From the IMG/VR virus record IMGVR_UViG_3300027842_000001, positions 1-39,045 of that record: a stretch of 39,045 nucleotides of DNA. One strand, written 5' to 3'. Positions 1-39,045 of the stretch are shown here, one piece after another. The notes below the pieces were generated by a model, which had not been told where the DNA came from, ran no database searches, and was given only the letters and a program-made list of their open reading frames with translations. The position numbers and the translations under genes are program-made. Numbering within the stretch: the first letter of the stretch is position 1; each line of letters opens with the position of its first letter. The DNA is from a virus.

Positions 1-127
1 GGGGTCACCGCGCAACAAATCCAATGGGGCCTCGACAACGGTTGGGACGTCGTCGCGTATCTCTGGAAGTGGTTTAGCCTCGGCCTCGACGACACGCAGC
101 GCAAACTCGATTTACTCGAGCCGTTCA
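1..127. repeat. Terminal direct overlap, identical to 38919..39045 (circular closure of the contig)
   Basis: Read directly: bases 1-127 recur exactly at 38919-39045; an ORF stays in frame across the join. Confidence 0.95.
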
Positions 128-804
128 CGGGCCGATTGCTGGCGGTGGCCAACGATATCGAGGACACCACCATCGCCCCGCTGCAAGCGCTCGGCATCGG
201 CGCGCCGGTGCAGATGCAGCTCCCGCCCGAGCATCTCGCCCGCCTCGAGCGCCAGCCCCCGCCCGCGGTTGCCAATCACCCGACGGCTACCGCGGCGCTG
301 TCGCTCCAGGGGCGCCTCGATCAGCTCGCGGTGCTCTTCGAGCTGACCGACACGTATCCGACCATCCTCGGCGCCTCGATCGGCGGCAGCATCTACTACG
401 GCGGGCGCTGGTATCACGTGCCGTACCTAGGCGACACGACCATGCTCGCCGACCAGGGCCGCCGCGTGTGGCCAGCGCAGTACGACGGCGTCTACGACGT
501 GTCGGTGGTGACCCTCTTTGGCGGCTTCACGCTCGAGGCGGTGATCGCCAAGCAGCCGCAGGGCACGCTCACCGTCGGCGCGCTCGGCAACGTCGACCCG
601 GATATCTGCGCCGACGATCTCGCGCCACCACCACCAGCGCCGACCGAAGATCCCGGATGGGTGGCCAAAAAAAGCCGCGTGGTACAGCTCGCCGGTGAAT
701 TACTGGCAGTAGCCGACCAGCTCGACGGAAGCGCTGACGACCCGCCAACCGTGCACCAGCTCGCCGACGGCGTGCGCAACCGCGCGGGCGAGATCCTGGG
801 CTGA
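1..804 (+). CDS. Endolysin-like glycoside hydrolase (GH25/DUF1906-like), C-terminal part; same gene as 38793..39045 via the circular junction
   Basis: Frame 1 is open from base 1 to TGA 802-804 and is continuous with ATG 38793 through the overlap. GFDVSNWTG start, NDIEDT and WPAQYDG motifs resemble GH25-type lysozymes. Follows a holin-like gene. Confidence 0.65.
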   Translation, partial: GVTAQQIQWGLDNGWDVVAYLWKWFSLGLDDTQRKLDLLEPFTGRLLAVANDIEDTTIAPLQALGIGAPVQMQLPPEHLARLERQPPPAVANHPTATAALSLQGRLDQLAVLFELTDTYPTILGASIGGSIYYGGRWYHVPYLGDTTMLADQGRRVWPAQYDGVYDVSVVTLFGGFTLEAVIAKQPQGTLTVGALGNVDPDICADDLAPPPPAPTEDPGWVAKKSRVVQLAGELLAVADQLDGSADDPPTVHQLADGVRNRAGEILG

Positions 805-1057
805 ATGCGAGCGGCTGCGTCTACGCGCGACGGGGCCGCGTGTGCGGCCGTCGAGCGCTGTACTTGATCGACGGGCGGGCCGGCTGCGCGCGGCATTGGC
901 GGGCCATGCTGCGCGACCAGGTGCGCCGTTTCGGGCAAGCGCTGGTGACGCTCGCCGCGGGCGTGACTCGCGGGCCGGCTCCCGCGTGACTGACCGGCGC
1001 GGTGCGCGTGATTGGCGCATGTTCTCGCGAGGGCCTGCCGCGCCGTTTATCAGACCG

Positions 1058-1165
1058 ATGGACCTCCAACAGCTCGCACTCGTTTTAGCCGCACTCGGCA
1101 CCGTCATCACCGCAACCGCGCATCTTGTACGCGCCATTCACCGCGACGCGGACGCCGACCCGTAA
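1058..1165 (+). CDS. Small membrane protein (35 aa, one TM helix)
   Basis: ATG 1058, MDLQQLALVLAALGTVITATAHLV hydrophobic core; lies just after the endolysin-like gene. Confidence 0.45.
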   Translation: MDLQQLALVLAALGTVITATAHLVRAIHRDADADP

Positions 1166-1168
1166 CCA

Positions 1169-2017
1169 ATGGAGGACCGAACCCCGATGCAGCCCACACC
1201 CGCCACCAGCCCCCACGTCCACACCTTGCCCGACGGCCGCCAGGTCGCGCTCGGCCGAACGCGCTCGAGCGTGAACCAGGACCGTCGCACGGTGTTGTTT
1301 CGGCTGGCCAACTTCATCGACAAGCCGAACCTGCCACCGCTGCTCGACCACGTCGCGCCGCCCGAGGCCTTTTCCCCGCGCATGTTCGCCAACGATCGGC
1401 TAGGCGATTGCACGATCGCCGGCGAATGCAACGCGGTGCTTCTGGACGCCGCGCGCGCCGGCGTGGCGGCGCCGCCAATCTCGGACGACGACGCGATCGC
1501 GCGTTACAGCAAGGTCGACGGCTATGTGCCAGGCGACCCGTCGACCGACCAGGGGGGTATCGAGCTCGACGTGCTCAACGACTGGCGGCACGATCCGCTC
1601 AGCGGCATTGAGCTCGTGGCGTTTGCAAGCGTGGACGTCCACGACACGGAGCTACTGCGCTATGCGATCCAGCTTTTCGGGGGCGTGTACGACGGGATCG
1701 AGCTGCCCACCACGGCACAGTCACAGGTCGGCGGGTTATGGGACACCGTACCGGGGATGGTGCCGGGCTCGTGGGGCGGCCACTGCACGTACAAATGCGG
1801 CTTCGACTATCGGCTCGCGGTGCCCGAGTACCTCGACGCGACATGGGGCACGCTGCAACGGCTGACGGAGGCGTTCTGGCGGGCGATCGGCGACGAGGCC
1901 TACGTGCTGCTCACCGACGAGGCGCTCAAAGCGCCCGGCATCGACCGCGACAAAGTACTCGCGACACTGGCGCAGCTCGGCCAGGTCCAGAGTGGCGGAG
2001 CCACCGCGCCAACCTGA
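1169..2017 (+). CDS. Putative papain-like cysteine peptidase
   Basis: 282-aa ORF in the track with protein-like composition. NDRLGDCTIAG (candidate catalytic Cys) and SWGGHC (candidate His). Alternative start ATG 1187 has GGAGGA upstream. Confidence 0.6.
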   Translation: MEDRTPMQPTPATSPHVHTLPDGRQVALGRTRSSVNQDRRTVLFRLANFIDKPNLPPLLDHVAPPEAFSPRMFANDRLGDCTIAGECNAVLLDAARAGVAAPPISDDDAIARYSKVDGYVPGDPSTDQGGIELDVLNDWRHDPLSGIELVAFASVDVHDTELLRYAIQLFGGVYDGIELPTTAQSQVGGLWDTVPGMVPGSWGGHCTYKCGFDYRLAVPEYLDATWGTLQRLTEAFWRAIGDEAYVLLTDEALKAPGIDRDKVLATLAQLGQVQSGGATAPT

Positions 2018-2309
2018 GCTTGAGCTCGAGCTCGAGGCGCTCGTTCAGCACGCCGTCGCCCGCGTGCAGGCGATTGTCCGCGAGGCAGTCGAGGCCGCCG
2101 TGCGCGAGGCGGTCGGTCGCGCGGTCCACGACGAACGCAAACGCTGGACGCCGAAGATCCTCGACGCCACGCACGAACGGCAGCGCGTCGAGCTCGAGCT
2201 CGAGGCCGATCGCGAGCGCGCCGCGGGATACATCGCCCGCTTGTGGTCACTCATAGCCGCGCTGCTCGCCGAGCTGGCGGGCCGCTCCGATCCACCGGCG
2301 GCCGTCTAG
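1992..2309 (+). CDS. Hypothetical coiled-coil protein
   Basis: GTG start overlapping the end of the previous gene; ELELE/heptad-like charged sequence. Confidence 0.4.
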   Translation: MAEPPRQPELELELEALVQHAVARVQAIVREAVEAAVREAVGRAVHDERKRWTPKILDATHERQRVELELEADRERAAGYIARLWSLIAALLAELAGRSDPPAAV

Positions 2310-2451
2310 CGCAGCATGCCGACGGCTGCACGCGGCGCCTACGCTCAGCTCGCGATGCGCTGGTGCGCGATTTTCTGGCACGTGCTCTTTCACACGTCGG
2401 AGCGCGGCCACCGCTGCCGCGCCATGACGGGCGGGCACTGACCTGGCCGGC

Positions 2452-2673
2452 GTGTACGACGAACTTTTCCGCGATTCGCCGCCGACGCCGCGCGAGGAAA
2501 GGCTGCTCGATGCGCTGTCGCGGGCACACCTCGAGCTGGCGTATCTGCTCGACTTCCGCAGTGACGTGACGCGCTCGCTCGGCGAGCTCGAAGCACGGCG
2601 GGCCGCGATGATGCCCCGTCGGCGCACGCACAGCGCCGCCAGGCGGCCTCGAGGCCGACGTCCGGCTGGTTAG
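2452..2673 (+). CDS. Hypothetical small protein
   Basis: GTG start; N-terminal 50 aa look protein-like, the tail is Arg-rich. Confidence 0.35.
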   Translation: MYDELFRDSPPTPREERLLDALSRAHLELAYLLDFRSDVTRSLGELEARRAAMMPRRRTHSAARRPRGRRPAG

Positions 2674-2723
2674 GTGTCCGGGCGCCTGCCCCGTAAAAAC
2701 GCGCTGTGCGTGCGATTTCGGGC

Positions 2724-3044
2724 CTATTCGAGCCGAGCGCTGGCCAGCGCGCCGCGGAGGCGATCGACCGCGGCGCGGGCGCGGGTGAGCTCTTCGACGG
2801 CCGACTCGAGGATTTTCTCGATAGCTTCGGCTTTGGTGGCGCTCAGGCCGGACGTCACGTAGTCGCCGCTGCCCGACATGACGATGCGCCCGGAGTCGAC
2901 GTCGACCCATACGAACGGGCCGCCGCCGCCACCGAACGCCACGACCTCGTACACCGCGCCGTCGTAGGCCTGCGCGTACCAGCCCCGCGCGACGGGCCGC
3001 GGGCCGTTGGGCAGCTCGAGATCCAGCTCGACGCGGCTGGTCAT
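2724..3044 (-). CDS. Hypothetical protein (106 aa)
   Basis: ATG 3044 overlaps the upstream stop (ATGA). Protein-like sequence MTSRVELDLELPNG...; the 338-aa track ORF upstream of this start is Arg/Ala junk. Confidence 0.65.
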   Translation of the reverse strand: MTSRVELDLELPNGPRPVARGWYAQAYDGAVYEVVAFGGGGGPFVWVDVDSGRIVMSGSGDYVTSGLSATKAEAIEKILESAVEELTRARAAVDRLRGALASARLE

Positions 3045-3262
3045 ATGCGATCGACCTGGTAGCCGTCGACGTCGCGCCAGGTCGCGAATTGCTGCTCGAG
3101 GCCGGCGCGGTCCCCTTCGAAGTCGTCGATTTTTCCCTCGAGGCCACCCTGCCAGCGAATCGTGCCGCGGCGCGCCTCCGGGTCGAAGTCGACGTATGCC
3201 ACCCAACGCAAGTCGGGCGCGCCGAGCTCGGCCGCGCGCACCAGGTAATGCTCTATTGCCAC
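3041..3262 (-). CDS. Hypothetical protein (73 aa)
   Basis: Track ORF, balanced composition, stop overlaps the next start. Confidence 0.7.
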   Translation of the reverse strand: MAIEHYLVRAAELGAPDLRWVAYVDFDPEARRGTIRWQGGLEGKIDDFEGDRAGLEQQFATWRDVDGYQVDRI

Positions 3263-3265
3263 GGG

Positions 3266-3541
3266 TCAGCGGCCCCCCTCTTCCCCGGGGCGCACTTGGC
3301 CAGCGGCGGCGTGCTGTATGCCGTGGCGCGCCAGGTTGAGGATTGTTTCGGGATTGTCCGACGGCGTGAAGTCGGGCGGTACGGCGAGCGCCAGGTCGCA
3401 AAAGAGACACTCCGCGAGCAGCTCGTCGCCAAGCTGGCGCACGTCCAGAAAAAGCGAAAACTGACGCAGCCACGGCGGTAATTTCGCCTCGTCTAGCGGT
3501 GGCCCCGGCGGTCGGTCGACGACGTCGCGCCCGTCGCTCAT
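3266..3541 (-). CDS. Hypothetical protein (91 aa)
   Basis: Track ORF, balanced composition, part of the coupled chain. Confidence 0.65.
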   Translation of the reverse strand: MSDGRDVVDRPPGPPLDEAKLPPWLRQFSLFLDVRQLGDELLAECLFCDLALAVPPDFTPSDNPETILNLARHGIQHAAAGQVRPGEEGGR

Positions 3542-3798
3542 TTGGACATCGCCCCGACGGGCCGCGGCTGCGCGCTGGTGAGCACGGCCGACCAGTACTC
3601 GTAGGGCTCGAGGACCACGAAAAACGGCGCCGGGTGGCGGTCGCGCATGTGGAAAATCGAGCGACCTTTGCCGTCGTCGCTGGCGGTGATGATGGCCACC
3701 GCGTCGAGATTGAACAGGCGTTTAGCCGAGCGCAGCCCATCCGGGTCGCGCGGGTCGCTCTGAGCGTCGCGGTAGAGCACGGTCGCCTCGACCATCAT
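3538..3798 (-). CDS. Hypothetical protein (86 aa)
   Basis: ATG 3798 sits in junction repeat copy 1; ATGA overlaps at both ends. Confidence 0.7.
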   Translation of the reverse strand: MMVEATVLYRDAQSDPRDPDGLRSAKRLFNLDAVAIITASDDGKGRSIFHMRDRHPAPFFVVLEPYEYWSAVLTSAQPRPVGAMSK

Positions 3799-3813
3799 TG
3801 GGACACCGCCCCG
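3795..3813 (-). repeat. Gene-junction repeat, copy 1 (minus strand CGGGGCGGTGTCCCAATGA)
   Basis: Encodes GAVSQ-stop of the upstream gene and the ATG of the downstream gene. Confidence 0.9.
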
Positions 3814-4055
3814 GGCTTTGGCACGCCGTAGTCGACGTCGGGATTAGCGGGGCCAAACTCGAGGTACACCGGCTCGGCCGTCGAGCCCCAAAACTCGGCA
3901 TTACACGTGTTGCACAGCAGCGCGGGGACCTTCAGCTCGGGCGAGCTCAGCCAGAAAAACGGCCGCGTCGTGCCGTGGCAACGCTGGCACGTCTCGCCCG
4001 CCGTTTCGTCCATTGAGGCCGGCCAGGCGGCGACCTCGGACATACGCTCGCTCAT
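3795..4055 (-). CDS. Zinc-ribbon protein (86 aa)
   Basis: ATG 4055 lies inside junction repeat copy 2. Has CQRCHG...CNTCN. C-terminus GAVSQ-stop is encoded by junction repeat copy 1. Confidence 0.7.
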   Translation of the reverse strand: MSERMSEVAAWPASMDETAGETCQRCHGTTRPFFWLSSPELKVPALLCNTCNAEFWGSTAEPVYLEFGPANPDVDYGVPKPGAVSQ

Positions 4056-4070
4056 TGGGACACCGCCCCG
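4052..4070 (-). repeat. Gene-junction repeat, copy 2
   Basis: Identical 19-mer; supplies ATG 4055. Confidence 0.9.
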
Positions 4071-4107
4071 GACGTGCGGGCGAGCTCTGCACGTGCCCAA
4101 ACGACGA

Positions 4108-4428
4108 CTACCACGATCGCCAACGTCGCCTGCTCGTGTGGTTGGAAGTGCTCACGCCACTATAGGGACGCCACGGCTGCGCGCGGCTCATTGGGACACC
4201 GCCCCGAGCTCGCCAAGGCGCGGCGGCATGGTCGGTGGTTCGACCTGGTGGCTCATTGGGACACCGCCCGTCCGCTACCGCGACATGGCGACGCAGGTCC
4301 TCGGCGCAGTCGGTCGGCACGGCCTCGAGGCGGCGATCGCTGCGGAGCCAGCCGTCGACCAGCTCGGTGGCGGCGCGGTGCTGTTCAAGCAGCGTAAGTC
4401 TGACGGTCGGTGGTTCGACCTGGTGCAT
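4108..4428 (-). CDS. Hypothetical protein, possibly a frameshift fusion of a short gene with degenerate duplicates
   Basis: ATG 4428 overlaps the upstream TAA (TAATG). The ORF reads through junction repeat copies 4 and 3 in two other frames; see findings. Confidence 0.4.
   Translation of the reverse strand: MHQVEPPTVRLTLLEQHRAATELVDGWLRSDRRLEAVPTDCAEDLRRHVAVADGRCPNEPPGRTTDHAAAPWRARGGVPMSRAQPWRPYSGVSTSNHTSRRRWRSW
4188..4206 (-). repeat. Gene-junction repeat, copy 3
   Basis: Identical 19-mer; supplies ATG 4191 of a 27-codon mini-ORF and the stop of a 22-codon mini-ORF. Confidence 0.9.
4253..4270 (-). repeat. Gene-junction repeat, copy 4 (one C/G shorter)
   Basis: 18-mer with G3 instead of G4; supplies ATG 4256. 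Confidence 0.85.
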
Positions 4429-4853
4429 TACTCGGGTACTCCTTCCATGAGCGACGCGGCGAGCGCGTCGGGAATCAACTCATCGGCCCACCAGCGATAG
4501 CAACCGTTGAGAGTTGGGCGCTCGAGGCCAATTAGGGCCAGTTCAGCCGCGGCGACAAACTCGTGGCGCGGTCGACGGACGCGAGCCGCGCGCCTCAGAA
4601 CCTCGGCCGGTGTCCAAAACTCAGCGAGCCAGCTATCCGACTCACTGCCGGCGGCCCCGATTGTCTCGGCGGCGGGCCCGGGGTTGCTCCATGCGGCGCC
4701 GATCGCGTGCGAGCGGACGCGCGTCCACGGGTTCGCGGATCGGCCAACGTAGAGAGCTCGCCCGCGGCCGTCGCGAATCACATACACGCGATGGTCGGCG
4801 GGGATCTCCCCGCGGACCGTGGCGCGGATCTCAGCCAGCGTGTAGCGCTTCAC
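4428..4853 (-). CDS. GIY-YIG domain protein (putative nuclease)
   Basis: GTG 4853 overlaps the recombinase stop (GTGA). VYVIRDGRGRALYVGRSANPWTRVRSH fits GIY-(10-11 aa)-YxG...R...H. Confidence 0.6.
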   Translation of the reverse strand: MKRYTLAEIRATVRGEIPADHRVYVIRDGRGRALYVGRSANPWTRVRSHAIGAAWSNPGPAAETIGAAGSESDSWLAEFWTPAEVLRRAARVRRPRHEFVAAAELALIGLERPTLNGCYRWWADELIPDALAASLMEGVPE

Positions 4854-5512
4854 CACACCACGCCGTCGGCCGTCGCGCGCCGCTCGGGGTTGGCGAGGCG
4901 TAGGTAGATCGCCGTCGTATCGAGGCGCGCGTGGCCGAGCTGCTGCTGCACTTCGGACACCGGCACGCCTTGGCGTATCTGATTGACGGCGGCGCCGTGG
5001 CGGAAGTCACGCGCCGTAACCGGCTGCATGCGGCCGAGCACGTCGACCAGCCACACACCCGCGCGGCTCGAGGCGGCGTTGATGATTCGCCACGCTTGCG
5101 CGCGATGCATCGGGCGGGCGCGCCGGTGGGACTGGCGAGAGCGGAAGTAGTAGCCGTCCCACGGCACCCGCGCATCGACGGCCAGCGCGCGCAACTGCGC
5201 CACCAGGTCGCGTGAGACATAGACCGCCTTACGGGCCGTCGCGCGGCGTTGCTTGAGGTTCGGCAGTCGGAGTGCCCCCTCGTCCTCGTCGACGTCGCAC
5301 GGCCGCAGCCGCAGCACTTCACTGAGGCGCCCGCCCGACTGCCAGAGGGTTTCGAGCAACAGACGGTGAGTCGTCGTCTGCGCGGCGTTCACGATCTTGC
5401 GCGCCTGGTCGCGGGTGACGTACCGCGGCAGCGCGTCGCCGGCAGCCCGTGCGGCGATCGCCGCGGCGGGGCGGCGGGCGATCGCCGTTACGTTTTCCAT
5501 GTAGCGTTGCAC
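4850..5512 (-). CDS. int: Small tyrosine recombinase (XerC/D- or Cre-like catalytic domain only)
   Basis: ETLWQSGGRLSEVLRLR (Arg I), RDFRHGAAV (HxxR), LGHARLDTTAIYLRL (His/Tyr) in canonical order. Only about 220 aa; alternative start ATG 5500. Confidence 0.85.
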   Translation of the reverse strand: MQRYMENVTAIARRPAAAIAARAAGDALPRYVTRDQARKIVNAAQTTTHRLLLETLWQSGGRLSEVLRLRPCDVDEDEGALRLPNLKQRRATARKAVYVSRDLVAQLRALAVDARVPWDGYYFRSRQSHRRARPMHRAQAWRIINAASSRAGVWLVDVLGRMQPVTARDFRHGAAVNQIRQGVPVSEVQQQLGHARLDTTAIYLRLANPERRATADGVVW

Positions 5513-5608
5513 TCTACCCGTGCTCGCCGTCGGCGTCTACGAGCGGCGCCGGCGCTCAGCGGCGCGGCGGGCGCATCCGAATGCGGGGACGGTTTCTCAC
5601 AGTTACGC

Positions 5609-5806
5609 TCAGTCGGACGGCCAGCGTTCGCCGCGCCATTTGCGCTCGGCCTCGGCCTCGATGCGGTCCCGAAGAAACGCGCTCATCGGGTGCCGACGGC
5701 GCCACCACCAGCGCGCCAGCCAGCGAGCATTCATCACCAAGCCACCGCTCAACACGTAGACGAACAACCCGCCACCGACGAACGCGACCACCAGGTCGAG
5801 GCTCAC
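5609..5806 (-). CDS. Small membrane protein (65 aa)
   Basis: GTG 5806 overlaps the upstream stop (GTGA); LDLVVAFVGGGLFVYVLSGGLV TM segment. Confidence 0.5.
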   Translation of the reverse strand: MSLDLVVAFVGGGLFVYVLSGGLVMNARWLARWWWRRRHPMSAFLRDRIEAEAERKWRGERWPSD

Positions 5807-6015
5807 GGGCCTGTCTCGGCCTCGAGCCGCTCCGCGATCGCCCGCGCCTGAGCAGCTCGCGCCCGCGCATTCGGCGCGATTGATGCCGCGGCCGTCCACC
5901 ACGCCGCGCCGTCAAAGATGCGCGCGGCCTCGGCAGCCTGCGCCTCTTCCCATTCGGCAGCGCGGCGCCATTCGGCCGCGACACGCTGGCGCTGCGCTCG
6001 GGTCAGACTGCTCAC
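5803..6015 (-). CDS. Hypothetical protein (70 aa)
   Basis: GTG 6015 overlaps the upstream TGA; Trp/Ala-rich helical sequence. Confidence 0.5.
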   Translation of the reverse strand: MSSLTRAQRQRVAAEWRRAAEWEEAQAAEAARIFDGAAWWTAAASIAPNARARAAQARAIAERLEAETGP

Positions 6016-6173
6016 GGGCCCGGCGCATCCTCCGCGGGGACCTCGCGGCGCGATCCCTCGCACACCGCCCCACCGTCGCCGTGGCGCACAAAGACCTCGA
6101 CCGATCCATCCCCACCGCCGGGCACCACCGTGCGCACCCGACGCCCGCACCAGGGGCACACGCGGCTAGGCAT
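6012..6173 (-). CDS. Zinc-ribbon mini-protein (53 aa, below the track cutoff)
   Basis: Hand translation: MPSRVCPWCGRRVRTVVPGGGDGSVEVFVRHGDGGAVCEG... ATG 6173 overlaps the upstream TAG; its TGA overlaps the next GTG. Confidence 0.55.
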   Translation of the reverse strand: MPSRVCPWCGRRVRTVVPGGGDGSVEVFVRHGDGGAVCEGSRREVPAEDAPGP

Positions 6174-6381
6174 TCGCGGGCCTGTCTCGCCAGGGTTCCG
6201 CGGTGCGCCGCGCGCAGTCGATCGCGCGGGCCTGCGTGTAGTGCGCGTGGCGCTGCTTGCTCGGCCGGCACAGGCCGTAGCTCACGCCGGGGACGTCCGA
6301 GCCGACGTAGCCGCGCCAGCGGTGGCCACCGCGGTAATACGCCCGAAACACCACCGGCCGCCCGTCACCATGGCGCCTCAC
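6166..6381 (-). CDS. Hypothetical protein (71 aa)
   Basis: Track ORF, coupled at both ends. Confidence 0.6.
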   Translation of the reverse strand: MRRHGDGRPVVFRAYYRGGHRWRGYVGSDVPGVSYGLCRPSKQRHAHYTQARAIDCARRTAEPWRDRPANA

Positions 6382-6581
6382 GGTCGACTCCGTCGGCGTC
6401 GCTCGTGCGCCTCGAGCTGCTCCGCCTCGCGTGGGCGCAGCCGTCGGGCACGGTGCAGCGCCGCGCTGTGCTCACAGCCGCCCGGGCTACAGCAGTCGCA
6501 CCACAGATAGCCGCCCGCGCAGCACGTCCACCAGGTCGACCAGCACAGCGGGCAGCGGTGGCGGTGGCTCTCGACGTTCAC
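6378..6581 (-). CDS. Cys-rich mini-protein (67 aa)
   Basis: GTGA overlap at the start; CPLCWSTWWTCCAGGYLWCDCCSPGGC. Confidence 0.55.
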   Translation of the reverse strand: MNVESHRHRCPLCWSTWWTCCAGGYLWCDCCSPGGCEHSAALHRARRLRPREAEQLEAHERRRRSRP

Positions 6582-6916
6582 GACGCCTCGGGCGGCGCGA
6601 CCTGGCGCCAGTCACGAAACGCGCGGTACGCCAGCTCGCGCCGCTCGGCGTCGGTCACTTCGGCGAGCTCGCCCGCGGCGAACCAATCGGGATACGGCAC
6701 GCGCGGATCCGGGGTCACCACGAAGTACGGATGATCGTCGCTCGGCACTTCGGTGTTGCGCGCCTGCACCACGCCGTAGACGCCGTGCCAGATGCGCAGA
6801 TGCCGCGTACAGGGTTGGCGCAGCGTCACGCGCACCAGGTCGCCCGCATACGGCGCCTCGCCCGAACGGTCGAGCAACTGGCGCACCGCGCGCACCAGGT
6901 CCTCGCGGCGGCTCAC
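6578..6916 (-). CDS. Hypothetical protein (112 aa)
   Basis: GTG 6916 overlaps the upstream TGA; protein-like from VSRREDLVRAV... Confidence 0.65.
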   Translation of the reverse strand: MSRREDLVRAVRQLLDRSGEAPYAGDLVRVTLRQPCTRHLRIWHGVYGVVQARNTEVPSDDHPYFVVTPDPRVPYPDWFAAGELAEVTDAERRELAYRAFRDWRQVAPPEAS

Positions 6917-7134
6917 CGTCGCGCCCCGCGGGTGCAGACAATCACGTCCGCGGTGGCCACCAGGTCGGCTACAGGCCGCGCCAGCAGCTCGAGCGCCGAT
7001 CGGGCCGGCCGCGCCACCGGACAGGCGCAAAACCGCGCGCCGTCCCACGCGATACAGAAGCGATCGGCAAACGGCCCGCCCCCATGCAGCAGCCAGCGAT
7101 CGCCGCACCGCGGACAGCGCTCGGCCTCGCTCAA
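6913..7134 (-). CDS. Zinc-ribbon mini-protein (73 aa)
   Basis: TTG 7134 overlaps the upstream TGA (TTGA); CPRCG...CIAW...CAC. Confidence 0.55.
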   Translation of the reverse strand: MSEAERCPRCGDRWLLHGGGPFADRFCIAWDGARFCACPVARPARSALELLARPVADLVATADVIVCTRGARR

Positions 7135-7523
7135 TTCGGACTCCGCGCGTAGCGCAGCTCGGGCCGCGTCGGGTTGCGTGTGAACGCGGCCTGCATGCAC
7201 GGCTCGCACACCGGCCAGGCGGCGCCGCTTCGGGGAAACACCATCAGCCCGTCGCGCGTCTCGGCGCCGCAGAAGTGGCACGCCGCGGGCGCCAGGTCCT
7301 CGAGCTGCTCGTCGTCGTCGTCGACGTCGTCGAGCTCGTCGAGCGCTTCGAAATAGACCTCGGGCGGCGAAAGCCGATCGACGACGTGGCGGTAGAGCTC
7401 GGCCTGCCGCGGGGACACGCGGCGCATGCCCGGCGGGTTGCCCGGCGAACCCCACCACCACACGGCCGACTTGCGCAGCCGCCCGCCATGCACCCGCCAG
7501 CGCACCATCGGTAACCGCTTCAC
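7131..7523 (-). CDS. Hypothetical protein with acidic tract and CxxC pairs (130 aa)
   Basis: GTG 7523 overlaps the upstream TGA; DELDDVDDDDEQLED, CHFCG...CEPC. Confidence 0.65.
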   Translation of the reverse strand: MKRLPMVRWRVHGGRLRKSAVWWWGSPGNPPGMRRVSPRQAELYRHVVDRLSPPEVYFEALDELDDVDDDDEQLEDLAPAACHFCGAETRDGLMVFPRSGAAWPVCEPCMQAAFTRNPTRPELRYARSPN

Positions 7524-7732
7524 GCCGCCGAGGCCTTCCATCGGCGCAGTTTGTCGACGATGTGTTGGCGATCGCGGCGCAGCCGCGGCGGGAGCTCGGC
7601 GCGTGGCGACCAGCACAGGCGCCGCAACGCGAAGAGCGCATCGAGCACCGCCTCGCGCTCGGCGCCGCGGTGTTGGCGGTCGAGCTGGTGCAGCGTGCGC
7701 GCGATCGCCTGCACCGTTTCGCGCTCCAGCAT
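7520..7732 (-). CDS. Hypothetical protein (70 aa)
   Basis: Track ORF; ATG directly follows the upstream TGA. Confidence 0.6.
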   Translation of the reverse strand: MLERETVQAIARTLHQLDRQHRGAEREAVLDALFALRRLCWSPRAELPPRLRRDRQHIVDKLRRWKASAA

Positions 7733-7981
7733 TCAGCGCACCGCCTCGCGTTTTTCGGCGCCGTGGCGCCGCGGGTCGCGCTCGAGGCACGTCGGGCACA
7801 TATGCAGCCCGGCGGGTGGCTGCGTGGTCCATTGCGACCAGCCCCATACCTCGGAGGCGGGCAGCAGCCCGCACACCGACGGCGCCCGCTGTGAGATCGC
7901 CACGTGCCACGGCTGGCCGTCGCCCGTGCGGCGCACGTAGCCGCTAGAAGGCGTATACGGGCGGTGGCTCAGGTTCGACAT
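7733..7981 (-). CDS. Hypothetical protein with CPTC motif (about 82 aa)
   Basis: ATG 7981 would overlap the upstream gene by 38 nt; alternative GTG about 7937 lies just after the upstream stop. Confidence 0.5.
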   Translation of the reverse strand: MSNLSHRPYTPSSGYVRRTGDGQPWHVAISQRAPSVCGLLPASEVWGWSQWTTQPPAGLHMCPTCLERDPRRHGAEKREAVR

Positions 7982-8156
7982 GCCGCTGCCGGCGCTCCAT
8001 CTCTTGCTTGAGGCGCACCGTCGCGCGTTGGCGCCAGGCGCTCGGACAGTCGCGGCCCCAAACCTGGTAGATGCGTCCATCGGCCGGGTCGCGGATCTCC
8101 AGCCAGCCGCGCTCGCCGCGCGCCCATCGAATGTCGAGCCCCCACTCCCCGGCCAC
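7944..8156 (-). CDS. Hypothetical protein (70 aa)
   Basis: Track ORF, GTG start, balanced composition. Confidence 0.6.
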   Translation of the reverse strand: MAGEWGLDIRWARGERGWLEIRDPADGRIYQVWGRDCPSAWRQRATVRLKQEMERRQRHVEPEPPPVYAF

Positions 8157-8159
8157 CCA

Positions 8160-8537
8160 TCACCGCCCCGCCGCGGCCTCGTCGGCAGCTGCCACGATCT
8201 CGCGCGCCGCGTCGATCGCTTTGCGCTGCGCCGCGTGCAGCTCGGCGCCGACCTGGCCGACGTTGATAACCGGCGCGGTCCCGTTCAGAAACAGCCGCAG
8301 CGCCTCGATGGATTCGAACTCGGCCGCCATCTCGGCCTGGCGTTCGTCGCTCGCGCGGAGCGTTTCGAAGTGGAACGCGCCGACAATGGCGCGCAGCTCG
8401 AGCCCGTCGGGATGCTCCCACAGCTCGCACACCTTGCGGCCCTTGCCAACCAGCTCGCCGCCGACGCGCAGCTCGTAGGCACCCGCCCCGAGGCCTTCGG
8501 ACAGGTCCCACAGCTCGGCCAGTTTCCGCCCGCTCAT
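8160..8537 (-). CDS. Hypothetical protein (125 aa)
   Basis: ATG 8537 overlaps the upstream TGA (ATGA); protein-like from MSGRKLAELWDL... Confidence 0.65.
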   Translation of the reverse strand: MSGRKLAELWDLSEGLGAGAYELRVGGELVGKGRKVCELWEHPDGLELRAIVGAFHFETLRASDERQAEMAAEFESIEALRLFLNGTAPVINVGQVGAELHAAQRKAIDAAREIVAAADEAAAGR

Positions 8538-8875
8538 GGGCGCCGATTCGTCGGCAGCACGATCAGCCCCGACGGGCTCAGCCGCTCGCCGTCGGCCAGG
8601 TCGTAGGCCGACTGCCAGCTTTGCGCCATCACTCGAGACAGCGCGGGCGTCGTCGCCAGGTGCTCGCCGATCGCGCGAGCGAACTCGATCGCGATACGCA
8701 GGGTCGGATGGTTCGGCGCCTCCGGGTGCCGCGCCGCGAGCTGCACCGCGCACACCAGGCACCACCAGCTCAGCGGCGTGGCTTCGATCGGGTATTCGGT
8801 GTGGTCCGCACTCAGCAGCGCGAACTCGTTGCGGAAGGCGACCTCGAGCTCGAGCTCGCTTTTGGGCGTCTCCAT
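8534..8875 (-). CDS. Hypothetical protein (113 aa)
   Basis: ATG 8875 overlaps the upstream TGA by 1 nt; protein-like from METPKSELELEV... Confidence 0.65.
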   Translation of the reverse strand: METPKSELELEVAFRNEFALLSADHTEYPIEATPLSWWCLVCAVQLAARHPEAPNHPTLRIAIEFARAIGEHLATTPALSRVMAQSWQSAYDLADGERLSPSGLIVLPTNRRP

Positions 8876-9963
8876 CAGTGCATCTCTGCTCCTTTCAGCC
8901 GCAGATCTCGGCCGGTGACGGTGAACACAAACGGCGTCGCGGCGCCGACGATGCGCGAGAGCAGCCGCTCGCCACGGAAGCCGAGCACGGCCTCGACCTG
9001 GGCGGGCCGAAAATTGGTGCACACGATCGTGCGCTTGCGCTCCGCCTCGCGGTGGTAAATGACCTGAAACAGCCGCTCGGCGGCCCAATCGGTCGAGATT
9101 TGCGCGCCGAGCTCGTCGAGAATCACCAGCTCGGCGTCGTACAGGCTGGCCAGCACGTCGGTTTCGCGCACCGCGTCGCGACTCTTTTCGGCCGGGTCGA
9201 AGGTCGCGCGCAGCTCGTCGATCAGATCGCCCGCGGTGACGTAGAGCCAGTGCTGATTCGTTTCGCGCGCCGCGGCGATCGCGAGGCCGCTCTTGCCGAC
9301 GCCCGGCGCGCCCGTCAGCACCAGCCAGCGCGACCGGGCGGGTATCCACGCCCGCACCAGCTCGAGCGCCTCGCGCTGGCCAGGCTCCAGGTCGAGCAGC
9401 TCGTAGCTGTCGAGGCTCACATTGCGCAAATCGACGGGCACGTGGCGCCACAGTCGGCCGCGCTGCGCATCCGCGGCCCGCTCGAGCGCCGCGGCGACCA
9501 GCGGCGCATGTTCGGCCTCGAGCTCGCGGCCGATCGGGCAGGCGCAGTACTCGGCCATCGGGTAGACGCGGCCTCCCTCCGCGTCGAGGACCTCGACGAA
9601 GCCGAGCCCCGCTCGATACACCGCCTCGCGTGCACCGCGCCCGCCAAGTCCGAGGCACCAGCAGCCGAACGCGGCGACCAGCACGTCGCGGCGGCGTCCC
9701 TCGCGGGCCAGCTTGAGCGCCCGCTGCACGTCGTCGTCGGCCTTGCGGATCGGCCGCGCGGCGTCGACCAGGTCGACGTCGGCGAGCGCTTCGCACGCTT
9801 CGGCGCGACGCATCAGCGCCCACCCGAGTCTCGAGCGCGCCAGGTCCAGCGAGGCCTCGAGCGCCACCGTCGGGGGCAGCTCGACCAGGTACTCGAGCGG
9901 CTCGCCGCGGAGCTGGCGGCGCTGGTTTACGACGCGCTCGAGGACACCGCCGAGGCGCTCCAT
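8875..9963 (-). CDS. DnaC/IstB-like AAA+ ATPase (putative helicase loader)
   Basis: Walker A LVLTGAPGVGKSGLA, Walker B LVILDELG, sensor-like TIVCTN; ATG 9963. Confidence 0.85.
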   Translation of the reverse strand: MERLGGVLERVVNQRRQLRGEPLEYLVELPPTVALEASLDLARSRLGWALMRRAEACEALADVDLVDAARPIRKADDDVQRALKLAREGRRRDVLVAAFGCWCLGLGGRGAREAVYRAGLGFVEVLDAEGGRVYPMAEYCACPIGRELEAEHAPLVAAALERAADAQRGRLWRHVPVDLRNVSLDSYELLDLEPGQREALELVRAWIPARSRWLVLTGAPGVGKSGLAIAAARETNQHWLYVTAGDLIDELRATFDPAEKSRDAVRETDVLASLYDAELVILDELGAQISTDWAAERLFQVIYHREAERKRTIVCTNFRPAQVEAVLGFRGERLLSRIVGAATPFVFTVTGRDLRLKGAEMH

Positions 9964-9964
9964 G

Positions 9965-10755
<791 letters not shown>

Positions 10756-10759
<4 letters not shown>

Positions 10760-12189
10760 ACCTGCACCCCCTCGAGGCGAGCGAGCGCCGCCGCGGCGCG
10801 GCGCTCCGCGTCATGCACGTAGGTTTGCGACTGGTCGGCCCCGTAGAAACGACGCCCGAGCTCGATCGCACTCTCGGCGCTGGTGCCGCTGCCGACGAAC
10901 GGATTGACCACCAGGTCGCCGGGCCACGTGTAGAGCTCGACCAGGTTGTCGGGCACGCCCCGCGGCCACGGGCACGGGTGCCGCGAACGGTCGACGTTGT
11001 TCGGGATAAACCAGGCGTTGCGCGTCAGCGCTTTGAACCGCTCACCGTCGATCGACTCGCTATTGCCGTATCGACTGTGCTGGCGCTGGTGGCTCGACTT
11101 GGAGGCGACAAAGATCGGCTCCGCCACCGCGCGAGCAACAGGATTCGCGGGCGAGCCATACGTGCCCCACGCCGTCGACGTGGTGATGGTGTTGGCCGGG
11201 TCGAGTTTGTTTGATTGGCTATTAGCGTCCGCTTCGCCGCTGGTCTTTATCCACGTGAAGCGTTCCCGCGGCAAAAAGCCGATGCGCGACCAGGTGGTCC
11301 ATATGAGACGGTCGATCATCACCGCCCACCCGTCGCCGCCCATCCCGGCGTGCTGGCGTTTGCCGATCCCCTCGAGGCGATAGGGGCGGTGGTGTCGCGC
11401 GCCGTCGCCGTCGCCGCGGCGCCGATCGCCGGCATCGGAGCGCAGCACGTTTGCCAGGTTCACCGCGAAACGGCCGCCTGGCATCAGCACGCGGTAGACC
11501 TCGCGGAAGTGGGGCACGATCAGCTCGTGCCAGTACTCGCGCCAGCTCAGACAGTCGGCCGTCGGATCGTCGTCGTAGGCGACGCCCGCGTTGTAGGGCG
11601 GCGATTCGAGCACCAGCGCCGGGTGTGGACAGGTGGCGTCGTCGCACGGCGCCCCGTGGCGCCGCTCCAGGTGGCCGATGCCATCCTCGAATACCAGCGT
11701 GCGGCAGTCGCGGACCTCGATGCGGCACTCCGCGGGCAGGCCGCCGATCCCGCCTATGTCCGGCACGATTGCCGGACGCCGCGGCGTGCCGGACCGCTGG
11801 AGCTCGCGAATAAGCTCGCGCAGCTCGCGCACGCTCAGGTTGCGCGCCGCCGCCAGGTCGGCCATGTGGCGCCGATCGGCCGCGCCGAGGCGTGCCAGCT
11901 CGACCAGGTGCGACGTGCCGAGCGTTTGGGTCGAGAAACCGTCCAGATCGTCGGCCACCGTCGCCGCGGCCAGCGCGTTATAGACCGAACGCCGCGAGAG
12001 CTCGGGAAAGCGCTCGGCCAGATACGCGCCGAAACTGGCGTACCCCGCCTCGCGATAGACCTCGAGATCTCGAATTTCGACCAGCGCCCGCCCGACGCTC
12101 AAAAAGGCATCCTGACCCGCGCGCACCACCGCCTCGAGCTCGTCGAGGCGCGACGGCGGAGAAACTACAGCTAGTGCCCGCATCACCAC
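10756..12189 (-). CDS. DNA methyltransferase (N4-C/N6-A, beta-class motif order) with N-terminal DNA-binding-like extension
   Basis: LVLESPPYNAG (motif IV, SPPY) precedes NPFVGSGTSAESA (motif I, FxGxG). ATGA overlap with the downstream gene. Start is GTG 12189/12186 or ATG 12183. Confidence 0.9.
11221..11237 (+). repeat. AT-rich 17-mer TTTGATTGGCTATTAGC
   Basis: Read directly; inside the methyltransferase gene. Confidence 0.85.
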
Positions 12190-12332
12190 CTTGCGATCAA
12201 GTGAACGACCGCCGCCAGCACCACACCGCCAGCGAAAAATACGGCCAGGACCAGCGCCGCCGGCGGGTGCCAGCGGCGATCGACGAATATCCGACGGCCC
12301 GATGCCAGATACGCGGCCTCCTGTTTGCGCAT
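12183..12332 (-). CDS. Small membrane protein (49 aa, below the track cutoff)
   Basis: Hand translation: MRKQEAAYLASGRRIFVDRRWHPPAALVLAVFFAGGVVLAAVVHLIARW. ATG directly follows the upstream TAG; its TGA overlaps ATG 12183. Confidence 0.45.
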   Translation of the reverse strand: MRKQEAAYLASGRRIFVDRRWHPPAALVLAVFFAGGVVLAAVVHLIARW

Positions 12333-12551
12333 CTACTCGGCCGCCTCGTTTGATTGGCTAATAGCCGCCTCGAGCGACGGCTGGAATTGGAGCGCGGGTT
12401 GCAGCGCGCCGCGGTGCTGGACGGTGGCCACGCCGCGCCGAGCTCGGCCGCGGTGTCGGTGACAGCCGCAGCAGATCCCATCGGGCGAGGCACCCTTGCA
12501 GCGGCAGCTCGCGCCACAGATACGGCACACGATCGCGCGGCCAGTGCTCAT
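12333..12551 (-). CDS. Cys-rich mini-protein (72 aa)
   Basis: ATG 12551 overlaps the upstream TGA; CRICGASCRCKG...CCGCH. Confidence 0.55.
   Translation of the reverse strand: MSTGRAIVCRICGASCRCKGASPDGICCGCHRHRGRARRGVATVQHRGALQPALQFQPSLEAAISQSNEAAE
12349..12365 (+). repeat. AT-rich 17-mer TTTGATTGGCTAATAGC
   Basis: Read directly; at the 3-prime end of gene 12333-12551. Confidence 0.85.
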
Positions 12552-12829
12552 AGGCTGGCCTCGAGCGGAGCCAGCTCGGGCGGCGTCGATGTAGTTCTTA
12601 CATCGGCGTTGCGCTCGTTCCAGACCACGAGCGCCTCGACGAACTCGACCAGCTCGGCCCATCCCTCGAGCGCGGCCTGGTCGCTATCCGCGGTCGGTCC
12701 CGCGGCGCCGCAGTCGGCGCAGCTCACGAACCGGCGGCTTACACGCAGGTCACACTCAAGCCGGGTTTTCGCGTGGGGGCATTCCCCGAGGGGGCCTACG
12801 TCGTAGAATGCGCGTGCGGATTGGTTCAC
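12548..12829 (-). CDS. Hypothetical protein (93 aa), first gene of the early chain
   Basis: GTG 12829 preceded by GGAGG at 7-nt spacing; balanced composition. Confidence 0.65.
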   Translation of the reverse strand: MNQSARAFYDVGPLGECPHAKTRLECDLRVSRRFVSCADCGAAGPTADSDQAALEGWAELVEFVEALVVWNERNADVRTTSTPPELAPLEASL

Positions 12830-12845
12830 GTAAGGACCTCCGAAG

Positions 12846-12884
12846 CCCGCCGCGTCGCTCCAAAAACAGCGCGGCGGGTTTTTT
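12846..12884 (+). terminator. GC-rich hairpin followed by T6 (intrinsic-terminator shape in plus orientation)
   Basis: CCCGCCGCG (12846-54) pairs with CGCGGCGGG (12870-78), then TTTTTT 12879-84; an A-run lies on the other side. Confidence 0.4.
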
Positions 12885-12919
12885 CTATGGAGCGCTCGCG
12901 CGCCCCGCTGTCGAACAAC

Positions 12920-13123
12920 TCAGGCGGTGACGGCGGCGGTAGCCCTCCCGTTGTTGGGCGCCGGCTGGCTCGCCGCTCGTCTCTCGAGCCAGTCGCGCAT
13001 GATCTCGTCCCAAACCTCGTGCATCGGCACGTGGCGCCGTGTCGCTTCGAGGCGCAACTCGAGCCAGAGCTCCGGGTCCGCCCCGTTGATACGTCCGCTG
13101 GTCAACTCGCGCGCTCGTGACAT
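12920..13123 (-). CDS. Ribbon-helix-helix-like small protein (67 aa)
   Basis: ATG 13123; ELWLELRLEATRRHVPMHEVWDEIMRDWLERR resembles strand-helix-helix of CopG/Arc type. Confidence 0.5.
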   Translation of the reverse strand: MSRARELTSGRINGADPELWLELRLEATRRHVPMHEVWDEIMRDWLERRAASQPAPNNGRATAAVTA

Positions 13124-13183
13124 ACGGGCCAGCGTAGCCCGCGATGGAACGCATGTACTGGCTTCCGGCGTCACGGGCATGTC

Positions 13184-13726
13184 TCACGGCAGCAGATCCA
13201 GCGCCCACAACAGCGCGAGCCCGCCACCGACCAGCGCCCACACTGGCGGCGATGCGACCCCTGCGCCGCCGCCAGTGTCGGCCGTCAGCGTTTGGCCGCT
13301 ATTGCCGTCCCCCGCGTCAATGACCGCCGGGTTTTCCGCCAGCAGCGCGGCGTCGACGCGCCGGAACTCGTGCGGTAAGTCCAGCATCGGATGGACGCTC
13401 ACGCCCGTGGGGTACTTCGAGTCGATGGTGAGCGAATCACTGCCGAGCCAGATCGCCATGTGCGGGAACTCGACGCCTGGCTGCGCCGGGTCGCGGTAGC
13501 GGTAGAACACCAGGTCGCCGGCGACCGGGTTGTCGATCGCCACGGTTTGCGCGTACATCGCGTCGGTGAACGCCACCAGGCCGGGCACGCCGTTCTGTGC
13601 GTAGTCCCACGCGACGAAGCTCGAGCAGTCGAAACCAGGATCTCCGAAGCGCCCGCCGCCGACGTCGGAAAGTGGCCCGGAGTACGGCTTGCCAATCTGA
13701 GCGCGAGCCGTGTCGATCAGCCCCAC
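13184..13726 (-). CDS. NlpC/P60 cell-wall peptidase with C-terminal membrane anchor
   Basis: AQIGKPYS, GFDCSSFVAWDY (catalytic Cys), GDLVFY, HMAIWLG (His); C-terminal VWALVGGGLALLWALDLL. Confidence 0.85.
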   Translation of the reverse strand: MGLIDTARAQIGKPYSGPLSDVGGGRFGDPGFDCSSFVAWDYAQNGVPGLVAFTDAMYAQTVAIDNPVAGDLVFYRYRDPAQPGVEFPHMAIWLGSDSLTIDSKYPTGVSVHPMLDLPHEFRRVDAALLAENPAVIDAGDGNSGQTLTADTGGGAGVASPPVWALVGGGLALLWALDLLP

Positions 13727-13836
13727 GCGCGGACCTCGAGCAGCAGCGCCGCGGCCAGCAACAGCCACAGCACCACGCTTAGCGCCGTCCCGAACAGCAC
13801 GCCGCGCCAGAAACGCGCGCCAAGCCGAGGCCTCAC
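13717..13836 (-). CDS. Tiny membrane protein (39 aa)
   Basis: GTG 13836 overlaps the upstream TGA; LFGTALSVVLWLLLAAALLL. Confidence 0.45.
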   Translation of the reverse strand: MRPRLGARFWRGVLFGTALSVVLWLLLAAALLLEVRAWG

Positions 13837-13937
13837 GGCAGCGGGTCGCTCCGATCGTTGGCCAGGCGCCACAGCGCGACCAGGAGCAGCACCACCAGGA
13901 CCACGACCACCGCGTAGACCAGCGCCTCCCAGTTCAT
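13833..13937 (-). CDS. Tiny membrane protein (34 aa)
   Basis: ATG 13937 overlaps the upstream TGA; ALVYAVVVVLVVLLLVALW. Confidence 0.5.
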   Translation of the reverse strand: MNWEALVYAVVVVLVVLLLVALWRLANDRSDPLP

Positions 13938-14197
13938 ACACGCGCCACCGCACAGCCGGGGCAGCGCCCGTCGACGAGCTCGAGCGCGATCGGATGCGAC
14001 GGGCCAGCCAGCGCGCCGCAGGCCTGGCAATACGGGTGCTCCGCCACGCGCAGCCCGTCACGCTGACACACGCGCTCGAGGCGCCGGCGTTCCTGGTGCG
14101 GTCGGTACAGGCGTTGCCGATCGGCAGGCGCCACGACGCGCGGCAAGCCGAGCAGCGGCAGCTCGTCGAAGGCAGGCACCGGCACGCGGCTACTCAC
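13934..14197 (-). CDS. Zinc-binding small protein (87 aa)
   Basis: GTG 14197 overlaps the end of the XRE gene; CQACG...CPGC. Confidence 0.55.
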   Translation of the reverse strand: MSSRVPVPAFDELPLLGLPRVVAPADRQRLYRPHQERRRLERVCQRDGLRVAEHPYCQACGALAGPSHPIALELVDGRCPGCAVARV

Positions 14198-14480
14198 TCG
14201 TGCCACCCGCGGCAGCTTTGAACTCTTGAAGCAGCGCGGCCTCGAGACTGGCCGCGACCTCGGGGACCAGCAGCACGCGGCGCAGCGTTGCCACAGCAAG
14301 AGGCGAGGGCCGATACACGCCGCGCTCCCAACGCGCCACCGTTTCGAAACGGACGTGCATAGCCCGGGCAAGGTCCGATTGGGACCAGCCCAAAGCTCTA
14401 CGAATGCGTCGTATTTGGTCACCCGAGACACCCGCCGGGGGCCGAGACTCGGCAGACGCCGGGGCGTGGTTGCCCTGCAC
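14190..14480 (-). CDS. XRE-family helix-turn-helix regulator (candidate repressor)
   Basis: IRRIRRALGWSQSDLARAMHVRFETVARWERG is a canonical HTH_XRE pattern; divergent from the plus-strand gene at 14494. Confidence 0.8.
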   Translation of the reverse strand: MQGNHAPASAESRPPAGVSGDQIRRIRRALGWSQSDLARAMHVRFETVARWERGVYRPSPLAVATLRRVLLVPEVAASLEAALLQEFKAAAGGTSE

Positions 14481-14493
14481 GTCTCGAGTCCGG

Positions 14494-15492
14494 ATGCTAG
14501 GCGCCGTGCGCTGGCCTTTTCAACGTCGCGGCGCCGGAAACTCGCGTCACGATCTCACGATTGAGGAATTGCGCCGCGAGAAAAGCCGCGTTGAGCTGAC
14601 CGACCTACGCCTGGCCGTGCGCGAGCGGCAACTCAAGATCGACGCGATACAGCGCGTCGTCGAGGGCGAATCGGATCCGGTCACCGCGCTTGAAGTGGTC
14701 ACCATCGCCACGCACCGCGGGCGCATGTCGCCGGCGCTCTACACGCGCCGTAAGCCCGAACAGTCGCCGCTCGAGTCGCTGGCAATGTCCATGCTGCAAA
14801 AGCGCCTCGACGAAGATCCGACCGACGCGCTCGAGCGCATTCTCGAACGTCGCGAGCGCCTCGAGGAAGCCGCCGACCGGCTGACGGGCCGCGGTGGTGA
14901 CACCTTCCACGAGACAGGCAACACGCTCGTCGACGTCGCGCGCACGCTCGCCAATTCGCCACTCGGCGAGGCCGTCGGCCAGGTGCTCGGCGTCGGCATG
15001 CAGCAGCGCATGGCGGAGGCAGCAGCGGCAGCGGGTCAGACGACGGCGGCCACCGTCGCACAGCGGCCCACCGCTGCGCCAGCGGGCGAGCTCGGCGCGG
15101 GGACCACCACACCCCCGCCTACGGCGCCGCCGGTCGCTGCATCGGCCAGCGGGCCGCGACCGAGCTCGTTCCGTGTCGGCATGGCGCTGCGCGTGCTCAA
15201 GTCACTAGATGCCGCCGATCGGGCGCGCTGGATTCTGGCGCAAGCCGACCAGCATCCCGAATTAGGCGACCTGGTCGGGCCGTTCCTGTCCGCGGAGCCG
15301 GCCGCCGTGCCGCTCATTCTCGAGGCGTTTTTGACCGAAGCCGCGGGCGGCTCCGATCCCGCGGTGCTCGAATGGGTGCCGCTGGTCGAGTACTTCCGCG
15401 ACAACCTCGAATGGACGCTCGAGACACATCGCGAAATGCGGGCGCTAACGCTCGAGGACGACGAGCTCGACGAGGCGAGCCAGGTCGGCTAG
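14494..15492 (+). CDS. Hypothetical protein (332 aa) with Ala/Pro-rich linker
   Basis: Long track ORF; ATG 14494 chosen because upstream codons overlap the XRE gene. Confidence 0.6.
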   Translation: MLGAVRWPFQRRGAGNSRHDLTIEELRREKSRVELTDLRLAVRERQLKIDAIQRVVEGESDPVTALEVVTIATHRGRMSPALYTRRKPEQSPLESLAMSMLQKRLDEDPTDALERILERRERLEEAADRLTGRGGDTFHETGNTLVDVARTLANSPLGEAVGQVLGVGMQQRMAEAAAAAGQTTAATVAQRPTAAPAGELGAGTTTPPPTAPPVAASASGPRPSSFRVGMALRVLKSLDAADRARWILAQADQHPELGDLVGPFLSAEPAAVPLILEAFLTEAAGGSDPAVLEWVPLVEYFRDNLEWTLETHREMRALTLEDDELDEASQVG

Positions 15493-15910
15493 AGGCCGAA
15501 TTGATCGGCTTTGCGGCAGATCGGCTTACACTGGCGCCGGTTCGGTAGGGGTTCAGGACAGCTCGCCGGTCGGTCCCGGAGGACGCCGCGCTAGAAGCAG
15601 TCGACCGACCAGCGACCCGTATGCCGCGCCCGCAAGTCTCCCCCCTGTTTCCCGCGGCTGCGTGTCACTCTCGCCGTGGCGTTCGGTGAAACCACGCGCC
15701 GAGCGCCGCGGGCGAGTAATTGGGGGCGTAAGGCGACGTGCGGACACTTCCCGGAGGACGAGCGAGGTAACCACCCCTCGCCGGCGCTCGTGTTGGTGAG
15801 CGAACCTCGCGCGACTGCACCCCCGGGTGCAAGGTGCCGCCGAGGGCAGGCTCCGAAACGCAAATATCCGCCGCGTCGCACCCGCTAGTCTAGGCGAACG
15901 CCGGGGGCCG

Positions 15911-16201
15911 TTACGTGTTCGTTGCGTTGAGTTTTCCGCTGATTTGTGCAGACGTCTGCACAGTCTGACGGCCGCGGCGGGTGTACTGGCGCACCGCGGA
16001 GCGGCGCCGGTCGGCCAGGTCGACCATCTGCCGCAGCGCCTCGGAGCGCGAGCTCGCGCGGTTGTGTGGGTCGGCGTGCCAGGCGTCGATTTTCGCCATC
16101 GTCGCGACGTCGAGCGTGAACGAATAGACGCGCGTCGCCGTCGCGGCCACCGTCGGGCGGCGCCCCGCTCCTGGCCGCCGCCCGCCCCGTTTGGCTTGCA
16201 T
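15911..16201 (-). CDS. Ribbon-helix-helix (CopG/Arc-like) DNA-binding protein
   Basis: RVYSFTLDVATMAKIDAW...SRSEALRQMVDLA fits beta-alpha-alpha. The 3-prime tail contains palindrome copy 15945-15962. Confidence 0.7.
   Translation of the reverse strand: MQAKRGGRRPGAGRRPTVAATATRVYSFTLDVATMAKIDAWHADPHNRASSRSEALRQMVDLADRRRSAVRQYTRRGRQTVQTSAQISGKLNATNT
15945..15962. repeat. 18-bp perfect palindrome TGTGCAGACGTCTGCACA, copy 1
   Basis: Exact; lies in the 3-prime tail of the RHH gene, read as VQTSAQ. Confidence 0.95.
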
Positions 16202-16215
16202 ATGAGCTATTCAAA
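16199..16215 (-). repeat. AT-rich 17-mer, partial (reverse complement TTTGAATAGCTCATATG)
   Basis: 11 of 11 match in the TTTGAATAGCT part; covers the RHH start codon. Confidence 0.6.
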
Positions 16216-16236
16216 CCGCGCGGGGCGTCGCGCCGC

Positions 16237-16434
16237 TCAGGATTCCGGCAGTTGTCGCGCGAGCGCCTCGAGGACGGCGATCGCCAGTGCCAGTTCGGCC
16301 AGCCGCGGCGCCCACCGCTCGCGATCGCGCGACACCAGGCCGCGGCGCTGGATCGAGGCGCGCCGCCGGCGCAGCTCGCGGACGGCGATTGCCAGCGCGT
16401 CGGGCAGCGACATCGACGACGTCGATTCGCTCAC
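16237..16434 (-). CDS. Hypothetical helical protein (65 aa)
   Basis: GTG 16434 overlaps the upstream TGA (GTGA). Confidence 0.5.
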   Translation of the reverse strand: MSESTSSMSLPDALAIAVRELRRRRASIQRRGLVSRDRERWAPRLAELALAIAVLEALARQLPES

Positions 16435-16640
16435 CGCGGCAGGCCTTCCCAACAACGCCAGTACGCATAGTCGCCGACGGCCGGATGCCAGCAACGGGTG
16501 TGCAGTTCGTCGTCGAGTGGCTCGAGGCACGAGTGGCACACGGCGCGTTGCAGGTGGTTCGGCTCGCCGTGAATGGCGCACCAGGCGCGTCGGTAGTTTT
16601 TCGGAGCGGCCGGCTCCGTCGATTCGGCAGCCTCAGACAT
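16431..16640 (-). CDS. Cys/His/Trp-rich small protein (69 aa)
   Basis: ATG 16640; WCAIHG...CHSC...CWHP...WRCW. Confidence 0.55.
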   Translation of the reverse strand: MSEAAESTEPAAPKNYRRAWCAIHGEPNHLQRAVCHSCLEPLDDELHTRCWHPAVGDYAYWRCWEGLPR

Positions 16641-16700
16641 GGCGGGAGATCCATTTCTGCGGGGAATTTCGCGCGGCCGTTGGCGCGGACCACGTGAAAC

Positions 16701-16717
16701 CATATTAGTGTTTCAAA
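16701..16717 (-). repeat. AT-rich 17-mer, degenerate (reverse complement TTTGAAACACTAATATG)
   Basis: About 11 of 17 match; in the intergenic region between the HNH gene and gene 16431-16640. Confidence 0.35.
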
Positions 16718-16733
16718 GGCATTCCGCCATCCG

Positions 16734-17249
16734 TCACATGGGGGTCTTGTGCCGGCGAAAGCGCGCTTCGGGCCAGCTCGCGTAGATGCTGCGCAGCACT
16801 GGGCCGAGCAGCCGCATCTCGTCGGCCGTAAAGGTGTTGCCTTTGACGTCGTTGCACGTCCAGCAGCACGGCGCGACGTTCCCCTCGACGTACCCCACGC
16901 CTGGCACGACCTGGTCGATGCTGCTGCGCCCCTCGATCCCGCAATAGGCGCACGGCTGGCGAACCAGCGAGACGAAGTCGGGAAGCTCGAGCTCCCAACG
17001 CTTGCCGTAGTGCCGAGCTCGCGAGCGGGCCAGCGTGAAGCGACGCCGTACCGGCGGACGGCCCGGGCTGCGCTGGTCGATCGCGAAGTACTCCGCCAGG
17101 TCGACCGCCGCGGTGTCGGCCGGCTTCCGCGGTCGCGACCGCAGCGACTCGGCGCGCCGCTGGCAGCGGCTTTTCTGGCATGTGCGCTGGCCGGGGTAGC
17201 GCGGCACCAGGTCGTTACCGCACCCCTCGCAAACGATCGTGTTCGGCAT
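16734..17249 (-). CDS. HNH-like endonuclease with N-terminal zinc ribbon
   Basis: CAYCG...IDQVVPGVGYVEGNVAPCCWTCNDVKGN fits the HNH pattern, but Gln replaces the first His. N-terminus has CEGCG...C..SRC. Confidence 0.65.
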   Translation of the reverse strand: MPNTIVCEGCGNDLVPRYPGQRTCQKSRCQRRAESLRSRPRKPADTAAVDLAEYFAIDQRSPGRPPVRRRFTLARSRARHYGKRWELELPDFVSLVRQPCAYCGIEGRSSIDQVVPGVGYVEGNVAPCCWTCNDVKGNTFTADEMRLLGPVLRSIYASWPEARFRRHKTPM

Positions 17250-17751
17250 GCCTCGCAAGGGTCGGTTGAGGCCGCGTCACAACGCCGCTTCGACCGGATT
17301 TCAAATGCGCTACAGCTCCGCGGCACCCCCTTCTCGGCCGTGACCTCCCCGAGATCAAAAACGCCAATCCTGGTGACTTTTGCCAATCGTGAAACATCTA
17401 CACTCCTGGCGGCTACGGTCCCCGGCGGGTTTGGTTCGGGAGATCCTTTCCTCGGCGTGGGCCGTCGCTTCGGTGCGGGGACCGTTGGCGCGGTGTCCGC
17501 TGCCAGGCCGTCGCGGGCGTGACCTCGCGGCGGCCCCCCTCACCCCCGGCGCTCGTCGGGTCATGTTTGATCGCGCTTGTAGCCGCGGCGCACGCTGCGC
17601 CTGTCGGGTGTGGCCGGCGGCGCCGAATAGTCGCGCGATCGAGGCCACACCTTCGGCCGAGCGGCAAACCAACCCCCCAAACGACCAAACAAGAGCGCGG
17701 CGCCGACGGCAACTCCCGCCACATCCGCACACGCCCGGAGGCCAAAAAGCC

Positions 17752-18327
17752 GTGTATTTGACGCCGCTGTACGCCAATCCGCGACGGCGCAGACGCCGCT
17801 ATTACCGGCGCTATCGTCGCAACCCCGAAGGGTTCGGCTTCGACGACAACCCGCGGCGGCGGCGCCGCTACTACTACCGACGACGGCGCAACCCGCAGCT
17901 TTTGGGCATCGACATGGGCGACGCCGGCGGCACGATCCTGGGCGCGATCGGCACGGCCTACGCGGATTCCGCGCTGGTCGGCCCGCTGGTCGGCCGCATG
18001 CTCGGCGCCGCGGGCAGCTTCAAGCCGGCCGTACAGGCCGTGCTCTCGGCCTTCGCGGTGCATTGGGGCTTGCGACGGCTCAACCCCGGTTGGGCTCGCG
18101 CGACCTCGGGCGGCGGCGCGCTGTACGCCGTGGTGGGCATCGCCAACACGATCGCCCCCGGCCTGGTGCCAATCACCATTGGCGTGCCGACGCAGCTCGC
18201 CGGGCTGCGCCCACTCGCCGCGTTGCAACCTCCCGCACCCGCGGCAGCAGCAGGCGGCGGCACGCAGGCGGTCAACACCGCCTCACCGACGACGGGTCTA
18301 CGGATCATGTCGCGGAACGGGCTGTAA
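17752..18327 (+). CDS. Arg-rich (NPRRRR/RRNP) N-terminus fused to a Gly/Ala-rich hydrophobic domain; probable virion membrane or core protein
   Basis: GTG 17752 with GGAGG 10 nt upstream; first gene of the plus-strand arm. Confidence 0.65.
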   Translation: MYLTPLYANPRRRRRRYYRRYRRNPEGFGFDDNPRRRRRYYYRRRRNPQLLGIDMGDAGGTILGAIGTAYADSALVGPLVGRMLGAAGSFKPAVQAVLSAFAVHWGLRRLNPGWARATSGGGALYAVVGIANTIAPGLVPITIGVPTQLAGLRPLAALQPPAPAAAAGGGTQAVNTASPTTGLRIMSRNGL

Positions 18328-18337
18328 GGGGGGTCCC

Positions 18338-19369
18338 GTGGCAGTACGAACAGTCCGAAGCGTCGCGGTAACCGACGTCTACAACTCGGGCGGCGGCATC
18401 GCTCACGAGCTCTCACCGCTGCCATTCGCAACCACGCGGATCGACTGGCAGATCGAGGCCAACCTCACCACCAGCGCCTCACCAGGCACGTCTCAGGATT
18501 GGCTCTGGCGGCTTATCAATGCGCTGTCGCTGAGCTCACCGCTCGGCAACCATCTCACCCTCGGCGACTTGCGCCCGCTGCACTTCGAAAACCGCCTGCG
18601 GTGGGGCGGCCAGTTCACCACCCCCGCGGCACCCGGCGCCTCGGCAACGGGCGTCGTGAAACACGCGATTTTGCGTTTCGATTGCGGCGTCAACCCGCTT
18701 GACCCGTGGGACCTCACCGGCGGCCTGCCGGCGCGGCTCGGCAATCTGTCGATGGCTGGCGGGTGGGCCGCGGCGACACAGCTCGGCTCGGGCTACACCG
18801 TCAACGCGGGCACGCTCCTGCGGACCAAGCTCTACGGCGTGCTGCCCGAGATGGACGGCGAGGCGATCCCGCGCGCCATTCCGGTGATGCAGACGTACCA
18901 GCCGCAACCCTCGAGCAACTCGGCGTCACTCGGCACGAGCTGGAACTTCCCGAAGGGCCATTTCCTGCACAGCATCGTCGTGATGCCGGCCGCGGGCGTG
19001 CGCCCCGCGGACAATCGCTCGGATACGGCGCTGCAAGACATTGGCATCGGCCTGCCCGTCGCGGGCAACCGCCAGCCGTACTACGACACGTGGTACTCGT
19101 TCAAGCAAGAGCAGCGCATCGTGTCGGTGGCGGAGGACGACGGCAACACCTTCGGCGTGCCGACGGTGGCGGCTGAGGGCGACGTCGGCGTAGGCATGCT
19201 GGCCGTCGCGCGACTGGCCGCGGGCGGAAATCCGCTCTACGGCATCGACGACCGCAACGCCGGCGAGGGCGACACGCAATTGCTCTTTGGCGTGAACAAC
19301 AACAGCCAGCTTTCGGTGTGGCTGCTCACACGCCACTACGACCTCAACCCCGCGGCAGGAGGCAGCTAA
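18338..19369 (+). CDS. Virion structural protein, candidate major capsid protein (343 aa)
   Basis: GTG 18338 after AAGGGGGG. Large, beta-rich-looking, low in charged runs; position at the head of the structural arm. Fold not determinable by eye. Confidence 0.55.
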   Translation: MAVRTVRSVAVTDVYNSGGGIAHELSPLPFATTRIDWQIEANLTTSASPGTSQDWLWRLINALSLSSPLGNHLTLGDLRPLHFENRLRWGGQFTTPAAPGASATGVVKHAILRFDCGVNPLDPWDLTGGLPARLGNLSMAGGWAAATQLGSGYTVNAGTLLRTKLYGVLPEMDGEAIPRAIPVMQTYQPQPSSNSASLGTSWNFPKGHFLHSIVVMPAAGVRPADNRSDTALQDIGIGLPVAGNRQPYYDTWYSFKQEQRIVSVAEDDGNTFGVPTVAAEGDVGVGMLAVARLAAGGNPLYGIDDRNAGEGDTQLLFGVNNNSQLSVWLLTRHYDLNPAAGGS

Positions 19370-19373
19370 AGCG

Positions 19374-19469
19374 ATGGCGACGCGCAAGCAGATAGCAGCG
19401 GCAAAGCGCAATATCAAAAAGGCGATCGCGGCCAACCGTCGCCGCGGCGGCCGACGTCGGAGGCGCTAA
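19374..19469 (+). CDS. Very basic mini-protein (31 aa, below the track cutoff)
   Basis: Hand translation: MATRKQIAAAKRNIKKAIAANRRRGGRRRRR. Confidence 0.4.
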   Translation: MATRKQIAAAKRNIKKAIAANRRRGGRRRRR

Positions 19470-19472
19470 GCG

Positions 19473-20306
19473 GTGGCGACGGGCGATCGACCACGCGCGC
19501 CGGATGGGCGCCGCGGCGGGCCTATCCCTGTCGGTGAACCTGCCGCGGAGGACCGCGACCAGGTGGCCGAGCTGGCCAGGCAGGCGGCCGAGCGCCGCCA
19601 GCGCGAGCTCGAAGAGCAGCAGGCCGCGGCCGAACCCGCGGGCGTGCCGCCGAGTGACGACCAGCGCCAGGCGATCGACGCGCTACGCGATCGCTCGGCC
19701 GAGCTGCGCGCACCAGCAGCTCGAGCGCTGCGCCGCCAGCCGGTCGCGATTGGCACGGTGTACGACGACGAGCGCGAGGACGTCGAGGACCTGCACGCGG
19801 ACGCCCGCGAGGCACGCCTCGACGAGCTCAAAGAGCGCGGCATCGTCGACCCCGCGCTCGAGCACGAATCGGCCGGCTTCGATCCCGAGCTGCCAGGCCT
19901 GCCCGGGCACGAGCTGTACGGCGTCTTTACGTGTCCGAATTGCGGAGCGCCTGTCGAACGGGCCTTCCCCGGCTACGTCGATTGGGACCTCGCCTCGCGC
20001 GACCTGGTCTGCCACCAGTGCGGCGGCCTGGTCAAACGTGGCGGCGCCGCGGCCGAAACGGAAGCCGAAGCCGAGCCCGAGACTGTGCAGACGTCTGCAC
20101 AGACGGCACAGAGCGCACAGACAGGCGAGGCGCTGCCTACCGGCGAACCTGGCACGTACAACCCGCCGCCGCTGAGCGCCGACGAACGCGCCGAGCTCGA
20201 GCAGCTCCGCCGCGAGCGTGCCGAACGTGAGGCGGCGGCCAGCTCGCCACCGCCACCCGAGCCAGCCGCGGAGCAGCAAACAACCGAAGAGCCGCCGAGC
20301 GGGTAG
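19473..20306 (+). CDS. Acidic coiled-coil protein with central zinc ribbon
   Basis: CPNCG...CHQCG; contains palindrome 20084-20101 plus a 9-bp tandem extension. Confidence 0.6.
   Translation: MATGDRPRAPDGRRGGPIPVGEPAAEDRDQVAELARQAAERRQRELEEQQAAAEPAGVPPSDDQRQAIDALRDRSAELRAPAARALRRQPVAIGTVYDDEREDVEDLHADAREARLDELKERGIVDPALEHESAGFDPELPGLPGHELYGVFTCPNCGAPVERAFPGYVDWDLASRDLVCHQCGGLVKRGGAAAETEAEAEPETVQTSAQTAQSAQTGEALPTGEPGTYNPPPLSADERAELEQLRRERAEREAAASSPPPPEPAAEQQTTEEPPSG
20084..20101. repeat. 18-bp palindrome, copy 2
   Basis: Exact; read as VQTSAQ; followed by GCACAGA x3 with 9-bp period (20097, 20106, 20115). Confidence 0.95.
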
Positions 20307-20315
20307 CGGGCCGCG

Positions 20316-21257
20316 GTGACGCAGCCAATAACGCCCGTACCGGGCACGCGGGACGAGCCCGCCTACGTTCTGCTCGACAAGGGCGACGTAGTGCGGGTGA
20401 TGAACCCGCAGAACCCGACCCCGGACACGAAGGGCGAGCCGCTCAACACCCGCGGCTATAACTCGCTGATAGTCGACCTGAACCCGGACCAAACGGCCGG
20501 GCCGACCTCAGTAACGGTGCTCGGCGCGCCAACGCCGGGCGGCCCGTGGCTCCAGGAAGTCGACCCGCAGGCCTTCCAGTCCGGCGTGTCCACTCAGAAG
20601 CGCTTTGTTGTTACGGGCATCTCGACGTACAACGCGGTCGCGCTAACCGCCCCGGTCGGCTGGACGGTCTGGTTTACGCCGTTCAACGCGGCATCGCAAA
20701 CCAACGTCCAGATCACCGGCACCACAACACAGAACCTCGCGCAGTACGGCGGCGTGGCGGTCGGGCCGTCGAACCCGCTCGACACACGGCCCAACGGCCC
20801 GGTCGACGTTTCTGACCGCGCGGCGCGGCTGCTCGGCGTCATTGCGTCGATTACGAACACGGTCCCCGACGACGTCATCGACCGCGCGGCGCGGCTGCTC
20901 GGCATCGCCTCGCTGGCTAAAAGCACGTGGAGCCAGGTCGGCACCAGCGCGGCCAACACCGCGCAGACGGTGACTCAGGCCGCGGCCGGTGCGGGCGTGC
21001 GCAACCTGGTAACGGGCCTGACGGTGAGCTGGTCGGGCGGCGCCCCGGCGGCCGGCACGAACGTGCAGGTCAAAGACGGCTCGACCGTCATATGGGACGA
21101 GTATCTCGGCCAGGCCGGCGGCACGCAGGGCTATGCGGATTTCGAATTTACGGCGCCGCTGCAAGGCACGGCCAACACCGCGTTATCGGTGACCATCGCC
21201 GCCGCGGGCGCGGGCGTGACCACCAAAGTGTCGGTACAGGGGCAAACGGGAGCGTAG
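20316..21257 (+). CDS. Virion structural protein (313 aa), candidate vertex/spike component
   Basis: Track ORF, Thr/Gly/Val-rich beta-type composition; internal 24-bp exact repeat encoding DRAARLLG. Confidence 0.65.
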   Translation: MTQPITPVPGTRDEPAYVLLDKGDVVRVMNPQNPTPDTKGEPLNTRGYNSLIVDLNPDQTAGPTSVTVLGAPTPGGPWLQEVDPQAFQSGVSTQKRFVVTGISTYNAVALTAPVGWTVWFTPFNAASQTNVQITGTTTQNLAQYGGVAVGPSNPLDTRPNGPVDVSDRAARLLGVIASITNTVPDDVIDRAARLLGIASLAKSTWSQVGTSAANTAQTVTQAAAGAGVRNLVTGLTVSWSGGAPAAGTNVQVKDGSTVIWDEYLGQAGGTQGYADFEFTAPLQGTANTALSVTIAAAGAGVTTKVSVQGQTGA

Positions 21258-21265
21258 GAGCAAAG

Positions 21266-21676
21266 ATGGCCAATCTCGACGTCGTCGACCGCATCGAAAA
21301 TGCCGACACCGGCACGCTCACGCTGGTGGTCAAAGACCGCGACAACGCCGAGGACCTCGGCGCGTACTACCACTACGCGGCCGTTCCACCAGCTCACGCA
21401 AACGTGAAACCCGACCAGTGGGCCGAACAGGTCGCCGCGCATGCGCTGGCGCTCGAGGCACGAGCTCGCGGCATCGAGCCACCCGCCCGCGCGCATCCCG
21501 AACCCGGCCAGCTCGGCGCCGCGCCCGCGGGCGAGCAGCTCGCCGACGAGGACCAGGCCGAGCTCGAGCAGCTCCGCGCGGCGCGTGCTTCGGCCGACCA
21601 GGTGGCGCGCGATCGCGCCGAGCTCGAGCAGCTCCGCGCCGAGCGCGCGGCGCACCAGGAGCAGCCGACGGCGTGA
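21266..21676 (+). CDS. Hypothetical protein (136 aa) with coiled-coil tail
   Basis: ATG 21266 with AGGAG 5 nt upstream; two AELEQLR repeats. Confidence 0.7.
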   Translation: MANLDVVDRIENADTGTLTLVVKDRDNAEDLGAYYHYAAVPPAHANVKPDQWAEQVAAHALALEARARGIEPPARAHPEPGQLGAAPAGEQLADEDQAELEQLRAARASADQVARDRAELEQLRAERAAHQEQPTA

Positions 21677-23475
21677 CGATGCTCGCGGGGCCGCAAGGTG
21701 GCGGGCCGCCACCGCCCGCGGCCAACACCGTAACGCTCGGGATCTTTCGCGCCGAGGACTACGGCGCGCACAGCATCCAGGCGGGCGCTACCGACGCCTC
21801 GGGAGGTATCAACATCGCGGCCAGCATCGCCGCGGCGCAGGGCGGCGGCCTGGTGATGCTCGACCCGGGCCTCACGTATCCGGTGCGGCGCACGGTGACG
21901 CTCCCCGCGAATGTCGAGCTCGCGATCCCGACGGGCACGGTGCTGCAAGCCGCGGCCGGCCTGGTGGGCGACGTCGTCACGGCGACCAATGCGGCGGGCG
22001 TCCGAATTTCGGGCGGCGGCACGATCGACGCCAACCGCGCCATAGGCACCACCGGCAACGGCGTCACGCTCACCGGCTGCACGGAGCCACAGGTCGAAGA
22101 GATCGCGATTATCAACGCCTGGCAGGATGACGTCGCGCTGGTCAACTGCGTTCGCCCGGTGCTCGACGTGTTTGTCGGCGCCTCGGGCCGCCACGGTCTG
22201 TATCACAGCGGGACCACGTTCGGCCGCGGCCAGGTCACCGCTCGAGACAACGGCCAGCGCATCGCGGGCCACGGCGTCGTGTTCGATGCCGCCTCGACTG
22301 ACAACTGCTACGGGCCGCTGGTGTCCACCGACTCGCGCGTCGGCGGCGCCAAAACGCAGCAATACGGCGTGTTCGAAGTACCCGCCTCCGGGTGCGATCG
22401 CAACACGTATGCACCGTCGGCGCTCGGCGGTAACGCCGTCGGCTCGCAATCGCTGGTGGGCGCGAGCTCGGGCCCGGTGGTGATTGCGCCGAACTCGATC
22501 AGCGCCGGCATGCTGGCCAACGGATCGGTAGGCGACGTCGCGATCGCCGCGGCGGGCCTGTCGAACTCGTCTCTAAACGCGACGGTCGCTCGAGCGAACC
22601 AGCTCATAAACGGCAATTTCCAGGTGTGGCAGCGCGGCACCGGCCCATTCAGCGCTAATGCCGCATACGGCCCCGACCGCTGGCAGATCGGGCTCGCTGG
22701 CAGCGACGCAATCACCGTTTCACGCGACACCACGCACGTTGACGTCGGAGCGACCTATGCGTGCCACGTGACATTCACGCTCGGCACGGGCGGCGGCGCG
22801 AGCGGCCTGTTCCAGTACCTCAAGGCGGGCGACGGCTACGCGCTGCCAGGCGAGCCATTCGCGGCGTCGCTGCGCGTGTATTGCGACACAGCCAACGCGG
22901 TACGCCTCTCGCTCACGTCGGACGGCACCGGCGGCGCGCCGGTGTATTCGGCGTTCAACAACGTCACGAACGGCTGGCAGACGCTCACGGTCGCCATTCC
23001 CGCGCTTCCCGCCAACGTGGGGCAACTGCAACTCTCGATCTACTTCGCGGCCTCGTGCAATGCGTGGTTCAACCATGCCTGCGTGGTGCAGGGCACCGTC
23101 GCCGCTAACGACGTGCCGCTGACACCCGCCGAGGACCTCGCGCGGTGTCTGCGCTATTACCAGCGCTTCGGCCCGAGCGCGCAGGTGTTTGCAGCAGGCC
23201 AGGCCTACAACACCAGCGGCGGCGCGATCCCGTTCCCACTCGTCGCGCCGATGGGCGGGAACCCCACGCTGACCGTATCGGCGCTCAGCGATGTCGGGTT
23301 GACCAATGCCGCGGGGAGTGGCGTCGCGTGTACCTCGCTCAGCATCGACGTGCCCCACAACTGGCACCCGCGCCTCAACGCCGGCCTCGGGAGCGCGCCG
23401 CTGGTGGCGGGCAACGCGACCCAACTCTGCTACATGTCGTCGAGCGTGTGGATCGCTTTCGAGTGGAATCCATGA
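21673..23475 (+). CDS. Receptor-binding protein: pectate-lyase-like beta-helix domain plus C-terminal fibre-type domain
   Basis: GTG 21673 overlaps the upstream TGA. N-terminal FRAEDYGA...GATDASGGINIAASIAAAQGGGLVMLDPG and Gly/Asn/Val rungs; C-terminal NGNFQVWQRGT...DRWQ motif, common in phage fibre tips. Confidence 0.8.
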   Translation: MTMLAGPQGGGPPPPAANTVTLGIFRAEDYGAHSIQAGATDASGGINIAASIAAAQGGGLVMLDPGLTYPVRRTVTLPANVELAIPTGTVLQAAAGLVGDVVTATNAAGVRISGGGTIDANRAIGTTGNGVTLTGCTEPQVEEIAIINAWQDDVALVNCVRPVLDVFVGASGRHGLYHSGTTFGRGQVTARDNGQRIAGHGVVFDAASTDNCYGPLVSTDSRVGGAKTQQYGVFEVPASGCDRNTYAPSALGGNAVGSQSLVGASSGPVVIAPNSISAGMLANGSVGDVAIAAAGLSNSSLNATVARANQLINGNFQVWQRGTGPFSANAAYGPDRWQIGLAGSDAITVSRDTTHVDVGATYACHVTFTLGTGGGASGLFQYLKAGDGYALPGEPFAASLRVYCDTANAVRLSLTSDGTGGAPVYSAFNNVTNGWQTLTVAIPALPANVGQLQLSIYFAASCNAWFNHACVVQGTVAANDVPLTPAEDLARCLRYYQRFGPSAQVFAAGQAYNTSGGAIPFPLVAPMGGNPTLTVSALSDVGLTNAAGSGVACTSLSIDVPHNWHPRLNAGLGSAPLVAGNATQLCYMSSSVWIAFEWNP

Positions 23476-23804
23476 CCGTCATTCCGACCGTCAACGCTGG
23501 CGCTGTCTCGATCACGTGTGGCAACGGCCACACGAACCCGCTCGCGATCAGCGCGATTACTCGGCCGCCCGCGGGCCTCGGCCCGCCGTTCGCGGTGCTG
23601 ACCGTTACGTGCCCGACGTGTGGCGAGTCGAGCTCGCATCCGGTGTCCGGCGGCGCCGACCAGGCGAGCGTACAGACGTTGTTTGTAACGGTTGTGGCGG
23701 CGAACGGCTGCCCGTGCGGCGCGCTCACCGCGGGCAAAGCCGCCGCGCTGGTGCGCTCTCATTTGCGATCGCACGCACAGCAGCTCGGGGGCACCTTCCC
23801 GTGA
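23472..23804 (+). CDS. Hypothetical Cys-containing protein (110 aa)
   Basis: ATGA overlap; CGNGH...CPTCG...CPCG. Confidence 0.6.
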   Translation: MTVIPTVNAGAVSITCGNGHTNPLAISAITRPPAGLGPPFAVLTVTCPTCGESSSHPVSGGADQASVQTLFVTVVAANGCPCGALTAGKAAALVRSHLRSHAQQLGGTFP

Positions 23805-24022
23805 GCTTTCAGGTCTGCTACGAAAACGACAACCGCGGCGTCGTCGCGTGGCAGTCGCCCGACTTCGGCGGCGCGGACATGGGCGCCGGCTACACCGTGG
23901 CCACGATCAACGACGACACGCTGTACGCCTGGCTCAACGCCAACGTCGGTTGGCCCCCCTACGCGGTGCTCAACGCCGACGGCCAGCACTTCACGCTCGC
24001 GCAGACGGTGGCCGGCTGGTGA
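23801..24022 (+). CDS. Hypothetical protein (73 aa)
   Basis: GTGA overlaps at both ends; balanced composition. Confidence 0.6.
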   Translation: MSFQVCYENDNRGVVAWQSPDFGGADMGAGYTVATINDDTLYAWLNANVGWPPYAVLNADGQHFTLAQTVAGW

Positions 24023-24594
24023 ACATTCAGGACGTCTACGACCAGGCCGCCAGCGTGGCACAGCAGAGCGGCGTCGATCCGTCGATCATCGCCACGATCG
24101 CCAGCACCGAATCGAACCTCGCGCTCGCCCCGCCGTTTACGCTCGGCATCACCACGCAGGCGAGCCGCGGCGGCGCGGGCAGCTCGGGCCAGACGCTCAG
24201 CTCGGGCTCGCCGTATGCCGGCACCAGCCAACCCGCGGCGTTTTGGGCCTACAACGACGGCGCCGAGGCGGCGATCGCTTTCGCGCAGTACATCGCGGCG
24301 TATCAGTCGGAGCTCGCGCCGCTGCTCAGCCAGGCCTCCGCGTTTTTCGATCCGTCGGGGCCAATCATCCACTCGAACTACTACGTCCCAACACCAGGCG
24401 GGACCTCGGCGGCCGATTACTACGGCCATTGGCAAGCCGTCGCGGCCTCTCTCGGGGGCGGGGGAGTGGCGATCGCGACGCAACCGCTCGGCTCGACGCG
24501 GGCAGGCCTGCCAACGTTCCTCGAAAACTGGCCGGTGCCGGTCCTGGTCGGCCTCGCCGCGGTGCTCACGTTATGGGCCTTGGGGGAGCTCTAA
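24019..24594 (+). CDS. Lytic transglycosylase (SLT-like) with C-terminal membrane anchor
   Basis: IASTESN (catalytic Glu-Ser), LGITTQ, FWAYNDGAEAA (AYNxG) in canonical order; C-terminal VPVLVGLAAVLTLWALG. Confidence 0.75.
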   Translation: MNIQDVYDQAASVAQQSGVDPSIIATIASTESNLALAPPFTLGITTQASRGGAGSSGQTLSSGSPYAGTSQPAAFWAYNDGAEAAIAFAQYIAAYQSELAPLLSQASAFFDPSGPIIHSNYYVPTPGGTSAADYYGHWQAVAASLGGGGVAIATQPLGSTRAGLPTFLENWPVPVLVGLAAVLTLWALGEL

Positions 24595-24677
24595 GCGCAT
24601 GCACCAGGTAAGCGCGCGTGTGACGGAGCGGCGCCTCGCGTTGTGGCTGCGCCCGATGGCGACGGGCATCGCGGGAC

Positions 24678-24695
24678 TGTGCAGACGTCTGCACA
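24678..24695. repeat. 18-bp palindrome, copy 3
   Basis: Exact; in the intergenic gap 24595-24747. Confidence 0.95.
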
Positions 24696-24747
24696 ACTCG
24701 CCGCGGCGCTCGAGGCGTGAGCGGCGCCGATCGAGGGAGATGGCGCG

Positions 24748-25854
24748 GTGCAGGTAGACGGCCTCGGCGAGCGACCGCTGATTGACTCCGGCGGCTTCCC
24801 GGTGGTGTGGATCGGCGCGGCCGGCTGCACGATCGGCCAGGACCCGAGCCAGGGCGGGACGAATTGCTACGGCCCGGGTGACGTGCTGACGGACGCCGAC
24901 ACCGGCGCGCAGTATCAGATCGGCTCGGACTGGCACGTGCGCCAGCTCGGCGCGGGCGATTCCACCAGCTCGCCACCCGCGGACGCGGCGCCAACCCTGA
25001 GCGATCGGCTGTACTACGTCGATTCGGGCGAGATCATCGAGAAAGACACGTACAGCGACGGATCGGTGACCTACAGCGACACCGGCATGAGCTCGCCGCT
25101 GTCGGACGGCACGGCCTCGGGCAACCCCGCGGACTTGCAGCGCACGAGCTCGTCGACGGGCTCGCCTGACGGGAGCGGCTTTCAGGCCACGAACCCGGGC
25201 GGTGGCTACGGGCCGTATGCGACACCGGATCCGCCGCAGCTCACCGACATGGGCACCTATGTCCAGAATGGCGAGCTCTTCGACCACCAGGTCGACCAGT
25301 ACGGAAACGATTACTACTCAGACCTTGGGCCGGCGCCGCCCGGCAGCGCGCCGTCGCCGCCGATCGCGCAGCACCCCGCGCCAAGTGTGCCCACGCCTCG
25401 AGGCGGCGCAAGCGTTGGAGCCGGTACGGCACCGATCGCCACCACGCCCGCGCCTGGCACCGCTGGCGCGCCCGAACCGACGGCGGCCGATGGACAGCGC
25501 CTCTCAGGTCAGAACGCCGTTACCCAAGCGGCCTACCGCGGACTGTACGGCGCCAATGCCGCCAACGTGTGGGTAGCGCAACATAATGCCGCGATCGGAC
25601 AATCCGCCTCGACCCCACCGTCCGGCGGCGCCCCGAGGCCGAGCGGGGCGCCAACGGCGATCGCTCCGCGCGTGGGCAGCCGCTCGACGACTGGCGGCCC
25701 GGTGACGGTGCCGGGGGACCCGCAGCAGTGGGCGAAGCAACTCATTACGTGGCTGTCGGCGCCGTCCTCGATTGGCCACATGCCGAACGGCGTCCTCGTC
25801 CTCGGCAGTGTCGTCGGCTACTCGATGCTCAAGCGTAGGGGCATGTTCCGGTGA
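24748..25854 (+). CDS. Membrane-anchored virion protein, paralog family member A
   Basis: N-terminal GGFPVVW...QDPSQGGTNCYGPGD domain; EPTAADGQRLS module; C-terminal GPVTVPGDPQQWAKQLITWLSAPSSIGHMPN plus TM. Confidence 0.7.
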   Translation: MQVDGLGERPLIDSGGFPVVWIGAAGCTIGQDPSQGGTNCYGPGDVLTDADTGAQYQIGSDWHVRQLGAGDSTSSPPADAAPTLSDRLYYVDSGEIIEKDTYSDGSVTYSDTGMSSPLSDGTASGNPADLQRTSSSTGSPDGSGFQATNPGGGYGPYATPDPPQLTDMGTYVQNGELFDHQVDQYGNDYYSDLGPAPPGSAPSPPIAQHPAPSVPTPRGGASVGAGTAPIATTPAPGTAGAPEPTAADGQRLSGQNAVTQAAYRGLYGANAANVWVAQHNAAIGQSASTPPSGGAPRPSGAPTAIAPRVGSRSTTGGPVTVPGDPQQWAKQLITWLSAPSSIGHMPNGVLVLGSVVGYSMLKRRGMFR

Positions 25855-26897
25855 CCATCACCAGCGCGCCGAGCTCCGTCCCCGCGGGCAGCTCGTTTAG
25901 CGTGAGCTACTCGTTCCGCCACCCGAAAACGGGCGGTGTTGTCGGCATCACGCCACCAGGTCGCAACGTGTACTCCGTCGCGCCGCTCAGCGAGCAGATG
26001 GCATCGGCCGGTTTCCTCACGACGCAGCCCATGAGCGGCGCATCGGGCACGGTTACCCTGGTCGCGCCGAGCACACCGGGCGACTACAGCCTGCAAACGT
26101 TCTACGGCCCCGACGGCGGCACCGAAGATATCCAGTCGCTCCAGGTCACCGCCGCGGCTGCGGCTGCACCCCCGCCGCCGAGCTCGAGCAGCTCGACGGC
26201 GACGAGCGCTCCGGCCAGCTCGAGTACGCCGAGCAGCTCGAGCACGCTCAACCCGTGGGCCAACGCGCCAGCCGGTGTCTACGTGCCACCCTCGCCCGAA
26301 CCCGCGGCCAGCGACGGCGCGCGACTGTCGGCGCAGGGGACCGACGTGCAGGCCTACTACGTGGCCAACGCGGGGCCCGGCATGCTCGCCGCGACGCAAT
26401 TCGTCATCGACCACGAGCACCAGCTCGCCGCGATCGGCGCGAGCCAGCACCCGACGACGACGTACACCCCGCCACCGACCGAACCGGCCGCCAGCGACGG
26501 CGAGAAACTGTCGATGCAATCGCCCGACGTGCAGGCCTACTACGTCCAGAAATACGGGCCTGGCTTCCTGGCCGCAACGGGCTTTGTGAACGAGCGTAAT
26601 GCTTCGCTCGGCACGTCAATCCCGGGCGGCGCCTCGACGGTCCTCCCGCTCCCCGCGGGGCCTGGTGCGGGTGGCGCTGACACGGGCCTATTCACGGGCG
26701 GCGCGGGCGGTGGCGATTTCTCGAGCACCAGCACCACCACGCCGCCGGTGCCGACGACGTCGGCCGCGGGCGGCCTCCCGCCATCGTTCGGCAACCTGGT
26801 GCACCAGGTCGAGGCAAACCCGCCGCTGCTTATCGGGCTCGGCATCGGACTGTATTTCTTGCTCGGCGGCCAACTCCCCGGCAGCCATCGGAGGTAA
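25851..26897 (+). CDS. Membrane-anchored Ser/Pro-rich protein with two EPAASDG modules
   Basis: GTGA overlap; tandem modules of about 45 aa; C-terminal LLIGLGIGLYFLLGG. Confidence 0.7.
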   Translation: MTITSAPSSVPAGSSFSVSYSFRHPKTGGVVGITPPGRNVYSVAPLSEQMASAGFLTTQPMSGASGTVTLVAPSTPGDYSLQTFYGPDGGTEDIQSLQVTAAAAAAPPPPSSSSSTATSAPASSSTPSSSSTLNPWANAPAGVYVPPSPEPAASDGARLSAQGTDVQAYYVANAGPGMLAATQFVIDHEHQLAAIGASQHPTTTYTPPPTEPAASDGEKLSMQSPDVQAYYVQKYGPGFLAATGFVNERNASLGTSIPGGASTVLPLPAGPGAGGADTGLFTGGAGGGDFSSTSTTTPPVPTTSAAGGLPPSFGNLVHQVEANPPLLIGLGIGLYFLLGGQLPGSHRR

Positions 26898-26903
26898 TCG
26901 CGC

Positions 26904-27680
26904 GTGCCACTTATGCCGCTCAATCAGCAGCTCACCGACCTCGGCGGCGTCCCCGTGTTGTGGGATAGCGACCTCGGCACACTGGTGCAGGACCCTACGC
27001 AGGGCGGCACCAATCGGTACGGGCCCGGCGATCTCTTCCGCGACCCCTCGAGCGGCGACGTCTACCAGCTCGGCTCGGACGGCTCGCTCTCGCTGTACCG
27101 CATCGGCGCGCCGCCGAGCGTGCCAGTACCGGCGAGCACGACCGTGAGCGTGAGCTCGGCGGGCAAGAGCTGGACGAGCTCGCCGACGACGAGCGGCCCG
27201 GTGACCGTTGCTGGCGACCCGCAGACCTGGTCGAAGCAGCTCATTTCGTGGTTATCGGCGCAATCCTCGATTGGGCACATGCCGAACTGGTCGCTCGTCG
27301 CGCTCGCCGCGGCTGCCTACACGCTCGTCAAGCGCCGGCGACGGAATCCGCGGCCGATCCTCCGCAACCCGAGCGGTGGGGCGCGCGTGGTCTATAACCG
27401 ACTGCTCGGCGGGTGGTACGTCGTCGTCGGGCGGCACCAAACGCCGATTAGTGGGCGCTTCGATTCGAAGGCGGAGGCCGAGGCCTGGCTCAGAGGGCGC
27501 CGTCGCAACCCTGGCAAGGCGAAGCGCGCGGCGCGTCGGCGTGCGCACGAGTACGTCTCCGAGCTGGTGCGCCTCGAGCGCGGCGTCCGTCAAAGCATGG
27601 GCCCGGCTACGGCCGCACTCCGCAGACGTCGGGGCCGCAGGTTTTCCGAGCGCGTGGTGATGCGGTCATACGGGTACTGA
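26904..27680 (+). CDS. Paralog family member B with TM segment and Arg-rich RRNP tail
   Basis: GGVPVLW...QDPTQGGTNRYGPGD; GPVTVAGDPQTWSKQLISWLSAQSSIGHMPN; KRRRRNP, RGRRRNP. Confidence 0.7.
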   Translation: MPLMPLNQQLTDLGGVPVLWDSDLGTLVQDPTQGGTNRYGPGDLFRDPSSGDVYQLGSDGSLSLYRIGAPPSVPVPASTTVSVSSAGKSWTSSPTTSGPVTVAGDPQTWSKQLISWLSAQSSIGHMPNWSLVALAAAAYTLVKRRRRNPRPILRNPSGGARVVYNRLLGGWYVVVGRHQTPISGRFDSKAEAEAWLRGRRRNPGKAKRAARRRAHEYVSELVRLERGVRQSMGPATAALRRRRGRRFSERVVMRSYGY

Positions 27681-27683
27681 GGG

Positions 27684-28208
27684 ATGGCGCGAGGCGGTGT
27701 CGATCCGATCGTGCGCTACCTGGTGCTCGGCGGCCTCGGCTATGCCGGCTGGTCTTGGGCCAGCGCGCAACCCGCCGACTCGTGGGCGCGCCAGATGATC
27801 GACCAGGCGCGCGGCTTCCTGAAACACCCGACGTTGCCGGGCAGCAGCTCGTCGACGTCGTCGAGCTCGTCGACGACGCCCGCCGCGCCAAGCGCCCCCG
27901 CCATGCTGCCCGGGCATTGGTACGGACCAGGCGGCAAGGAAGTACCCGCCCCGGCGCCGATCCCCACCGACCAGCCGATGCAGCCGACCTCGCTCGTCGA
28001 CGTCGGCGGCTTCCCGATTGTCATGGACCCGAACCAGGACGCGCTCCGCCAGGATCCGGCACAGGGCGGCACGAACGTGTACGGGCCCGGCGACGTCCTG
28101 GTCGACTCCAACACGCAAGCGCAGTACGTGATTGTCGCGGGCCGCGGCGGCGTCATTTTGCAGGGCCCGGACGGCGCCTACGTCGCTTCGGATGATTTCT
28201 TCGTATGA
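27684..28208 (+). CDS. Paralog family member C (N-terminal TM, C-terminal GGFP domain)
   Basis: VRYLVLGGLGYAGWSWA; GGFPIVM...QDPAQGGTNVYGPGD. Confidence 0.7.
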   Translation: MARGGVDPIVRYLVLGGLGYAGWSWASAQPADSWARQMIDQARGFLKHPTLPGSSSSTSSSSSTTPAAPSAPAMLPGHWYGPGGKEVPAPAPIPTDQPMQPTSLVDVGGFPIVMDPNQDALRQDPAQGGTNVYGPGDVLVDSNTQAQYVIVAGRGGVILQGPDGAYVASDDFFV

Positions 28209-28468
28209 CCGACCAGCAACTCGGCAGCGCGAACTACACGCCTGGCACGGGCGATTTCTCGGGTGACGATCTCAGCGCCGCCGGCGCACAGCTCCAATCG
28301 GGCGACACGGCCAAACTGGCGCTTACGTTCCCGCTGCCGATTAGCGGCATCCCCGCCGACGGCATCGCCGCGGTGCTAAGCCCGATCTTCGGCCTCTTCG
28401 GCCAGACGTTGCTCGGCGTCGACTTTGACGGTGACTCAACCCTGGTGCTGGTGTGGAGGGTCGGCTAA
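28205..28468 (+). CDS. Hypothetical protein (87 aa)
   Basis: ATGA overlap; track ORF. Confidence 0.6.
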   Translation: MTDQQLGSANYTPGTGDFSGDDLSAAGAQLQSGDTAKLALTFPLPISGIPADGIAAVLSPIFGLFGQTLLGVDFDGDSTLVLVWRVG

Positions 28469-28783
28469 ATGCCTGCGTTGCTGGCGCTCATTCCGGAGAT
28501 CATCGACGCGCTGGCGGCGTTCATCGGCGCGACCTGGTGGCAACTGCCGGTGCTGGTAACGCTCTTCAAAGTCGGCGCGCAAGTGACGGAGCCGATTCCG
28601 CAGCCAGCCGGCCAACAATCGCCGGTGCAACAGGCCGCCAGCGGCGCCGCACAGGCCGCCTCGGGCGTCGGCTCCGCGGTCGGTGGAACGGCTCAGGCGG
28701 TCGGCGGCTTCGGCCAGTTTCTCTCACAAAATCCCTGGCTGGTGGTCGGCGGCATCGTCGCCATATTCGTACTTCGGAGGTAA
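28469..28783 (+). CDS. Membrane protein (104 aa, two TM segments)
   Basis: ATG directly after the upstream TAA; hydrophobic N- and C-terminal segments. Confidence 0.65.
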   Translation: MPALLALIPEIIDALAAFIGATWWQLPVLVTLFKVGAQVTEPIPQPAGQQSPVQQAASGAAQAASGVGSAVGGTAQAVGGFGQFLSQNPWLVVGGIVAIFVLRR

Positions 28784-28786
28784 CGG

Positions 28787-28803
28787 TTTGAATGGCTATT
28801 AGC
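28787..28803 (+). repeat. AT-rich 17-mer TTTGAATGGCTATTAGC
   Basis: Read directly; contains ATG 28792. Confidence 0.85.
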
Positions 28804-29025
28804 GCTGCGCCCGCGCTCGAGCCGCTCCGACCGAAGGGGCTCGAGCTGACACACGTGTCGATCGTTCCCGAGCAGGGCGGCACCGGCCGTTTTTTGGTGA
28901 ATCGTCACTTTGTTGTGCGCGAGGCCGAAAGTAAGTACCCGCTCCAGGAGTCATGGGAGGGCCGCGGCTTCGGCGAGGCGCTCGAGCTGGTCCAGAAAAT
29001 CATGGCGATGGAGGGTCTGCGGTGA
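28792..29025 (+). CDS. Hypothetical protein (77 aa)
   Basis: ATG lies inside AT-rich 17-mer copy 28787-28803. Confidence 0.6.
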   Translation: MAISAAPALEPLRPKGLELTHVSIVPEQGGTGRFLVNRHFVVREAESKYPLQESWEGRGFGEALELVQKIMAMEGLR

Positions 29026-29240
29026 GCTCGTTGCCTCCGCCGGCCATGCCGCCAGGGCTATCCGCGGCGGACTACGCCGCAGCGCAGCAGCGAAATCAGG
29101 TGATGCTCGCGGGCGTGCTCGGCGGTGGTGCATTCATCGGCTACGAGCTGCTCGGCGGCATGCAGGGGGCGCTCATTGGCGCGGCTGGCGCGTACATCGG
29201 TCTAAAGCTGCTCGGCGATGCGATGTGGGGCAACGGCTGA
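29022..29240 (+). CDS. Gly-rich membrane protein (72 aa)
   Basis: GTG 29022 overlaps the upstream TGA; VMLAGVLGGGAFIGYELLGG... Confidence 0.55.
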   Translation: MSSLPPPAMPPGLSAADYAAAQQRNQVMLAGVLGGGAFIGYELLGGMQGALIGAAGAYIGLKLLGDAMWGNG

Positions 29241-29244
29241 ACTT

Positions 29245-30228
29245 GTGGGCCTGTTCGACTTCCTGCGGCCGAAGCGTCGACGACGGCGCCGAGCTGTGCA
29301 GACGTCTGCACAACGGCCGCGCTATCGACCTGGTGAACGCGCCAAGCGCTACCTCGAGCGGGTGGCCGAGCTCGAGGACCTCGAGCAGCGGCGACGTGCC
29401 CAAAAACGCACTACGCGGCCCGCTGGACCACGCGCCACACGCGACGACGATCCGACGGTCGAGATTCCGAAGAGCGTCCAGCGCGAAGCCGAGCGCCGAT
29501 TTCAGGCACGCCAGCGGGCCGAGCGCGAGGCGGCCGAGAAACGGCGCCGCCAGGAGATCCGCGAGCGCGAGCGGGCCGCGCGCGGTGAGGCGCGCATGAT
29601 GGCCAGGGCCGAGAAGGCGCGAGCTCGCGCGATCGACGCCTACATGGCGAACGGCGCCACCCGCGCCGAGGCCGAGCAGCTCTACGACCGCGAGCCGGAT
29701 TGGTCAACCTACGACTTCAACCCGCGGCGCCGCGGTGTACGGCATCGCAGCTGGCCACGTCGCCGTACAAACCCGCTGCCGCCCGTGGTGGGCGAGATCG
29801 CTAAGGACGTGCTGAAAGGTGGCCTAATCGCCGCGGCACAGGAAGAGGCCAAAGCCCGATGGCGCGCAGCTCGACGACGTCGCAATCCGGCGCGCCTCGA
29901 GCCGAACCACCCGGACGAAAAACTGCGGGACATGAGCCGTCGGTTTCACGGCCGACCCGATCAAATCCTGCACCTTGACGCGGACCAGCGCCGCCCGCCG
30001 CCGCAGCACGTCGTACTGATCGGCCACGAGCGGGCGACGGTCTATCGCACGCCGCGGAGCTCCGAGCGCTCAGGCGCCGATTGGGAGCACGAGGCGGGCG
30101 ATCGCGGCATGTTGCGGCGCAACGCCAGCGGGCGCCGGATCCTGGTCGCCGACGAGCGCGGCCGGGTGTATCTGCTACAGGGCAGCTCGTCGATGCGATT
30201 CGACCCCGACCAGGGGCTCGTCGGGTGA
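29245..30228 (+). CDS. Arg-rich RRNP-motif protein
   Basis: GTG 29245; palindrome 29295-29312 sits at codons 17-23. An alternative start near GTG 29361 would make the palindrome intergenic. Confidence 0.6.
   Translation: MGLFDFLRPKRRRRRRAVQTSAQRPRYRPGERAKRYLERVAELEDLEQRRRAQKRTTRPAGPRATRDDDPTVEIPKSVQREAERRFQARQRAEREAAEKRRRQEIRERERAARGEARMMARAEKARARAIDAYMANGATRAEAEQLYDREPDWSTYDFNPRRRGVRHRSWPRRRTNPLPPVVGEIAKDVLKGGLIAAAQEEAKARWRAARRRRNPARLEPNHPDEKLRDMSRRFHGRPDQILHLDADQRRPPPQHVVLIGHERATVYRTPRSSERSGADWEHEAGDRGMLRRNASGRRILVADERGRVYLLQGSSSMRFDPDQGLVG
29295..29312. repeat. 18-bp palindrome, copy 4
   Basis: Exact; 55 bp after the stop at 29240; read as VQTSAQ if the gene starts at 29245. Confidence 0.95.
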
Positions 30229-30244
30229 AAGGAGAGGCCACGCA

Positions 30245-30406
30245 ATGACATGGACACTTGAAGCCGCGGGGCACAAAGACGCCGACTATGACGAGGGCTA
30301 CGCCGAAGTCAAAGAGGCGCTGCGCGAGCTAGTGCGCAAACTCCGCGAAGCCGGCCACACCGTCAGCGTGCACACCGTCAACGACCAGGACGTCGAGGCG
30401 CAGTAG
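30245..30406 (+). CDS. Small acidic protein (53 aa, below the track cutoff)
   Basis: AAAGGAGAGG upstream of ATG 30245; hand translation MTWTLEAAGHKDADYDEGYAEVKEALRELVRKLREAGHTVSVHTVNDQDVEAQ. Confidence 0.5.
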   Translation: MTWTLEAAGHKDADYDEGYAEVKEALRELVRKLREAGHTVSVHTVNDQDVEAQ

Positions 30407-30417
30407 GCGAGGGGGCT

Positions 30418-31560
30418 ATGGCCAGCGCTGCCGAGATGCTCGACGAGATCCGCCGCCACTTCGCGGCGCACCCGTCGGGCATGGTGCAAGTGACGACCAT
30501 GACGCGGGCGACGCGCTACCGCTCGCCTGAGTGGTTCCGCGTCTCGAGCAAGGGCAACCTTCAAGTACGCCGCGGCCGAACGTGGGAGCAGATCTCGATG
30601 GGGGGTACGCCACTGGTCGGTATCCGCCTCTTCAACCCGCGCAAAAAGAAGCGCCGCGGGGCTGGCGAGTGGCAGCCGGACCTCTTCGGAGGCCGCGGCA
30701 TCGAGCGCCCCGACGCATTCGCGCCGGGCCTCAGTCGCGCCGAGCAGCTCGAGCTCGCCCGCGAAGAGATGCGCGCCACCGGCTCGCGCGACCTGTTCGA
30801 CTTCATGGCCGACCAGCCACCGCGGCGCAATCCGCGCTATGTGCTGCGCCTCGACGAGGATAACTACTGGCGCGCGTGGGACACGAAGCACAAGCGCTAC
30901 TCCCCTCACGTGCTGCAAATCGTGAGGCGTAAGGCATTCCGCCAGGTGAAGGAGCTCAACGCCGACGCCGAGCGCCCGCCTGAGCGCCGCTGGCTCGAGC
31001 ACAACCCGCGGCGGGTGACCTATCGGCAGGTGGTCGAGGCGTGGGACCGCGGCAACCGCGGCCGGGCGCGCCAGCTCGCGGAGCGGGTGACCGATCCCGC
31101 CGAGCGGCGGCTCGCCGAGCGGTTTCTCGAGTCACGGCGCGCCAACCCTGCGGAGCTCGAGCGCAACCCGCGGCCGAGCGACTACTCGCGCGAATCGGCC
31201 GAGCAACTGCGGCGGCGCCTCTACTTCTGGCGGCCACAAATCCGCGCGTACCGGGCCTCGGGTGACCCCGACGAGCAACTCGAGTCGATGGCGCGCACAG
31301 TAGAGCGCGAGCTCGCCCGTCGACGACGCAGCCGTCGGCCCAACCCCGCGGACACGCCCGAAATGCGCTACCAGCGGGCCATCGGCCACGGTGAGCGATT
31401 GGCGACGGCTCGGAAGGCTGCCGCGAACCCGGGCCGCGCTACGGGGCGCATGGCGCCGAATTGCCCCATGTGCGGCGCGCTGGTGCGCCTGCCGAATCCG
31501 ATCCCGCCGCGGGTGACATGCCACAACTGCGGCACTCCGTCGCTGGTGCGCCGTCCTTGA
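30418..31560 (+). CDS. Arg-rich RRNP-motif protein with C-terminal zinc ribbon
   Basis: Six or more Arg-flanked NP motifs; CPMCG...CHNCG. Confidence 0.7.
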   Translation: MASAAEMLDEIRRHFAAHPSGMVQVTTMTRATRYRSPEWFRVSSKGNLQVRRGRTWEQISMGGTPLVGIRLFNPRKKKRRGAGEWQPDLFGGRGIERPDAFAPGLSRAEQLELAREEMRATGSRDLFDFMADQPPRRNPRYVLRLDEDNYWRAWDTKHKRYSPHVLQIVRRKAFRQVKELNADAERPPERRWLEHNPRRVTYRQVVEAWDRGNRGRARQLAERVTDPAERRLAERFLESRRANPAELERNPRPSDYSRESAEQLRRRLYFWRPQIRAYRASGDPDEQLESMARTVERELARRRRSRRPNPADTPEMRYQRAIGHGERLATARKAAANPGRATGRMAPNCPMCGALVRLPNPIPPRVTCHNCGTPSLVRRP

Positions 31561-31604
31561 GGGCGGCCGATCGGCGCCCCGTGAGGGCGCGGGAGGGAGA
31601 TCCA

Positions 31605-31748
31605 ATGTCGCGCTATCTGACGTTTTCCCGATTGCTGGTGCTGGCGGCGCTCATAGTCGCCGTGCTGGCGGCGTTTCACGTGCCCGCGCCCGTCGACCTG
31701 GTGGCCTCAGCGCTGGCGCTGTATTTCGCCTCGCTCCTGGTGCCGTAA
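31605..31748 (+). CDS. Tiny membrane protein (47 aa, two TM segments)
   Basis: GGGAGGGAG upstream of ATG 31605; MSRYLTFSRLLVLAALIVAVLAAF... Confidence 0.5.
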   Translation: MSRYLTFSRLLVLAALIVAVLAAFHVPAPVDLVASALALYFASLLVP

Positions 31749-31756
31749 ACGCCCGC

Positions 31757-32119
31757 ATGTACCACGGTTTGACGATCGGCGCGTTTTTGGGGCTCTTGTG
31801 TGGCTTGTCCCCAATGCGACAAGTGAGGCGCAACCCCGACACCGCGACCGTGCTCCTGGTCGGCCTCGGCCTGCTGCTGCTGCTCCGATCGCGCGGCGCC
31901 CGACTGTTCGGCGCCTCGAGCAGCCCGGCGCCGCTCTTACCGCCGAGCTACTCAGGCTGGCCGAGTGTATTCCCGCAGATGGCCACCGAAGGCGCCGCGT
32001 GCACGACCAGCAACGGCCAGCCGGGTACGTGGCATCGCGTCGAGTTTGGCGCGGTGCAGGTTGGCGGCATTCCGCAGCAATGGATTTGCTGGCCGCGGGG
32101 GGTCCCGATCACCGTATGA
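31757..32119 (+). CDS. Membrane protein (120 aa)
   Basis: Two hydrophobic segments separated by RQVRRNP. Confidence 0.55.
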   Translation: MYHGLTIGAFLGLLCGLSPMRQVRRNPDTATVLLVGLGLLLLLRSRGARLFGASSSPAPLLPPSYSGWPSVFPQMATEGAACTTSNGQPGTWHRVEFGAVQVGGIPQQWICWPRGVPITV

Positions 32120-33081
32120 CCGACCCGGTGCGGCTGCTCGAGCTCGGCGCCGACATGCTGCGCTCGCGGCGCGGCGACCAGGACGCCCGCGGGCGACTGA
32201 TGCGCAACGCGCTACCGCTGGCGGCCGATTATCTGATACGCCCCGGCGCAGGGCGGCTACTCGAGCGCGGCCTCGAGACATTGCGCGACGTCGCCGCGGA
32301 GGAAGGCTGGCGGCTGCCGGGTGGGCTCGCGACCATCGGCGAGGGCGACCCGCTGCCGAATTACGAGCCGTTCGTCGAGCGCCTGGTCGCCGCCCCGTTC
32401 GGCTTCTACACGATCATGGGCGAGCCAGGCACGGGTAAAACCGTGCTCGCGTTGCGGCTGGCGCAGCGCATCGCCGAAGAGCACGGCTACCAGGTTGTCT
32501 CAGTCGGCGGCATGCACCCCGACGACCGGCGCAAGTGGAAAACCGACGAGTGGATCCAGCTCGAGGCGCCCGGCGCGTTCGTCAAAGCGATGGACGCCGT
32601 AGCCGAAACGATGGTGACCGCGCGTGTCCACCGCCACCGCCGCGAGCTCACCGGGCGGGTGATTCTGCTCGACGACGCGATTATGACCGCGCACATTTCC
32701 GCCAAACGTTTCAACCAGTCGCTTACACAGGCCTGGTCGATCTATCGGCATCTCGATTGGGTGGTGCTGCTCACTGCGCGCATGTTCCGCGCGCTAACGA
32801 CCATTGCCGAGAACGCCGACGCGCGATTCTTGAAACGGCCCGACTGGCAGCAACTCTCGAGCGAGCGCGACAAAGCGCGCTTTTGGTGGCGCGACGCCGA
32901 GGCAGCCTACAAGGGGCTGCGCCACTCTGCCGACTGGCAGACCCGCCCACGTGAGCGGGAATGGATCTACGTCCAGGCGCCCGGGCTGCGCTACACGGGC
33001 CTGATGCCGTACAGCACGCCGGAGCCACCGACGACGACGCTCGTCCTCGATCCCGTGCCACCCGATCGGGAGACGCTATGA
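32116..33081 (+). CDS. P-loop ATPase, candidate genome-packaging ATPase (FtsK/HerA-like or Zot-like)
   Basis: ATGA overlap. Walker A MGEPGTGKT, Walker B RVILLDDA. Flanked by small membrane proteins. Confidence 0.75.
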   Translation: MTDPVRLLELGADMLRSRRGDQDARGRLMRNALPLAADYLIRPGAGRLLERGLETLRDVAAEEGWRLPGGLATIGEGDPLPNYEPFVERLVAAPFGFYTIMGEPGTGKTVLALRLAQRIAEEHGYQVVSVGGMHPDDRRKWKTDEWIQLEAPGAFVKAMDAVAETMVTARVHRHRRELTGRVILLDDAIMTAHISAKRFNQSLTQAWSIYRHLDWVVLLTARMFRALTTIAENADARFLKRPDWQQLSSERDKARFWWRDAEAAYKGLRHSADWQTRPREREWIYVQAPGLRYTGLMPYSTPEPPTTTLVLDPVPPDRETL

Positions 33082-34289
33082 GCCCCGCGGCGCTGCTGGT
33101 GCTGGTCGCGCTCGGGTACTGGTACTTGTCGACGCGGCGTACCCGCCGCAGGCCTGCACGCAACCCGTACAACCCGCGACGGCGAAAAGGCGATCGCTGC
33201 TTTGCCTGCGGTCGGCCGCTCCGCACGGGTGACGTCCGCTGGCTCATGCCGACCGGGTCGGGGCCGCGGGTGGTGTTGTGCCAGTCGTGCGCCGACGAGC
33301 TCGTCGAGCGGCGCGAGGCACGCGGCGAAAGCGGGCCGGCACTGCGCCGACTCTCGAACCCGCGACGTCGTCGACCTGGTGCTGCTGGCCAGCTCGCGCT
33401 CCCCGAGACGCCGGCGGCCTACCCGGTGGTTCACGTGGCGGGCGGCGGCAAGCTGCCCAACCGCAAAAGGCAGCCGTTTTGGGTGTTCGCGCAATGGGCC
33501 GGCGTGAGCGCGAATGACTCGCGCTGGTTTACGCACGATCCGGTCGGCCGCGCTTTCTCGAGCTACGCCGAGGCGGCCGACGTCGCCCGCGACTTCGCAC
33601 GGCGCCAGGGCGGCGTGTTCGAGCCGTCGCGCGAGGCGCGCCACGAGCTGCTCAGGAACCGCAACCCGCGGCGCTTGTGCCGGTGCGGATCCGGGGCCCC
33701 GTGCAAAAACCCGTATACGCAGGCCTGCGCGCTGCCCGGTGGCCACGTCTACGATTTCACCGCGGGCGGGCGCTGTCAGTGTTGCGGACGCATGGCGCCG
33801 CGGCGCACCGTCGAGCTCGAGTCGCGAGCTGGTGAGCATGCGCGCTACGGCCGAACGTGCGCGGCGCGGTCGATCGGCACTACCAAACTGCGGACCAATC
33901 AGCTCGAGCACATGGAGCGCGAGGCGGAGCACCGATCGGCCCGCGAGGCGCACTACCGCGGCGCTGGTCGGCAGGCCTCGGGCATCGTGCGCCCGACATT
34001 CGCGCGGGGCTGGTCGGAGGCCGAAATCGTGGAGCTCGCGCGGCGGGTCGGGGAATCGCCATTCGAGCCTCACTGGTGGCTGTCGCAAACGGCAAACCTG
34101 GTGCCGGCGCATTACGAGCTGACGCCGCAGGGACGCCGCTACGTGCCAGCCACGGGCGAGTACCGGCGCTTTGTGCTCGAGGGTGGCCAGCGGACCAAAC
34201 GGCGCCGCGGCGCTGGCAGCTCGGCGCGATCGGCGCGGCCAGCTCGAGCTCGAGCCTACGCGCGACCTGGTGATGACCTCCCGTGGTGA
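33078..34289 (+). CDS. N-terminally anchored Arg-rich RRNP-motif protein with CxxC pairs
   Basis: ATGA overlap; LLVLVALGYWYL TM; ARNPYNPRRRKG, SNPRRRRPG, NRNPRRLCRCG. Confidence 0.7.
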   Translation: MSPAALLVLVALGYWYLSTRRTRRRPARNPYNPRRRKGDRCFACGRPLRTGDVRWLMPTGSGPRVVLCQSCADELVERREARGESGPALRRLSNPRRRRPGAAGQLALPETPAAYPVVHVAGGGKLPNRKRQPFWVFAQWAGVSANDSRWFTHDPVGRAFSSYAEAADVARDFARRQGGVFEPSREARHELLRNRNPRRLCRCGSGAPCKNPYTQACALPGGHVYDFTAGGRCQCCGRMAPRRTVELESRAGEHARYGRTCAARSIGTTKLRTNQLEHMEREAEHRSAREAHYRGAGRQASGIVRPTFARGWSEAEIVELARRVGESPFEPHWWLSQTANLVPAHYELTPQGRRYVPATGEYRRFVLEGGQRTKRRRGAGSSARSARPARARAYARPGDDLPW

Positions 34290-34292
34290 CCG

Positions 34293-35330
34293 ATGCCTGA
34301 GCGCTACTGGCTGACGTTCACGACGCGCCACCGCCACGGTCGGCCGACGCAAGAGCCGGTGTACTACCAGCGCGAGGGCGATCGCTGGCGGCTGTACTTC
34401 GGCAAGAGCGGGCGGCGCCGCGCCGTCGGCACCGAATCGGACGCCGCGGTGCGCTGGCAGGTCGACCTCGCCAAATCGGAGGGGCGCTTTGTACGGCACG
34501 AGCCCGACCAGGGCCGCATGTTCAACCCGCTAGTGCGCGGCTACTCCCGCGGGGCGATCGCCGCCAACATTCGGCGCGAGATCCACGCCGGCCGCGACCA
34601 GGACCAGGCCGTCGCGATCGCGCTGGCCACCGCCCGCCGCGCCTACCGCTCACGCCACCCGCGCGGCCGACTCCCCGCTCAGCTTCGGAGGAATCCGCCC
34701 ATGCACAACCCGCTTTATGGCGCCGAGGCCGCAAAGGTGATGCGCCGAATGGACCAGGCGCAGCGCGAGCTCGACCTCGCCTCACGCGAAGCCCGCGGGT
34801 CAGACGATCCCGAGGTACGGCACTACGCGCGCAAACGACGGGACCGGCTCATACGCGAGCTGGCCCGCTTGAGTCGCCGCCTGCATTGGGAGAACCCCGC
34901 GCGACGTCGCAACCCGGCGGAGATCGCCAAGCTACAGGCCGCCATGCTGCGCGAGGAAGCCCGCTACGACCGCACAGCGGACCTCTACCGCTACGACGAC
35001 CGCACGAGCGCCAGGGTGCGCGTGATGAAGGCGGCCGGCCAGCGCGATCGCGCGCAGAAAGCCGTTTACGACGCAATGCGCCGAGGCGCCAACCCCCGCC
35101 CGACCCGCGGCCCGCTCGACCGCCTCGAGGCCTACAGCGTGCGCTCGATGCGGCGCGCCGCTCGCGGAATCAGCGAGGTTCCCGAGAGGCATCGCGGCAT
35201 CTCCATGCGGGCGCTGGCGCGTCGGCGTCGACGACGCAACCCCAACCGTGGCGAGTGGATAGACCTCCTGGTGCCGCTGGCGTTCCTGGTGCTGCTGATT
35301 CGCGGCCGAACGATTCAAGTCGGCGCCTGA
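34293..35330 (+). CDS. Arg-rich RRNP-motif protein with C-terminal TM
   Basis: LRRNP, ARRRNP, RRRRRRNP; C-terminal WIDLLVPLAFLVLLI. Confidence 0.7.
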   Translation: MPERYWLTFTTRHRHGRPTQEPVYYQREGDRWRLYFGKSGRRRAVGTESDAAVRWQVDLAKSEGRFVRHEPDQGRMFNPLVRGYSRGAIAANIRREIHAGRDQDQAVAIALATARRAYRSRHPRGRLPAQLRRNPPMHNPLYGAEAAKVMRRMDQAQRELDLASREARGSDDPEVRHYARKRRDRLIRELARLSRRLHWENPARRRNPAEIAKLQAAMLREEARYDRTADLYRYDDRTSARVRVMKAAGQRDRAQKAVYDAMRRGANPRPTRGPLDRLEAYSVRSMRRAARGISEVPERHRGISMRALARRRRRRNPNRGEWIDLLVPLAFLVLLIRGRTIQVGA

Positions 35331-35333
35331 CTC

Positions 35334-35350
35334 GCTAATAGCTATTCAAA
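35334..35350 (-). repeat. AT-rich 17-mer (reverse complement TTTGAATAGCTATTAGC)
   Basis: Read directly; intergenic, just upstream of the dyad and the serine recombinase. Confidence 0.85.
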
Positions 35351-35370
35351 CTGTCACGCGATTGCAACGC

Positions 35371-35430
35371 CTGGTTACCGTCATATCGCACCGCTGCCGA
35401 ATAGCATACGCACCATATGACAGTAACCAG
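35371..35430. promoter_or_regulatory. 60-bp dyad overlapping the serine recombinase start; candidate attP or autoregulatory operator
   Basis: CTGGTTACCGTCATAT (35371-86) versus ATATGACAGTAACCAG (35415-30): 15/16 complementary, 28-bp spacer. Confidence 0.45.
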
Positions 35431-36862
35431 TGTGCAGACCCGCGCCCGCGCCGGTGTGACCTACGCCGTCGGCGTGATCCGCGTCTCACAGCAAGGCAAG
35501 CGCGAAGCCGAGCGCTTCAAGTCACCGTCTGAGCAGCGCGACCGCATCGCGGCCGAGATCCGCCGCCAGGGCGCCGAGCTGGCGCAGTGTTTCCAAGAGA
35601 TCGACATTTCGGGCAAGCTGCCCCTCGCCAGGCGACACGGCCTCCGCCAAGCGGTCGAGGCGATCGAGGCGGGGCACGCGCGGGTGCTCGTGGTGGCCTA
35701 CTTCGACCGCCTGGTGCGCAATCTGCGCGTTCAGGCCGAAGTCGTACAGCGCGTCGAGGCGGCGGGCGGGCGCGTGCTGGCGCTGGACTTCGGGGAAGTC
35801 ACCGAAAAGACGGCCGCGCAATGGTTGAGCTCGACGCTCATGGGCGCCGTCGCCGAGTACTACGCGCGGTCGGTCGGTGAGCGGCTGGCCAGCACCGCGG
35901 CTATGGCGATCGCCTCGGGCGTGCCGGTGGGCGCGCTGCCGCCTGGCTATCGCCGCGACCCTGCCACCCGCCGCGTGGTGCTGCACGAGGCCGAGGCCGC
36001 GGTGATGCGCGAGGCCTTCGCGATGCGCGCCGACGGCGCCTCCTGGTCGGCCGTTCGCGGCTTCATGGCTGCAAATGGCATTGTTCGGTCGATCGGCAAC
36101 ACGCGGACACTGCTGCACTCGCGTACCTACCTGGGCGAGCTGACGCTCGGCGACGTGGTGAACCCGGGTTCGCATACTCCGCTGGTGGACCTCGAGACGT
36201 TCGAGCGCATCGGCCGCCAGAAAGGCGAGGCCTTCAAAGCGGCGCCCGGGCGCAAATCCGAATTGCTGCTCTCAGGCCTGCGGCTGCTCAGGTGCGCCAC
36301 GTGCGGGCATTCGCTCCTGGCCAGCACACAAACGACGCGCTTCGGTAAATCGTTCAGGTTGTACCGCTGCAATCCGGGCCTGGTCTGCTCGCGGCGCGTG
36401 GCGATCGACGCCGCGCTGGCCGACCAGGCGGTGACCGACTACGTGCGCGAGCTGGTGGCCAACGACGCCGAGACAGAGGGGCCCGGTATGGAGCTGATCG
36501 AGGCGCGGGCCGCGGTGGATGCGGCACAGGCCGCGCTCGATACCGCGATCCGCGGCTACATCGCGGCGGGCGTGCTCGACGAGGCCAGCGCGCAACAGTC
36601 GCTCCGCGAGCTGCGCGAGAAACGCGACGCGGCGGCCGATCGGGCATCGGATCTCGAACGCGCCGCCCGTGCGGTCGGGGACGGCATTACGCTCAACGGC
36701 TCGGCCGATTGGGACGCGCTAACGCTGGCCGATCGACGGGAGATCATTACCGCCGTGCTCGCCCGCGTCGTCGTCGCGCCCGGCGGCGGGAAGGTCCGCG
36801 GCGCCTCGCGGCTGACGTTCGTCACTGTTCGCGACGAGCTCGGCGGCGACGCGCTCGGCTAG
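35417..36862 (+). CDS. int: Large serine recombinase (integrase)
   Basis: N-terminal resolvase domain YAVGVIRVSQQGK (catalytic Ser), recombinase domain, zinc ribbon CATCGHSL...YRCN, coiled-coil tail. Confidence 0.9.
   Translation: MTVTSVQTRARAGVTYAVGVIRVSQQGKREAERFKSPSEQRDRIAAEIRRQGAELAQCFQEIDISGKLPLARRHGLRQAVEAIEAGHARVLVVAYFDRLVRNLRVQAEVVQRVEAAGGRVLALDFGEVTEKTAAQWLSSTLMGAVAEYYARSVGERLASTAAMAIASGVPVGALPPGYRRDPATRRVVLHEAEAAVMREAFAMRADGASWSAVRGFMAANGIVRSIGNTRTLLHSRTYLGELTLGDVVNPGSHTPLVDLETFERIGRQKGEAFKAAPGRKSELLLSGLRLLRCATCGHSLLASTQTTRFGKSFRLYRCNPGLVCSRRVAIDAALADQAVTDYVRELVANDAETEGPGMELIEARAAVDAAQAALDTAIRGYIAAGVLDEASAQQSLRELREKRDAAADRASDLERAARAVGDGITLNGSADWDALTLADRREIITAVLARVVVAPGGGKVRGASRLTFVTVRDELGGDALG
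35431..35439. repeat. Palindrome half-site TGTGCAGAC
   Basis: 9-nt left half at codons 5-8 of the serine recombinase, abutting the dyad. Confidence 0.6.
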
Positions 36863-37016
36863 GATGCGGCGCGCCGCGCGGCGCAGCACCGCCCGCACGC
36901 GAGCGTGAGCGGAGGGTGGCAATGGATCGGCGGCCATGTGTGGCCAGTATGGCGCCGGGGTCCGGTGGGAAACCATCGAAGCCCCGGCGCCTCTCGCGTT
37001 TGAAACGCGATTGTGT

Positions 37017-37034
37017 TGTGCAGACGTCTGCACA
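37017..37034. repeat. 18-bp palindrome, copy 5 (20 bp with flanking T/A)
   Basis: Exact; lies between the convergent recombinase and hydrolase genes. Flanked by palindromes TCGCGTTTGAAACGCGA (36996-37012) and CCGGCGCGCGCCGG (37037-37050). Confidence 0.95.
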
Positions 37035-37144
37035 AACCGGCGCGCGCCGGCGATCGCGCGACGGTCGGGCGGCTGGTCTGCTAGTTTGGCGCGGCTTGTC
37101 GCGGCGGGTGCACCGGGGGCGGGTACACCGTTCCGGCCGCCCGA

Positions 37145-37894
37145 CTAGCCCCCGGCGACGATCGGCGCGAGCAGCGGCGCGTAAGCCGGTCTGAGTAGCG
37201 CCGAGTGATTGGTCCATGCGTCCGACGGGTCCGTCGCCGTGAACACGTAAGGCGTATCGCCAGGGATCTCCTGCTGCACCGGCTGTAGGGCGATATCGAC
37301 CGTGTTGACGACCACCCGCACGTCGACGCCGAGGCCGCGCTCCCACGCCTCGAGCTGGCCAAGATAATCAGACCAGCCCGGCGCGGTGCTGCGGTCGAAA
37401 AGGTCGCTCGCCGCGGGACAGGCGCCGCGCGTGAATGCGTAGCTCAGCAATTCCGTACCGCTGACCCCCTCGAGCGGCGCGTCGATGGGGACCACGCGCT
37501 CGACGAAGCCGGCCAGGTCGGGCGCCGCGGCCAATGCAAACAGGGCGACAACGCCACCGTTCGAGTGGCCGACCAGGATCACGCGGTCGACCTGGTGCTG
37601 CGCGCGGAGCTGCTCGAGGTACATCGCCAGCGCCGCGACCGACTGGCCGAGCGGCTGGCACGAGCCCGCGGCGCCATAGTCAAAGGCGCTGAAATTCGAA
37701 ATGCCACGCGCGCCGAGCTGGTCGGACAGCGGCGTAAAGGCGGCCTGCGTCGAGGCCGCGGTCGAGCCGAGGCCGCCCACGAAAACGACCATTTCGGAAG
37801 GTGCGGCCGCCGCGGGTTGTGCAGACGTCTGCACAAACAGGGCGAGCGCGAGTGTGAGGCCTGCTGGCCAGCTGCGGAACCGTACAAAGCGCAT
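37145..37894 (-). CDS. Secreted alpha/beta-hydrolase (lipase/esterase-like)
   Basis: Signal peptide MRFVRFRSWPAGLTLALALFVQTSAQP; nucleophile elbow VILVGHSNGG (GxSxG); ATG 37894. Confidence 0.8.
   Translation of the reverse strand: MRFVRFRSWPAGLTLALALFVQTSAQPAAAAPSEMVVFVGGLGSTAASTQAAFTPLSDQLGARGISNFSAFDYGAAGSCQPLGQSVAALAMYLEQLRAQHQVDRVILVGHSNGGVVALFALAAAPDLAGFVERVVPIDAPLEGVSGTELLSYAFTRGACPAASDLFDRSTAPGWSDYLGQLEAWERGLGVDVRVVVNTVDIALQPVQQEIPGDTPYVFTATDPSDAWTNHSALLRPAYAPLLAPIVAGG
37818..37835. repeat. 18-bp palindrome, copy 6 (20 bp with flanking T/A)
   Basis: Exact; encodes the VQTSAQ c-region of the hydrolase signal peptide. Confidence 0.95.
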
Positions 37895-38021
37895 GAGGGG
37901 GGCGGGAGATCCTTTCAGGCGAGCGGCAACTCTAGCGCCAAAAACACGAATTGTGTAGGTGCTGCACCGGCGGCGCTCGGCCCACACAATCAAACGCCGC
38001 TCCGGCGGCCGTCTAGCGGAG

Positions 38022-38032
38022 TGTGCAGACGT
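38022..38032. repeat. Palindrome left part TGTGCAGACGT (11 of 18)
   Basis: At the 5-prime edge of the LAGLIDADG ORF. Confidence 0.8.
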
Positions 38033-38418
38033 GCGAAGCTGTCCTAGTGCCACCCTCGCCTACTGATTTGGCGTACCTCGCAGGGCTCATCGACGGCGAG
38101 GGATGTCTTACAGCGAGCCCCGTTTGTCCCCCTCTGCGTTACTGGATGGGGCTGCGTGTGACGACGACAAACGCCGACCTCGCTAGTTGGCTTGAGGAAA
38201 CCTTCGGCGGTCGCATCTACCCGTGGAACCCCCGAGACCGGCGCCGTGCTTACAACTGGACGCTCACGGGTAAACGGGCCGCCGTGATGCTCGAGGCCAC
38301 ACTCCCCTATCTCCGAGTGAAGTCGCGGCCTGCACATGCATGGCTCGCCTTCTGGCGGCTGGCCCCGGCGGCACGTCGAACGGCCGGGGAACTTCGAGCT
38401 GCCATCCGCGCAGCGTAG
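38023..38418 (+). CDS. Single-motif LAGLIDADG homing endonuclease
   Basis: LAYLAGLIDGEGC near the N-terminus, then W.L.G...A..ML..TLPYLRVK, typical of the family; alternative start GTG 38047. Confidence 0.8.
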   Translation: MQTCEAVLVPPSPTDLAYLAGLIDGEGCLTASPVCPPLRYWMGLRVTTTNADLASWLEETFGGRIYPWNPRDRRRAYNWTLTGKRAAVMLEATLPYLRVKSRPAHAWLAFWRLAPAARRTAGELRAAIRAA

Positions 38419-38457
38419 GCGACTCCCCGACGCCCGCCGGGGCGAACGTGCAGACGT
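38033..38457 (+). mobile_element. Candidate 425-bp insertion carrying the LAGLIDADG gene, flanked by 10-bp direct repeats GTGCAGACGT
   Basis: Deleting 38033-38457 in silico restores a perfect TGTGCAGACGTCTGCACA. Confidence 0.4.
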
Positions 38458-38464
38458 CTGCACA
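38448..38464. repeat. Palindrome copy 7 (17 of 18; outer T replaced by C)
   Basis: 30 bp after the LAGLIDADG stop, 23 bp before the holin-like ATG. Confidence 0.9.
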
Positions 38465-38486
38465 ACCGGCCTACTCCGGGCGCGGT

Positions 38487-38792
38487 ATGCCCGAGCCGAT
38501 CGACGATCCGAGCGCCCCTAAACCGTGGTGGCAGTCCAAGACCGTTTGGCTCAACGGCGTGCTGACGGTGATTGGGGTCGGGAGTTTCTTCGCCGAGCCC
38601 CATAACGACCCGTCGCTCACGGTGGCCAGCATCTCGGCGGCGGTGGTCGGCGTCGGCAATGTGCTGCTGCGCGTGTGGTTCACGTCGGCGCCGATCGCGG
38701 GCACCGGGCGGGCTTACAGCGCAATGGCGGCGCAAGCCGAACGGATCGGCCGCGCGGTCGCGCAAATCCAGACCAGCGGAGGCAAGCGATAA
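38487..38792 (+). CDS. Holin-like membrane protein (101 aa, two TM segments)
   Basis: ATG 38487; VWLNGVLTVIGVGSFF and LTVASISAAVVGVGNVLLRVWF; TAA abuts the endolysin ATG. Confidence 0.6.
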   Translation: MPEPIDDPSAPKPWWQSKTVWLNGVLTVIGVGSFFAEPHNDPSLTVASISAAVVGVGNVLLRVWFTSAPIAGTGRAYSAMAAQAERIGRAVAQIQTSGGKR

Positions 38793-39045
38793 ATGCGCCG
38801 CGGCTTTGACGTGTCCAACTGGACCGGCGCGCCTGACAGTCGATGGGATGCGCTCAACCAGGGCGGCCCGGGGGTGCTCTTCGTACAGTCGATCGACCCG
38901 CCCGCGGGTTACCCGCCGGGGGTCACCGCGCAACAAATCCAATGGGGCCTCGACAACGGTTGGGACGTCGTCGCGTATCTCTGGAAGTGGTTTAGCCTCG
39001 GCCTCGACGACACGCAGCGCAAACTCGATTTACTCGAGCCGTTCA
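38793..39045 (+). CDS. Endolysin-like glycoside hydrolase, N-terminal part (continues at base 128 of the window)
   Basis: ATG 38793 directly after the holin-like TAA; MRRGFDVSNWTGAPD; in frame through the overlap. Confidence 0.65.
   Translation, partial: MRRGFDVSNWTGAPDSRWDALNQGGPGVLFVQSIDPPAGYPPGVTAQQIQWGLDNGWDVVAYLWKWFSLGLDDTQRKLDLLEPF
38919..39045. repeat. Terminal direct overlap, identical to 1..127
   Basis: Read directly from the sequence. Confidence 0.95.

Follow-up and report, generated by a model that had tools for sequence, protein, structure and literature searches.

Why should the junctions between unrelated small genes of a phage be almost identical? The question is raised by the early region of an uncultured soil phage, in which one short sequence recurs where the stop codon of one gene overlaps the start codon of the next. 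The window analysed is the whole 39,045-nucleotide stretch of IMG/VR record IMGVR_UViG_3300027842_000001, positions 1 to 39,045.

A junction sequence repeated among small early genes

The genes concerned all lie on the minus strand and are listed here from high to low coordinates.

4850..5500, minus strand: short tyrosine recombinase, 216 aa (Pfam Phage_integrase, 1.1e-21, and PHROG integrase), the upstream gene in the same operon
4428..4853, minus strand: GIY-YIG-like endonuclease gene, 141 aa, with its TAA overlapping the ATG at 4428
4267..4428, minus strand: gene C, coding part, 54 codons, with its own strong ribosome site, GGAAGGAG; the ORF as sequenced continues to 4108 (106 aa)
4188..4256, minus strand: mini-ORF D, 22 aa, made up of the ATGAGC of J4, copy 2 of repeat R, 25 nt and then J3
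4071..4187, minus strand: unit E, a decayed fragment; the frame from the ATG at 4191 has 27 codons and stops at 4108
3795..4055, minus strand: gene F, 86 aa, with CxxC...CxxC and its GAVSQ-stop inside J1
3538..3798, minus strand: gene G, 86 aa, with its GAMSK-stop inside J0
3266..3541, minus strand: gene H, 91 aa, the first gene past the last junction copy (codon score +0.36)

The GIY-YIG-like gene was assigned from a Pfam GIY-YIG match under the curated cutoff (8e-4) and from PHROG_16880, an endonuclease family (2.8e-6); its protein has no homolog beyond itself among 5.8 billion proteins. Homolog searches returned only the self match for gene F and no match for the N-terminal part of gene C, and a protein identical to that of gene G is encoded on nine contigs from several samples. 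The phage also encodes a separate large serine integrase.

Two kinds of repeat are distributed over these genes.

4405..4425, minus strand: repeat R, copy 1, codons 2-8 of gene C (HQVEPPT)
4253..4271, minus strand: junction copy J4, GGG for GGGG, its TGA out of frame with gene C
4230..4250, minus strand: repeat R, copy 2, inside mini-ORF D
4188..4210, minus strand: junction copy J3, exact
4052..4074, minus strand: junction copy J2, exact; ribosome site and start for gene F, ending no gene now
3795..3817, minus strand: junction copy J1, exact, followed by ATGATG
3538..3556, minus strand: junction copy J0, two mismatches to the 19-mer

The original prediction counted four occurrences of a minus-strand 19-mer, CGGGGCGGTGTCCCAATGA. 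Three of these are exact (3795, 4052 and 4188); the fourth, J4 at 4253, reads ACGGGCGG... and is one G short, which is scored as two mismatches. A diverged fifth copy, J0 (CGGGGCGATGTCCAAATGA), had been missed; it links gene G to gene H and encodes GAMSK-stop, and both of its mismatches alter amino acids. When up to three mismatches were allowed, these five matches were found against none expected (100 shuffles), all within 3538-4271 (730 bp) and with no further copy elsewhere in the genome. All five copies are on the minus strand and are thus direct repeats, co-directional with the genes and placed at the ATGA overlaps of a coupled early-gene chain; a whole-genome motif scan revealed no inverted partner. 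The copies at 3795, 4052 and 4188 are 91-96% identical across 23 nt, while J4 and J3 have 20 of 20 nt in common, ATGAGCC included. The motif core, GGGGCGGTGTCCC, is 13 nt long and has the form GGG-N7-CCC with the centre GCGGTGT, and in five of five copies it is followed by one base and then by ATG. Sequence comparison showed no paralogy among the genes on either side of the copies (genes F and G, for example, are unrelated in sequence), so the identity resides in the junction itself. Moreover, J2 has been kept perfect though no gene terminates there.

The second repeat had been predicted correctly: R is an exact 21-nt direct repeat at 4230-4250 and 4405-4425. Perfect copies of the two repeats alternate, in the order R (21 nt), J (20 nt), R, J, an arrangement that, on our best reading of the sequence, would mark a recent event.

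Frameshifts and loss of coding signal

Each junction copy had been proposed to encode the GAVSQ-stop of one gene over the ATG of the next. This holds at 3795 (gene F) and 4188 (D), and in variant form at 3538 (gene G), but at 4052 the frame is broken and at 4253 the stop lies out of frame. Reading the sequence with one G added to J4 makes the 4428 gene end in ...VADGAVSQ-stop, the DGAVSQ ending foreseen for the restored base. The first 54 codons of gene C score +0.31 per codon, and the frame read on beyond them (4266-4111, 52 codons) scores -0.41 bits per codon, a value typical of off-frame sequence and far from the 5th percentile of in-frame 52-codon windows (+0.10). GC by codon position is also inverted in this tail. 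The long 4108-4428 frame is compositionally non-coding past the GGG point, and the drop in score from +0.31 to -0.41 indicates that gene C very probably had its original end at the junction.

The two mini-ORFs, of 22 codons (4188-4256) and 27 codons (4108-4191), are present as described. From the ATG at 4191 to the stop at 4052 there are 140 nt (3n+2), leaving the two one base out of frame, and the 27-codon ORF does not terminate in a junction copy. The GAVSQ frame at 4052 lacks an ATG and stays open for no more than 36 codons, being interrupted by a TAG at 4162-4160. Codon scores for unit E are -0.25 in the frame of ATG 4191 and +0.07 in the J2 frame past the TAG; mini-ORF D gives +0.22 per codon, a weak signal over 22 codons only, and genes F and G give +0.37 and +0.50. 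Between 4230 and 4081 no frame scores well, and coding signal is lost over the stretch from about 4270 to 4060. Since the tail of gene C is non-coding and the next unit (4191-4052) is out of frame, the stretch from about 4056 to 4270 is a decaying patch of gene fragments, about 200 bases long. The 22-codon ORF was originally said to look like an internally deleted duplicate of the 4428 gene, a reading that the alignment does not bear out: the two share only the 21-nt N-terminal piece, and the middle 25 nt of D match nothing in gene C. Derivation of the middle part of D, or of unit E, from genes C, F or G was rejected by sequence comparison.

Stability across assemblies

The GGG of J4 is present in all seven other assemblies that cover the site (L008-L014) and in contigs of four runs (X1-X4), with the spacing unchanged, and the missing G is thus a real 1-nt frameshift in the DNA. 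The assemblies come from JGI, ENA (MEGAHIT), NCBI and Logan, represent several samples and years, and are identical in sequence at the site; three of them carry their own SNPs elsewhere and therefore stand for separate populations. An assembly or sequencing artefact, either a homopolymer miscall at 4266-4270 or a mis-join at the repeats, has in its favour only that the difference falls in a G run; this agreement refutes it at the consensus level, and we give it next to no credence. A functional role for the GGG copy as it stands is barely plausible. It could act through a programmed -1 frameshift at GAC-GGG-C, yielding both the DGAVSQ-stop product and a long one, or belong to a real 106-aa gene, and the GGG is indeed fixed in every sample and the frame open for 106 codons, through the in-frame ATG at 4191. 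However, the site GAC-GGG-CGG lacks an X-XXY-YYZ slippery heptamer, no significant structure lies downstream, and the 52-codon tail has the negative score and inverted codon-position GC described above.

Recombination between the junctions had been predicted to shuffle, duplicate and delete small genes. The interleaved repeats, like the falling coding signal, are in keeping with ectopic recombination or duplication, but no assembly varies in copy number, and no excision variants or deletion joints at the repeats were found in the seven assemblies and the contigs of the four runs. Because the seven assemblies hold no copy-number variants, recombination at the repeats is historical and not demonstrably ongoing. 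The SNPs of the near-identical assemblies all fall outside 3266-4850, and they are therefore uninformative on selection. The other copies of the region that were found are 99.8-100% identical only. No match to the region was obtained among 50,697 phage records (megablast and blastn), and IMG/VR searches for relatives via gene F, the recombinase, the GIY-YIG gene, the DnaC-like loader and an ATPase returned none, or one remote integrase match. A diverged relative carrying these genes was not found in the phage-record, IMG/VR or protein-homolog searches.

Ribosome pairing and a model for the junction

The element had also been suggested to be a shared translational signal, and its complementarity to the 16S rRNA tail, together with a 7-nt spacing, supports this. 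GGCGG lies at -12 to -8, leaving a 7-nt spacer to the ATGA overlap, and forms an imperfect Shine-Dalgarno sequence with a central mismatch relative to GGAGG. With the canonical 16S rRNA tail GAUCACCUCCUUUCU, which may not be that of the host, J1-J3 pair at -11.1 kcal/mol and J0 more weakly at -8.5 kcal/mol. Random 22-mers of the genome have a mean of -5.0 kcal/mol, with 5th and 1st percentiles of -9.7 and -12.3 kcal/mol, placing the pairing of J1-J3 in about the top 2-3%. It is comparable to that of the best conventional sites of the operon (-11.7 kcal/mol at 4428, gene C, and -12.8 kcal/mol at 8875). The junction can also form a small hairpin, GGGGC-GGU-GUCCC, of -6.7 kcal/mol. Larger RNA structure was not detected, with z about 0 against shuffles and z between -0.25 and +0.52 for folds of the five junctions, and Rfam gave no matches. 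Consensus promoter-like sites were absent from 3000-5700, and there was no terminator at the repeats.

On balance, we favour a self-contained translational coupling and ribosome-site module whose copies arose locally through ectopic recombination or tandem duplication. The module would comprise the five final codons of the upstream gene, an element that binds the ribosome and the ATGA stop/start overlap. In the translational role that we infer from pairing and spacing, a ribosome completing the upstream gene would halt at the UGA, GGCGGUG, 7 nt upstream, would pair with the anti-Shine-Dalgarno tail of 16S rRNA and retain the ribosome, and translation would restart at the overlapping AUG. The element could recruit ribosomes alone at a junction whose upstream gene is defunct, such as J2 in front of gene F, and the hairpin may restrict free initiation. 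The near-identity of the copies over 19-23 nt would stem from copying and not from convergence. Ectopic recombination or tandem duplication in the ORFan-rich early region may have spread the junction and left fragments D and E; the 1-nt deletion (GGGG to GGG) that fused gene C to a junk tail would have come later in this probable order of events. Against this best reading, the spacer TGTCCCA is invariant and more conserved than ribosome pairing needs, a puzzle noted equally for start-associated sequences (SAS), the Shine-Dalgarno core carries a mismatch, no RNA structure larger than the hairpin stood out from shuffles, and there are only five copies, all within 730 bp.

The motif outside this phage

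Exact scans with a 17-mer of the motif gave single matches only, namely 1 viral, 62 in metagenomes and 36 in a genome collection, for which about 70 would be expected by chance on our own estimate; there was no multi-copy relative among them. A looser 16-base pattern matched 17 loci in IMG/VR, with no arrays at junctions. Nevertheless, 28 of 98 natural occurrences of the 17-mer are located at stop/start overlaps of long ORFs, and some of these are conserved across genera. Two unrelated soil contigs, L114 and L116, carry the same motif at no fewer than two adjacent junctions each, although their discovery by exact 17-mer search biases which outside contigs surface. L116 contains three distinct local families of junctions, and members of one of them are coding in one place and intergenic in another.

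Comparison with known systems

The closest counterparts are the SAS of Cluster K mycobacteriophages, GGGATAGGAGCCC (PMC3203893), and of Cluster EF Microbacterium phages, GGGAAAGGACCCC (PMC7302621). Like them, the junction has a 13-nt core with GGG-N7-CCC outer symmetry, is asymmetric and occurs in one orientation (all five copies on the minus strand). It lies directly upstream of starts that are almost always ATG, at the place of the ribosome site, and may enclose the upstream stop codon; it is associated with non-structural genes only, and it is more conserved than a ribosome site requires. In contrast, its centre is GCGGTGT (GGCGG, with a mismatch) where SAS have AGGAG or AGGA, its five copies occupy 730 bp whereas SAS number 10-19 over a genome arm (the non-structural half), and its core is 1 nt from the ATG compared to 3-7 nt in Cluster K. 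The junction is also placed without exception at an ATGA overlap, within upstream coding sequence, and lacks the upstream inverted repeat of extended SAS (ESAS). In form the junction can be described as a local analogue of SAS: it is GGG-N7-CCC, adjoins the ATG, keeps to one orientation and is found among early genes only. The pattern is real, but it resembles known SAS combined with a recombination scar and is only moderately unusual. If it is a start-associated signal, then this class, still unexplained, reaches beyond the cultured tailed actinobacteriophages into an uncultured soil phage, and the junction represents a variety of the signal that is embedded in coding sequence at ATGA overlaps.

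For termination-reinitiation at ATGA overlaps, Shine-Dalgarno motifs located within the upstream gene are important (PMC6728339), and the junction shares with such sites the 4-nt overlap, a Shine-Dalgarno-like element at normal spacing within the gene and a hairpin that could restrict free initiation. Ordinary coupled junctions, however, are not identical over 19-23 nt, whereas here one module stands five times between unrelated genes. The PeSL cassettes (promoter-early stem-loops) of T4-type phages also place short repeated expression signals around small ORFan early genes in a hyperplastic region. It has been proposed that recombination at PeSLs lets whole genes be inserted, deleted and shuffled with their expression kept (PMC2839356, PMC4122927), which is the mechanism originally suggested for the junctions. 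PeSLs differ in being about 100 bp long, intergenic and transcriptional (sigma-70 promoter and terminator), as opposed to 19-23 nt, translational and within coding sequence. The evidence that PeSLs shuffle comes from mini-circles and from differences that separate close relatives; neither was seen for the junction. By analogy, it is conceivable, although we hold it only tentatively, that the junction is a portable boundary between translational cassettes in high-GC soil phages, in which a stop, a ribosome site and a start together make a safe substrate for recombination. As a translational counterpart of PeSL cassettes, it might allow tiny ORFan early genes to be inserted, deleted and swapped in frame; this speculative extension would explain the identical junctions between unrelated genes, the families in L114 and L116 and the gene fragments between copies. 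If the copies do also guide recombination, they would provide a mechanism for rapid turnover of tiny ORFan early genes with expression kept.

Other repeats show more partial likenesses. The R64 shufflon sfx repeats are 19 bp long and act as inverted pairs, integron attC sites are folded imperfect palindromes of 55-140 nt with a GTT core, and stoperators, of which there are 20-30 per genome, genome-wide, often overlap stop or start codons and are bound by the phage repressor. As in integrons and shufflons, a tyrosine recombinase gene here adjoins an array of unrelated small genes split by a repeat. Unlike those systems, the junction repeats are direct, short and unstructured, and they contain neither GTT nor AAC; the closest homolog of the recombinase has no array. 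Like the stoperators of L5-type, Cluster A mycobacteriophages, which PMC3203893 mentions, the junction is a short, asymmetric repeat with a single orientation relative to transcription, but its copies are clustered and not dispersed, with no known repressor link.

Alternative explanations

The invariant spacer leaves room for an operator, in which a phage or host protein or a small RNA would bind the motif on DNA or mRNA and co-regulate the early-gene block, an explanation we think possible but unlikely. Regulation of this kind has been proposed for SAS and has been shown for L5-type stoperators and T4 RegA sites. Consistent with an operator, the identity over 19-23 nt includes the spacer, which rRNA pairing does not need, and the outer symmetry GGG-N7-CCC is that of SAS, whose authors leave the binding factor open. 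The core GGTGTCC is also over-represented, with 16 occurrences in the genome compared to 5.8 expected, three of them in an iteron-like patch at 10631-10658. However, once the junction copies and this patch are removed, GGTGTCC occurs at about chance frequency, the copies are confined to 730 bp with none elsewhere at up to three mismatches, no binding protein can be named, and recent copying explains the perfect identity equally well.

Recent copying without function is the essence of a rather doubtful alternative, that tandem duplications and deletions copied an ordinary junction that does no more than any ATGA overlap and has not yet diverged. The interleaved R-J-R-J repeats, the two frameshifted units with the collapse of coding signal between 4270 and 4060, and the older-looking J0, already drifted by two amino-acid-changing mismatches, are all as a scar would leave them. 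What speaks for more than a scar is that genes F and G are unrelated, which would make whole-unit duplication old while the junction stayed perfect, that the motif recurs at adjacent junctions of unrelated contigs, and that its rRNA complementarity ranks among the top 2-3% or so of random 22-mers. Site-specific recombination is considerably less probable than either. Here the copies would be cassette sites at which the short tyrosine recombinase (in an integron- or shufflon-like manner) or the GIY-YIG endonuclease inserts, excises or inverts small genes. The recombinase gene lies directly upstream here and in L114, the repeats bound unrelated tiny ORFan genes, and run X2, from a mine metagenome, contains a minor 97-nt unitig in which the strand changes, the break points lying 3-4 nt away from J3 and J4. 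Yet the repeats are direct only, with no inverted partner, no GTTRRRY core and no attC-like fold, and the seven assemblies show no excision or copy-number variants. Furthermore, the closest recombinase homolog (P0003, 58% identity, on L135) is followed by an HNH gene and then convergent genes in place of an array, the L114 recombinase is not detectably close to that of this phage, and the phage has its separate serine integrase.

Further features of the region

Two leads on the small proteins come from predictive models and are offered as leads only: the language-model look-alikes of gene F are small Actinomycetota proteins, and the predicted fold of gene G resembles small phage proteins (TM 0.70). 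A TATAGT hexamer on the minus strand at 4159..4164, the sole TATANT hexamer in the whole genome, is a possible candidate -10 element, placed some 100 nt ahead of gene F. Finally, gene callers mis-annotate the decaying patch, passing over 4056-4270 and predicting an ORF on the opposite strand; this plus-strand ORF (4228-4500) scores as a shadow of gene C and the GIY-YIG gene. The 106-aa ORF is best treated as a frameshifted gene and not as a bona fide protein.

Junction repeats in the early gene chain

The genome is a complete virus record of 39,045 bp with direct terminal repeats and a G+C content of ~70%. The junction repeats lie within a minus-strand chain of small genes, in which most joins are ATGA or GTGA overlaps:

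5500–4850, minus strand, tyrosine recombinase (216 aa)
4853–4428, minus strand, GIY-YIG-like gene, next after the recombinase
4428 (ATG), minus strand, start of gene C, followed by unit D (a 22-codon ORF) and unit E (between the junctions at 4188 and 4052)
4055–3795, minus strand, gene F
3798–3538, minus strand, gene G, equal in length to F yet unrelated to it in sequence
3541–3266, minus strand, gene H

Exact copies of CGGGGCGGTGTCCCAATGA are found at 3795, 4052 and 4188, with identity among the three reaching 23 nt. The copy at 4253 has GGG in place of GGGG, and its identity with the copy at 4188 reaches 20 nt, through ATGAGCC. A fifth copy, at 3538, carries two substitutions, and the rest of the 39,045-bp genome holds no further one. 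Shuffled sequence gave zero matches to the motif at ≤3 mismatches; the repeat is genuine and far above chance expectation. The original prediction that every copy ends a gene holds for F, D and G (the last with the variant ending GAMSK), but fails at 4052 and 4253, which are out of frame with the preceding starts (140 nt from ATG 4191 and 176 nt from ATG 4428, respectively). The frame terminating at 4052 is also interrupted by a TAG at 4162–4160.

The missing G at copy 4253

An exact search with protein G returned nine contigs from JGI, ENA, NCBI and Logan assemblies, of which seven span copy 4253, and all seven read GACGGGCGG. They are 99.8–100% identical to the window and keep copy spacings of 65, 136, 257 and 257 nt; three have private SNPs outside the repeat region and therefore represent separate populations. 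Contigs from four sequencing runs (soil 2017, mine 2024, soil 2020) match the window sequence and show neither indels nor joints, and no copy-number variation was seen among the seven assemblies and these run contigs. This agreement excludes assembly error at consensus level. The suspected loss of one G is thus a true DNA difference, with GGG in 7/7 contigs and four runs at consensus level, and the frameshift is genuine and fixed. As the genomes are nearly identical (99.8–100%), their comparison is uninformative on selection.

In the mine-metagenome run X2, a minor 97-nt unitig (depth 5.7 versus 14.9 on the main path) occurs at 4155–4275. It links plus-strand 4155–4184 to minus-strand 4275–4246 via 37 unaligned bases, with branch points 3–4 nt from the junctions at 4188 and 4253, and could be a foldback/inversion-type variant or a chimera.

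Coding signal and recombination history

Coding potential was scored with a codon model trained on 12 long high-GC3 ORFs from the window genome.

Codon-model scores (bits per codon)
Gene C, first 54 codons: +0.31
Read-on tail, 52 codons, 4266–4111: −0.41
In-frame 52-codon windows, 5th percentile: +0.10
Off-frame windows, mean: −0.55
Unit D: +0.22
27-codon ORF: −0.25
Frame ending at 4052, beyond its TAG: +0.07
F, G and H: +0.36 to +0.50

GC by codon position is consistent with these scores, and sliding windows over ~4230–4081 revealed no frame with a good codon score on either strand. In our reading, gene C formerly terminated at the junction and now has a junk tail, and ~4056–4270 consists of decaying fragments; the long read-on ORF is no credible gene. 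Gene callers pass over the decayed patch; what they report is a plus-strand ORF at 4228–4500, a public 90-aa gene call across the C/GIY-YIG boundary (+0.17 per codon versus +0.31 for gene C). We rejected this ORF as a gene, its codon score being a compositional shadow of the minus-strand genes.

The minus-strand layout reads ATG, R, 135 nt of C, junction, R, 25 nt, junction, where R is a 21-nt direct repeat (4405–4425 and 4230–4250, exact). The ATGAGC(C)-to-R join is the product expected from tandem duplication of the R-to-junction segment, and at least one recent ectopic event is evident. That D is an internally deleted duplicate of C, as had been proposed, was not demonstrated, since its 25 nt match nothing in C; these 25 nt have no match to F or G either, and all of E is without a match to C, F or G. 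The proposed shuffling of genes between junctions resembles in logic the promoter-early stem-loop (PeSL) cassettes of T4-type phages (PMC2839356), which are transcriptional, measure ~100 bp and are documented through differences among close relatives (PMC2839356).

Translational signal and alternative explanations

The copies occupy −18 to +4 around each ATG. Duplexes with the canonical 16S rRNA tail reach −11.1 kcal/mol for exact copies, −12.9 for copy 4253 and −8.5 for copy 3538, and random 22-mers in the same test average −5.0 (5th percentile −9.7, 1st percentile −12.3 kcal/mol). GGCGG at −12 to −8 leaves a 7-nt spacer, pairing runs on through GUG and UC, and the exact copies pair on par with the best ordinary ribosome sites of the operon. 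The motif is spanned by a 5-bp hairpin, GGGGC-GGU-GUCCC (−6.7 kcal/mol); larger RNA folds at the junctions are no better than shuffles, Rfam gave no match, and neither a consensus promoter nor a relevant terminator was found. ATGA overlaps couple translation by termination–reinitiation, for which an intragenic Shine–Dalgarno motif is often important, and free initiation can be blocked by local structure (PMC6728339).

TATAGT at 4159–4164 (minus strand), ~100 nt upstream of gene F within the decayed unit E, is the sole hexamer of the form TATANT on either strand, against 3.8 expected in the 39-kb genome. It is a possible internal −10 element, and the TAG within it is the stop codon that interrupts the frame running to 4052.

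Cluster K mycobacteriophages carry start-associated sequences (SAS; GGGATAGGAGCCC), asymmetric 13-nt repeats with GGG...CCC ends that are located a few nucleotides ahead of ATG starts, at the ribosome site of non-structural genes only, and are conserved beyond what rRNA pairing explains (PMC3203893); in Cluster EF Microbacterium phages the SAS is GGGAAAGGACCCC (PMC7302621). The window core GGGGCGGTGTCCC shares this form and position, but differs in centre, copy number and clustering, and its copies are always inside an ATGA overlap. On balance, we favour an SAS-like module of stop, ribosome site and start, locally copied by recombination and interspersed with decayed remnants. A site for a specific regulator is a minority possibility for the window motif; that the repeats are a duplication scar without function we regard as unlikely.

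Repeats serving as a recombinase or endonuclease target would be a long shot. HMMER against 1.84 billion representatives places the recombinase in a family of short recombinases at 50–68% identity, and the closest available homologue context, also the sole long one (contig L135, 58% identity), runs from recombinase to HNH endonuclease to convergent genes and lacks junction repeats; this gives no support to a cassette system linked to the window recombinase. A programmed frameshift at copy 4253 is even harder to credit, and an artefact can be practically dismissed, with GGG identical in the seven covering contigs and the contigs of four runs. Immediately downstream of the short tyrosine recombinase lies the GIY-YIG-like gene in the window (4428–4853) and the HNH endonuclease in L135 (4640–5137), a position that looks like a homing-endonuclease insertion spot.

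Junction families elsewhere

Scans for the exact 17-mer found only single hits, one from IMG/VR, 62 from metagenomes and 36 from genomes, the last against ~70 expected by chance in the genome collection (our estimate). Two soil contigs, L114 and L116, have a second near-copy, in register, at a neighbouring gene junction; by our estimate, chance would yield ~0.25 second copies across the 62 loci together. Neither contig has detectable protein homology to the window. L114 (= L073; 1347–3671) resembles the window in layout, with an XRE regulator and a 315-aa tyrosine recombinase followed by small Cys-rich genes that end in GTVSQ and GAVSQ and are joined by GGGAACGGTGTCTCAATGA and GGGGCGGTGTCCCAATGAGC. 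L116 (= L023; 72–4329) strings together 19 tiny coupled genes and has three different local junction families, each a separate run of adjacent junctions sharing 14–17 nt: GGGGACGGTGAGTGATG (3 copies), the window motif (3–4 copies) and CCTTCTACTGGrGAGAC (2–3 copies). The genes flanking the shared junctions are not paralogues. One family falls within coding sequence at one junction but between genes at a second, which argues for a signal at the nucleotide level and for locally shared junctions as a general habit.

Stop/start overlaps between long ORFs account for 28 of the 98 natural 17-mer occurrences; this placement, partly conserved across Actinomycetota or Pseudomonas genomes, is suggestive only. 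Loci keeping the exact 17-mer at chromosomal overlaps include L078, L080, L107, L054 and L070; and L048, L087, L088, L090 and L097. It is kept at ...HMRAVSQ-stop / MTDEESP... in several Actinomycetota, including Mycolicibacterium, and at ...ARAVSQ-stop / MSISLKT... in several Pseudomonas, so the word recurs as a natural junction.

Within the window, a second, weaker junction family is seen at 5801–5823 and 6010–6032 (minus strand), where adjacent GTGA overlaps share ...GGCCCGTGAGC (78% over 23 nt) and the neighbouring junction at 6173 shares GAGACAGGCCCG. The junction motif core GGTGTCC occurs 16 times in the genome versus 5.8 expected, three of these as tandem copies in an iteron-like patch at 10631–10658 (plus strand).

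Follow-up and report, generated by a model that had tools for sequence, protein, structure and literature searches.

An 18-bp palindrome dispersed in a soil phage genome and a candidate DNA-binding domain fused to a methyltransferase

The homodimeric enzymes I-MsoI and I-CreI cleave pseudo-palindromes of 22 bp, leaving a central stagger of 4 nt, and the RHH protein MetJ reads a met-box of consensus AGACGTCT. For a serine integrase, a palindromic central CG would remove directionality, and in quasi-palindromes template-switch mutation can give symmetric changes without selection for structure. Here we examine an 18-bp palindrome, TGTGCAGACGTCTGCACA, with AGACGTCT as its central 8 bp, which recurs in a soil phage genome (the window, that is, the whole stretch of 39,045 nt analysed).

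Copies in the window

Our scan of the window recovered the six exact copies (15945, 20084, 24678, 29295, 37017 and 37818), one 17/18 copy and two left-half copies reported in a first-pass annotation, the full set spanning 15.9–38.5 kb. The 17/18 copy, CGTGCAGACGTCTGCACA, is real but starts at 38447, the earlier position of 38448 being where its intact 16-mer core begins. Besides these seven copies, neither strand of the window contains a match to the palindrome with three or fewer mismatches. Dinucleotide shuffles predict 0.02 matches (0 of 100 shuffles reached seven), in agreement with the earlier statement that chance recurrence is negligible, and the spacing of the first four copies (4139, 4594 and 4617 bp) and the absence of copies from positions 1 to 15.9 kb were likewise as described. 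Because the window ends overlap by 127 bp, the genome is a circle of 38,918 bp; the copies cover about 58% of it, for which P is about 0.58^7 = 0.02 if placement is independent. The copies, which have no assigned strand, and the associated elements are as follows.

15945–15962: copy 1, exact, within the final 17 codons of the RHH gene, where the leftward operon has its 3' end
20084–20101: copy 2, exact, in the low-complexity linker of gene 19473–20306, read VQTSAQ
20097–20121, plus strand: GCACAGA three times with a 9-bp period, prolonging the right arm of copy 2 and coding for TAQSAQT
24678–24695: copy 3, exact, between genes: 84 nt beyond the stop at 24594, with a start (24748) 53 nt further on
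29295–29312: copy 4, exact, containing the GTG called as the start of gene 29296–30228
35431–35439, plus strand: half-site TGTGCAGAC, 14 nt inside the serine recombinase ORF (MTVTSVQTR)
37017–37034: copy 5, exact, in the gap where the serine recombinase and hydrolase genes converge
37818–37835: copy 6, exact, in signal-peptide codons of the alpha/beta hydrolase gene 37145–37894 (minus strand)
38022–38032, plus strand: left palindrome part TGTGCAGACGT, 11 nt, broken directly upstream of the LAGLIDADG gene
38447–38464: copy 7, 17/18 with the 16-mer core intact, intergenic

The half-site TGTGCAGAC is present at both 35431 and 38022. A terminator-like hairpin with a T-rich run (36994–37010) ends 6 nt before copy 5, and copy 7 follows the stop of the endonuclease ORF by 29 nt and precedes the ATG of a holin-like gene (38487–38792) by 22 nt. 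Public gene calls place the copies at 24678, 37017 and 38447 between genes. As previously stated, the frame VQTSAQ is read in the RHH tail, in gene 19473–20306 and in the hydrolase signal peptide; the same claim for 29295 is changed by the public calls, in which this copy lies at a GTG start. The claim that the Cys frame is never read holds in the window only, since the CADVCT frame is in use elsewhere, as where prophage ParB genes encode their Zn-ribbon. The GCACAGA run, at first likened to an array of binding sites, is present but looks like local slippage in coding, low-complexity sequence.

A selected DNA-level element shared by unrelated phages

The conserved core of the palindrome is the 16-mer GTGCAGACGTCTGCAC. 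Among 52 near-copies in the loci examined, nearly all differences fall at positions 1 and 18, and the flanks show no conservation across loci. One way to read the core is as a pair of GTGCAG(A) half-sites separated by one helical turn, with CG at the centre. Because variation at positions 1 and 18 changes the peptide, the motif is a DNA-level element, as the first-pass annotation had argued, and not a peptide motif; within genes it is tolerated chiefly when read as VQTSAQ and in linkers and tails.

The data show that this element is selected. In more than 10 loci of Oxalobacteraceae prophages it is fixed in the tail of a small gene while the flanks have diverged, and it recurs in the C-terminal tail of the terminase. 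The window's own clade retains it at two positions: copy 2 (20084) persists as an exact core in one relative (L298) and as a 17/18 copy in another (L216) at about 74% flank identity, and the RHH gene end in L216 holds an exact copy within DNA otherwise unalignable with the window. Copy 3 (24678) is not conserved in L216. Across loci, the motif is found at the borders of genes and modules or within codons for linkers and tails, and about 28% of non-redundant copies are at most 60 nt upstream of a likely gene start.

The palindrome is common to hundreds of unrelated phages, a sharing missed by the earlier annotation. In IMG/VR viral contigs, the 18-mer occurs in more than 117 stretches among the matches listed, and a comparison of proteins between these loci and the window found none in common. 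Reference genomes (GTDB, 596 Gb) contain it in only 88 stretches, and their multi-copy cases group within prophage-sized intervals of about 40 kb; in the Pseudoduganella R-43 chromosome (6.8 Mb), all three stretches lie inside 5.312–5.352 Mb. The palindrome is phage-associated, and these counts do away with a generic host REP-like repeat, previously named as the finding that would overturn a phage role. The two best-populated lineages are Burkholderiales prophages (Oxalobacteraceae; Variovorax phage VarioGold). Low-GC elements also carry the motif in multiple copies, and one locus (L119) has four motif or motif-like copies, array-like, inside 320 bp of non-coding DNA.

Candidate binders and co-variation in homologous genes

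An operator-like site for a dimeric protein, among the roles raised at first, is the best-supported class; the binders then named (RHH, XRE, recombinases) give way to the N-terminal HTH of a methyltransferase as the best candidate. With confidence that falls somewhat short of even, we propose that the palindromes may be cis-acting sites for a dimeric DUF3102/PHROG-15609 HTH domain, here the N-terminal ~190 residues of that methyltransferase. The genes concerned are:

10756–12183, minus strand: candidate binder gene, with an N-terminal DUF3102/PHROG-15609-like HTH of ~190 aa and an N6_N4 DNA methyltransferase with an SPPY motif
11962–12000, minus strand: putative recognition helix LSRRSVYNALAAA, residues 62–74, from alignment with low-GC homologues
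15911–16201, minus strand: RHH-type repressor-like gene, PHROG 4738 'transcriptional repressor' (2e-5)
38023–38418, plus strand: single-motif (homodimer-type) LAGLIDADG homing endonuclease gene, with I-MsoI/I-CreI homology

The methyltransferase domain has a Pfam match of 3e-23, and its SPPY motif is taken by us to suggest an N4-cytosine enzyme. The N-terminus is related to HTH and coiled-coil proteins of about 330 aa from low-GC phages (phmmer 6.5e-8), and PHROG 15609 is matched by both alike, while DUF3102 matches are sub-threshold. The recognition-helix assignment is putative, as it relies on weak similarity to the ParB HTH (Pfam HTH_ParB E 0.1; hhalign E 0.037 and 0.12) and on a structure model too poor to use (pLDDT 45).

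In the low-GC phage homologues, a perfect palindrome lies within the gene itself, 13 codons after the putative recognition helix, and the alleles of the two change together:

RRNVYNYI(A/S): in-gene palindrome TTTGTGCAGACGTCTGCACAAA, in L101/L247 and also L161
RRQVYRYIE: in-gene palindrome ..GTGTCCCCGGGGACAC.., in 20 loci
RRQVYRMID: in-gene palindrome ..GTGACATCGATGTCAC..
RRQVYSYIN: in-gene palindrome ..GTGCAGTCGACTGCAC..
RRQVYSYIQ: in-gene palindrome ..GTGCACTCGAGTGCAC..
RQNVYKYIK: in-gene palindrome TGTCTCCTCGGGGAGACA

The L161 protein is only 64% identical, yet it has the same pairing as L101/L247. It is because the domain is homologous and the helix alleles co-vary with the palindrome alleles that we read the window copies as cognate sites. 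There are further, independent associations: L149/L136 have a DUF3102-like gene whose truncation point is exactly the motif, and the related DUF1016_N domain has the motif at a homologous IVQTSAQL position (L140 and L155/L150/L132). L012 has a DUF3102-like gene at a distance of 267 bp from the motif, but the helix of that gene is unlike RRNVYN despite adjoining the same motif, and one helix allele, KKVQVYSYIK, occurs with two different palindromes. The window's own gene lacks a palindrome at the equivalent place. Burkholderiales prophages, the largest motif-bearing lineage, have no DUF3102-like gene in the 1.2 Mb examined and instead encode a ParB_N+HTH_ParB protein, whose relation to DUF3102 is not significant. 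Moreover, as helix and in-gene palindrome are only about 13 codons apart, a co-inherited mosaic patch could mimic co-variation.

Other readings of the palindrome

An unlikely alternative, though the best placed, makes the palindrome the operator of the RHH (Arc/MetJ-type) repressor-like protein, with dispersed copies acting like stoperators or CIR sites to silence or punctuate late and accessory transcription. We keep it because in the window the RHH gene has the motif at its 3' end, and in one relative (L216) an exact copy lies just beyond, 17 nt past the homologue's stop, even though the C-terminal tails of the two proteins differ. The PHROG 4738 match and the met-box in the centre of the palindrome also favour it. 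So do RHH genes near copies elsewhere: in Oxalobacteraceae prophages about 310 bp separate an Arc-like one from a conserved copy, and in low-GC phages an RHH_1 gene adjoins the palindrome cluster. However, such adjacency is weak evidence since small RHH genes are common in phages, the beta-strands of three RHH proteins are unrelated (YSFTL, AGLRLP, MTFRVP), none of 10 small VarioGold proteins was found to be RHH, and no co-variation of RHH proteins with the palindrome was seen. The 3' end of its own gene is also an unusual place for an autoregulator to bind.

Rather doubtful as well is that the phage's homodimeric LAGLIDADG endonuclease (38023/38047–38418, its real start probably being the GTG at 38047) recognises and cuts the palindrome. 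Its gene, adjoining the 38022 half-site, had been overlooked in the first-pass annotation; 33 homologues were found and aligned, and a phmmer search of PDB matched I-MsoI (4e-6 over residues 12–122) and I-CreI. Cutting would leave ACGT overhangs, which are self-complementary, so the copies would be cut-and-rejoin or double-strand-break repair junctions for cassette exchange between phages. Consistent with this, the 11-nt left part at 38022–38032 ends exactly after the central ACGT, the 17/18 copy lies beyond the gene's stop, and the accessory region looks like a series of cassettes with copies at their borders (serine recombinase, hydrolase, endonuclease). Other lineages have the motif where mosaic segments join: an HNH gene immediately next to it occurs in some cases and is missing in others, two copies enclose a TA-plus-integrase segment, and 58% of related pairs show one-sided flank homology, against 2.3% for random shared 18-mers. 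At the same time, any gene in this 1.4-kb region, with its three copies and one partial, would neighbour copies, and the genome encoding the endonuclease retains six or seven intact sites. Homologous endonuclease genes are present on 27 phage contigs and on 2 more contigs, none of which contains the motif or repeated palindromes, and a search of 1.6 Mb of loci with the motif yielded no homologue of the endonuclease. Cleavage also leaves the conservation of sites over long divergence unexplained.

We think it improbable that the palindrome is a selfish or recombination-only repeat with no regulatory function for the phage, whether a recombinase site (serine or tyrosine, phage or host Xer-like) or a palindrome spreading with cassettes. 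In two lineages unrelated to each other, the window and L137/L117, a serine recombinase gene does begin no more than 25 nt from a copy or half-copy, a tyrosine integrase cassette lies between two 22-bp copies in L149, mosaic junctions are a frequent location, and local duplications are seen. Nevertheless, the lineages have no recombinase family in common, the sites persist stably in syntenic places, some of them within terminase and capsid genes, and a functionless repeat should decay as fast as its flanks. The central CG is itself palindromic, which disfavours the crossover site for a serine recombinase proposed earlier.

Still less probable is that the palindrome acts by folding, as a stem-loop in RNA or a cruciform in DNA. 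Such a hairpin might, for instance, terminate or attenuate transcription, stabilise mRNA ends or signal processing, and shared descent or a hairpin-binding factor would account for its conserved sequence. Palindromy reaches past the 18-mer (about 0.5 per step versus 0.26 expected) and symmetric, compensatory variants are common and found at homologous positions; both observations count against a protein-binding site, and they also fit a hairpin or a template-switch origin. Several copies are at operon ends or beside terminators, and one VarioGold copy, which directly follows the capsid gene, makes a perfect hairpin of 24 bp with a T-run behind it. Yet no window copy is followed by a T-run, which leaves the terminator role first suggested unsupported, Rfam gave no match, many copies lie inside essential ORFs, single-arm variants have no wobble bias, and a simple hairpin needs no 16-mer invariant across phyla.

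A site for a host-encoded regulator or nucleoid protein borrowed by the phages (of a Burkholderiales-type host, if the window shares that host range) would suit the two Burkholderiales lineages and the absence of any phage protein common to VarioGold and the window, but is very improbable given host chromosomes essentially without the exact motif outside prophage-sized clusters and low-GC elements that are also multi-copy.

Returning to the methyltransferase-fused domain, we suggest that the protein would bind its seven sites as a dimer and thereby bring the fused amino-methyltransferase to them. This would place the enzyme at the edges of late, virion and accessory transcription units, and also where genes start or operons end; there it could mark or protect sites, or modulate expression. 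As conserved islands, the sites could in turn become recombination junctions between modules, one of them perhaps exploited by the LAGLIDADG homing endonuclease gene. Compared with the low-GC phage proteins, the window helix is RRSVYNAL, and the nearest allele, RRNVYNYI, pairs with exactly the window's palindrome; if our reading is true, changing RRNVYNYI to RRQVYRYIE in the low-GC protein would shift preference between GCAGACGTCTGC and GTCCCCGGGGAC.

Seven palindromic sites in a complete circular genome

The window carries a 127-bp terminal direct repeat (1-127 and 38919-39045) and is therefore a complete circular genome of 38,918 bp, with a G+C content of about 70% and an endolysin-like gene that starts at 38793 and continues over the circular junction to 804. 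A JGI soil metagenome and an ENA assembly also contain this contig. No near relative was found among GenBank phages, a search of IMG/VR with the capsid-like protein or the methyltransferase returned no relatives of this virus, and a search of JGI metagenomes with gp33078 returned no useful ones.

The family of 18-bp palindromes picked out by the first-pass annotation is real. The sequence TGTGCAGACGTCTGCACA is present in six exact copies, and a seventh differs from it by a single mismatch, at the first base; no other match with up to three mismatches is found in the window, where 0.02 would be expected by chance. Left halves, TGTGCAGAC, lie at 35431 and 38022, the latter extending to 11 nt. 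The genome holds several near-identical palindromic sites, some of them within coding DNA; the early, mostly minus-strand arm (2.7-14.4 kb) has no copy.

Placement of the seven copies according to public gene calls
Copy 1, 15945 (exact): last codons of the RHH gene, at the end of the leftward operon
Copy 2, 20084 (exact): low-complexity linker of the gene 19473-20306
Copy 3, 24678 (exact): intergenic gap of 153 bp
Copy 4, 29295 (exact): exactly on the called GTG start of the gene 29296-30228
Copy 5, 37017 (exact): between the convergent serine-recombinase and hydrolase genes, just past a separate terminator-like hairpin (36994-37010)
Copy 6, 37818 (exact): signal peptide of the hydrolase
Copy 7, 38447 (one mismatch): 22 nt upstream of a holin-like gene

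Several other features of this genome were recorded along the way. Another perfect 18-bp palindrome, CGTCCGGACGTCCGGACG, which has the GACGTC centre in common with the motif, lies at 10077-10094, where a DnaC/IstB-like gene meets the gene upstream of it; as this G+C content leads one to expect about 0.6 palindromes of this kind, the occurrence may be due to chance. An intergenic 20-bp direct repeat, GCTCATTGGGACACCGCCCCG, occurs twice at 4044-4227, next to GIY-YIG-like and tyrosine recombinase genes, and could represent arm-type or att-related sites. Several of the virion-arm proteins encoded at 26904-35330 have many short, arginine-rich 'RRNP / NPxR' motifs (RRRRNPRP, RRRNPGKAK, RRANPAELERNPRP), and the proteins of this arm have almost no Pfam or PHROG matches.

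Conservation of the motif and its recurrence in unrelated phages

A further 52 near-copies in motif-bearing loci differ from the palindrome almost exclusively at positions 1 and 18, which leaves the 16-mer GTGCAGACGTCTGCAC as the core, and the flanks of the copies are not conserved. Copies in coding DNA nearly always read VQTSAQ/H and sit in Pro/Ala-rich linkers, N-termini or C-terminal tails (frame calling based on GC3 over 217 copies was too noisy). The first-pass annotation had the motif never read in a cysteine frame; the VQTSAQ frame does dominate, but prophage ParB proteins use the Cys frame in their Zn-ribbon, A(D/N)VCTDP, and it is used only there, where cysteine is needed.

The same annotation took the palindrome for a DNA-level element and asked whether its position is kept while the surrounding codons drift, as is seen at several loci. 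The motif occupies the same place in the tail of a small gene in more than ten prophage loci with diverged flanks, and many divergent prophages have it in the terminase tail, though not at identical positions. Among relatives from the clade of the window, the locus L298, with a capsid-like protein 96% identical to that of the window, retains copy 2 exactly, and L216 (86% identical) retains it at 17/18 with a flank identity of about 74%. Moreover, L216 carries an exact copy 17 nt past the stop codon of its RHH homologue, in DNA that otherwise does not align, and more distant relatives (52–53% identical) lack the motif. Taken together, this means that selection acts on the DNA sequence as such.

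We then asked how far the motif extends beyond this clade. One genome from each of 185,579 species (596 Gb) yielded 88 stretches with the motif, with a rough chance expectation of about 10 (4^18 positions, uniform composition). So low a count, clustered as it is, disposes of a generic host REP-like repeat, the reading that would have undone the first-pass interpretation. Most of these stretches belong to Oxalobacteraceae (Duganella, Massilia, Janthinobacterium, Pseudoduganella, Undibacterium), with at most two to four per genome, clustered within prophage-sized intervals of about 40 kb; for example, all three stretches in the 6.8-Mb Pseudoduganella R-43 chromosome lie at 5.312-5.352 Mb. IMG/VR holds at least 117 stretches with the motif, and the matches listed are mostly contigs of 30–45 kb with two to four copies each. 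Lambda-like prophages make up some 30–36 of the motif-bearing loci and encode a GpA terminase, an HK97-type capsid, CII, a primase and a 700-aa ParB_N+HTH_ParB protein. The Variovorax phage VarioGold (OP296522) has six degenerate copies, which the VarioGold paper does not mention; a 30-nt BLAST query returned only VarioGold and a few weak matches, and the 18-mer is absent from the literature searched.

These phages have little else in common with the virus of the window. By tblastn, no protein is shared between the window and the 205 motif-bearing loci, phmmer found only the N-terminus of the methyltransferase and a weak serine-recombinase match, and comparison of the window and VarioGold proteomes gave no real shared protein. 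One 16-mer is common to unrelated phages of Burkholderiales, Firmicutes-like, Acidobacteria-like and further, high-GC hosts. A sequencing-adapter or assembly artefact was rejected, because the motif is in frame in ORFs, syntenic in independent isolates and clustered in prophage-sized chromosome intervals. On a Curvibacter contig, eight copies of a different 16-bp palindrome, CTTGGCTCGAGCCAAG, lie within 8 kb and may represent another dispersed-site system.

The motif often marks mosaic junctions. Where two occurrences have any flank similarity, it is confined to one side in 58% of the pairs, compared with 2.3% for random shared 18-mers, an imperfect control, since stretches that share an 18-mer exactly are more similar to begin with. 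Individual cases include an HNH gene that is present or absent directly beside the motif, and a toxin-antitoxin-plus-integrase segment with a copy on either side. Palindromy runs into the flanks at about 0.5 per step (0.26 expected), and related loci have other perfect palindromes at homologous positions. In one locus (L119), 320 bp of non-coding DNA hold an array of four copies that are the motif or resemble it.

Candidate readers of the palindrome

Our analysis points, with somewhat less than even confidence, to the N-terminal HTH domain of the methyltransferase encoded at 10756-12183 (minus strand) as the likely reader of the palindromes. The C-terminal part of this protein is an N6_N4 methyltransferase, while the first ~190 aa match the N-termini of HTH and coiled-coil proteins (~330 aa) from a group of motif-carrying low-GC phages (phmmer 6.5e-8 to the protein of one of them, L101). 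Both N-termini fall in PHROG 15609 (E 5e-5 and 3e-4 for the window), and a family HMM recovers the window ORF, whose sequence is part of that model. Against Pfam DUF3102 the window protein is below threshold and the low-GC proteins give sub-threshold matches; a set of 5.8 billion proteins contained no homologues of the N-terminal domain at E 1e-3, and DUF3102 receives only three incidental mentions, none functional, in the literature searched.

The corresponding genes of the low-GC phages contain a perfect 22-bp palindrome, TTTGTG-N10-CACAAA, about 13 codons after the segment that aligns with the ParB recognition helix. This alignment is weak (Pfam HTH_ParB E 0.1, below the cut-off; hhalign E 0.037 and 0.12, at low probability), with a consistent register, and a single-sequence AlphaFold model of the HTH domain was unusable (pLDDT 45). 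The in-gene palindrome holds in 6–8 alleles, and in a comparison of 53 loci the inner 10 bp of the palindrome change together with the helix, the motif itself being one of the alleles.

Helix alleles and inner parts of the in-gene palindromes of the low-GC phages (the allele palindromes include GTGTCCCCGGGGACAC and GTGCAGTCGACTGCAC)
RRNVYNYI(A/S): CAGACGTCTG, the motif; L101, L247 and L161 (the L161 protein is only 64% identical)
RRQVYRYIE: TCCCCGGGGA; 20 loci
RRQVYRMID: ACATCGATGT; 3 loci
RRQVYSYIN: CAGTCGACTG; 1 locus
RRQVYSYIQ: CACTCGAGTG; 1 locus
RQNVYKYIK: TCTCCTCGGGGAGA (imperfect); 5 loci

The weak points of this co-variation are that helix and site are closely linked on the DNA and that one helix allele occurs with two palindromes. 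The putative helix of the window protein, RRSVYNAL, has VYN in common with the motif allele; at the homologous codons, its gene lacks a palindrome. Independent support comes from other loci. In L012, the motif and a DUF3102-like gene are 267 bp apart, and in two loci (L149 and L136) such a gene is truncated exactly at the motif. In Opitutaceae and Saprospiraceae contigs, the related DUF1016_N domain of YhcG-like nucleases has the motif at a homologous IVQTSAQL position, and the clustered copies of L119 count as support too. DUF1016_N is fused to different nucleases at L140 791-1915 (SNase) and L155 3787-4935 (YhcG PD-(D/E)xK), each with the motif at IVQTSAQL, and in L155 and L150 a second, symmetric variant (GGGCAGACGTCTGCCC, GGTCAGACGTCTGACC) lies ~40–50 bp away.

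A mini CRISPR array whose repeats are type I-C-like (..CACGAGGGCGTGGATTGAAA) is also present in low-GC phages (L021 9100-9760; also L003, L014, L019, L055, L091 and L100). Immediately behind it come four or five perfect palindromes that differ from one another (TTTGT-N-ACAAA, each with CG at the centre), and a ~100-nt repeated unit follows each of two of these; the whole region is bounded by a CI-like repressor gene on one side and RHH and integrase genes on the other.

In 1.2 Mb of Burkholderiales prophage DNA we found no DUF3102-like gene; there, the adjacent ParB-HTH protein is the candidate binder, although the two HTH types show no significant relation. These 700–770-aa ParB_N+HTH_ParB+Zn-ribbon genes (L009 3397-5517, L067, L090, VarioGold 27984-30299) have an exact or degenerate motif copy inside and a further conserved copy 0.4–1 kb upstream. 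ParB itself was rejected as the factor common to all lineages, being absent from the window.

From sequence comparison, then, the copies are most likely the cognate sites of the methyltransferase-fused HTH domain. The first-pass annotation is partly supported: its DNA-level element is probably one that binds a protein, but the likely binder is not among the proteins it proposed (the RHH protein, an XRE protein and the recombinases). The window protein would bind its seven sites as a dimer and so target the fused methyltransferase, presumably an N4-cytosine enzyme given its SPPY motif, to the borders between units in the late, virion and accessory region, where methylation or occupancy might serve regulation, nuclease protection or genome organisation.

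The strongest competitor as reader is the RHH protein itself (15911-16201). In the window and in one relative, the RHH gene has the motif at or beside its 3' end, RHH genes adjoin copies in two other lineages, and the central AGACGTCT is identical to the met-box of MetJ, but these RHH proteins are unrelated in the DNA-reading strand and no RHH was found among the VarioGold small proteins.

Alternatively, the palindrome could be the cleavage site of a LAGLIDADG endonuclease. Homodimeric LAGLIDADG enzymes cut palindromic 18–22-mers, and the ORF 38023/38047-38418, an I-MsoI/I-CreI homologue, is wedged between the 11-nt left part of a palindrome and copy 7. At the same time, six exact sites and one at 17/18 coexist intact with this gene, a full copy rather than a right half lies downstream of it, and cleavage leaves the conservation of the sites unexplained. 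Moreover, 29 contigs with homologous endonuclease genes lack such repeats, and a general tie between this endonuclease family and palindromes was rejected on that ground. We read the gene as a probable homing gene that exploited, or merely landed among, conserved sites. The endonuclease (38023-38418, probable start 38047) is free-standing and single-motif, and its gene, in the accessory region, has the hydrolase gene on one side and the lysis genes on the other; to our knowledge, such free-standing single-motif LAGLIDADG genes are unusual in phages.

A hairpin would account for the extended palindromy, the symmetric variants and one terminator-like VarioGold copy, but not for an invariant 16-mer or for copies inside ORFs, and T-runs are lacking. 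A terminator role had been suggested earlier, and a promoter and terminator scan called none of the seven window copies in the regions scanned, the hairpin at 36994-37010 being separate from copy 5; Rfam 15 gave no match in the window at the gathering score. The VarioGold copy in question, one of the six degenerate ones, is a 24-bp perfect palindrome at 5752-5775, followed by TTTCTTTTTT; it comes directly after the major capsid gene, a canonical terminator arrangement.

A recombinase site or selfish repeat is also unlikely. Recombinase genes do abut copies in three lineages, but no recombinase family is common to the lineages, the sites are stably conserved, and their centre is a self-complementary CG, when large serine recombinases need a non-palindromic central dinucleotide in their att sites for polarity. 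In an Acidobacteria-like phage (L137 118-135, L117 12182-12199), the motif directly follows a stop codon, and 22 nt downstream of it lies the ATG of a large serine recombinase. This recombinase is 25% identical to that of the window, whose ORF has a half-site 14 nt after its ATG.

A CI/Cro operator was rejected, as the intergenic CI/Cro operators of L009, VarioGold and L021 differ from the motif. Finally, against a host factor as reader stands the near-complete absence of the motif from host chromosomes beyond prophage-sized clusters.

If the HTH domain is indeed the reader, the uncharacterised DUF3102 family would gain its first function: it would dock to specific DNA sequences by a helix-to-site code that can be read. 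It would also mean that a separate DNA-binding domain guides a methyltransferase to a small number of long sites, and that one 16-mer in unrelated phages repeatedly marks module junctions, which bears on the old question of how modules pass between mosaic phage genomes with such precise borders. The series of alleles (RRNVYNYI, RRQVYRYIE, RRQVYSYIN etc.) would be a ready-made set of possibly orthogonal protein–site pairs. A broader and rather unlikely extension is an 'address-tag' system, in which DUF3102/DUF1016_N-type HTH modules (possibly related to the ParB HTH) would each read an 18–22-bp palindrome, usually inside their own gene, with helix and site diversifying jointly into orthogonal alleles. 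The effectors delivered would be a methyltransferase (window), PD-(D/E)xK or SNase nucleases (YhcG-like) or coiled-coils (low-GC phages), the HTH-methyltransferase and LAGLIDADG nuclease of the window would form a restriction-modification-like pair on the same 16-mer, and the tags would double as 'linker' sequences for module exchange, such as have long been postulated in phages.

Comparison with known systems

By analogy, the element appears to resemble, in function, dispersed operator or centromere-like sites. In ParB-parS and in KorB-OB of the IncP plasmid RK2, perfect 13–16-bp palindromes with a central CG occur in several dispersed near-identical copies, a number of which lie within genes, the gene of the binder or its vicinity included, are conserved across distant taxa and are recognised with a specificity set by a few residues of the HTH helix. 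Our sites share with these the dispersed central-CG palindromes, some in genes and, in the low-GC phages, in that of the candidate binder, as well as the conservation across distant taxa and, putatively, a specificity set by a few helix residues; in the Burkholderiales prophages, a ParB_N+HTH_ParB gene lies 0.4–1 kb from a conserved copy and has a motif-like copy inside. On the other hand, the window site measures 16–18 bp rather than 16 or 13 bp and is unrelated in sequence to parS or OB except for the central ACGT, and the window domain is fused to a methyltransferase and has no significant HTH_ParB similarity. The ParB_N CTPase domain (GxxRxxA box) is present in the Burkholderiales prophage proteins, but an HMM made from 26 prophage ParB sequences finds no window ORF, Pfam scans of ~50 window proteins show no ParB_N, and the scanned proteins include no ParA/CbiA-type ATPase, which places the window outside ParABS.

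The stoperators of cluster A mycobacteriophages, the CIR sites of the Streptomyces phage phiC31 and the 17-bp dyad repeats of cluster O mycobacteriophages number 10–35 copies per genome, mostly at gene boundaries, and are kept among related phages; stoperators (which are asymmetric and oriented) and CIR sites are bound by a phage regulator. The motif resembles stoperators and CIR sites in having many identical sites across one phage genome with a bias to gene boundaries. All three families are confined to one phage cluster, whereas the window 16-mer is common to unrelated phages of different phyla.

Three further systems are alike in part. The sites of I-CreI and I-MsoI are also 18–22-bp (pseudo)palindromes with a 4-bp centre and degenerate outer positions, and here, too, a homologous gene abuts a broken copy; a homing site is normally single and destroyed by insertion, however, while six to seven intact copies accompany the gene in the window. 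REP/BIME elements are short multi-copy palindromic repeats at gene boundaries, but they number hundreds per host chromosome and are intergenic only, whereas the motif is often inside ORFs and near-absent outside prophage-sized clusters. The central 8 bp of the motif equal what we take to be the met-box consensus of MetJ, an RHH protein, and RHH genes lie near copies in three lineages; met-boxes form tandem arrays in gammaproteobacterial promoters, in contrast to the single box inside a longer palindrome here, and no MetJ homologue was found.

The motif is thus distinct from REP elements, intrinsic terminators, classical homing sites and serine-integrase att sites. What is new with respect to all of these systems is the proposed binder family, its fusion to a methyltransferase, the series of helix–site alleles, and the occurrence of one 16-mer in unrelated phages of different phyla, often at module junctions.

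Follow-up and report, generated by a model that had tools for sequence, protein, structure and literature searches.

The closest described relatives of the virus analyzed here belong to the STIV group, which unites the Turriviridae (STIV1/2) with bacterial STIV-group (pro)viruses and in which the genes for the major capsid protein (MCP) and the ATPase are not adjacent (Yutin et al. 2018; PMC5894146). STIV genomes are 16-18 kb and those of the metagenomic elements of the group 10-15 kb; circular genomes and tyrosine integrases are already present in this group. In the Tectiviridae (PRD1, Bam35, Wip1, GC1, Toil, WheeHeim), the genome is linear, measures 15-18 kb, carries terminal proteins and encodes a protein-primed DNA polymerase, and the structural operon combines a penton and spike gene cluster with genes for a wall hydrolase of the virion type and for many small membrane proteins. 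The PM2 group (Corticoviridae and Autolykiviridae, Vinavirales) consists of tailless bacterial viruses with an internal membrane, genomes of about 10 kb (circular dsDNA in PM2) and temperate relatives that carry integrases.

The window, that is, the whole stretch of 39,045 nucleotides under analysis, ends in an exact direct repeat of 127 bp, an assembly overlap (positions 1-127 are identical to 38919-39045). Such overlapping ends indicate a circular or terminally redundant molecule of 38,918 unique bp, and the window represents a complete genome, circular as originally predicted; a 39,176-bp contig of a relative shows the same gene order with another starting point. At 38.9 kb, the genome is indeed 2-4 times larger than those of the known bacterial relatives. 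Third-position GC gene calling yields 24 closely spaced, co-oriented plus-strand genes in the arm at 17752-35330, with overlapping stop and start codons in several of them (for example, 21673/21676, 24019/24022, 32116/32119 and 33078/33081), so the tight packing described in the original prediction is borne out. This arm is very likely the virion-morphogenesis module of a tailless icosahedral bacterial dsDNA virus of the double jelly-roll lineage, closest to the STIV group, with a Tectiliviricetes-like placement in Bamfordvirae.

The 343-aa protein encoded at 18338-19369, already suspected to form the capsid, is the MCP, with a predicted double jelly-roll rather than HK97 fold. The best Foldseek match of its AlphaFold (AF2) model (pLDDT 75.5, pTM 0.79) in the PDB is the STIV MCP (2bbd; E 2.4e-15, TM 0.65/0.68), with PRD1 P3 (E ~1e-12) and PBCV-1 Vp54 also among the top matches; the BFVD matches are the MCPs of Wip1, STIV and GC1, and PM2-type MCPs are absent from the top structural matches. 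Sequence homology at the profile level also supports the double jelly-roll identity: the STIV coat protein is the only match of the capsid family profile (A3) among PDB sequences (E 6.9e-6). The MCP family comprises 158 representative clusters.

This fold bears directly on the earlier suggestion that the genome might belong to a phage-plasmid hybrid or to an extremely divergent tailed phage of the HK97 lineage, in either case with hallmark genes that go unrecognized. When essentially all arm proteins were scanned against Pfam and PHROGs, no matches to terminase, portal, HK97 capsid, head protease or tape measure proteins emerged, in line with the original reading of the arm; the structure comparisons covered the MCP and the ATPase. 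The sole profile matches in the arm are a P-loop (32116-33081), PHROGs in the 600-aa protein discussed below, and small PHROGs of unknown function. Most arm proteins have no detectable family in Pfam or PHROGs, so that missing profile matches alone do not exclude a divergent tailed phage. However, conservation among the structural proteins is highest for a double jelly-roll capsid protein that has structural matches at E 1e-15, no terminase, portal or protease family is found among the arm proteins, and no ORF is longer than 600 aa, hence there is no tape measure. The tailed-phage and hybrid alternatives are thus unsupported and effectively refuted, with a negligible residual probability.

The genes around the MCP include several candidates for minor virion components. 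Directly upstream, the small protein at 17752-18327 combines an Arg/Tyr-rich N-terminus that carries five RRNP/NPRR motifs with a Gly/Ala-rich, hydrophobic remainder. Its homologues are located directly upstream of the MCP in L001, L007, L008 and L029, and also in distant relatives (L012, L017, L018 and L024), where the 'RRNP-E/Q-x-LG' element is still kept; this is a candidate internal-membrane or DNA-contacting minor virion protein. In the distant relatives, the small basic protein, the MCP and a 130-aa domain form a conserved triad. In the window, the protein encoded at 20316-21257 consists of an N-terminal domain of ~130 aa that is conserved beside the MCP and a C-terminal extension that carries two copies of a DRAARLLG element and is beta-rich at its end. 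Counterparts of the N-terminal domain, in proteins of 125-265 aa, are encoded right downstream of the MCP in eight relatives (L010, L012, L014, L015, L017, L018, L020 and L021). This conserved position makes a vertex (penton/spike) protein the more likely assignment, rather than a second capsid protein, with the N-terminal domain as the candidate penton and the extension as the candidate spike base. The hhalign comparisons with PRD1 P31 and STIV A223 were not significant. Between the MCP and this gene lies that of an acidic coiled-coil-like protein with a CxxC...CxxC zinc ribbon (19473-20306, starting at 19473 or 19563), which has weak zinc-ribbon Pfam matches only. L001 conserves it, L029 and L030 do so in part, and it is missing from this place in the distant relatives, where the 20316-like domain directly follows the MCP; it could be an assembly or scaffold factor.

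Further downstream, a small acidic coiled-coil protein with ELEQLR repeats (21266-21676), which includes a tandem 30-nt repeat at 21557-21648, has no family match and a homologue in L001 only. It is followed by the 600-aa protein (21673-23475), encoded by the largest ORF of the genome, as noticed previously, and with homologues in L001, L029, L030 and L011. Residues 302-513 match phrog_28838 of unknown function (E 1.4e-13), and residues 27-137 weakly match the tail-spike phrog_2234 (E 0.029), making this a candidate spike or receptor-binding protein. The beta-helix proposed earlier lacks confirmation in the window protein itself; the L030 counterpart has a Pect-lyase_RHGA_epim domain (Pfam).

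The next gene (24019-24594) encodes a candidate cell-wall hydrolase with an SLT-like 'ASTES' motif and a C-terminal transmembrane (TM) anchor that is 67% identical to the anchor of the SLT_3 protein of L001. At this position, the relatives encode an SLT or SLT_3 domain with the same C-terminal anchor; the N-terminal domain of the window protein has no homology to these domains, and the protein has no Pfam or PHROGs profile match. The membrane anchor of the predicted lytic transglycosylase thus stands, whereas the transglycosylase assignment lacks a profile match. Then come four Ser/Thr/Pro-rich proteins with terminal hydrophobic anchors (24748-25854, 25851-26897, 26904-27680 and 27684-28208), candidate virion membrane or surface proteins. 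Three of the four share a 'QDPxQGGTNxYGPGD' domain, and those starting at 24748, 26904 and 27684 are paralogues because all match the same ORFs in L001, L006, L029 and L030. The protein at 25851 contains a TM-like segment, and the other three have weaker hydrophobic stretches. Four small proteins (28205-28468, 28469-28783, 28792-29025 and 29022-29240), conserved in L001 and without family matches, follow; three of them have TM-like segments.

The extent of membrane-protein enrichment depends on the predictor. Under a crude Kyte-Doolittle filter (17-residue window >= 1.5, no charged core), by which TM-like segments were called, 9 of the 24 arm proteins are flagged vs 4 of 29 elsewhere in the genome, and a tenth, at 34293, passes a 19-residue hydrophobicity window; a simpler 15-residue score shows no enrichment in the arm. 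Hence the membrane-protein-rich arm holds as a modest enrichment with crude predictors, and three of the twelve such proteins listed originally (24748, 26904 and 27684) have only short or weak hydrophobic stretches.

Toward the end of the arm, a P-loop ATPase (32116-33081; Walker A GEPGTGKT, Walker B VILLDDA and an invariant RH pair, R211 H212) is encoded immediately downstream of, and translationally coupled to, two tiny membrane proteins of 47 and 120 aa (31605-31748 and 31757-32119), each with two TM-like segments, an arrangement recognized in the original prediction. Small proteins of 58-96 aa occupy the position upstream of the ATPase in L006, L029 and L030. By analogy, and on the basis of the PRD1 annotation, the tiny proteins can be likened to PRD1 P20/P22 and are candidate packaging-vertex membrane proteins. 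The ATPase itself is highly divergent. In Pfam, it shows only generic P-loop similarity, below threshold (best AAA_28, nSTAND3 and AAA_22), and no sequence profile links it to any packaging ATPase. Its AF2 model is poor (pLDDT 52); the top Foldseek match is STIV B204 (E 1.8e-3). The hhalign score against STIV1 B164 is 24.3, compared with 12.6 +/- 2.4 for shuffles, 0 of 160 of which reach it, and B164 alone aligns both at Walker A and at the region after Walker B, in a collinear alignment that continues from Walker B through the RH pair; the PRD1 ATPase P9 aligns only at Walker A. The resemblance to STIV B204, a packaging ATPase, is specific but weak, and the evidence for membership in the FtsK-HerA/A32 packaging clade, a point raised in the original prediction, is weak as well.

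We consider this protein a candidate genome-packaging ATPase. A double jelly-roll virus could instead use it as an assembly chaperone or a membrane-remodelling or defence NTPase, with the genome entering the particle otherwise, for example, by way of another enzyme or, as has been proposed for PM2, by co-assembly. Such a non-motor role, which agrees with the generic P-loop similarity in every profile search, seems unlikely. More distant relatives show no homologue of the ATPase within 10 kb of the MCP and instead encode an 830-990-aa protein, with TM-like segments in two of three cases and a Walker A motif in the L009 copy. Against this, the place of the ATPase in the structural operon, behind the two tiny membrane proteins, is conserved, the top structural match and the collinear alignment both point to STIV, and the genome encodes no other candidate packaging enzyme, the IstB-like protein being located in the replication arm.

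The candidate packaging ATPase is flanked by unusual Arg-rich proteins. About 27 RRRNP/NPRRR (RRNP/NPRR) motifs are spread over seven arm proteins vs about 4 elsewhere in the genome; their codons are varied, and the motifs are conserved in the same proteins of the relatives. Four of the seven contain 17-22% arginine, and two of these four are membrane-anchored. Upstream of the ATPase, the proteins at 29218-30228 (21.7% Arg) and 30418-31560 (18.7% Arg, with a C-terminal zinc ribbon), which together carry nine motifs and are separated by the gene for a 53-aa acidic protein (30245-30406), are candidate DNA-condensing core proteins; L006, L029, L030 and L034 encode Arg-rich, motif-bearing homologues of the former shortly before the ATPase block. 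Downstream of the ATPase, the proteins at 33078-34289 (N-terminal TM segment, Cys clusters, 16.9% Arg) and 34293-35330 (C-terminal TM segment, 21.4% Arg; residues 79-121 match phrog_2423 of unknown function, E 6e-15) together carry another nine motifs, have homologues after the ATPase in L030 and L006, and are candidate membrane-DNA links. Adenoviruses, with genomes of roughly 26-48 kb, condense their DNA with several arginine-rich core proteins (VII, V and mu). They are viruses of eukaryotes without an internal membrane; their linear genomes bear terminal proteins, and their packaging ATPase is of the ABC type (PMC8328091, Table 1). The analogy, which extends to the double jelly-roll capsid and the genome size class, is purely functional: the role of the adenovirus core proteins is possibly filled here by the RRNP-motif proteins, and we claim no sequence relationship.

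In close relatives, the module is colinear: small basic protein, capsid protein, penton/spike candidate, spike and membrane-anchored wall hydrolase, then membrane proteins, Arg-rich protein, tiny membrane proteins and the P-loop ATPase, the latter colinear with the MCP module in all of them. The MCP-to-ATPase module is found on single contigs in L029 (816-10038) and in L030, where the locus ends within the MCP gene; L006 has the ATPase-proximal part, and L001 has the MCP-proximal part on a contig of 39,176 bp, the length also of the contig that carries its ATPase homologue, P0161. Apart from the arm, the genome encodes both recombinases of the original prediction, a short tyrosine recombinase (4850-5512, minus strand; Pfam Phage_integrase, E 1e-21) that is conserved clade-wide, with homologues in L006, L029 and L034 (E 1e-85 to 2e-31), and a large serine recombinase of the integration/excision type that adjoins the arm (35417-36862, plus strand; Pfam Resolvase, E 4.7e-19, Recombinase and Zn_ribbon_recom). 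A DnaC/IstB-like loader in the replication arm, a methylase and an NlpC/P60 peptidoglycan hydrolase are also present. Together with the M23, GH25 and SLT domains of relatives, the latter implies a bacterial host. A search for a prophage copy or host of the virus found none.

Two recombinases, a loader and a methylase would also fit an integrative plasmid or a domesticated or defective element that, like Thermococcus pTN3, keeps the double jelly-roll capsid gene and the ATPase and no longer forms infectious virions, or is transferred in vesicles. The STIV group has been reported to include an integrative plasmid, and MCP contigs lacking a packaging ATPase have been interpreted as likely remnants of prophages (PMC5894146). 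Nevertheless, this scenario appears quite improbable: more than 20 genes make up a colinear structural module that is intact and conserved, with a strong coding signal and 50-86% identity across independent samples; several datasets contain near-identical genome copies in which the ATPase and the genes around it are identical; free circular contigs of ~39 kb were recovered twice; and Pfam and PHROGs scans of the genome found no conjugation or partition genes. The circularity and the recombinase are not anomalous for a virus because both features are already known in the STIV group.

The preferred reading, a double jelly-roll virus, supports the tailless capsid lineage of the original prediction and moves the nearest group from PRD1/PM2 to STIV. 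The STIV capsid protein is both the best structural and the only sequence-profile match of the MCP, and the circular dsDNA genome, tyrosine recombinase, separation of MCP and ATPase, small beta-rich protein beside the MCP, and weak ATPase alignment with B164/B204 are shared; the host with peptidoglycan, the larger genome, the additional serine recombinase and the battery of Arg-rich proteins set the virus apart, and homologues of the STIV turret proteins were not found. With the Tectiviridae, it shares the MCP fold (Wip1 and GC1 being top BFVD matches), the organization of the structural operon and an ATPase flanked by tiny membrane proteins (cf. PRD1 P9 and P20/P22). Unlike tectiviruses, it has a circular genome in which Pfam and PHROGs profile scans reveal no polymerase family. 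Circularity, the bacterial host, and the predicted tailless, membrane-containing virion resemble the PM2 group; in contrast to that group, the genome showed no rolling-circle Rep family.

By analogy with PRD1, PM2 and STIV, the virus probably contains lipid, and MCP trimers would form a pseudo-hexagonal lattice around a lipid vesicle of host origin, in which the many small anchored arm proteins would be embedded. The N-terminal domain of the 20316 protein would close the fivefold vertices, this protein and the 600-aa protein would carry the receptor-binding spike, and the anchored wall hydrolase (24019) would breach the peptidoglycan during entry. A unique vertex for pumping the genome into a preformed particle could consist of the ATPase and the two tiny membrane proteins encoded directly before it. 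The Arg-rich proteins, a lineage-specific addition of putative protamine-like or SPKK-like DNA binders, may condense the viral DNA, neutralizing a genome more than twice the size of those of known bacterial relatives and tethering it to the inner membrane, much as adenovirus core proteins do. The genome of ~39 kb (compared with 7-20 kb in described prokaryotic relatives), the conserved RRRNP/NPRRR proteins and the highly divergent ATPase are the novel features of this virus.

A search of 5.8 billion proteins retrieved just ten close homologues of the 343-aa protein encoded at 18338-19369, and a profile search yielded 158 representative clusters for the family. The AlphaFold (AF2) model of this protein, built on the alignment, is reasonably confident (pLDDT 75.5, pTM 0.79) and consists of two consecutive eight-stranded beta sandwiches. 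In a Foldseek search of the PDB, the STIV coat protein ranked first (E 2.4e-15, TM 0.65-0.68), followed by many chains of P3, the major capsid protein (MCP) of PRD1 and PR772 (E about 1e-12) and, further down, by PBCV-1 (Vp54), iridovirus and virophage capsid proteins; among the predicted viral structures in BFVD, the capsid proteins of Wip1, STIV and GC1 were retrieved. Support independent of structure comes from the comparison of a 56-member family profile with 177,635 PDB sequences, in which the STIV coat protein (3j31, 2bbd) was the sole match (E 6.9e-6, residues 6-272). Thus, 18338-19369 encodes a vertical double jelly-roll MCP of the Bamfordvirae/Tectiliviricetes type that is related in sequence to STIV B345; no HK97 fold turned up in this AlphaFold and Foldseek analysis, which had been suggested along with the original prediction of a PRD1/PM2-type tailless virus.

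Because spurious ORFs are plentiful at the G+C content of ~70% that the window maintains throughout, genes were called by third-position GC. The calls bear out the reading of 17752-35330 as a co-oriented, tightly coupled plus-strand arm: it comprises 24 closely spaced genes, several of them with overlapping stop and start codons, the longest encoding 600 aa. The sole sizeable break in this dense array separates the 600-aa spike gene from the small gene that follows; it spans ~325 nt (23476-23800), lacks a convincing coding frame and may represent an internal promoter or terminator or else an overlooked small gene. When nearly all arm proteins were scanned against Pfam and PHROGs, neither a terminase or portal nor an HK97 capsid, a prohead protease or a tape measure protein was identified, so that the hallmarks of tailed phages are absent from the arm, as had been noticed at the outset. 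The same two databases detected no HK97 capsid, portal and terminase module among the left-arm proteins either, with the proviso that highly divergent folds may escape sequence profiles.

The genome is circular, as the original prediction had it. Bases 1-127 of the window are identical to the final 127, the direct end overlap that assembly of a circular molecule at k = 127 usually leaves, so that 38,918 bp are unique. Other datasets contain this genome too: a Logan assembly, an NCBI MAG that holds a fragment of it, and a JGI metagenome (3300005542), in which its contig measures 39,038 bp. A relative with 80-86% protein identity, on a 39,176-bp JGI contig, starts at a different point but has the same gene order; these copies fit a circular or permuted genome of ~39 kb. 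The left arm, mostly on the minus strand, encodes a short tyrosine recombinase, a DnaC/IstB-like ATPase, an N6/N4 DNA methylase, an NlpC/P60 endopeptidase and an HNH/EndoVII nuclease, whereas a large serine recombinase and then an alpha/beta hydrolase are encoded downstream of the plus-strand arm; the genome therefore carries two recombinases, in agreement with the initial reading. Rfam, tRNA and tandem-repeat scans of the window returned nothing of relevance. A perfect (GCT)x11.7 trinucleotide run at 10296-10330, within the minus-strand ORF 9965-10759, encodes poly-Ala and could be a slippage-prone site.

Relative loci were fetched via the capsid protein, some of them with only 27-30% identity on 35-41-kb contigs (L015, L017, L028) and others on shorter contigs. 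In four close metagenomic relatives (L001, L006, L029, L030), the structural module is conserved and colinear, in whole or in part depending on the locus: a small basic protein, the capsid protein, the vertex protein, the spike and the membrane-anchored wall hydrolase are followed by membrane proteins with the GGTN domain, an Arg-rich protein, tiny proteins and the ATPase. Extra genes within the module, such as 25851, 30418 and 33078, partly account for the larger size of the window genome. The distant relatives keep three genes together, namely those for the 17752-type small protein, with its basic N-terminus and its hydrophobic body rich in Gly and Ala, for the capsid protein and, directly downstream, for a ~130-aa domain that is the counterpart of the N-terminus of the 20316 protein. 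With the double jelly-roll MCP, the conserved colinear module and the absence of tailed-phage hallmarks, the interpretation of the arm as the morphogenesis module of a bacterial double jelly-roll virus without a tail is supported, with an STIV-like capsid protein and an unusually large circular genome.

Distant relatives with 27-30% MCP identity encode a protein of 830-990 aa after the penton-like gene (L009:5578-8424, L015:11588-14554, L017:12342-14825); the copies of L009 and L017, unlike that of L015, have called TM-like segments, and a Walker A motif (GEVGAGKS) is present in that of L009. The MCPs of these three loci have no homologue of the window ATPase within 10 kb, so these relatives may use a different packaging or membrane machine.

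In eight distant loci, the MCP gene is directly followed by the N-terminal ~130-aa domain of the 20316-21257 protein. Neither hhalign comparison with PRD1 P31 and with STIV A223 nor a profile search of the PDB gave a significant match for this domain. By its size, position and conservation, it is the leading candidate for the penton, the single jelly-roll minor capsid protein that viruses of the PRD1-STIV-PM2 kind have at their fivefold vertices. Between this domain and the beta-rich C-terminal part, at residues about 165-200, the protein contains a duplicated DRAARLLG(V/I) element, and a 'QNLAQY.GVAV' segment of this protein recurs in L012 and L017, two distant relatives.

The identification of the 600-aa protein as a beta-helix and of the 24019 product as a lytic transglycosylase gained no backing from Pfam, PHROG or PDB sequence searches with the window proteins; at the matching positions, the relatives carry pectate-lyase-like domains (spike) and SLT or SLT_3 domains (hydrolase), respectively. 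The wall-hydrolase position and its C-terminal membrane anchor are kept in the window (24019-24594) and in the four close relatives (L001:12181-12513, L006:894-1346, L029:4793-5221, L030:6104-6628). The anchor of the 24019 protein (...LWALGEL) is 67% identical to that of L001, whereas the N-terminal catalytic domain shows no homology to the SLT/SLT_3 domains that the relatives carry; the hydrolase domain thus seems to have been exchanged while the anchor was conserved. In the left arm, 13184-13768 on the minus strand encodes the NlpC/P60 endopeptidase, with a C-terminal hydrophobic segment; the place of this gene is taken by that of an M23 peptidase in L001, and L006 and L030 encode GH25 muramidases. 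Lysis enzymes appear to be freely exchanged within this clade.

The arm had also been described as rich in membrane proteins. A crude hydropathy filter called TM-like segments in 9 arm proteins, compared to 4 of the 29 encoded elsewhere, and a 19-residue window added a tenth. This part of the description holds as an approximation: 3 of the 12 proteins originally listed are marginal, and a simpler score, the 15-residue hydropathy maximum, showed no enrichment and was dropped as a test because it could not tell arm proteins from the others. With the TM-like segments and the conserved anchor of the wall hydrolase as indirect support, the virus presumably has an internal lipid membrane that would carry virus-encoded membrane proteins. 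The proteins encoded at 24748-25854, 26904-27680 and 27684-28208 have in common a ~60-aa domain with the signature 'QDPxQGGTNxYGPGD', and two of them also a 'SxxSSIGHMPN' segment followed by a hydrophobic anchor. They form a paralogous family with no database annotation that is represented in L001, L006, L029 and L030 as well.

The product of 32116-33081 contains clear Walker A and Walker B motifs, and its gene follows those of two tiny membrane proteins, both as originally described; this position in the structural operon is fixed, and the arrangement is reminiscent of P9 with P20/P22 in PRD1. Classification by sequence was uninformative: Pfam gave only generic, sub-threshold P-loop matches, searches with PDB sequence profiles (A2, A5) and PRD1 P9 aligned the P-loop alone and matched no packaging ATPase, and an HMM search of the PDB with the ATPase family at E up to 10 matched no chain of B204, the packaging ATPase of STIV. 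The AlphaFold model is poor (pLDDT 52); with this low-confidence model, Foldseek placed STIV B204 at the top of 350,000 chains (E 1.8e-3), with several B204 entries in the top 20. The hhalign comparison of the ATPase family with STIV1 B164 covered 63 columns with a score of 24.3, at a marginal pairwise E of 0.012 and a probability below 5%; shuffled controls scored 12.6 +/- 2.4, and none of the 160 reached 24.3. The aligned columns run from Walker B through the invariant Arg-His pair of the family to a strand-Thr-x-Arg and an 'AD..F' segment. Among the P-loop proteins tested, B164 alone aligns collinearly both at Walker A and in the region after Walker B, whereas PRD1 P9 and the IstB-like protein align with the window ATPase at Walker A only. 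A better template profile could not be built because tblastn with STIV B164 matched STIV1 and STIV2 only. Given the Foldseek rank of B204, the B164 alignment with its shuffled controls and the place in the operon, the 32116 protein is most likely a diverged B204-like packaging ATPase and may belong to the FtsK-HerA superfamily (A32/P9/B204 clade).

Seven arm proteins (17752-18327, 26904-27680, 29218-30228, 30418-31560, 31757-32119, 33078-34289 and 34293-35330) carry 27 copies of an RRNP motif, that is, Asn-Pro flanked by runs of Arg (RRRRNP, NPRRRR), and about four weak instances were detected elsewhere in the genome. A repeat at the DNA level was rejected as the source of the motif because the Arg, Asn and Pro codons vary, which indicates selection at the protein level. 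The motif recurs in the corresponding proteins of the four close relatives, and the distant relatives keep a single copy in the small pre-capsid protein. In four of the motif-bearing proteins, Arg makes up 17-22% of the residues; two of these four are membrane-anchored, and two contain zinc-ribbon-like Cys pairs. SPKK and SPRK are minor-groove-binding units of histones and protamines. Asn-Pro followed by basic residues would form a similar turn, and the proteins would compact the large genome and tether it to the inner membrane. By this analogy, a DNA-condensing role of the RRNP proteins seems plausible; the motif may be an SPKK-like DNA-binding turn or else a sorting or processing signal. Two of these proteins also contain small conserved domains that match phage protein families of unknown function, at residues 79-121 of 34293-35330 (phrog_2423, E 6e-15) and residues 167-213 of 26904-27680 (phrog_13335, E 1e-3).

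Megablast with 24 kb and tblastn with the MCP against 50,697 phage records gave no match, and tblastn with the ATPase gave nothing beyond P-loop matches at chance level (E 0.7 or higher). No relatives were retrieved when GTDB genomes and IMG/VR were pattern-scanned with the alignment of close MCPs. The ATPase alignment matched short MAG contigs in GTDB that were binned to Chloroflexi, Victivallales and Faecousia; given the small contigs and the disagreement among the bins, these matches were rejected as host evidence. The serine integrase and the DnaC-like protein were uninformative as host hints, as they share only 24-34% identity with actinophage and proteobacterial phage proteins. Neither the GTDB scans with the MCP and ATPase alignments nor the comparisons of the integrase and the DnaC-like protein revealed a prophage copy or a reliable bin assignment. 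The encoded peptidoglycan hydrolases, NlpC/P60 in the window and M23, GH25 and SLT in the relatives, point to a bacterial host, and the 70% G+C together with the soil and groundwater sources suggests a high-G+C bacterium.

A virus of this kind is already known, and the MCP places the window genome nearest to the Belfryvirales-like STIV group. Six groups of double jelly-roll viruses have been described in prokaryotes, and that of STIV has bacterial members as well as circular genomes and tyrosine integrases; the sizes are 10-15 kb overall and 7-11 kb for the stand-alone genomes of the Odin group, and the metagenomic elements span 7-15 kb (Yutin et al. 2018, PMC5894146). The known prokaryotic Tectiliviricetes have been described as 'small viruses' (Woo et al. 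2021, PMC8328091). Unlike these viruses, the window genome is ~39 kb, as apparently are the distant relatives on 35-41-kb contigs, and it further differs in the strongly diverged ATPase, to which the published characterization of STIV-group ATPases as 'highly similar to STIV' does not apply, the additional serine recombinase and the Arg-rich motif proteins. Also in contrast to the known groups, it is wholly invisible to Pfam, PHROGs and the pattern-based IMG/VR scan. Tectiviridae are set apart by a linear genome with inverted terminal repeats, a terminal protein and a protein-primed family B DNA polymerase, a combination that the circular window genome does not display; Pfam and PHROGs scans of the window detected no DNA polymerase family but a DnaC/IstB-like loader instead. 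A limited literature search found no paper on such genomes, and contigs of this lineage are not recorded in the supplements of Yutin et al. 2018.

Tentatively, and with somewhat less than even confidence, we propose that the window genome and its relatives on 35-41 kb contigs represent an undescribed bacterial double jelly-roll lineage of family level or higher that broke the ~20-kb prokaryotic size ceiling by acquiring DNA-condensing, protamine-like RRRNP/NPRRR core proteins, some with an anchor in the inner membrane, and with a strongly diverged B204-like ATPase driving packaging. The eukaryotic relatives of the prokaryotic double jelly-roll viruses (adenoviruses, polintons and giant viruses) are much larger. 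If the proposal is true, the core proteins would be a prokaryotic counterpart of those of adenoviruses. Standard viral marker searches miss the lineage entirely, and in view of the empty Pfam, PHROGs and IMG/VR capsid-alignment scans, soil and groundwater viromes may hide more of it. A bacterial lineage of ~39 kb, with its conserved structural module, extra recombinases and seemingly dedicated DNA-condensing proteins, would show that enlargement of the capsid and the genome in this viral kingdom is not limited to eukaryotic hosts, and charge neutralisation by membrane-tethered Arg-rich core proteins offers a testable idea of how such enlargement could be achieved.

Follow-up and report, generated by a model that had tools for sequence, protein, structure and literature searches.

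Why does the dipeptide Asn-Pro (NP), flanked by arginines, recur across a whole series of proteins in one phage, and what might it do there? The window, that is, the entire 39,045-nucleotide stretch of DNA analysed, holds the complete genome, assembled as a circle of 38.9 kb, of a temperate, uncultured soil phage of the membrane type (double jelly-roll capsid). Sequence comparison with cultured phages found none similar to the window; it has no cultured relatives. The genome encodes serine and tyrosine recombinases, a DnaC-like loader, a membrane-anchored transglycosylase-like protein and a spike-like β-helix protein. The major capsid protein (positions 18338–19369, + strand) was modelled with AF2 (alignment A1; pLDDT 90, pTM 0.89); the model is matched by Foldseek to the STIV major capsid protein (2bbd, E 1e-17) and PRD1 P3 (E 1e-13), and in BFVD to STIV, Bacillus phage Wip1 and Gluconobacter phage GC1. 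It has 90 homologues among cluster representatives, and it does not carry the Arg-flanked motif. Nor does the P-loop protein encoded at 32116–33081 (+ strand), a putative packaging ATPase with generic AAA Pfam matches near or just under the cut-off, in which none of four Asn is followed by Pro; it is 80% identical in a 39.2-kb relative and 50% identical in L008. The motif proteins lie in this structural and packaging arm, as a preliminary description of the DNA had proposed.

Asn-Pro at the ends of arginine runs

A six-frame translation of the window contains 11 RRNP tetrapeptides, every one of them on the + strand within 17815–35232; the three reverse frames contain none. Ten are in called genes exactly as the preliminary description had listed them, at 17815 and 17884 (17752 gene), 27339 and 27501 (26904 gene), 29878, 30823, 31826, and 34686, 34905 and 35232 (34293 gene). 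The further Arg-flanked sites that it had named (NPRRRRRR, FNPRRRG, ARNPYNPRRRKG, SNPRRRRPG, NRNPRRL, ERNPRPS and RRPNPAD) are all present as well. The eleventh RRNP (27256) lies in an overlapping frame with a non-coding GC pattern (GC3 0.68, GC2 0.81).

At 70% G+C, the window has wrong-frame ORFs rich in Arg and Pro, one of which holds this eleventh copy, and the motif could in principle be an artefact of composition, annotation or low complexity. We rejected this explanation, which we regard as extremely improbable, because shuffles, a reversed-dipeptide control and an Arg-rich control set all stand against it. The preliminary description had itself named composition shuffling as a possible refutation. 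When each of 25 right-arm proteins was shuffled (n = 5,000), no shuffle reached the observed counts of RRNP (10 versus 0.14 expected), NPRR (7 versus 0.15), RNP or NPR (26 versus 2.1) or NP itself (50 versus 13.3), and the reversed dipeptide PN showed no excess in the same proteins (13 versus 13.4). The control set comprised the 36 proteins of the left (replication and lysogeny) arm, with 10.4% Arg overall and 17 proteins at 12% Arg or above. It contains no RRNP, and Pro follows 11 of its 95 Asn, compared with 32 of 56 in the seven basic motif proteins (Fisher test, p = 4e-9). The motif genes also have GC3 values of 0.77–0.85 and dN/dS of 0.2–0.47, well below 1, values that indicate real genes under purifying selection and, with the lack of reverse-frame RRNP, argue against an artefact.

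Among the dipeptides of the seven motif proteins, NP stands out most strongly (32 versus 4.2 expected, z = 13.5). SP (8 versus 8.2 expected) and TP (8 versus 6.8) are not enriched there, and hence there is no generic rule of a turn-forming residue followed by Pro; Asn is specifically favoured. Arginines cluster around these sites, with 74 Arg within three residues of an NP against 35.3 expected (0 of 5,000 shuffles that kept NP units intact), and at 12 of the 22 runs of at least three Arg an NP lies no more than one residue away from an end (1.9 expected; 0 of 5,000). NP is found on either side of Arg runs, in both orientations. Arg occupies positions −1 to −3 in about half of the sites, and the residue at −1 differs greatly from site to site (R, A, D, F, H, S, Y, T, P, L, E or K). 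Some sites resemble helix starts (NPAEIAKLQ, NPAELER, NPADTPE, NPDTATV). The real unit is an Arg run that NP caps or brackets, frequently on either side (NP-Rn-NP), rather than RRNP, and the original observation is confirmed in a form stronger than that first stated.

Architecture of the motif proteins

The motif proteins, all encoded on the + strand, together span about 6.1 kb, more than the roughly 5 kb first estimated, and have net charges of +21 to +42. Arg makes up only 12–22% of each whole protein; folded domains, transmembrane (TM) segments and zinc ribbons are also present, and the motif adjoins TM segments or lies between domains. The TM anchors and zinc ribbons noted earlier were borne out, in that several of the proteins have TM segments or Cys4 ribbons. 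Motif proteins generally have few homologues, and searches of Pfam, PHROGs, NCBIfam and the PDB gave no described family, in agreement with the preliminary description.

The first of the genes (17752–18327) lies directly upstream of the capsid gene and encodes a 191-residue membrane protein with a net charge of +21. It has a GTG start with GGAGG upstream, a GC3 of 0.84 and a dN/dS of 0.21 against the relative. The N-terminal arm reads M-YLTPLYA-NP-R6YYRRYRR-NP-EGFGFDD-NP-R5YYYR4-NP and is followed by a Gly/Ala-rich, hydrophobic multi-TM body with an RRLNPGWAR loop (NP codons at 17776, 17821, 17848, 17890 and 18082). The membrane-anchored product of 26904–27680 (258 residues, +22; NP codons 27345, 27366 and 27507) shares a paralogous N-terminal domain and TM anchor with the 24748 and 27684 products, and continues after the TM as KRRRR-NP-RPILR-NP, an insert of about 45 residues, and RGRRR-NP-GKAKRAARRR. 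An Arg-rich (about 22% R) soluble protein is encoded at 29296–30228 (NP codons 29719, 29770 and 29884), with the motifs F-NP-RRRGVRHRSWPRRRT-NP and RRRR-NP-ARLEP, the latter directly before a conserved C-terminal domain that is 54% identical in L008 3712 (E 5e-32). This is the gene previously placed at 29245; its RRRRNPAR motif stands, and its start is probably the GTG at 29296, because GC3 is 0.58 over 29218–29295 and the JGI gene call begins there (the longer ORF from 29218 has a net charge of +33).

The 380-residue, Arg-rich product of 30418–31560 (+34) has eight NP sites (codons 30634, 30829, 31003, 31144, 31165, 31342, 31426 and 31495) and a C-terminal Cys4 ribbon. The small membrane protein ORF at 31757–32119 carries MRQVRR-NP-DTATVLLVGLGLLLLL (NP at 31832) and is absent from the relative L007; its GC3 is 0.86 over the first 65 codons and 0.61 in the 3′ half, an atypical codon-position pattern owing to which its extent is uncertain. 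The protein encoded at 33078–34289 (403 residues, +39; NP codons 33162, 33171, 33357, 33663 and 33708) has an N-terminal TM segment followed by RRRPAR-NP-Y-NP-RRRKG; a Cys4 ribbon module comes next, S-NP-RRRRPG then leads to another module, and beyond RNR-NP-RRL lies the conserved C-terminal domain, which holds a further Cys cluster. The last product (34293–35330; 345 residues, +42) has seven NP sites, three of them RRNP (codons 34524, 34692, 34707, 34893, 34911, 35091 and 35238), and R6-NP stands just before its C-terminal TM. It has essentially no homologues outside its own genome; residues 78–137 are 75% identical to L007 11687, and residues 79–121 match a phrog_2423 domain (E 6e-15) that begins at an NP.

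This bead-on-a-string layout, with motifs at the domain boundaries where modules come and go, suits a second explanation, in which NP marks processing sites. Cleavage at R|NP, x|NP or N|P (by Asn cyclization) would separate the domains of multi-domain precursors and set free short Arg peptides resembling protamines; cuts at each NP of the capsid-adjacent arm would yield NPRRRRRRYYRRYRR and NPRRRRRYYYRRRR. The dibasic-like frequency of Arg at −1 to −3 fits as well, and there are precedents: adenovirus processes pre-VII and pre-µ in this way, X-Pro N termini resist aminopeptidases, and Asn-based self-cleavage occurs in the N42-P43 maturation of reovirus µ1 and in FlhB/YscU (NPTH). Against this, residue −1 varies widely, the NPTH or NPGP context is not conserved, spontaneous Asn-Pro cleavage is slow, and many sites adjoin a TM segment directly or fall within the loop of a zinc ribbon (LVRLPNPIPPRV), positions at which a cut would hardly be sensible. 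No maturation protease was found, and a Pfam search of the right-arm proteins gave no protease; the only proteins with a peptidase fold are a lysin-type NlpC/P60 protein in the window and an M23 protein in the relative, which do not form a conserved family. We consider processing unlikely.

Conservation, codon usage and module gain or loss

The motif positions persist in homologues, whereas their loss there was the other refutation that the preliminary description had named. The 39.2-kb relative preserves 19 of the 21 NP sites that can be aligned, against 64% column identity overall. All five NP of the 17752 protein are retained in L006 and all three of the 29296 gene in L007 8007; for the 30418 protein, L007 9247 keeps five alignable NP and L009 930 keeps three of these. 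L006, L011, L013, L015, L016 and L017 all have the NP-Rn-NP arm of the capsid-adjacent protein, and its architecture can be traced down to 27% capsid identity. In three relatives the RRLNPGWAR loop of this protein reads RKVSPAFAR, RRVSPAWAR or RKLSPGFAR, an NP-to-SP swap that is compatible with a turn capped by a side chain, where Asn and Ser could stand in for each other. Similar architectures also occur independently, in IMG/VR viral contigs with no detectable homology to the window: in L024, a gene immediately preceding β-rich ORFs encodes a 212-residue protein whose six NP-capped Arg runs lead into a hydrophobic body, and in L025 five NPRRRYRR copies do the same.

Retention of NP position and identity while the flanks drift is typical of linear motifs, and might indicate docking, with Arg-flanked NP read by a single viral or host factor (the packaging ATPase, the capsid protein base or an assembly chaperone being candidates) that recruits proteins to the assembly site or procapsid. 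The motif is multivalent (3–8 copies per protein) and confined to a coherent set of structural and packaging genes, being missing from the Arg-rich left arm. However, only NP and nearby positive charge are constant, so that the flanks vary too much to fit one specific pocket, and NP both precedes and follows Arg runs, in either orientation. Given the similar architecture in non-homologous contigs, docking would further need the same receptor to have evolved repeatedly, and we think it improbable.

At the nucleotide level, 50 of the 65 AAYCC in the block are in codon phase 0 (50:10:5 by phase). There are 15 copies of the octamer CGCAAYCC (R-N-P) on the + strand, 12 of them in phase 0, and two on the − strand; CGT-CGC-AAY-CC occurs four times. 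Arg at −1 is coded by CGC in 12 of 14 cases, versus 51% elsewhere (p = 0.007). Three module indels distinguish the window from the 39.2-kb relative, each starting and ending at motif sites and all flanked in the window by CGCAAYCC direct repeats: the 26904 insert, missing from the relative and bordered by CGCAACCC direct repeats; a 130-residue module of the 30418 gene, likewise missing, with the octamer repeats at its bounds; and two middle modules of the 33078 protein, whose homologue in the relative is only 246 residues long without them, CGCAACCCG direct repeats being found at both junctions.

The repeats at all three indels, the strand bias of the octamer and the preference for CGC at −1 are what would be seen if CGCAAYCC were kept as micro-homology for in-frame domain swaps, the peptide being a tolerated by-product. 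Yet codons vary freely across genomes (CGG, CGA, CGT or AGG at −1; AAC or AAT; CCN) while the peptide stays unchanged. This in-frame signal, with codons differing within and between genomes, means that the peptide is what is conserved, as the preliminary description had held. Over half of the NP sites lack Arg at −1 and therefore have no octamer, and linkers tolerate indels anyway, so that indel ends are expected there. We judge that such recombination has little chance of being the explanation.

Capped arginine runs and known basic tails

The reading that we tentatively favour, at a little under an even chance, is that NP acts as structural punctuation, capping Arg runs to give protamine-like segments, bounded by turns, that would have DNA or acidic lipid as ligand. 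Asn as helix N-cap with Pro at N1, and an Asn or Gly C-cap followed by Pro, are classic helix boundary signals; an Asx-Pro turn of either kind would isolate the run at one or both ends and leave a short, conformationally defined, protease-resistant basic segment. Whole domains could be gained or lost at the caps because the caps lie in linkers.

Related basic-tail motifs are the SPKK/SPRR turns of sperm histones H1 and H2B and the SPRRR repeats of the hepatitis B core C terminus, where a side-chain-capped residue and Pro likewise adjoin at least two basic residues, in repeats, the turn delimiting basic clusters. The phage differs in having Asn for Ser/Thr, which makes phosphoregulation impossible, in often capping both run ends, and in placing the motif in membrane and multi-domain proteins, which are putative nucleic-acid binders. 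The short Arg segments of λ N and HIV Rev/Tat also need a defined conformation for binding; these differ in being single copies that recognize specific RNA hairpins, with no NP brackets. To our knowledge, no bacterial double jelly-roll phage has core-condensing proteins. Adenovirus shares the double jelly-roll capsid lineage with the phage, but its core differs in that no viral protease was found in the phage and in the moderate Arg share of the phage proteins. Protamines have Arg stretches with neutral residues between them (PMC3073880), and the phage segments share such stretches and short neutral spacers with protamines and adenovirus VII and µ. The 17752 arm, about half Arg with interspersed Tyr, is similar to mammalian protamine P1; none of these proteins shows sequence homology to the phage proteins (no Pfam match).

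With PRD1, Tectiviridae and STIV, double jelly-roll viruses with an internal membrane, the phage shares the capsid fold, a P-loop ATPase in the structural arm and the transglycosylase-like and spike-like proteins; as with gene XX (P20) of PRD1, a gene for a small membrane protein immediately precedes that of the capsid protein. It differs in its 38.9-kb, circularly assembled genome with recombinases and a DnaC-like loader, in contrast to one of roughly 15 kb that is linear and protein-primed, and PRD1 has no basic-flanked NP. VP11 of P23-77, a Thermus phage with an internal membrane, is a highly basic (pI 10.63) protein encoded in the structural module near the packaging ATPase and counted as a capsid component (PMC12429598). 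No basic minor capsid protein of a membrane phage has been studied better. It has no TM body, Pro follows none of its four Asn, and the P23-77 capsid is built of two single jelly-roll proteins rather than a double one; across that genome NP occurs at 16 of 107 Asn, one of them basic-flanked (KRNPS, ORF 31). As PRD1 and VP11 are without the motif, it is not required for the generic job.

The preliminary description had suggested several possible roles, namely DNA condensation at the inner membrane face, a maturation-protease or targeting signal, and a motif for an assembly factor. By the positive-inside rule, juxtamembrane Arg tails should face the cytoplasmic side; in the model of PRD1 assembly, this side of the viral membrane looks towards the capsid and not necessarily towards the DNA. 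This argues against DNA as ligand for the membrane-anchored copies and weakens the suggested condensation for them. The earlier interpretation as a whole is partly supported. If the capped runs do bind polyanions, they would serve as binding arms and inter-domain linkers in virion or packaging proteins, with a function analogous to that of (S/T)-P-(K/R)-(K/R) turns and protamine Arg clusters, Asn replacing Ser. The likely ligand of the soluble zinc-ribbon proteins around the packaging ATPase would be the 38.9-kb DNA, and that of the juxtamembrane copies and the capsid-adjacent arm may be acidic lipid head groups, the capsid base or DNA.

Genome organization and the capsid protein

The window has a G+C content of 70%, and its positions 1–127 are identical to positions 38919–39045, forming an exact 127-bp terminal direct repeat. 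The assembly is thus circular, with a genome of 38,918 bp. Independent assemblies recovered it as well (a JGI contig of 39,038 bp, an ENA contig of 39,059 bp and an NCBI fragment), and the JGI and ENA contigs are circular permutations of the window. All genes from 17752 to 36862 lie on the + strand. This right arm encodes the capsid protein, a P-loop ATPase (32116–33081, +), a beta-helix spike-like protein and C-terminally anchored membrane proteins, and a large serine recombinase (35417–36862, +) stands at its end. The other arm encodes a DnaC/IstB-like loader, an N6/N4 methyltransferase, an NlpC/P60 hydrolase and a short tyrosine recombinase of 216 amino acids (4850–5500, −) beside a possible GIY-YIG protein (4428–4853). 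One 39-kb genome therefore carries both a serine and a tyrosine recombinase.

The product of 18338–19369 has about 90 homologous cluster representatives. An AF2 model based on an alignment of 30 homologues reached a pLDDT of 90, versus 32 from the single sequence. Among known structures, the model matched the STIV coat protein (E = 1e-17) and PRD1 P3 (E = 1e-13, TM 0.72), and its matches in BFVD were STIV, Bacillus phage Wip1 and Gluconobacter phage GC1. From its modelled fold, this product is predicted to be a double jelly-roll major capsid protein, a feature common to Tectiviridae. However, the PRD1-like Tectiviridae have linear genomes of approximately 15 kb with inverted terminal repeats and a protein-primed family B polymerase, a layout that differs from the circular assembly described here. 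Pfam scans of the larger ORFs of the window returned no polymerase, the loader and the two recombinases being found instead, and neither megablast nor tblastn gave a match in 50,697 phage records. Cultured double jelly-roll phages are known with genomes of about 9–18 kb; at 38.9 kb, this one is large for a bacterial member of the group. No member of the capsid lineage was found in IMG/VR, the cultured-phage collection or GTDB genomes.

The preliminary description had called the right arm the virion arm of a membrane-type phage, which is reasonable given the capsid fold, the ATPase and the spike-like and anchored membrane proteins. The grounds for inferring a membrane are the fold of the capsid protein and the abundance of small transmembrane (TM) proteins. 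Three adjoining genes (24748–25854, 26904–27680 and 27684–28208) share a domain of ~50 amino acids, GG[FV]P[VI]...QDP[ST]QGGTN.YGPGD...Y, and a C-terminal anchor (GDPQ.W.KQLI.WLSA.SSIGHMPN followed by a TM segment) is common to two of the three. This paralogous membrane-protein family is also found in two relatives, L007 and L008. The products of 19473–20306 and 21266–21676 are acidic and coiled-coil-like and share an AELEQLR(R/A)ERA segment, the former with a Cys4 ribbon in addition; a scaffold-like role is possible for both, as is one of counter-ion partner to the basic proteins.

Arginine runs capped by Asn-Pro

In the six-frame translation, RRNP occurs 11 times, always on the + strand and between 17815 and 35232. 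Ten of these had been listed in the preliminary description, and all ten lie within genes as stated there; the eleventh (27256) is in an overlapping frame that is not coding-like. Chance expectation was estimated from 5000 per-protein shuffles of 25 right-arm proteins. Observed counts were 10 for RRNP (0.14 expected), 7 for NPRR (0.15), 26 for RNP or NPR (2.1) and 50 for NP (13.3), none of which was reached in any of the 5000 shuffles. By contrast, the control dipeptide PN was at expectation (13 observed, 13.4 expected), as were RRxP tetrapeptides other than RRNP.

The seven motif proteins are the products of 17752, 26904, 29218, 30418, 31757, 33078 and 34293. Six of them contain 12–22% Arg and carry a net charge of +21 to +42, the exception being the 31757 ORF (7% Arg, net charge +5). 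In the seven together, Pro follows 32 of the 56 Asn residues, against 4.2 NP expected, making NP the top dipeptide outlier (z = 13.5). Neither SP (8 versus 8.2 expected) nor TP (8 versus 6.8) is enriched. NP accounts for 18 of 127 Asn in the remaining right-arm proteins and for 11 of 95 in the 36 proteins of the other arm, where RRNP is absent even though Arg makes up 10.4% of residues and at least 12% in 17 of the 36 proteins. A composition artefact, to which we assign a negligible probability, is thus rejected on three counts: by shuffling, by the PN dipeptide and by the left arm.

In shuffles that left NP intact, 35.3 Arg were expected within three residues of NP, and 74 were observed. With both Arg runs and NP preserved as blocks, 12 of the 22 runs of at least three Arg had an NP no more than one residue away from one of their ends (1.9 expected). 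The true unit thus consists of an Arg run with an Asn-Pro cap, in many cases at both ends, as in NP-RRRRRRYYRRYRR-NP, NP-ARRR-NP and NP-RRRGVRHRSWPRRRT-NP.

Of the 65 AAYCC occurrences within the block, 50 are in codon phase 0, and relatives spell the same peptide with CGG, CGA, CGT, AGG, AAC/AAT and any CCN. On this phase bias and the codon differences between genomes, a DNA-level motif (a methylation, KOPS-like or packaging site) was rejected. GC3 is coding-like in the motif genes, and their dN/dS against the relative is 0.2–0.47. The conserved level is the peptide. That such a peptide is a docking motif is, in our judgement, unlikely.

Codon usage around the motif shows some local preferences. 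The −1 Arg codon before NP in the window is CGC in 12 of 14 cases, versus 51% elsewhere. The 11-mer CGT-CGC-AAY-CC occurs four times, at the RRNP sites 17815, 27501, 29878 and 34905. The −2 Arg codon before CGC-AAY is never CGC (0/8), versus 15 of 36 in RR pairs elsewhere. The bias is not seen in relatives, and intragenomic copying, a codon-pair effect or chance are possible causes.

The genome also contains a perfect 16-bp palindrome, GTGCAGACGTCTGCAC (usually TGTGCAGACGTCTGCACA), in seven exact copies against 0.04 expected (15946–15961, 20085–20100, 24679–24694, 29296–29311, 37018–37033, 37819–37834 and 38448–38463). Several copies lie between genes or where genes start; two others are intragenic and read VQTSAQ. 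The palindrome occurs at non-homologous places in the relatives L006, L007 and L009, sometimes beside RRNP, and is absent from L008. As a mobile repeat carrying the motif it was rejected: its flanks are unconserved and most motif sites are distant from it. It is thus a separate feature, possibly an operator for a dimeric regulator. One copy contains the probable true GTG start (29296) of the 29218 ORF, as the first 26 codons (29218–29295) have a GC3 of only 0.58. The 3′ half of the 31757 ORF (31950–32119) has a GC3 of 0.61 and a GC2 of 0.79, which leaves its true end or frame uncertain.

Module boundaries, relatives and look-alikes

Many motifs flank TM segments, following them in 26904 and 33078 and preceding them in 17752, 31757 and 34293. 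The others separate recognisable modules, among them zinc ribbons, small beta/alpha modules and a PHROG 2423 domain whose first residues are an NP. This domain, at 34524–34655 (residues 79–121 of the 34293 product), matches the 52-residue profile phrog_2423 (E = 6e-15), and in a relative it forms the N terminus of a separate 103-residue protein. It is the only family match among the motif proteins: Pfam, PHROGs, NCBIfam and PDB sequences gave no other, and phrog_2423 has no assigned function.

Whole modules distinguish the window from its relative; each starts and ends at NP motifs, and at the DNA level the differing modules in the window have CGCAAYCC direct repeats on both flanks. Such boundaries are what a recombination linker would leave, an explanation that we nevertheless consider quite improbable. 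No modules are shared among the motif proteins at the BLAST level; the sole sharing at that level to involve one of them is in the non-basic N-terminal domain of the 24748, 26904 and 27684 products.

Useful relatives were recovered only through protein-cluster look-ups. IMG/VR, scanned with alignment A2 and with the capsid protein and ATPase, returned no relatives, nor did GTDB genomes or cultured phages; metagenome scans yielded two short contigs. The closest relative, of 39.2 kb, has a capsid protein 86% and an ATPase 80% identical to those of the window; more distant fragments have ATPases of 74% and 50% and capsid proteins of 52–57% and 27% identity. The fragment with the 74% ATPase (L009, 4683–7625) adjoins genes for a PAS-histidine kinase and a Wzy_C (O-antigen ligase-like) protein, which suggests a copy integrated in a bacterial chromosome.

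In the close relative, NP is kept at 19 of 21 alignable window sites and displaced by a single residue at one more, against an overall identity of 64% in aligned columns. The gene immediately upstream of the capsid gene has the same architecture in all relatives seen: a few residues, NP-Rn-NP, a short spacer, a second NP-Rn-NP and a Gly/Ala-rich hydrophobic body. This persists in the fragment with just 27% capsid identity. In three relatives, SP replaces one NP of a TM–TM loop. The relative with the 50% ATPase has RNP, RPNP and RANP sites in Arg-rich proteins beside the ATPase, one of them directly preceding the conserved C-terminal domain that the 29218 product also has. Homologues of the 34293 protein were found in its own genome only.

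Scanning IMG/VR with the pattern NP-RRR...RR-NP gave 14 loci, mostly out-of-frame noise. One 41-kb contig (L024) encodes a 212-residue protein (3823–4461, −) in which six NP-capped Arg runs precede a hydrophobic body; its gene lies directly upstream of beta-rich ORFs and beside that of a 770-residue protein (4560–6872, −) with eight [KR][KR]xNP sites. Neighbouring genes include small beta-rich ORFs and encode a DnaJ-domain protein and a transglutaminase-like membrane protein. A 79-kb contig (L025) encodes five NPRRRYRR repeats, then a hydrophobic body. Neither contig has detectable homology to the window (by BLASTP for the L024 proteins), and PHROGs and Pfam were uninformative on L024 and locus L019. 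The reference membrane phages PRD1 and Thermus phage P23-77 lack the motif. P23-77 gave no match in phage searches with the window, and its basic minor capsid protein VP11 differs in having no NP at its four Asn residues and no TM body, with neither homology nor the motif in common.

Reading of the motif

Our preferred reading, held tentatively at somewhat under an even chance, is structural: Asn-Pro would form a turn or cap a helix and so mark the limits of Arg runs, and the capped runs would serve as polyanion-binding arms and linkers, in the manner of SPKK/SPRR turns and protamine Arg clusters. It fits the specificity for NP (with a single swap of N for S), the contexts that resemble helix starts, the bracketing of runs, the linker and membrane-interface positions and the extreme charge. 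For the soluble zinc-ribbon proteins flanking the ATPase, DNA is a plausible ligand. Under the positive-inside rule, the Arg runs of membrane-anchored copies would face the cytoplasm. The PRD1 assembly model equates this face with the capsid side of the viral membrane, making lipid or capsid bridging at least as likely as DNA for these copies.

The SPKK/SPRR-type motif is a tetrapeptide, (S/T)-P-(K/R)-(K/R), that binds the DNA minor groove. The motif proteins share its clustering in strongly basic segments (3–8 NP sites per protein) but not the tetrapeptide, NP being enriched and SP/TP not, so that the likeness is one of analogy only. Protamines and the adenovirus core proteins VII and mu are small, mostly Arg and packaged with the genome, the adenovirus precursors being cut by a viral protease. 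No motif protein matched them in Pfam, NCBIfam or PDB, and only residues 1–50 of the 17752 product approach such a composition, whole motif proteins having 12–22% Arg.

The motifs could alternatively be processing sites, which we regard as unlikely. No viral protease gene was found. The known Asn-Pro self-cleaving motifs, NPTH of FlhB/YscU and D(V/I)ExNPGP of 2A, were rejected, as NPTH and NPGP are absent from the window; the one NPTH in a relative (L007, 11687) is NPLY at the corresponding window site. A Tat signal peptide (N-terminal S/T-R-R-x-F-L-K, a hydrophobic region and AxA) was also rejected, most NP sites being internal, C-terminal or post-TM, and none having the RRxFLK context. A bolder and improbable possibility is an adenovirus-like basic core in a bacterial membrane phage. 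NP-bracketed Arg cassettes would be cut out or displayed as protamine-like units condensing the 38.9-kb genome, NP would be the processing or recognition mark, and in-frame R-N-P would double as a domain-shuffling joint. If true, no earlier phage 'protamine' system would be known, and the motif would be a new short linear motif that defines its lineage.

Basic arms that bind nucleic acid or membranes are common in viruses. We found nothing relevant in the literature on RRNP/NPRRR or on Arg-rich proteins of double jelly-roll phages, and no earlier description of Arg runs with a sharply defined Asn-Pro cap that is conserved across a viral lineage. The signature is real, conserved and previously undescribed, in an uncharacterised double jelly-roll phage lineage whose motif carriers are known from metagenomes only. 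Its novelty is a variation on a familiar theme of basic arms and turn-forming spacers, not a new kind of system. With its coinciding motifs and domain indels, the genome is a small, clean system in which to study in-frame module exchange. NP-Rn-NP beside a hydrophobic body, upstream of the capsid gene, provides a search signature for otherwise unannotatable proteins of uncultured membrane-type phages. It also raises questions open to experiment, namely by what means such viruses neutralise a 39-kb genome or attach their membrane to the capsid, and whether Asn is used over Ser for chemical stability or for conformation.

Follow-up and report, generated by a model that had tools for sequence, protein, structure and literature searches.

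Paralogous all-beta modules on putative membrane proteins of an uncultured soil phage with a predicted double jelly-roll capsid

Introduction

Three neighbouring genes of an uncultured soil phage encode proteins that share a short segment, located at one end or the other of a putatively membrane-anchored chain. What is this segment, and what could proteins of this design do for the virus? To our knowledge, how phages with an internal membrane convert this vesicle of lipid into an apparatus for DNA delivery is grasped in outline, for PRD1 alone, and we know of no recognisable relatives of the PRD1 membrane proteins elsewhere. The genes analyzed here, denoted A, B, C, and D, may form a second, independent set of candidate delivery parts. 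The window, that is, the whole stretch of DNA analyzed, is a complete virus genome of 39 kb with direct terminal repeats, which also encodes two recombinases.

Genome and virus type

The genes used to characterize the virus are the following.

18338..19369, + strand: capsid protein gene, predicted double jelly-roll fold
32116..33081, + strand: candidate packaging ATPase, P-loop, 321 aa
21673-23475: beta-helix protein, pectate-lyase-like, 600 aa (longest frame 685 aa)
13184-13726: NlpC/P60, candidate lysis enzyme
37145-37792: alpha/beta hydrolase, candidate lysis enzyme

The structural model of the capsid protein (pTM 0.82) has 127 PDB matches at E<=0.001 in Foldseek, and it aligns with the STIV MCP (E 1.6e-14, TMq 0.70) and with PRD1 P3 (E about 1e-13, TMq 0.60-0.67). 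Judging from this model, the phage is of the PRD1/STIV type with a double jelly-roll capsid. All characterised prokaryotic viruses with such a capsid that we know of have an internal membrane, and since the predicted capsid is a double jelly-roll, the phage probably has an internal lipid membrane as well. The window yielded no terminase, portal, or HK97 capsid. The candidate packaging ATPase, compared with the FtsK/HerA type, has generic AAA/P-loop matches only. Six further genes of the arm, besides A-D, have a transmembrane segment by hydropathy.

In the Tectiviridae sensu stricto, the genome is linear, its terminal repeats are inverted, and it encodes a family B DNA polymerase that is protein-primed. 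The window phage does not belong to this family in the strict sense, as its terminal repeats are direct and no open reading frame of PolB length is present in the window besides that of the beta-helix protein; for replication, genes of a DnaC/IstB-like ATPase and of a methylase were found. In the search for a host, neither the module nor the capsid protein had relatives among 185,579 species genomes, or in IMG/VR apart from the record of the window itself. Similarly, A, D, and the capsid protein have no tblastn match in 50,697 GenBank phage records.

The A-D cassette

Genes A-D, their parts, and their immediate neighbours are located as follows.

24019..24594, + strand: tail-anchored lysozyme-like gene upstream of A, 191 aa
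24748..25854, + strand: gene A, 368 aa
24778..24933, + strand: GGFP/QDP module of A, aa 11-62, with the Cys27/Cys40 pair inside
25468..25623, + strand: A/B-shared module in A, aa 241-292, DGxxLSxQ...
25696..25833, + strand: pre-anchor and anchor block of A, aa 317-362
25851..26897, + strand: gene B, 348 aa, start overlapping the A stop
26904..27680, + strand: gene C, 258 aa
26931..27086, + strand: GGFP/QDP module of C, aa 10-61
27195..27332, + strand: pre-anchor and anchor block of C, aa 98-143
27684..28208, + strand: gene D, 174 aa
27981..28205, + strand: GGFP/QDP module of D as a folded domain, aa 100-174 (AlphaFold2)
28205..29240, + strand: run of small genes directly 3' of D, 87, 104, 77, and 64 aa

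The cassette lies inside the structural block, in the middle of the capsid, spike, and ATPase genes and directly 3' of the tail-anchored lysozyme-like gene. Start and stop codons in it overlap or are 3-6 nt apart, and the order of the lysozyme-like gene followed by A, B, C, and D is preserved in four relatives (L004, L006, L008, and L009). In the distant relative L012, the cassette is reduced to a soluble lytic transglycosylase (SLT) gene, a 131-aa gene, a module-anchor gene, and an anchor-module gene. A true tail-anchored SLT occupies the upstream position in L006 (E 2e-15) and L012 (E 2e-17). The window gene at this position has a weak SLT motif (Pfam E 0.18), and the outright SLT label was downgraded after direct tests; its C-terminal anchor is common to the true SLT gene in the same position of L006. 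On the other side of the cassette, the 87-aa and 104-aa products have predicted transmembrane helices. Between the window phage and its sister phage, the cassette proteins are 40-54% identical, compared with an identity of 87% in the capsid protein and 80% in the ATPase.

From N- to C-terminus, A consists of a GGFP/QDP module, a YYVDSG hairpin module, an A/B-type module, the pre-anchor block, a short anchor, and a KRR tail, with long Pro/Ser/Thr/Ala linkers. B contains a beta-rich region, two A/B modules (26292-26450 and 26475-26630), a strong transmembrane helix, and an HRR end. C comprises a GGFP/QDP module, a linker, the pre-anchor block, an anchor, RRRR, and a basic tail of 115 aa, whereas D starts with an anchor helix (aa 8-27), followed by an amphipathic helix, a disordered Ser/Thr/Pro linker, and the module; the W-x-W-A-x-x-Q-P motif at its anchor boundary is conserved. 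Two of these features had escaped the first-pass annotation, namely the further module shared by A and B (E 6e-5 and 2e-4) and the basic C-terminal tail of C, with an extra phrog_13335-like domain that its orthologs lack. The assignment of the A/B module to a PG_binding_1-like helical domain was unsupported by Pfam and by the PDB profile search.

The shared module

The first-pass annotation had described a segment common to A, C, and D, and all three peptides quoted by it were found in the genes named. In composition-adjusted BLASTP comparisons, the modules of A and C are 57% identical over 51 aa (E 3e-14), those of A and D 58% over 48 aa (E 6e-14), and those of C and D 50% over 46 aa (E 1e-11), so the shared segment is real. 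The core common to the three proteins is roughly 50 aa, and 20 columns are invariant over the three window copies and three copies from the sister phage. Each protein has one GGFP/QDP module, which is N-terminal in A and C but C-terminal in D.

The AlphaFold2 prediction based on a 43-sequence alignment shows the module as a 75-residue all-beta domain (pLDDT 93-98). In the model of D, it consists of seven short strands, with pLDDT 93-98 over aa 100-150, while elsewhere the linker is disordered and residues 8-27 are helical. The ESM Atlas stored models of A and B have pLDDT 0.48, consistent with mostly disordered linkers. Low-complexity bias, named at the outset as the artefact that could undo the family, is ruled out by composition-adjusted E-values of 1e-11 or better, specific profile matches, and pLDDT above 90. 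Further, both repeated blocks are reproduced with zero differences in independent metagenomes and therefore are not an assembly artefact.

Kinship of the GGFP/QDP module with the other small modules was rejected, both for the YYVDSG module (hhalign E 0.4) and for the HDDG module (E 0.09). The latter two show a weak likeness to each other (hhalign E 6e-4, probability 29%).

Novelty and the wider family

No Pfam family matches A-D at E<=0.1, and none of the 43 family members has a Pfam match at E<=0.01. The GGFP/QDP module has no match in PHROGs and NCBIfam, and the PDB sequence profile search yielded nothing significant and no cell-wall-binding domain. At the level of fold, Foldseek found nothing at E<=0.001 either in the PDB (best E 0.14, the NHL propeller 3fvz) or in BFVD (best E 0.15), where the SH3/KOW-like matches are local, covering 37-47 residues at E>1. 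Thus the earlier statement that the domain cannot be assigned to a known family holds, and the two checks proposed along with it, an HMM search and a structure prediction, gave no match to a well-characterised family and a confident all-beta domain, respectively.

The profile search against 1.84 billion protein representatives produced 54 matches, about 40 of them small single-module metagenomic proteins. Two layouts occur in this wider family, module-linker-anchor-RRRR and N-terminal anchor-linker-module, the same two that had been noticed in the window, where the domain is found at either terminus of anchor-bearing proteins. The GGFP/QDP family is new; proteins of this general kind are already known.

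A weak local likeness exists to the blade hairpins of beta-propellers (NHL, lactonase, SBBP), which match the second half of the module, YGPGDV-x-D-x-x-G-x-x-Y; the top Foldseek match is an NHL propeller with a TM of 0.2. This likeness spans about 25 residues (profile positions about 42-67) and represents a generic hairpin. In contrast to propellers, which form a ring of tandem blades, the module is present as a single copy, and its first half, D-x-GG-x-P...QDP, has no counterpart in propeller proteins. Membership in the propellers was ruled out on these grounds.

Anchors and topology

A and C also share a pre-anchor and anchor block of 46 aa, as had been reported (67% identity over 51 aa, BLASTP E 3e-19). 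The accompanying estimate of about 80 percent DNA identity between 25695-25800 and 27196-27300 was close to the measured value of 78% (81 of 104 aligned bases). The transmembrane helix said to follow the block is a real hydrophobic stretch, but a short and Gly-rich one with a Kyte-Doolittle value of about 1.4-1.5 over 15 aa, and hence weak as an anchor and not a textbook transmembrane helix. The anchors of A, C, and D are all short, Gly-rich, and weakly hydrophobic (1.1-1.7 over 15 aa) and could instead be interfacial or protein-protein helices, whereas the transmembrane segment of B is strong (2.1-2.5). Of the earlier interpretation, the virion setting is supported to the extent that the genes lie in the virion gene block of a probably membrane-containing phage with a predicted double jelly-roll capsid.

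A, B, and C have large N-terminal regions, yet no signal peptide. By the positive-inside rule, given RRRR after the anchor, these regions would be outside the cytoplasm, while the tail-anchor reading places them, on the contrary, inside it. Paired cysteines 13-33 residues apart in the orthologs of A, B, and D suggest disulfide-stapled loops and hence exposure outside the cytoplasm. In D, the A-x-A of the window, a candidate signal-peptide cleavage site, varies among relatives (ARA, AKA, and AER), and because it is not conserved, the anchor is more likely uncleaved.

Histories of the module and the anchor block

In the module tree, orthologous copies cluster together, and clades made up of copies from one genome are rejected by the AU test (p=0.0014 and 7e-7). 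The triplication of the module hence predates the divergence of the known relatives, and the earlier word "shuffled" is too strong for the GGFP/QDP module, as each of its three copies represents an old and stable lineage of orthologs. What is gained and lost are other small modules, together with occasional losses of the module itself.

The anchor block has a different tree, in which A pairs with C in all four genomes (support 100/99 for the window pair) and orthology, tested as an A-only clade, is rejected (AU p=0.0013). The within-genome DNA identity of the A and C blocks, 72-76%, is the highest for each of the four genomes. At identical residues, identical codons are used in 68% of cases within genomes and 53% between genomes. 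For the window pair, 21 of 27 such codons are identical, whereas comparisons to all other copies give 28-50%; at third positions, the identity is 65% as opposed to 33-52%. The window pair has no identical run longer than 12 nt, and the pairs compared are not independent of one another; the synonymous-site evidence for gene conversion is therefore modest. In each genome, the anchor segments of A and C appear to have undergone recurrent homogenisation, for which gene conversion between the two direct repeats, some 1.5 kb from each other, is the simplest explanation, and the test for conversion suggested by the first-pass annotation supports this through tree incongruence.

A possible though less probable explanation is that the likeness arose by co-evolution of the proteins, with the two helices packing together or on one partner, and not by conversion of DNA. 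Correlated selection can produce within-genome grouping, long identical tracts are missing, and the A-A comparison between L004 and L006 (third-position identity 67%, 21 of 29 codons) equals or exceeds the within-genome values. However, the within-genome DNA identity is the highest in all four genomes, and the codon and third-position identity of the window pair would not result from selection on the protein. The comparison rests on four genomes, which do not separate the two processes cleanly. As the anchors are kept alike within genomes, we suggest that those of A and C need to remain a match, whether for each other or for a single docking partner.

Proposed role and alternatives

We propose, at roughly even chances, that A-D are co-expressed virion membrane proteins involved in envelope penetration and genome delivery or in tethering the membrane to the capsid. 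Each of the four would have a single anchor and reside in the internal membrane of a PRD1/STIV-type virion, beside the tail-anchored lysozyme-like enzyme. In A, C, and D, a flexible Pro/Ser/Thr linker would join the displayed all-beta module to the anchor, which follows the module in A and C and precedes it in D. The paralogous modules could bind each other or a common target, namely the capsid underside, the cell wall, or the host membrane, and the complex could act in host-envelope penetration and genome delivery or tie the membrane to the capsid.

A more specific and rather doubtful extension is that A, C, and D each contribute a module to a hetero-trimeric head of pseudo-threefold symmetry, which flexible stalks would hold above the internal membrane, with A and C docked by co-varying matched anchors. 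Such a head could form the tip of a membrane nanotube or its collar, or serve as a membrane-to-vertex adaptor, in an unrecognised lineage of 39-kb temperate double jelly-roll soil phages. A module copy is missing in some relatives (L6_A and L8_D), and three modules are therefore no fixed requirement for the complex.

In PRD1, P10 and further assembly proteins mark the membrane and recruit the capsid protein to it. It is unlikely, though conceivable, that A-D are non-structural factors of this kind, which mark a patch of host membrane, recruit the capsid protein, and are left behind without being packaged. The genomic context and the tight co-expression with structural genes would be the same, and soluble N-terminal parts without signal peptides fit a cytoplasm-facing role. 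On the other hand, the paired cysteines suggest an oxidising environment, scaffold-like proteins should evolve in step with the conserved capsid protein and not diverge twice as fast, and the adjoining tail-anchored SLT, an enzyme that tectiviruses carry in the virion (PMC6950372), argues for a role in entry and not in assembly.

Still less probable are accessories of lysis or egress, that is, membrane partners of the lysozyme-like enzyme acting by a holin-, spanin-, or LysM-like logic. The genes lie directly 3' of a muralytic-type gene, the proteins have an anchor-plus-ectodomain design, and one N-anchored and one C-anchored partner persist in L012; however, there is no lipobox, no coiled coil, no holin or spanin likeness in Pfam or PHROGs, and no cell-wall-binding domain in the PDB sequence profile search, and the cassette lies amid structural genes with the candidate lysis enzymes NlpC/P60 and alpha/beta hydrolase elsewhere.

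The external adsorption or fusion role suggested by the first-pass annotation, with the module of A, C, and D as a receptor- or glycan-binding head, is equally improbable: it agrees with the fast evolution, with conserved polar and Gly/Pro-rich loop motifs that could form a ligand site, and with the weak likeness to propeller hairpins, some of them from adhesin-like proteins, but these hairpins are generic, membrane-anchored proteins of double jelly-roll phages lie under the capsid shell, and the beta-helix protein, whose counterparts in relatives are variable, is an obvious and better receptor-binding candidate.

Whatever the exact role, a confidently folded domain of 75 residues is amenable to expression and structure solution. 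The related genomes form a natural series in which copies of the module are gained, lost, or re-anchored, and the matched anchors of A and C provide an evolutionary signal predicting which partners touch. Further, about 40 orphan metagenomic protein clusters now become one family tied to double jelly-roll soil phages, a label that should aid annotation of non-tailed phages missed by current pipelines. If the hetero-trimeric head were true, it would represent a new and structurally tractable way for lipid-containing phages to cross the cell wall.

Comparison with known systems

The behaviour of the anchor blocks resembles concerted evolution of tandem paralogs. The A and C repeats lie in one operon and are closer within a genome than orthologs are, silent sites included; the remainder of the two genes follows orthology. 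Compared with such systems, the tract spans a short distance of about 140-165 nt and its copies already differ by 22-28%, and homogenisation would therefore be intermittent.

In PRD1, the proteins P7/P14, P11, P32, and P16 serve envelope penetration and genome delivery or membrane-capsid tethering. Together with P18, they are membrane-anchored, as A-D putatively are, and like A-D they are encoded in the structural block beside the gene of a membrane-bound lytic transglycosylase, which for A-D is a true SLT in L006 and L012 and weakly SLT-like in the window. PRD1 membrane proteins are small, mostly single-pass, and without relatives outside their own phage group, and the single-pass ones are candidate scaffolds of the delivery tube (PMC3782422). 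A-D have no sequence or fold likeness to the membrane proteins of PRD1, Bam35, or other tectiviruses in Pfam, PHROGs, and Foldseek searches of the PDB and BFVD; for the P7/P14, P11, P18, and P32 families in particular, there is no Pfam or PHROG match to A-D and none by tblastn in GenBank phages. A-D also differ in being larger, with long disordered linkers, and A, C, and D share one folded module, a paralogy absent from the cited PRD1 literature. The window genome also differs from that of PRD1: its terminal repeats are direct, it encodes two recombinases, and none of its open reading frames would accommodate a protein-primed polymerase.

A parallel in gene order is provided by tectiviruses, where genes annotated as "membrane protein" and "membrane DNA delivery protein" directly follow the virion transglycosylase gene (PMC6950372). 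The actinobacterial tectiviruses have no tblastn match to A, D, or the capsid protein among the 50,697 GenBank phage records, and the window genome, 39 kb against 18 kb, is twice as long as theirs. Nevertheless, Streptomyces phages WheeHeim and Forthebois and Rhodococcus phage Toil have the same order, a transglycosylase and then membrane proteins, within the capsid/ATPase segment, and they are also like the window phage in their soil origin and temperate lifestyle (PMC6950372).

Gene cassette and the shared module

The cassette consists of four adjacent genes:

24748-25854, plus strand: gene A, 368 aa
25851-26897, plus strand: gene B
26904-27680, plus strand: gene C, 258 aa
27684-28208, plus strand: gene D, 174 aa

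The segment that the first-pass annotation had described as common to three neighbouring genes is a small domain of A, C, and D, referred to here as the GGFP/QDP module. In composition-adjusted BLASTP, the modules are 57% identical over 51 aa between A and C (E 3e-14), 58% over 48 aa between A and D (E 6e-14), and 50% over 46 aa between C and D (E 1e-11). The C-terminal block that had been noted in A and C is likewise real, being 67% identical over 51 aa by the same method (E 3e-19), and its DNA (25695-25800 versus 27196-27300), taken by eye to be about 80 percent identical, has 81 of 104 aligned bases in common (78%). The composition-adjusted E-values, all 1e-11 or better, together with the 78% DNA identity confirm the observation and exclude an effect of low-complexity composition. 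Gene B, situated between A and C, contains two copies of a different module that it shares with A (E 6e-5 and 2e-4). The N-terminal part of B (25851-26180, aa 1-110) and of its orthologs resembles a beta-sandwich, with weak Atlas structural leads to CARDB/PPC-like domains (TM 0.25-0.45); in the sister phage L004 and the shorter relative L009, a Cys-bracketed loop is inserted in this part.

No match for the module was found in searches of Pfam, PHROGs, or NCBIfam with A-D, none of 43 family members matches any Pfam family, and a PDB sequence-profile search with the module was empty. The AlphaFold2 model of D, built from a 43-row alignment, begins with two helices (8-27, at the N-terminus, and 34-47), continues with a disordered Ser/Thr/Pro linker, and ends in a compact all-beta domain (100-174) that contains seven short strands, with pLDDT 93-98 over 100-150. 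Foldseek comparison of this predicted domain with PDB and BFVD yielded nothing at E<=0.001, the best matches being an NHL propeller blade (E 0.14) and local SH3/KOW-like pieces of 37-47 residues. Since neither a database or fold match nor a composition bias was found, the initial statement that the domain could not be assigned to a known one holds, and A, C, and D are a real paralog family on a new domain.

Distribution of the module family

A profile built from six module copies was searched against 1.84 billion cluster representatives, yielding 54 matches at E<=0.001, of which about 40 are small one-module proteins (86-270 aa). These have two layouts. In the first, the module forms the extreme N-terminus, ahead of a linker, a short hydrophobic segment, and a terminal RRRR; in the second, a basic N-terminus and a hydrophobic helix with a conserved W-x-W-A-x-x-Q-P boundary precede a linker and a C-terminal module. 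The placement of the module at either terminus, first noticed in the window, thus extends across the small family members. The few long matches, beta-propeller or adhesin-like repeat proteins that align only with the generic hairpin of the second half of the profile, were rejected.

Among 5.8 billion proteins, a word-indexed search detected one homolog of D, encoded on a contig of 39,176 bp, and a few of C. The homolog contigs are the syntenic sister phage L004, the shorter L006, L008, and L009, and the more distant L012; no relatives of the module or the capsid protein were found in IMG/VR outside the record of the window itself, in GenBank phages, or in 185,579 species genomes. The gene order lysozyme-like, A, B, C, D is kept in L004, L006, L008, and L009, as far as the contigs reach. 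The L012 cassette is reduced to a lytic transglycosylase (SLT) gene, a 131-aa gene, and two module genes, one of the module-then-anchor and one of the anchor-then-module layout. So far, the module family is known only from a single clade of double jelly-roll phages, uncultured and from soil.

Evolution of modules and anchors

Both ends of A and C were compared in four genomes. In the anchor block, a 46-residue pre-anchor and anchor segment, A and C of one genome are each other's best DNA match (72-76% identity within, at most 72% between genomes). At third positions, pairs from the same genome agree in 61-72% and pairs from different genomes mostly in 33-59%, with 67% for one such pair, the A genes of L004 and L006. 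In the anchor-block tree, A pairs with C by genome (support 100/99 for the window pair), and the orthology tree is rejected (AU test, lnL difference 48.6, p=0.0013). Conversely, module copies group by orthology (C clade 96/99), and within-genome clades are rejected (AU test, p=0.0014 for A+C and 7e-7 for A+C+D). Thus the module was already triplicated before these phages diverged, while the A and C anchors evolve in concert.

Where residues of the anchor block are identical, the codons agree too in 68% of within-genome and 53% of between-genome cases, the pairs not being independent; this modest signal favours homogenisation at the DNA level, by gene conversion, over pure protein co-evolution. 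Gene conversion between A and C, raised at first reading, is supported by tree incongruence; the longest identical run in the window pair, where 21 of 27 codons are the same at identical residues, is only 12 nt. Mis-assembly across the repeats is excluded, as both anchor blocks are covered, without a single difference, by contigs from independent soil runs. The window sequence is present in a soil metagenome of 2017, which is probably its source, and again in soil runs of 2020 and a mine metagenome of 2024; the mine sample contains near-identical pieces and a second strain. Two 'joints' (24696-25140 and 24959-27852), one involving an 18-bp palindrome near 24678, rest on 22-letter sides of single metagenome contigs and are most likely noise from repeats or other organisms.

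A-D of the window share 40-54% identity with their L004 counterparts, compared with 87% for the capsid protein and 80% for the ATPase. Other modules are gained and lost: A of L006 carries two YYVDSG-type hairpin modules and D of L008 two HDDG-type modules, and neither protein has the GGFP/QDP module; no relationship of either type to the GGFP/QDP module was detectable. Overall, the cassette displays a clear pattern of old duplication and concerted evolution of anchors.

C has in addition a 115-residue basic tail containing one further feature:

27370-27500, plus strand (C aa about 156-200): small domain, GGARVVYNRLLGGWYVV...SKAEAEAWL, matching phrog_13335 (E 0.0012) and phage proteins from unrelated contigs

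Three of four C orthologs stop directly after the anchor, and the L004 ortholog has a different basic tail. The extra domain is a lineage-specific gain on the presumed cytoplasmic or capsid-facing side. Arg/Lys-Asn-Pro ('RNP') motifs recur in very basic tails and proteins (27333-27677, the C tail; 29362-30228; L004:9257-9997), for instance RRRRNP, LRNP, and RRRNP in the C tail and RRTNP and RRRRNP in a 288-aa protein. The motif also occurs in the unrelated phage proteins P0013-P0015, which have the extra domain of C, and may mark a site of processing or an element that binds nucleic acid or lipid.

Capsid and virus type

The window, a complete virus record, is 39,045 bp long, has direct terminal repeats, and contains about 70% G+C. 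Genes were called with a codon-usage model trained on long confident ORFs; from ~17.7 kb to 35.3 kb the plus strand carries every gene, and start and stop codons often overlap. The following are encoded in the left half or at the far right end:

tyrosine integrase
DnaC/IstB-like ATPase
N6/N4 methylase
NlpC/P60 protein
large serine recombinase
alpha/beta hydrolase

Pfam and PHROGs revealed no terminase, portal, or HK97-type capsid protein. An Atlas lead gave the first hint of a double jelly-roll capsid for gene 18338-19369. Its structure model from a 12-sequence alignment (pTM 0.82) has 127 PDB matches at E<=0.001, including the STIV MCP (E 1.6e-14, TMq 0.70), many PRD1 and PR772 P3 chains (E about 1e-13, TMq 0.60-0.67), and PBCV-1, iridovirus, and PM2 capsid proteins. 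By this model, the product has the double jelly-roll fold of a capsid protein. Characterised bacterial and archaeal viruses with such capsids have a lipid membrane beneath the shell (reviewed in PMC6356626), and the structural arm of the window encodes predicted membrane proteins in a number matching a membrane-containing phage. A tectivirus in the strict sense is ruled out by the direct-repeat ends, the lack of an ORF long enough for a protein-primed polymerase, and the two recombinases. The 39-kb size, direct terminal repeats, tyrosine integrase, and large serine recombinase are unusual for a PRD1/STIV-lineage phage.

The beta-helix (pectate-lyase-like) protein of 600 aa encoded at 21673-23475 shares only its first ~40% with L004 (77% identity) and differs in the C-terminal part; its counterparts (L004:4426-5712, L006:5256-5870, L012:4811-6145) are shorter or split. 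Such variation is a typical pattern of a swapped receptor-binding head, which this protein may carry.

Topology and proposed role

Cysteines are rare in the cassette proteins (0.26%), and pairs 13-33 residues apart occur in all six that contain cysteine, one pair lying within the A module of the window. This pairing suggests disulfide-stapled loops exposed to an oxidising compartment, outside the cytoplasm or in the free particle. A cytoplasmic location of the C-termini is favoured by the RRRR ends and by the basic tail of C, and a tail-anchor arrangement by the large N-terminal regions, which have no signal peptides. Of the transmembrane helix initially assigned after the A/C block, the hydrophobic segment stands, but it is short and Gly-rich and may fail to cross the bilayer.

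A clear SLT lytic transglycosylase with a hydrophobic tail anchor at its end is encoded immediately ahead of the cassette in L006 (E 2e-15) and L012 (E 2e-17). The window counterpart (24019-24594) has a weak SLT motif (E 0.18) and an anchor, ending in LWA(L/I)GEL, in common with the L006 gene (E 3e-4). Compared with the SLT of L006 and L012, its lysozyme-like domain is replaced or diverged beyond recognition, with the C-terminal anchor retained; L004 has a short SLT_3-like gene at this position.

The best-supported reading, drawn from context, is that A-D are anchor-bearing proteins of the virion internal membrane, made alongside a tail-anchored wall-degrading enzyme; its rivals are that they are assembly factors, lysis accessories, or external adhesins. 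As proteins of the internal membrane, A, C, and D would each hold out the shared folded module on a flexible stalk; the simplest uses of this design would be mutual binding, forming a hetero-oligomeric head, or binding of one repeated target. From the matched anchors, we predict that A and C dock together or to one partner.

In Streptomyces tectiviruses, genes for a 'membrane protein' and a 'membrane DNA delivery protein' follow the virion transglycosylase gene (PMC6950372), and the cassette likewise follows a transglycosylase gene in L006 and L012. In PRD1, P16 ties the vertices to the membrane (PMC3782422). A-D resemble the PRD1 delivery and vertex membrane proteins by position and design but have no homology to them by any test applied; we therefore file them by analogy as probably working like the PRD1 set, rather than as members of it.

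Follow-up and report, generated by a model that had tools for sequence, protein, structure and literature searches.

A free-standing LAGLIDADG gene at an interrupted copy of a dispersed 18-bp palindrome in a temperate soil phage

Results

The DNA analysed here (the window, 39,045 nucleotides) represents an entire genome, circularly permuted and about 38,918 bp long, with bases 1-127 repeated at 38919-39045. It comes from a temperate soil phage, identical assemblies of which are found in several soil data sets (JGI, ENA, Logan, and NCBI). The genome encodes a serine integrase, a small tyrosine recombinase, and, on the minus strand (10756-12189), a 477-aa protein in which a DUF3102/ParB-HTH-like domain (aa 18-132) is fused to an N6/N4 DNA methyltransferase. 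Near its right end, the gene of a secreted alpha/beta-hydrolase on the minus strand (37145-37894) diverges from a holin-like gene on the plus strand (38487-38792, 101 aa), which is followed, from 38793, by a lysin gene with GH25 enzymes as remote homologs. Between hydrolase and holin, we identified a free-standing, single-motif gene of the LAGLIDADG endonuclease type on the plus strand (38023-38418; 131 aa, or 123 aa from an alternative GTG at 38047), co-oriented with the holin-lysin cassette (38487 onward). This gene occupies the intergenic spacer and is embedded in neither an intron nor an intein; an Rfam search for a group I intron around it gave no match.

The gene is bounded by partial and nearly complete copies of one 18-bp palindrome. 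On the left, direct reading and exact searches locate an 11-nt half-copy, TGTGCAGACGT (38022-38032), after which the sequence diverges (GCGAAGC...); the GTG at 38023, which the gene callers use as the start of the ORF, falls inside this half-copy. On the right, 29 bp beyond the stop codon of the ORF and 22 bp upstream of the holin ATG, lies a copy with 17 of the 18 bases, CGTGCAGACGTCTGCACA (38447-38464), in which the 16-bp core (38448-38463) is undamaged beside the LAGLIDADG gene. An exact search found the 10-bp direct repeat GTGCAGACGT at 38023-38032 and 38448-38457, flanking the insert, the edge of which is ambiguous within this repeat. Relative to relatives that lack the gene, the inserted segment on the plus strand measures 425 bp and can be placed at 38033-38457, and its deletion produces the perfect 18-bp palindrome TGTGCAGACGTCTGCACA. 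Both the repeat coordinates and the rebuilt palindrome had been described in the earlier note, together with a 131-aa LAGLIDADG ORF at this site, and our reading and exact searches agree with that description throughout.

The insert is also bounded by perfect inverted arms of 11 nt, TGTGCAGACGT at 38022-38032 and ACGTCTGCACA at 38454-38464, which share the central ACGT as an overlap. Outside the full copies, the 10-mer TGTGCAGACG occurs a single time in the window, at 38022, and by our own arithmetic an 11-mer half-copy is expected by chance about 0.02 times in 39 kb, counting both strands. As to direct repeats of 10 bp in general, these are common enough in DNA of 70% GC, three unrelated ones being present in 900 bp of the contig L119. 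We consider the repeat at this locus significant because it is half of this specific palindrome and because of the comparison with relatives given below. No transposase and no terminal inverted repeats of its own were found in the insert, its inverted arms being the palindrome halves alone; the sole ORF of the insert is the LAGLIDADG protein, and a direct repeat of target DNA is present.

Six perfect copies of the palindrome are located elsewhere in the window. One lies at 15945-15962, and another (20084-20101) is inside the gene at 19473-20306, where it is read as VQTSAQ within a low-complexity linker. A third is intergenic (24678-24695), 53 bp upstream of the gene at 24748-25854, and a fourth (29295-29312) coincides with the called start (GTG 29296) of the gene at 29296-30228, the ortholog of which in the related genome L218 has a near-copy upstream. 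The remaining two are found where the serine integrase and hydrolase genes converge, in the spacer that separates them (37017-37034), and in the signal-peptide region of the hydrolase (37818-37835), where the frame is again VQTSAQ. At three or fewer mismatches, seven palindromes were observed in the window, six of them perfect, against 0.02 expected from shuffled sequences. A sequencing-adapter or assembly artefact was considered and rejected, given the identical assemblies in JGI, ENA, Logan, and NCBI and the presence of the palindrome at the same positions in independent isolates.

The product of the ORF is, judging from its predicted structure and from homology, a genuine single-motif LAGLIDADG protein of the homodimeric I-CreI/I-MsoI type. 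A phmmer search against PDB recovered I-MsoI (E = 4e-6, residues 12-122) as well as I-CreI, and the ORF matches phrog_5046 with E = 6.5e-19. Neither the Pfam LAGLIDADG models (LAGLIDADG_1 and LAGLIDADG_3) at E ≤ 0.1 nor NCBIfam gave a match to the ORF itself; some of its homologs carry PF00961 or PF14528. The AF2 model (pLDDT 88.5) has an alpha-beta-beta-alpha-beta-beta-alpha fold (H13-26, E27-34, E39-48, H51-61, E64-68, E76-82, and H83-96), and its best Foldseek matches are I-CreI, I-MsoI, and I-CvuI with a TM of about 0.7 (for I-CreI, E = 3.7e-7 and TM 0.68-0.70). The single-motif LAGLIDADG identity proposed earlier from the letters alone is thus upheld by the phmmer match to PDB, phrog_5046, the AF2 fold, and Foldseek.

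The motif reads LAYLAGLIDGEG and is closed by Glu26, which is nearly invariant across 33 homologs and aligns with the GDG Asp of I-MsoI, the position of the catalytic Asp. Lys100, at the position of K98 in I-CreI, is conserved in the family, and the 33-sequence alignment contains the invariant motif DLAYLAGLIDGEG and the block LPYLRVK. Nuclease activity is inferred. The ORF is, however, the shortest of the 33 family members, ending about 22 residues short of its closest homolog, P0002, at the C-terminus. The C-terminal loop of I-CreI is needed for binding and cleavage, according to the title of PDB entry 2o7m, and because about 22 C-terminal residues are missing, the product may be inactive.

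The composition of the gene differs from that of its surroundings: its GC3 is 0.67, compared with 0.79-0.86 in 16 resident genes, which points to a recent foreign arrival. It is present in a single copy in the genome, and no second copy occurs at any other palindrome.

Relatives of the locus were reached solely through a search with the lysin protein followed by look-ups of the contigs. A blastn search with 36800-39045 against phage records gave no match, searches with the hydrolase or holin found no related loci in viral_contigs or metagenome_contigs, and the pattern of an empty site with identical flanks, CGGCCGTCTAGCGGAG-N(8-38)-ACCGGCCTACTCCGGG, had 0 matches in metagenome_contigs and genome_contigs. 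Through the lysin, we obtained four lineages that lack the gene, to be set against the one lineage that has it. In the closest, L220/L221 (lysin identity 76%), the locus reads ...CTCCGGCGGGCGCCTAACGGAG-TGTGCAGACGTCTGCGTG-AACGCCTACCCC...ATG(holin) without the ORF, and the palindrome TGTGCAGACGTCTGCGTG, matching at 15 of 18 positions, stands uninterrupted between the conserved flank and the same holin gene. L271 (62%) and L218/L219 (55%), the latter a syntenic genome of 39,176 bp, keep the flank, the hydrolase, and the holin, lack the ORF, and have a degenerate palindrome; in L269/270 (49%), TGTGTAGACGTCTGGACA precedes the holin gene by about 100 bp, again without the ORF.

Orthology of the site is defined by the conserved flank of about 20 bp, CTCCGGCGGCCGTCTAGCGGAG (38000-38021), which precedes the palindrome position in the window, L220/L221, L218, and L271. 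With the insert removed, the reconstructed empty site of the window aligns base for base with L220/L221 across the flank of about 20 bp, the palindrome, and the holin start. This sequence comparison confirms the insertion of the ORF into a pre-existing copy of the palindrome. The earlier note had placed the ORF inside a split palindrome and had suggested a search of relatives between the hydrolase and the holin-like gene; that search yielded the uninterrupted palindrome at the orthologous position in L220/L221. Taken with the foreign composition, the tally of four lineages without the gene and one with it makes a gain in the lineage of the window the economical reading. The L218 spacer was considered as a remnant of the gene (CGTGCGAGGC...CTTCGAG...GCGCAGC), and this candidate was rejected since 59 of 300 shuffled sequences reach an equal alignment score.

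A close variant provides signs of recent movement. L125 is 98.8% identical to the window, with 17 differences in 1461 bp and none in the 895 bp (37849-38743) that are centred on the ORF; 14 substitutions and a 3-bp insertion are crowded just left of this stretch, within about 200 bp of the hydrolase gene. If divergence were uniform, a stretch this clean would arise with a probability of about 3e-5. The pattern in this one variant looks like a co-conversion tract around a homing event, and ordinary recombination could also produce it. Another contig, L118, is identical to the window over 37803-38500 and unrelated beyond, and may be a recombinant or a chimera. From these sequence comparisons, we conclude that the ORF is probably mobile by homing, as a free-standing homing-endonuclease insertion.

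The palindrome extends far beyond this phage. At least 117 stretches of IMG/VR contain the exact 18-mer, as do 88 from species-representative genomes, whereas our own arithmetic gives a chance expectation of about 9 in the 596 Gb of genomes. In other phages, the conserved unit is the 16-bp core GTGCAGACGTCTGCAC, and the outer bases vary. The hosts are mainly Oxalobacteraceae and other Burkholderiales, and multi-copy palindromes also occur in a Ruminococcus MAG (38% GC), a Phycisphaerae MAG, an alphaproteobacterial MAG, and others. Across loci, the flanks of the palindrome are mutually unrelated. A host repeat of the REP or uptake-sequence kind was rejected on account of the 88 stretches in 596 Gb and the few copies per genome, and a text search of the literature did not find the palindrome string.

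No homolog of the ORF was detected in the 205 palindrome loci (at least 117 viral and 88 genomic; 1.59 Mb), even by profile HMM. Conversely, 27 viral loci and the contig of P0002 (L119) encode homologs of the ORF with 28-44% identity, yet contain no such palindrome, and L119 has no split palindrome comparable to that of the window. The related genome L218, which lacks the gene, has three perfect copies and several near-copies within the 20.9 kb examined; among them is a cluster in the integrase-hydrolase spacer, which in the window holds the copy at 37017, and two in-frame copies flank a segment of about 39 aa that is absent from the window ortholog. By its sequence distribution, the palindrome is an older cis-element that is independent of the LAGLIDADG gene, because both the relatives lacking the gene and the 205 other loci carry it, and its copies are probably not decoys made for the enzyme. 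It is possible that the palindromes are tiny selfish insertions.

Among 215 distinct palindrome contexts, 136 have no long ORF spanning the site, which indicates that the copies are enriched in intergenic DNA. Where copies do lie inside long ORFs, the VQTSAQ frame, used in the window by the hydrolase signal peptide and the gene at 19473-20306, is favoured (43, compared with 19 and 17 in the other two frames). We found no protein common to all palindrome loci, the tblastn screens for which came back empty and are less sensitive than blastp or phmmer, and no domain shared among the 131 ORFs, taken from diverse loci, that were surveyed with Pfam.

One protein domain of the window does have homologs in unrelated palindrome-bearing elements, namely, aa 18-132 of the 477-aa protein (10756-12189), a DUF3102-like N-terminal domain that phmmer found in three lineages. 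In Ruminococcus, the matching protein is encoded beside parA (pairwise E = 4e-13) and weakly matches both DUF3102 and the PF49 partition family of Borrelia. In L101, L173, and L161, the palindrome lies inside the DUF3102/ParB-HTH-like gene in the same codons (EFVQTSAQIG), with 18 of 18 bases conserved while adjacent synonymous sites differ. Furthermore, in one large prophage group, each of the 26 loci has a copy that precedes a ParB_N+HTH_ParB gene by about 20-1,150 bp, and a second copy is often found inside the gene. Our best guess from these positional associations, offered as a lead, is that the palindrome may be a parS- or operator-like binding site of a dimeric phage DNA-binding protein. 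This reading is weakened by 19 viral loci that have a DUF3102-like domain and no palindrome within the fetched stretches (up to 10 kb on each side). We infer that the 477-aa fusion protein is a candidate palindrome-binding and self-protecting factor.

Discussion

The explanation that we favour, with slightly more belief than doubt, is the insertion of a homing-endonuclease gene into an older palindrome, with a target that reaches beyond the palindrome core. A free-standing gene of the I-CreI/I-MsoI type would have entered one pre-existing copy of the dispersed 18-bp palindrome. The insertion point, just upstream of the holin-lysin cassette, together with the shared orientation, could permit transcription with the lysis genes without disruption of a coding sequence. 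In a co-infected cell, the enzyme would cut the intergenic allele of a relative that lacks the gene, and repair templated by the genome that carries it would transfer the gene plus a few hundred bp of flanking DNA. An active enzyme would have to recognise, besides the 16-bp core, unique flanking bases or nearby sequence, because with the core alone as target it would make seven cuts in its own genome.

The 10-bp flanking repeat is explained neither by homing nor by a LAGLIDADG cut. Single-motif LAGLIDADG enzymes are homodimers that act on (pseudo)palindromes of about 22 bp, and an I-CreI-type cut leaves 4-nt 3' overhangs. The 10-bp duplication is not the product of such a cut, from which just the central ACGT would be expected.

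The earlier note went further and took the palindrome for the homing site, with the other copies as potential targets or decoys, which our results do not establish. On that account, the enzyme would recognise the 18-bp palindrome and cut it at the central ACGT, the other copies in the genome being further targets. There is a case for it: enzymes of this class are dimers on palindromic sites, the fold matches I-CreI and I-MsoI, the insertion falls in a palindrome copy of which relatives show the uninterrupted site, the end of the left copy coincides exactly with the top-strand cut that would be predicted (directly after TGTGCAGACGT), with the arms overlapping by ACGT, and the conversion-like tract in L125 is centred on the site. 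Moreover, conserved, functionally constrained cis-elements are the kind of target that homing endonucleases favour, and the palindrome, as such an element, would be an attractive one. However, homing normally destroys its target site, and if the palindrome is taken as the recognition site, the allele with the gene leaves it undisrupted, as the gene has an undamaged 16-bp core (38448-38463) next to it and the genome retains six perfect copies. The earlier note had itself cautioned that a nearly intact site survives to the right of the insertion; that site is indeed there (38447-38464), and it is the central weakness of the proposal. Also against it are the palindromes that persist without the gene in relatives and in more than 200 loci (205 in our count), the loci that encode homologs and have no palindrome, the lack of a second gene copy at the other palindromes, and the six extra duplicated bases (GTGCAG), which it leaves unexplained.

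The palindrome could serve as the target only with discrimination by its outermost bases or flanks, or with self-protection. For the latter, the copies in the phage itself might be shielded by the methyltransferase/ParB-HTH-like fusion (10756-12189) or by a bound protein; the genome does encode a DNA methyltransferase, but protection by methylation is pure conjecture. Overall, we consider cleavage at the palindrome improbable, and in the simple form proposed it is on balance unlikely. A more elaborate version, in which the nuclease recognises a 16-18-bp parS- or operator-like palindrome common to unrelated phages and the host shields the seven copies, for instance through the fusion protein, seems to us quite improbable.

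The segment might instead have come by site-specific or microhomology recombination at the 10-bp core GTGCAGACGT, in the manner of attL/attR sites and without homing, an origin that we regard as unlikely. The 10-bp direct repeat, with one hybrid and one near-complete site, has the geometry of a crossover within a core, and the phage encodes both a small tyrosine recombinase and a serine integrase; no recombinase, however, is known to act on this palindrome, and the insert has neither a transposase nor, apart from the palindrome halves, any terminal inverted repeats. The palindromes would then be junctions for the shuffling of cassettes, and the LAGLIDADG gene, the ORF of which is short at its C-terminus, would be passive or decaying cargo, which we likewise doubt. 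Palindromes are located at mosaic boundaries between the window and L218, for example, upstream of gene 29296, beside a differing gene, and the segment of about 39 aa absent from the window ortholog is flanked by two in-frame copies in L218. By contrast, a half-copy paired with a full copy occurs just once in the window, solo half-copies in other loci enclose no genes, and several recombination sites per genome would promote deletions and inversions.

The weakest alternative is a domesticated, non-cutting LAGLIDADG protein that binds the palindromes as a regulator, which has a precedent in WhiA, where LAGLIDADG-fold domains serve DNA binding, and would suit the dimeric fold on a perfect dyad, the shortened protein, and the seven genomic sites, several of them upstream of genes, but which is highly improbable given that the catalytic Glu and Lys are retained, that L218 (20.9 kb examined) keeps palindromes and L220 and the L269/270 junctions keep near-copies without the gene, that a homolog is missing from more than 200 other palindrome loci, and that the foreign GC3 and the presence in a single lineage mark a recent arrival and not a core regulator.

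Under the favoured reading, a homing-endonuclease insertion into an older palindrome, the window gene is a clean natural case, with a filled and an empty allele, of the free-standing homing endonucleases that are common in phages. Enzymes of the I-CreI class are compact and can be engineered, and the natural site of this one may be a perfect palindrome, a useful trait for meganuclease work if cleavage were confirmed. If the palindrome truly were the target, the gene would exploit a shared, constrained regulatory site, either as a homing element or as a weapon between phages. The palindrome family is the more unusual result: an element of 16-18 bp recurs base for base in phages and prophages of Proteobacteria, Firmicutes, Planctomycetes, and others, often as VQTSAQ in genes and positionally tied to ParB-like genes, and the protein that binds it can be sought directly.

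Comparison with known systems

I-CreI, I-MsoI, and I-CvuI are homodimeric single-motif LAGLIDADG enzymes of group I introns in the chloroplast 23S rDNA of green algae. The window protein resembles them in its fold, in the single motif with a terminal acidic residue, and in the Lys equivalent to K98, and as these are its best matches, dimeric action on a pseudo-palindrome of about 22 bp would be expected. It differs from these enzymes of 163-170 aa in being only 131 aa long, without the C-terminal loop/helix region, and about 22-24% identical to them. Additionally, unlike theirs, the window gene is free-standing in an intergenic region of a phage, and its insertion leaves the putative site undestroyed.

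The seg and mob genes of phage T4 are free-standing, encode GIY-YIG or HNH enzymes, and spread by 'intronless homing', in which the target need not be split. Nuclease genes reportedly occupy the boundaries of genetic exchange between bacteriophages, as the title of a paper on phage nuclease genes has it. Like seg and mob, the window gene is a small nuclease-type gene placed between conserved genes and co-oriented, found in one lineage but lacking at this locus in its relatives, and the tract of identity around it in the diverged variant L125 may resemble that of intronless homing. Unlike them, it encodes a LAGLIDADG enzyme, lies inside a member of a dispersed palindrome family, and is flanked by a 10-bp repeat.

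The palindrome itself can be compared with other dispersed cis-elements, such as the parS and KorB operator sites, the stoperators of mycobacteriophages, and the PeSL cassettes of T4-type phages, all of which are short conserved sites with several copies per genome, mostly intergenic and sometimes within genes. Like parS, the palindrome is a perfect dyad of 16 bp, with copies in or beside parB-like genes and inside the gene of a ParB analog next to parA. Its sequence differs from that of chromosomal parS, and the phages that carry the palindrome share no detectable protein apart from the weakly related HTH domain.

Distribution of the palindrome

The window carries seven copies of the 18-bp palindrome (starting at 15945, 20084, 24678, 29295, 37017, 37818 and 38447), six of them perfect and the last a 17/18 match, all built around the core GTGCAGACGTCTGCAC. 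The exact 18-bp palindrome was also found in IMG/VR (at least 117 stretches) and in genomes (88 stretches). These loci (L001-L117 and L130-L217) range in GC content from 30% to 70%, frequently contain several copies per element and show no relation between loci in the sequences flanking the palindrome. The hosts are for the most part Oxalobacteraceae/Burkholderiales prophages; further copies occur in metagenome-assembled genomes of Ruminococcus, Phycisphaerae, Alpha- and Deltaproteobacteria, Bacteroidota and Acidobacteria. The palindrome string had no match in the literature searched.

Copies that lie inside a gene favour the reading frame that encodes VQTSAQ, with 43 in this frame compared to 19 and 17 in the other two (ORFs of at least 300 codons). 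The hexapeptide often falls within a signal peptide or a linker rich in Pro, Ala and Arg, and is encoded by the window copies at 20084-20101 and 37818-37835, by two copies in the syntenic 39,176-bp relative that lacks the endonuclease gene (L218; 2024 and 2141) and at many other loci.

Possible rearrangements at palindrome sites

The two L218 copies are in frame and 117 bp apart, and the segment of ~39 aa that lies between them is missing in the window ortholog (29296-30228). The spacer between the convergent integrase and hydrolase genes (window 36863-37144; L218 8386-8748) is dense in dyads in both phages: the window spacer combines the palindrome at 37017 with a terminator-like hairpin (36994-37010) and GGCGCGCGCC, and that of L218 holds one perfect palindrome, one with two mismatches and two copies of GCGCCGGCGTCTGCAC. 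Two other palindrome loci, L092 (7539-7580) and L044 (4131), have contexts that are identical except for an insertion of ~15 bp, a duplicated half-palindrome (…TCTGCACAAGATCCGTCTGCACAGGATC…), which suggests slippage or template switching at palindrome sites.

Contexts of the endonuclease gene and possible other mobile genes

An 801-bp contig (L118; ENA k141_41003) matches window positions 37803-38500 identically. The matching part covers the start of the hydrolase gene, the endonuclease gene with the two palindrome pieces and, of the holin gene, the first 14 bp; the remainder is completely unrelated to the window. The contig is either a chimeric assembly or a recombinant variant. P0002, the protein most similar to the endonuclease (44% identity), is encoded by a phage with 72% GC (L119), where its gene neighbours those for the portal and capsid proteins. 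A 28-bp imperfect palindrome, GCGGCGGTCTTCTGCAGAAGATCGCGGC (L119 5946-5973), with no relation to the 18-bp palindrome, precedes the P0002 gene by about 30 bp.

Besides a 481-aa serine integrase (35417-36862), the window encodes a small tyrosine recombinase of 216 aa (4850-5500, minus strand), directly followed on that strand by a 141-aa ORF (4428-4853). This ORF shows a weak match to the GIY-YIG nuclease motif (Pfam E 7.8e-4) and may be another nuclease or mobile gene. The first 127 bp of the window are identical to positions 38919-39045, which shows that the assembly is circular or permuted and that the genome measures ~38.9 kb; the lysin gene (38793...804) spans the junction of the two ends.

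Association with ParB-like genes

Among the window proteins, only the N-terminal domain of a 477-aa protein (10756-12189, minus strand), in which a DUF3102/ParB-HTH-like domain is fused to an N6/N4 DNA methyltransferase, has homologs in unrelated palindrome-bearing elements, namely L101, L173 (where it adjoins parA) and L014, L019, L021 and L091. In L101, L173 and L161, the palindrome lies within the gene for this domain, in identical codons. Furthermore, in one prophage group (range L009-L202), a palindrome copy is located ~20-1,150 bp upstream of the gene for a ParB_N+HTH_ParB protein of ~700-780 aa in all 26 loci that encode such a protein (for example, L090 11161-13920), and about half of these loci contain a second copy within that gene.
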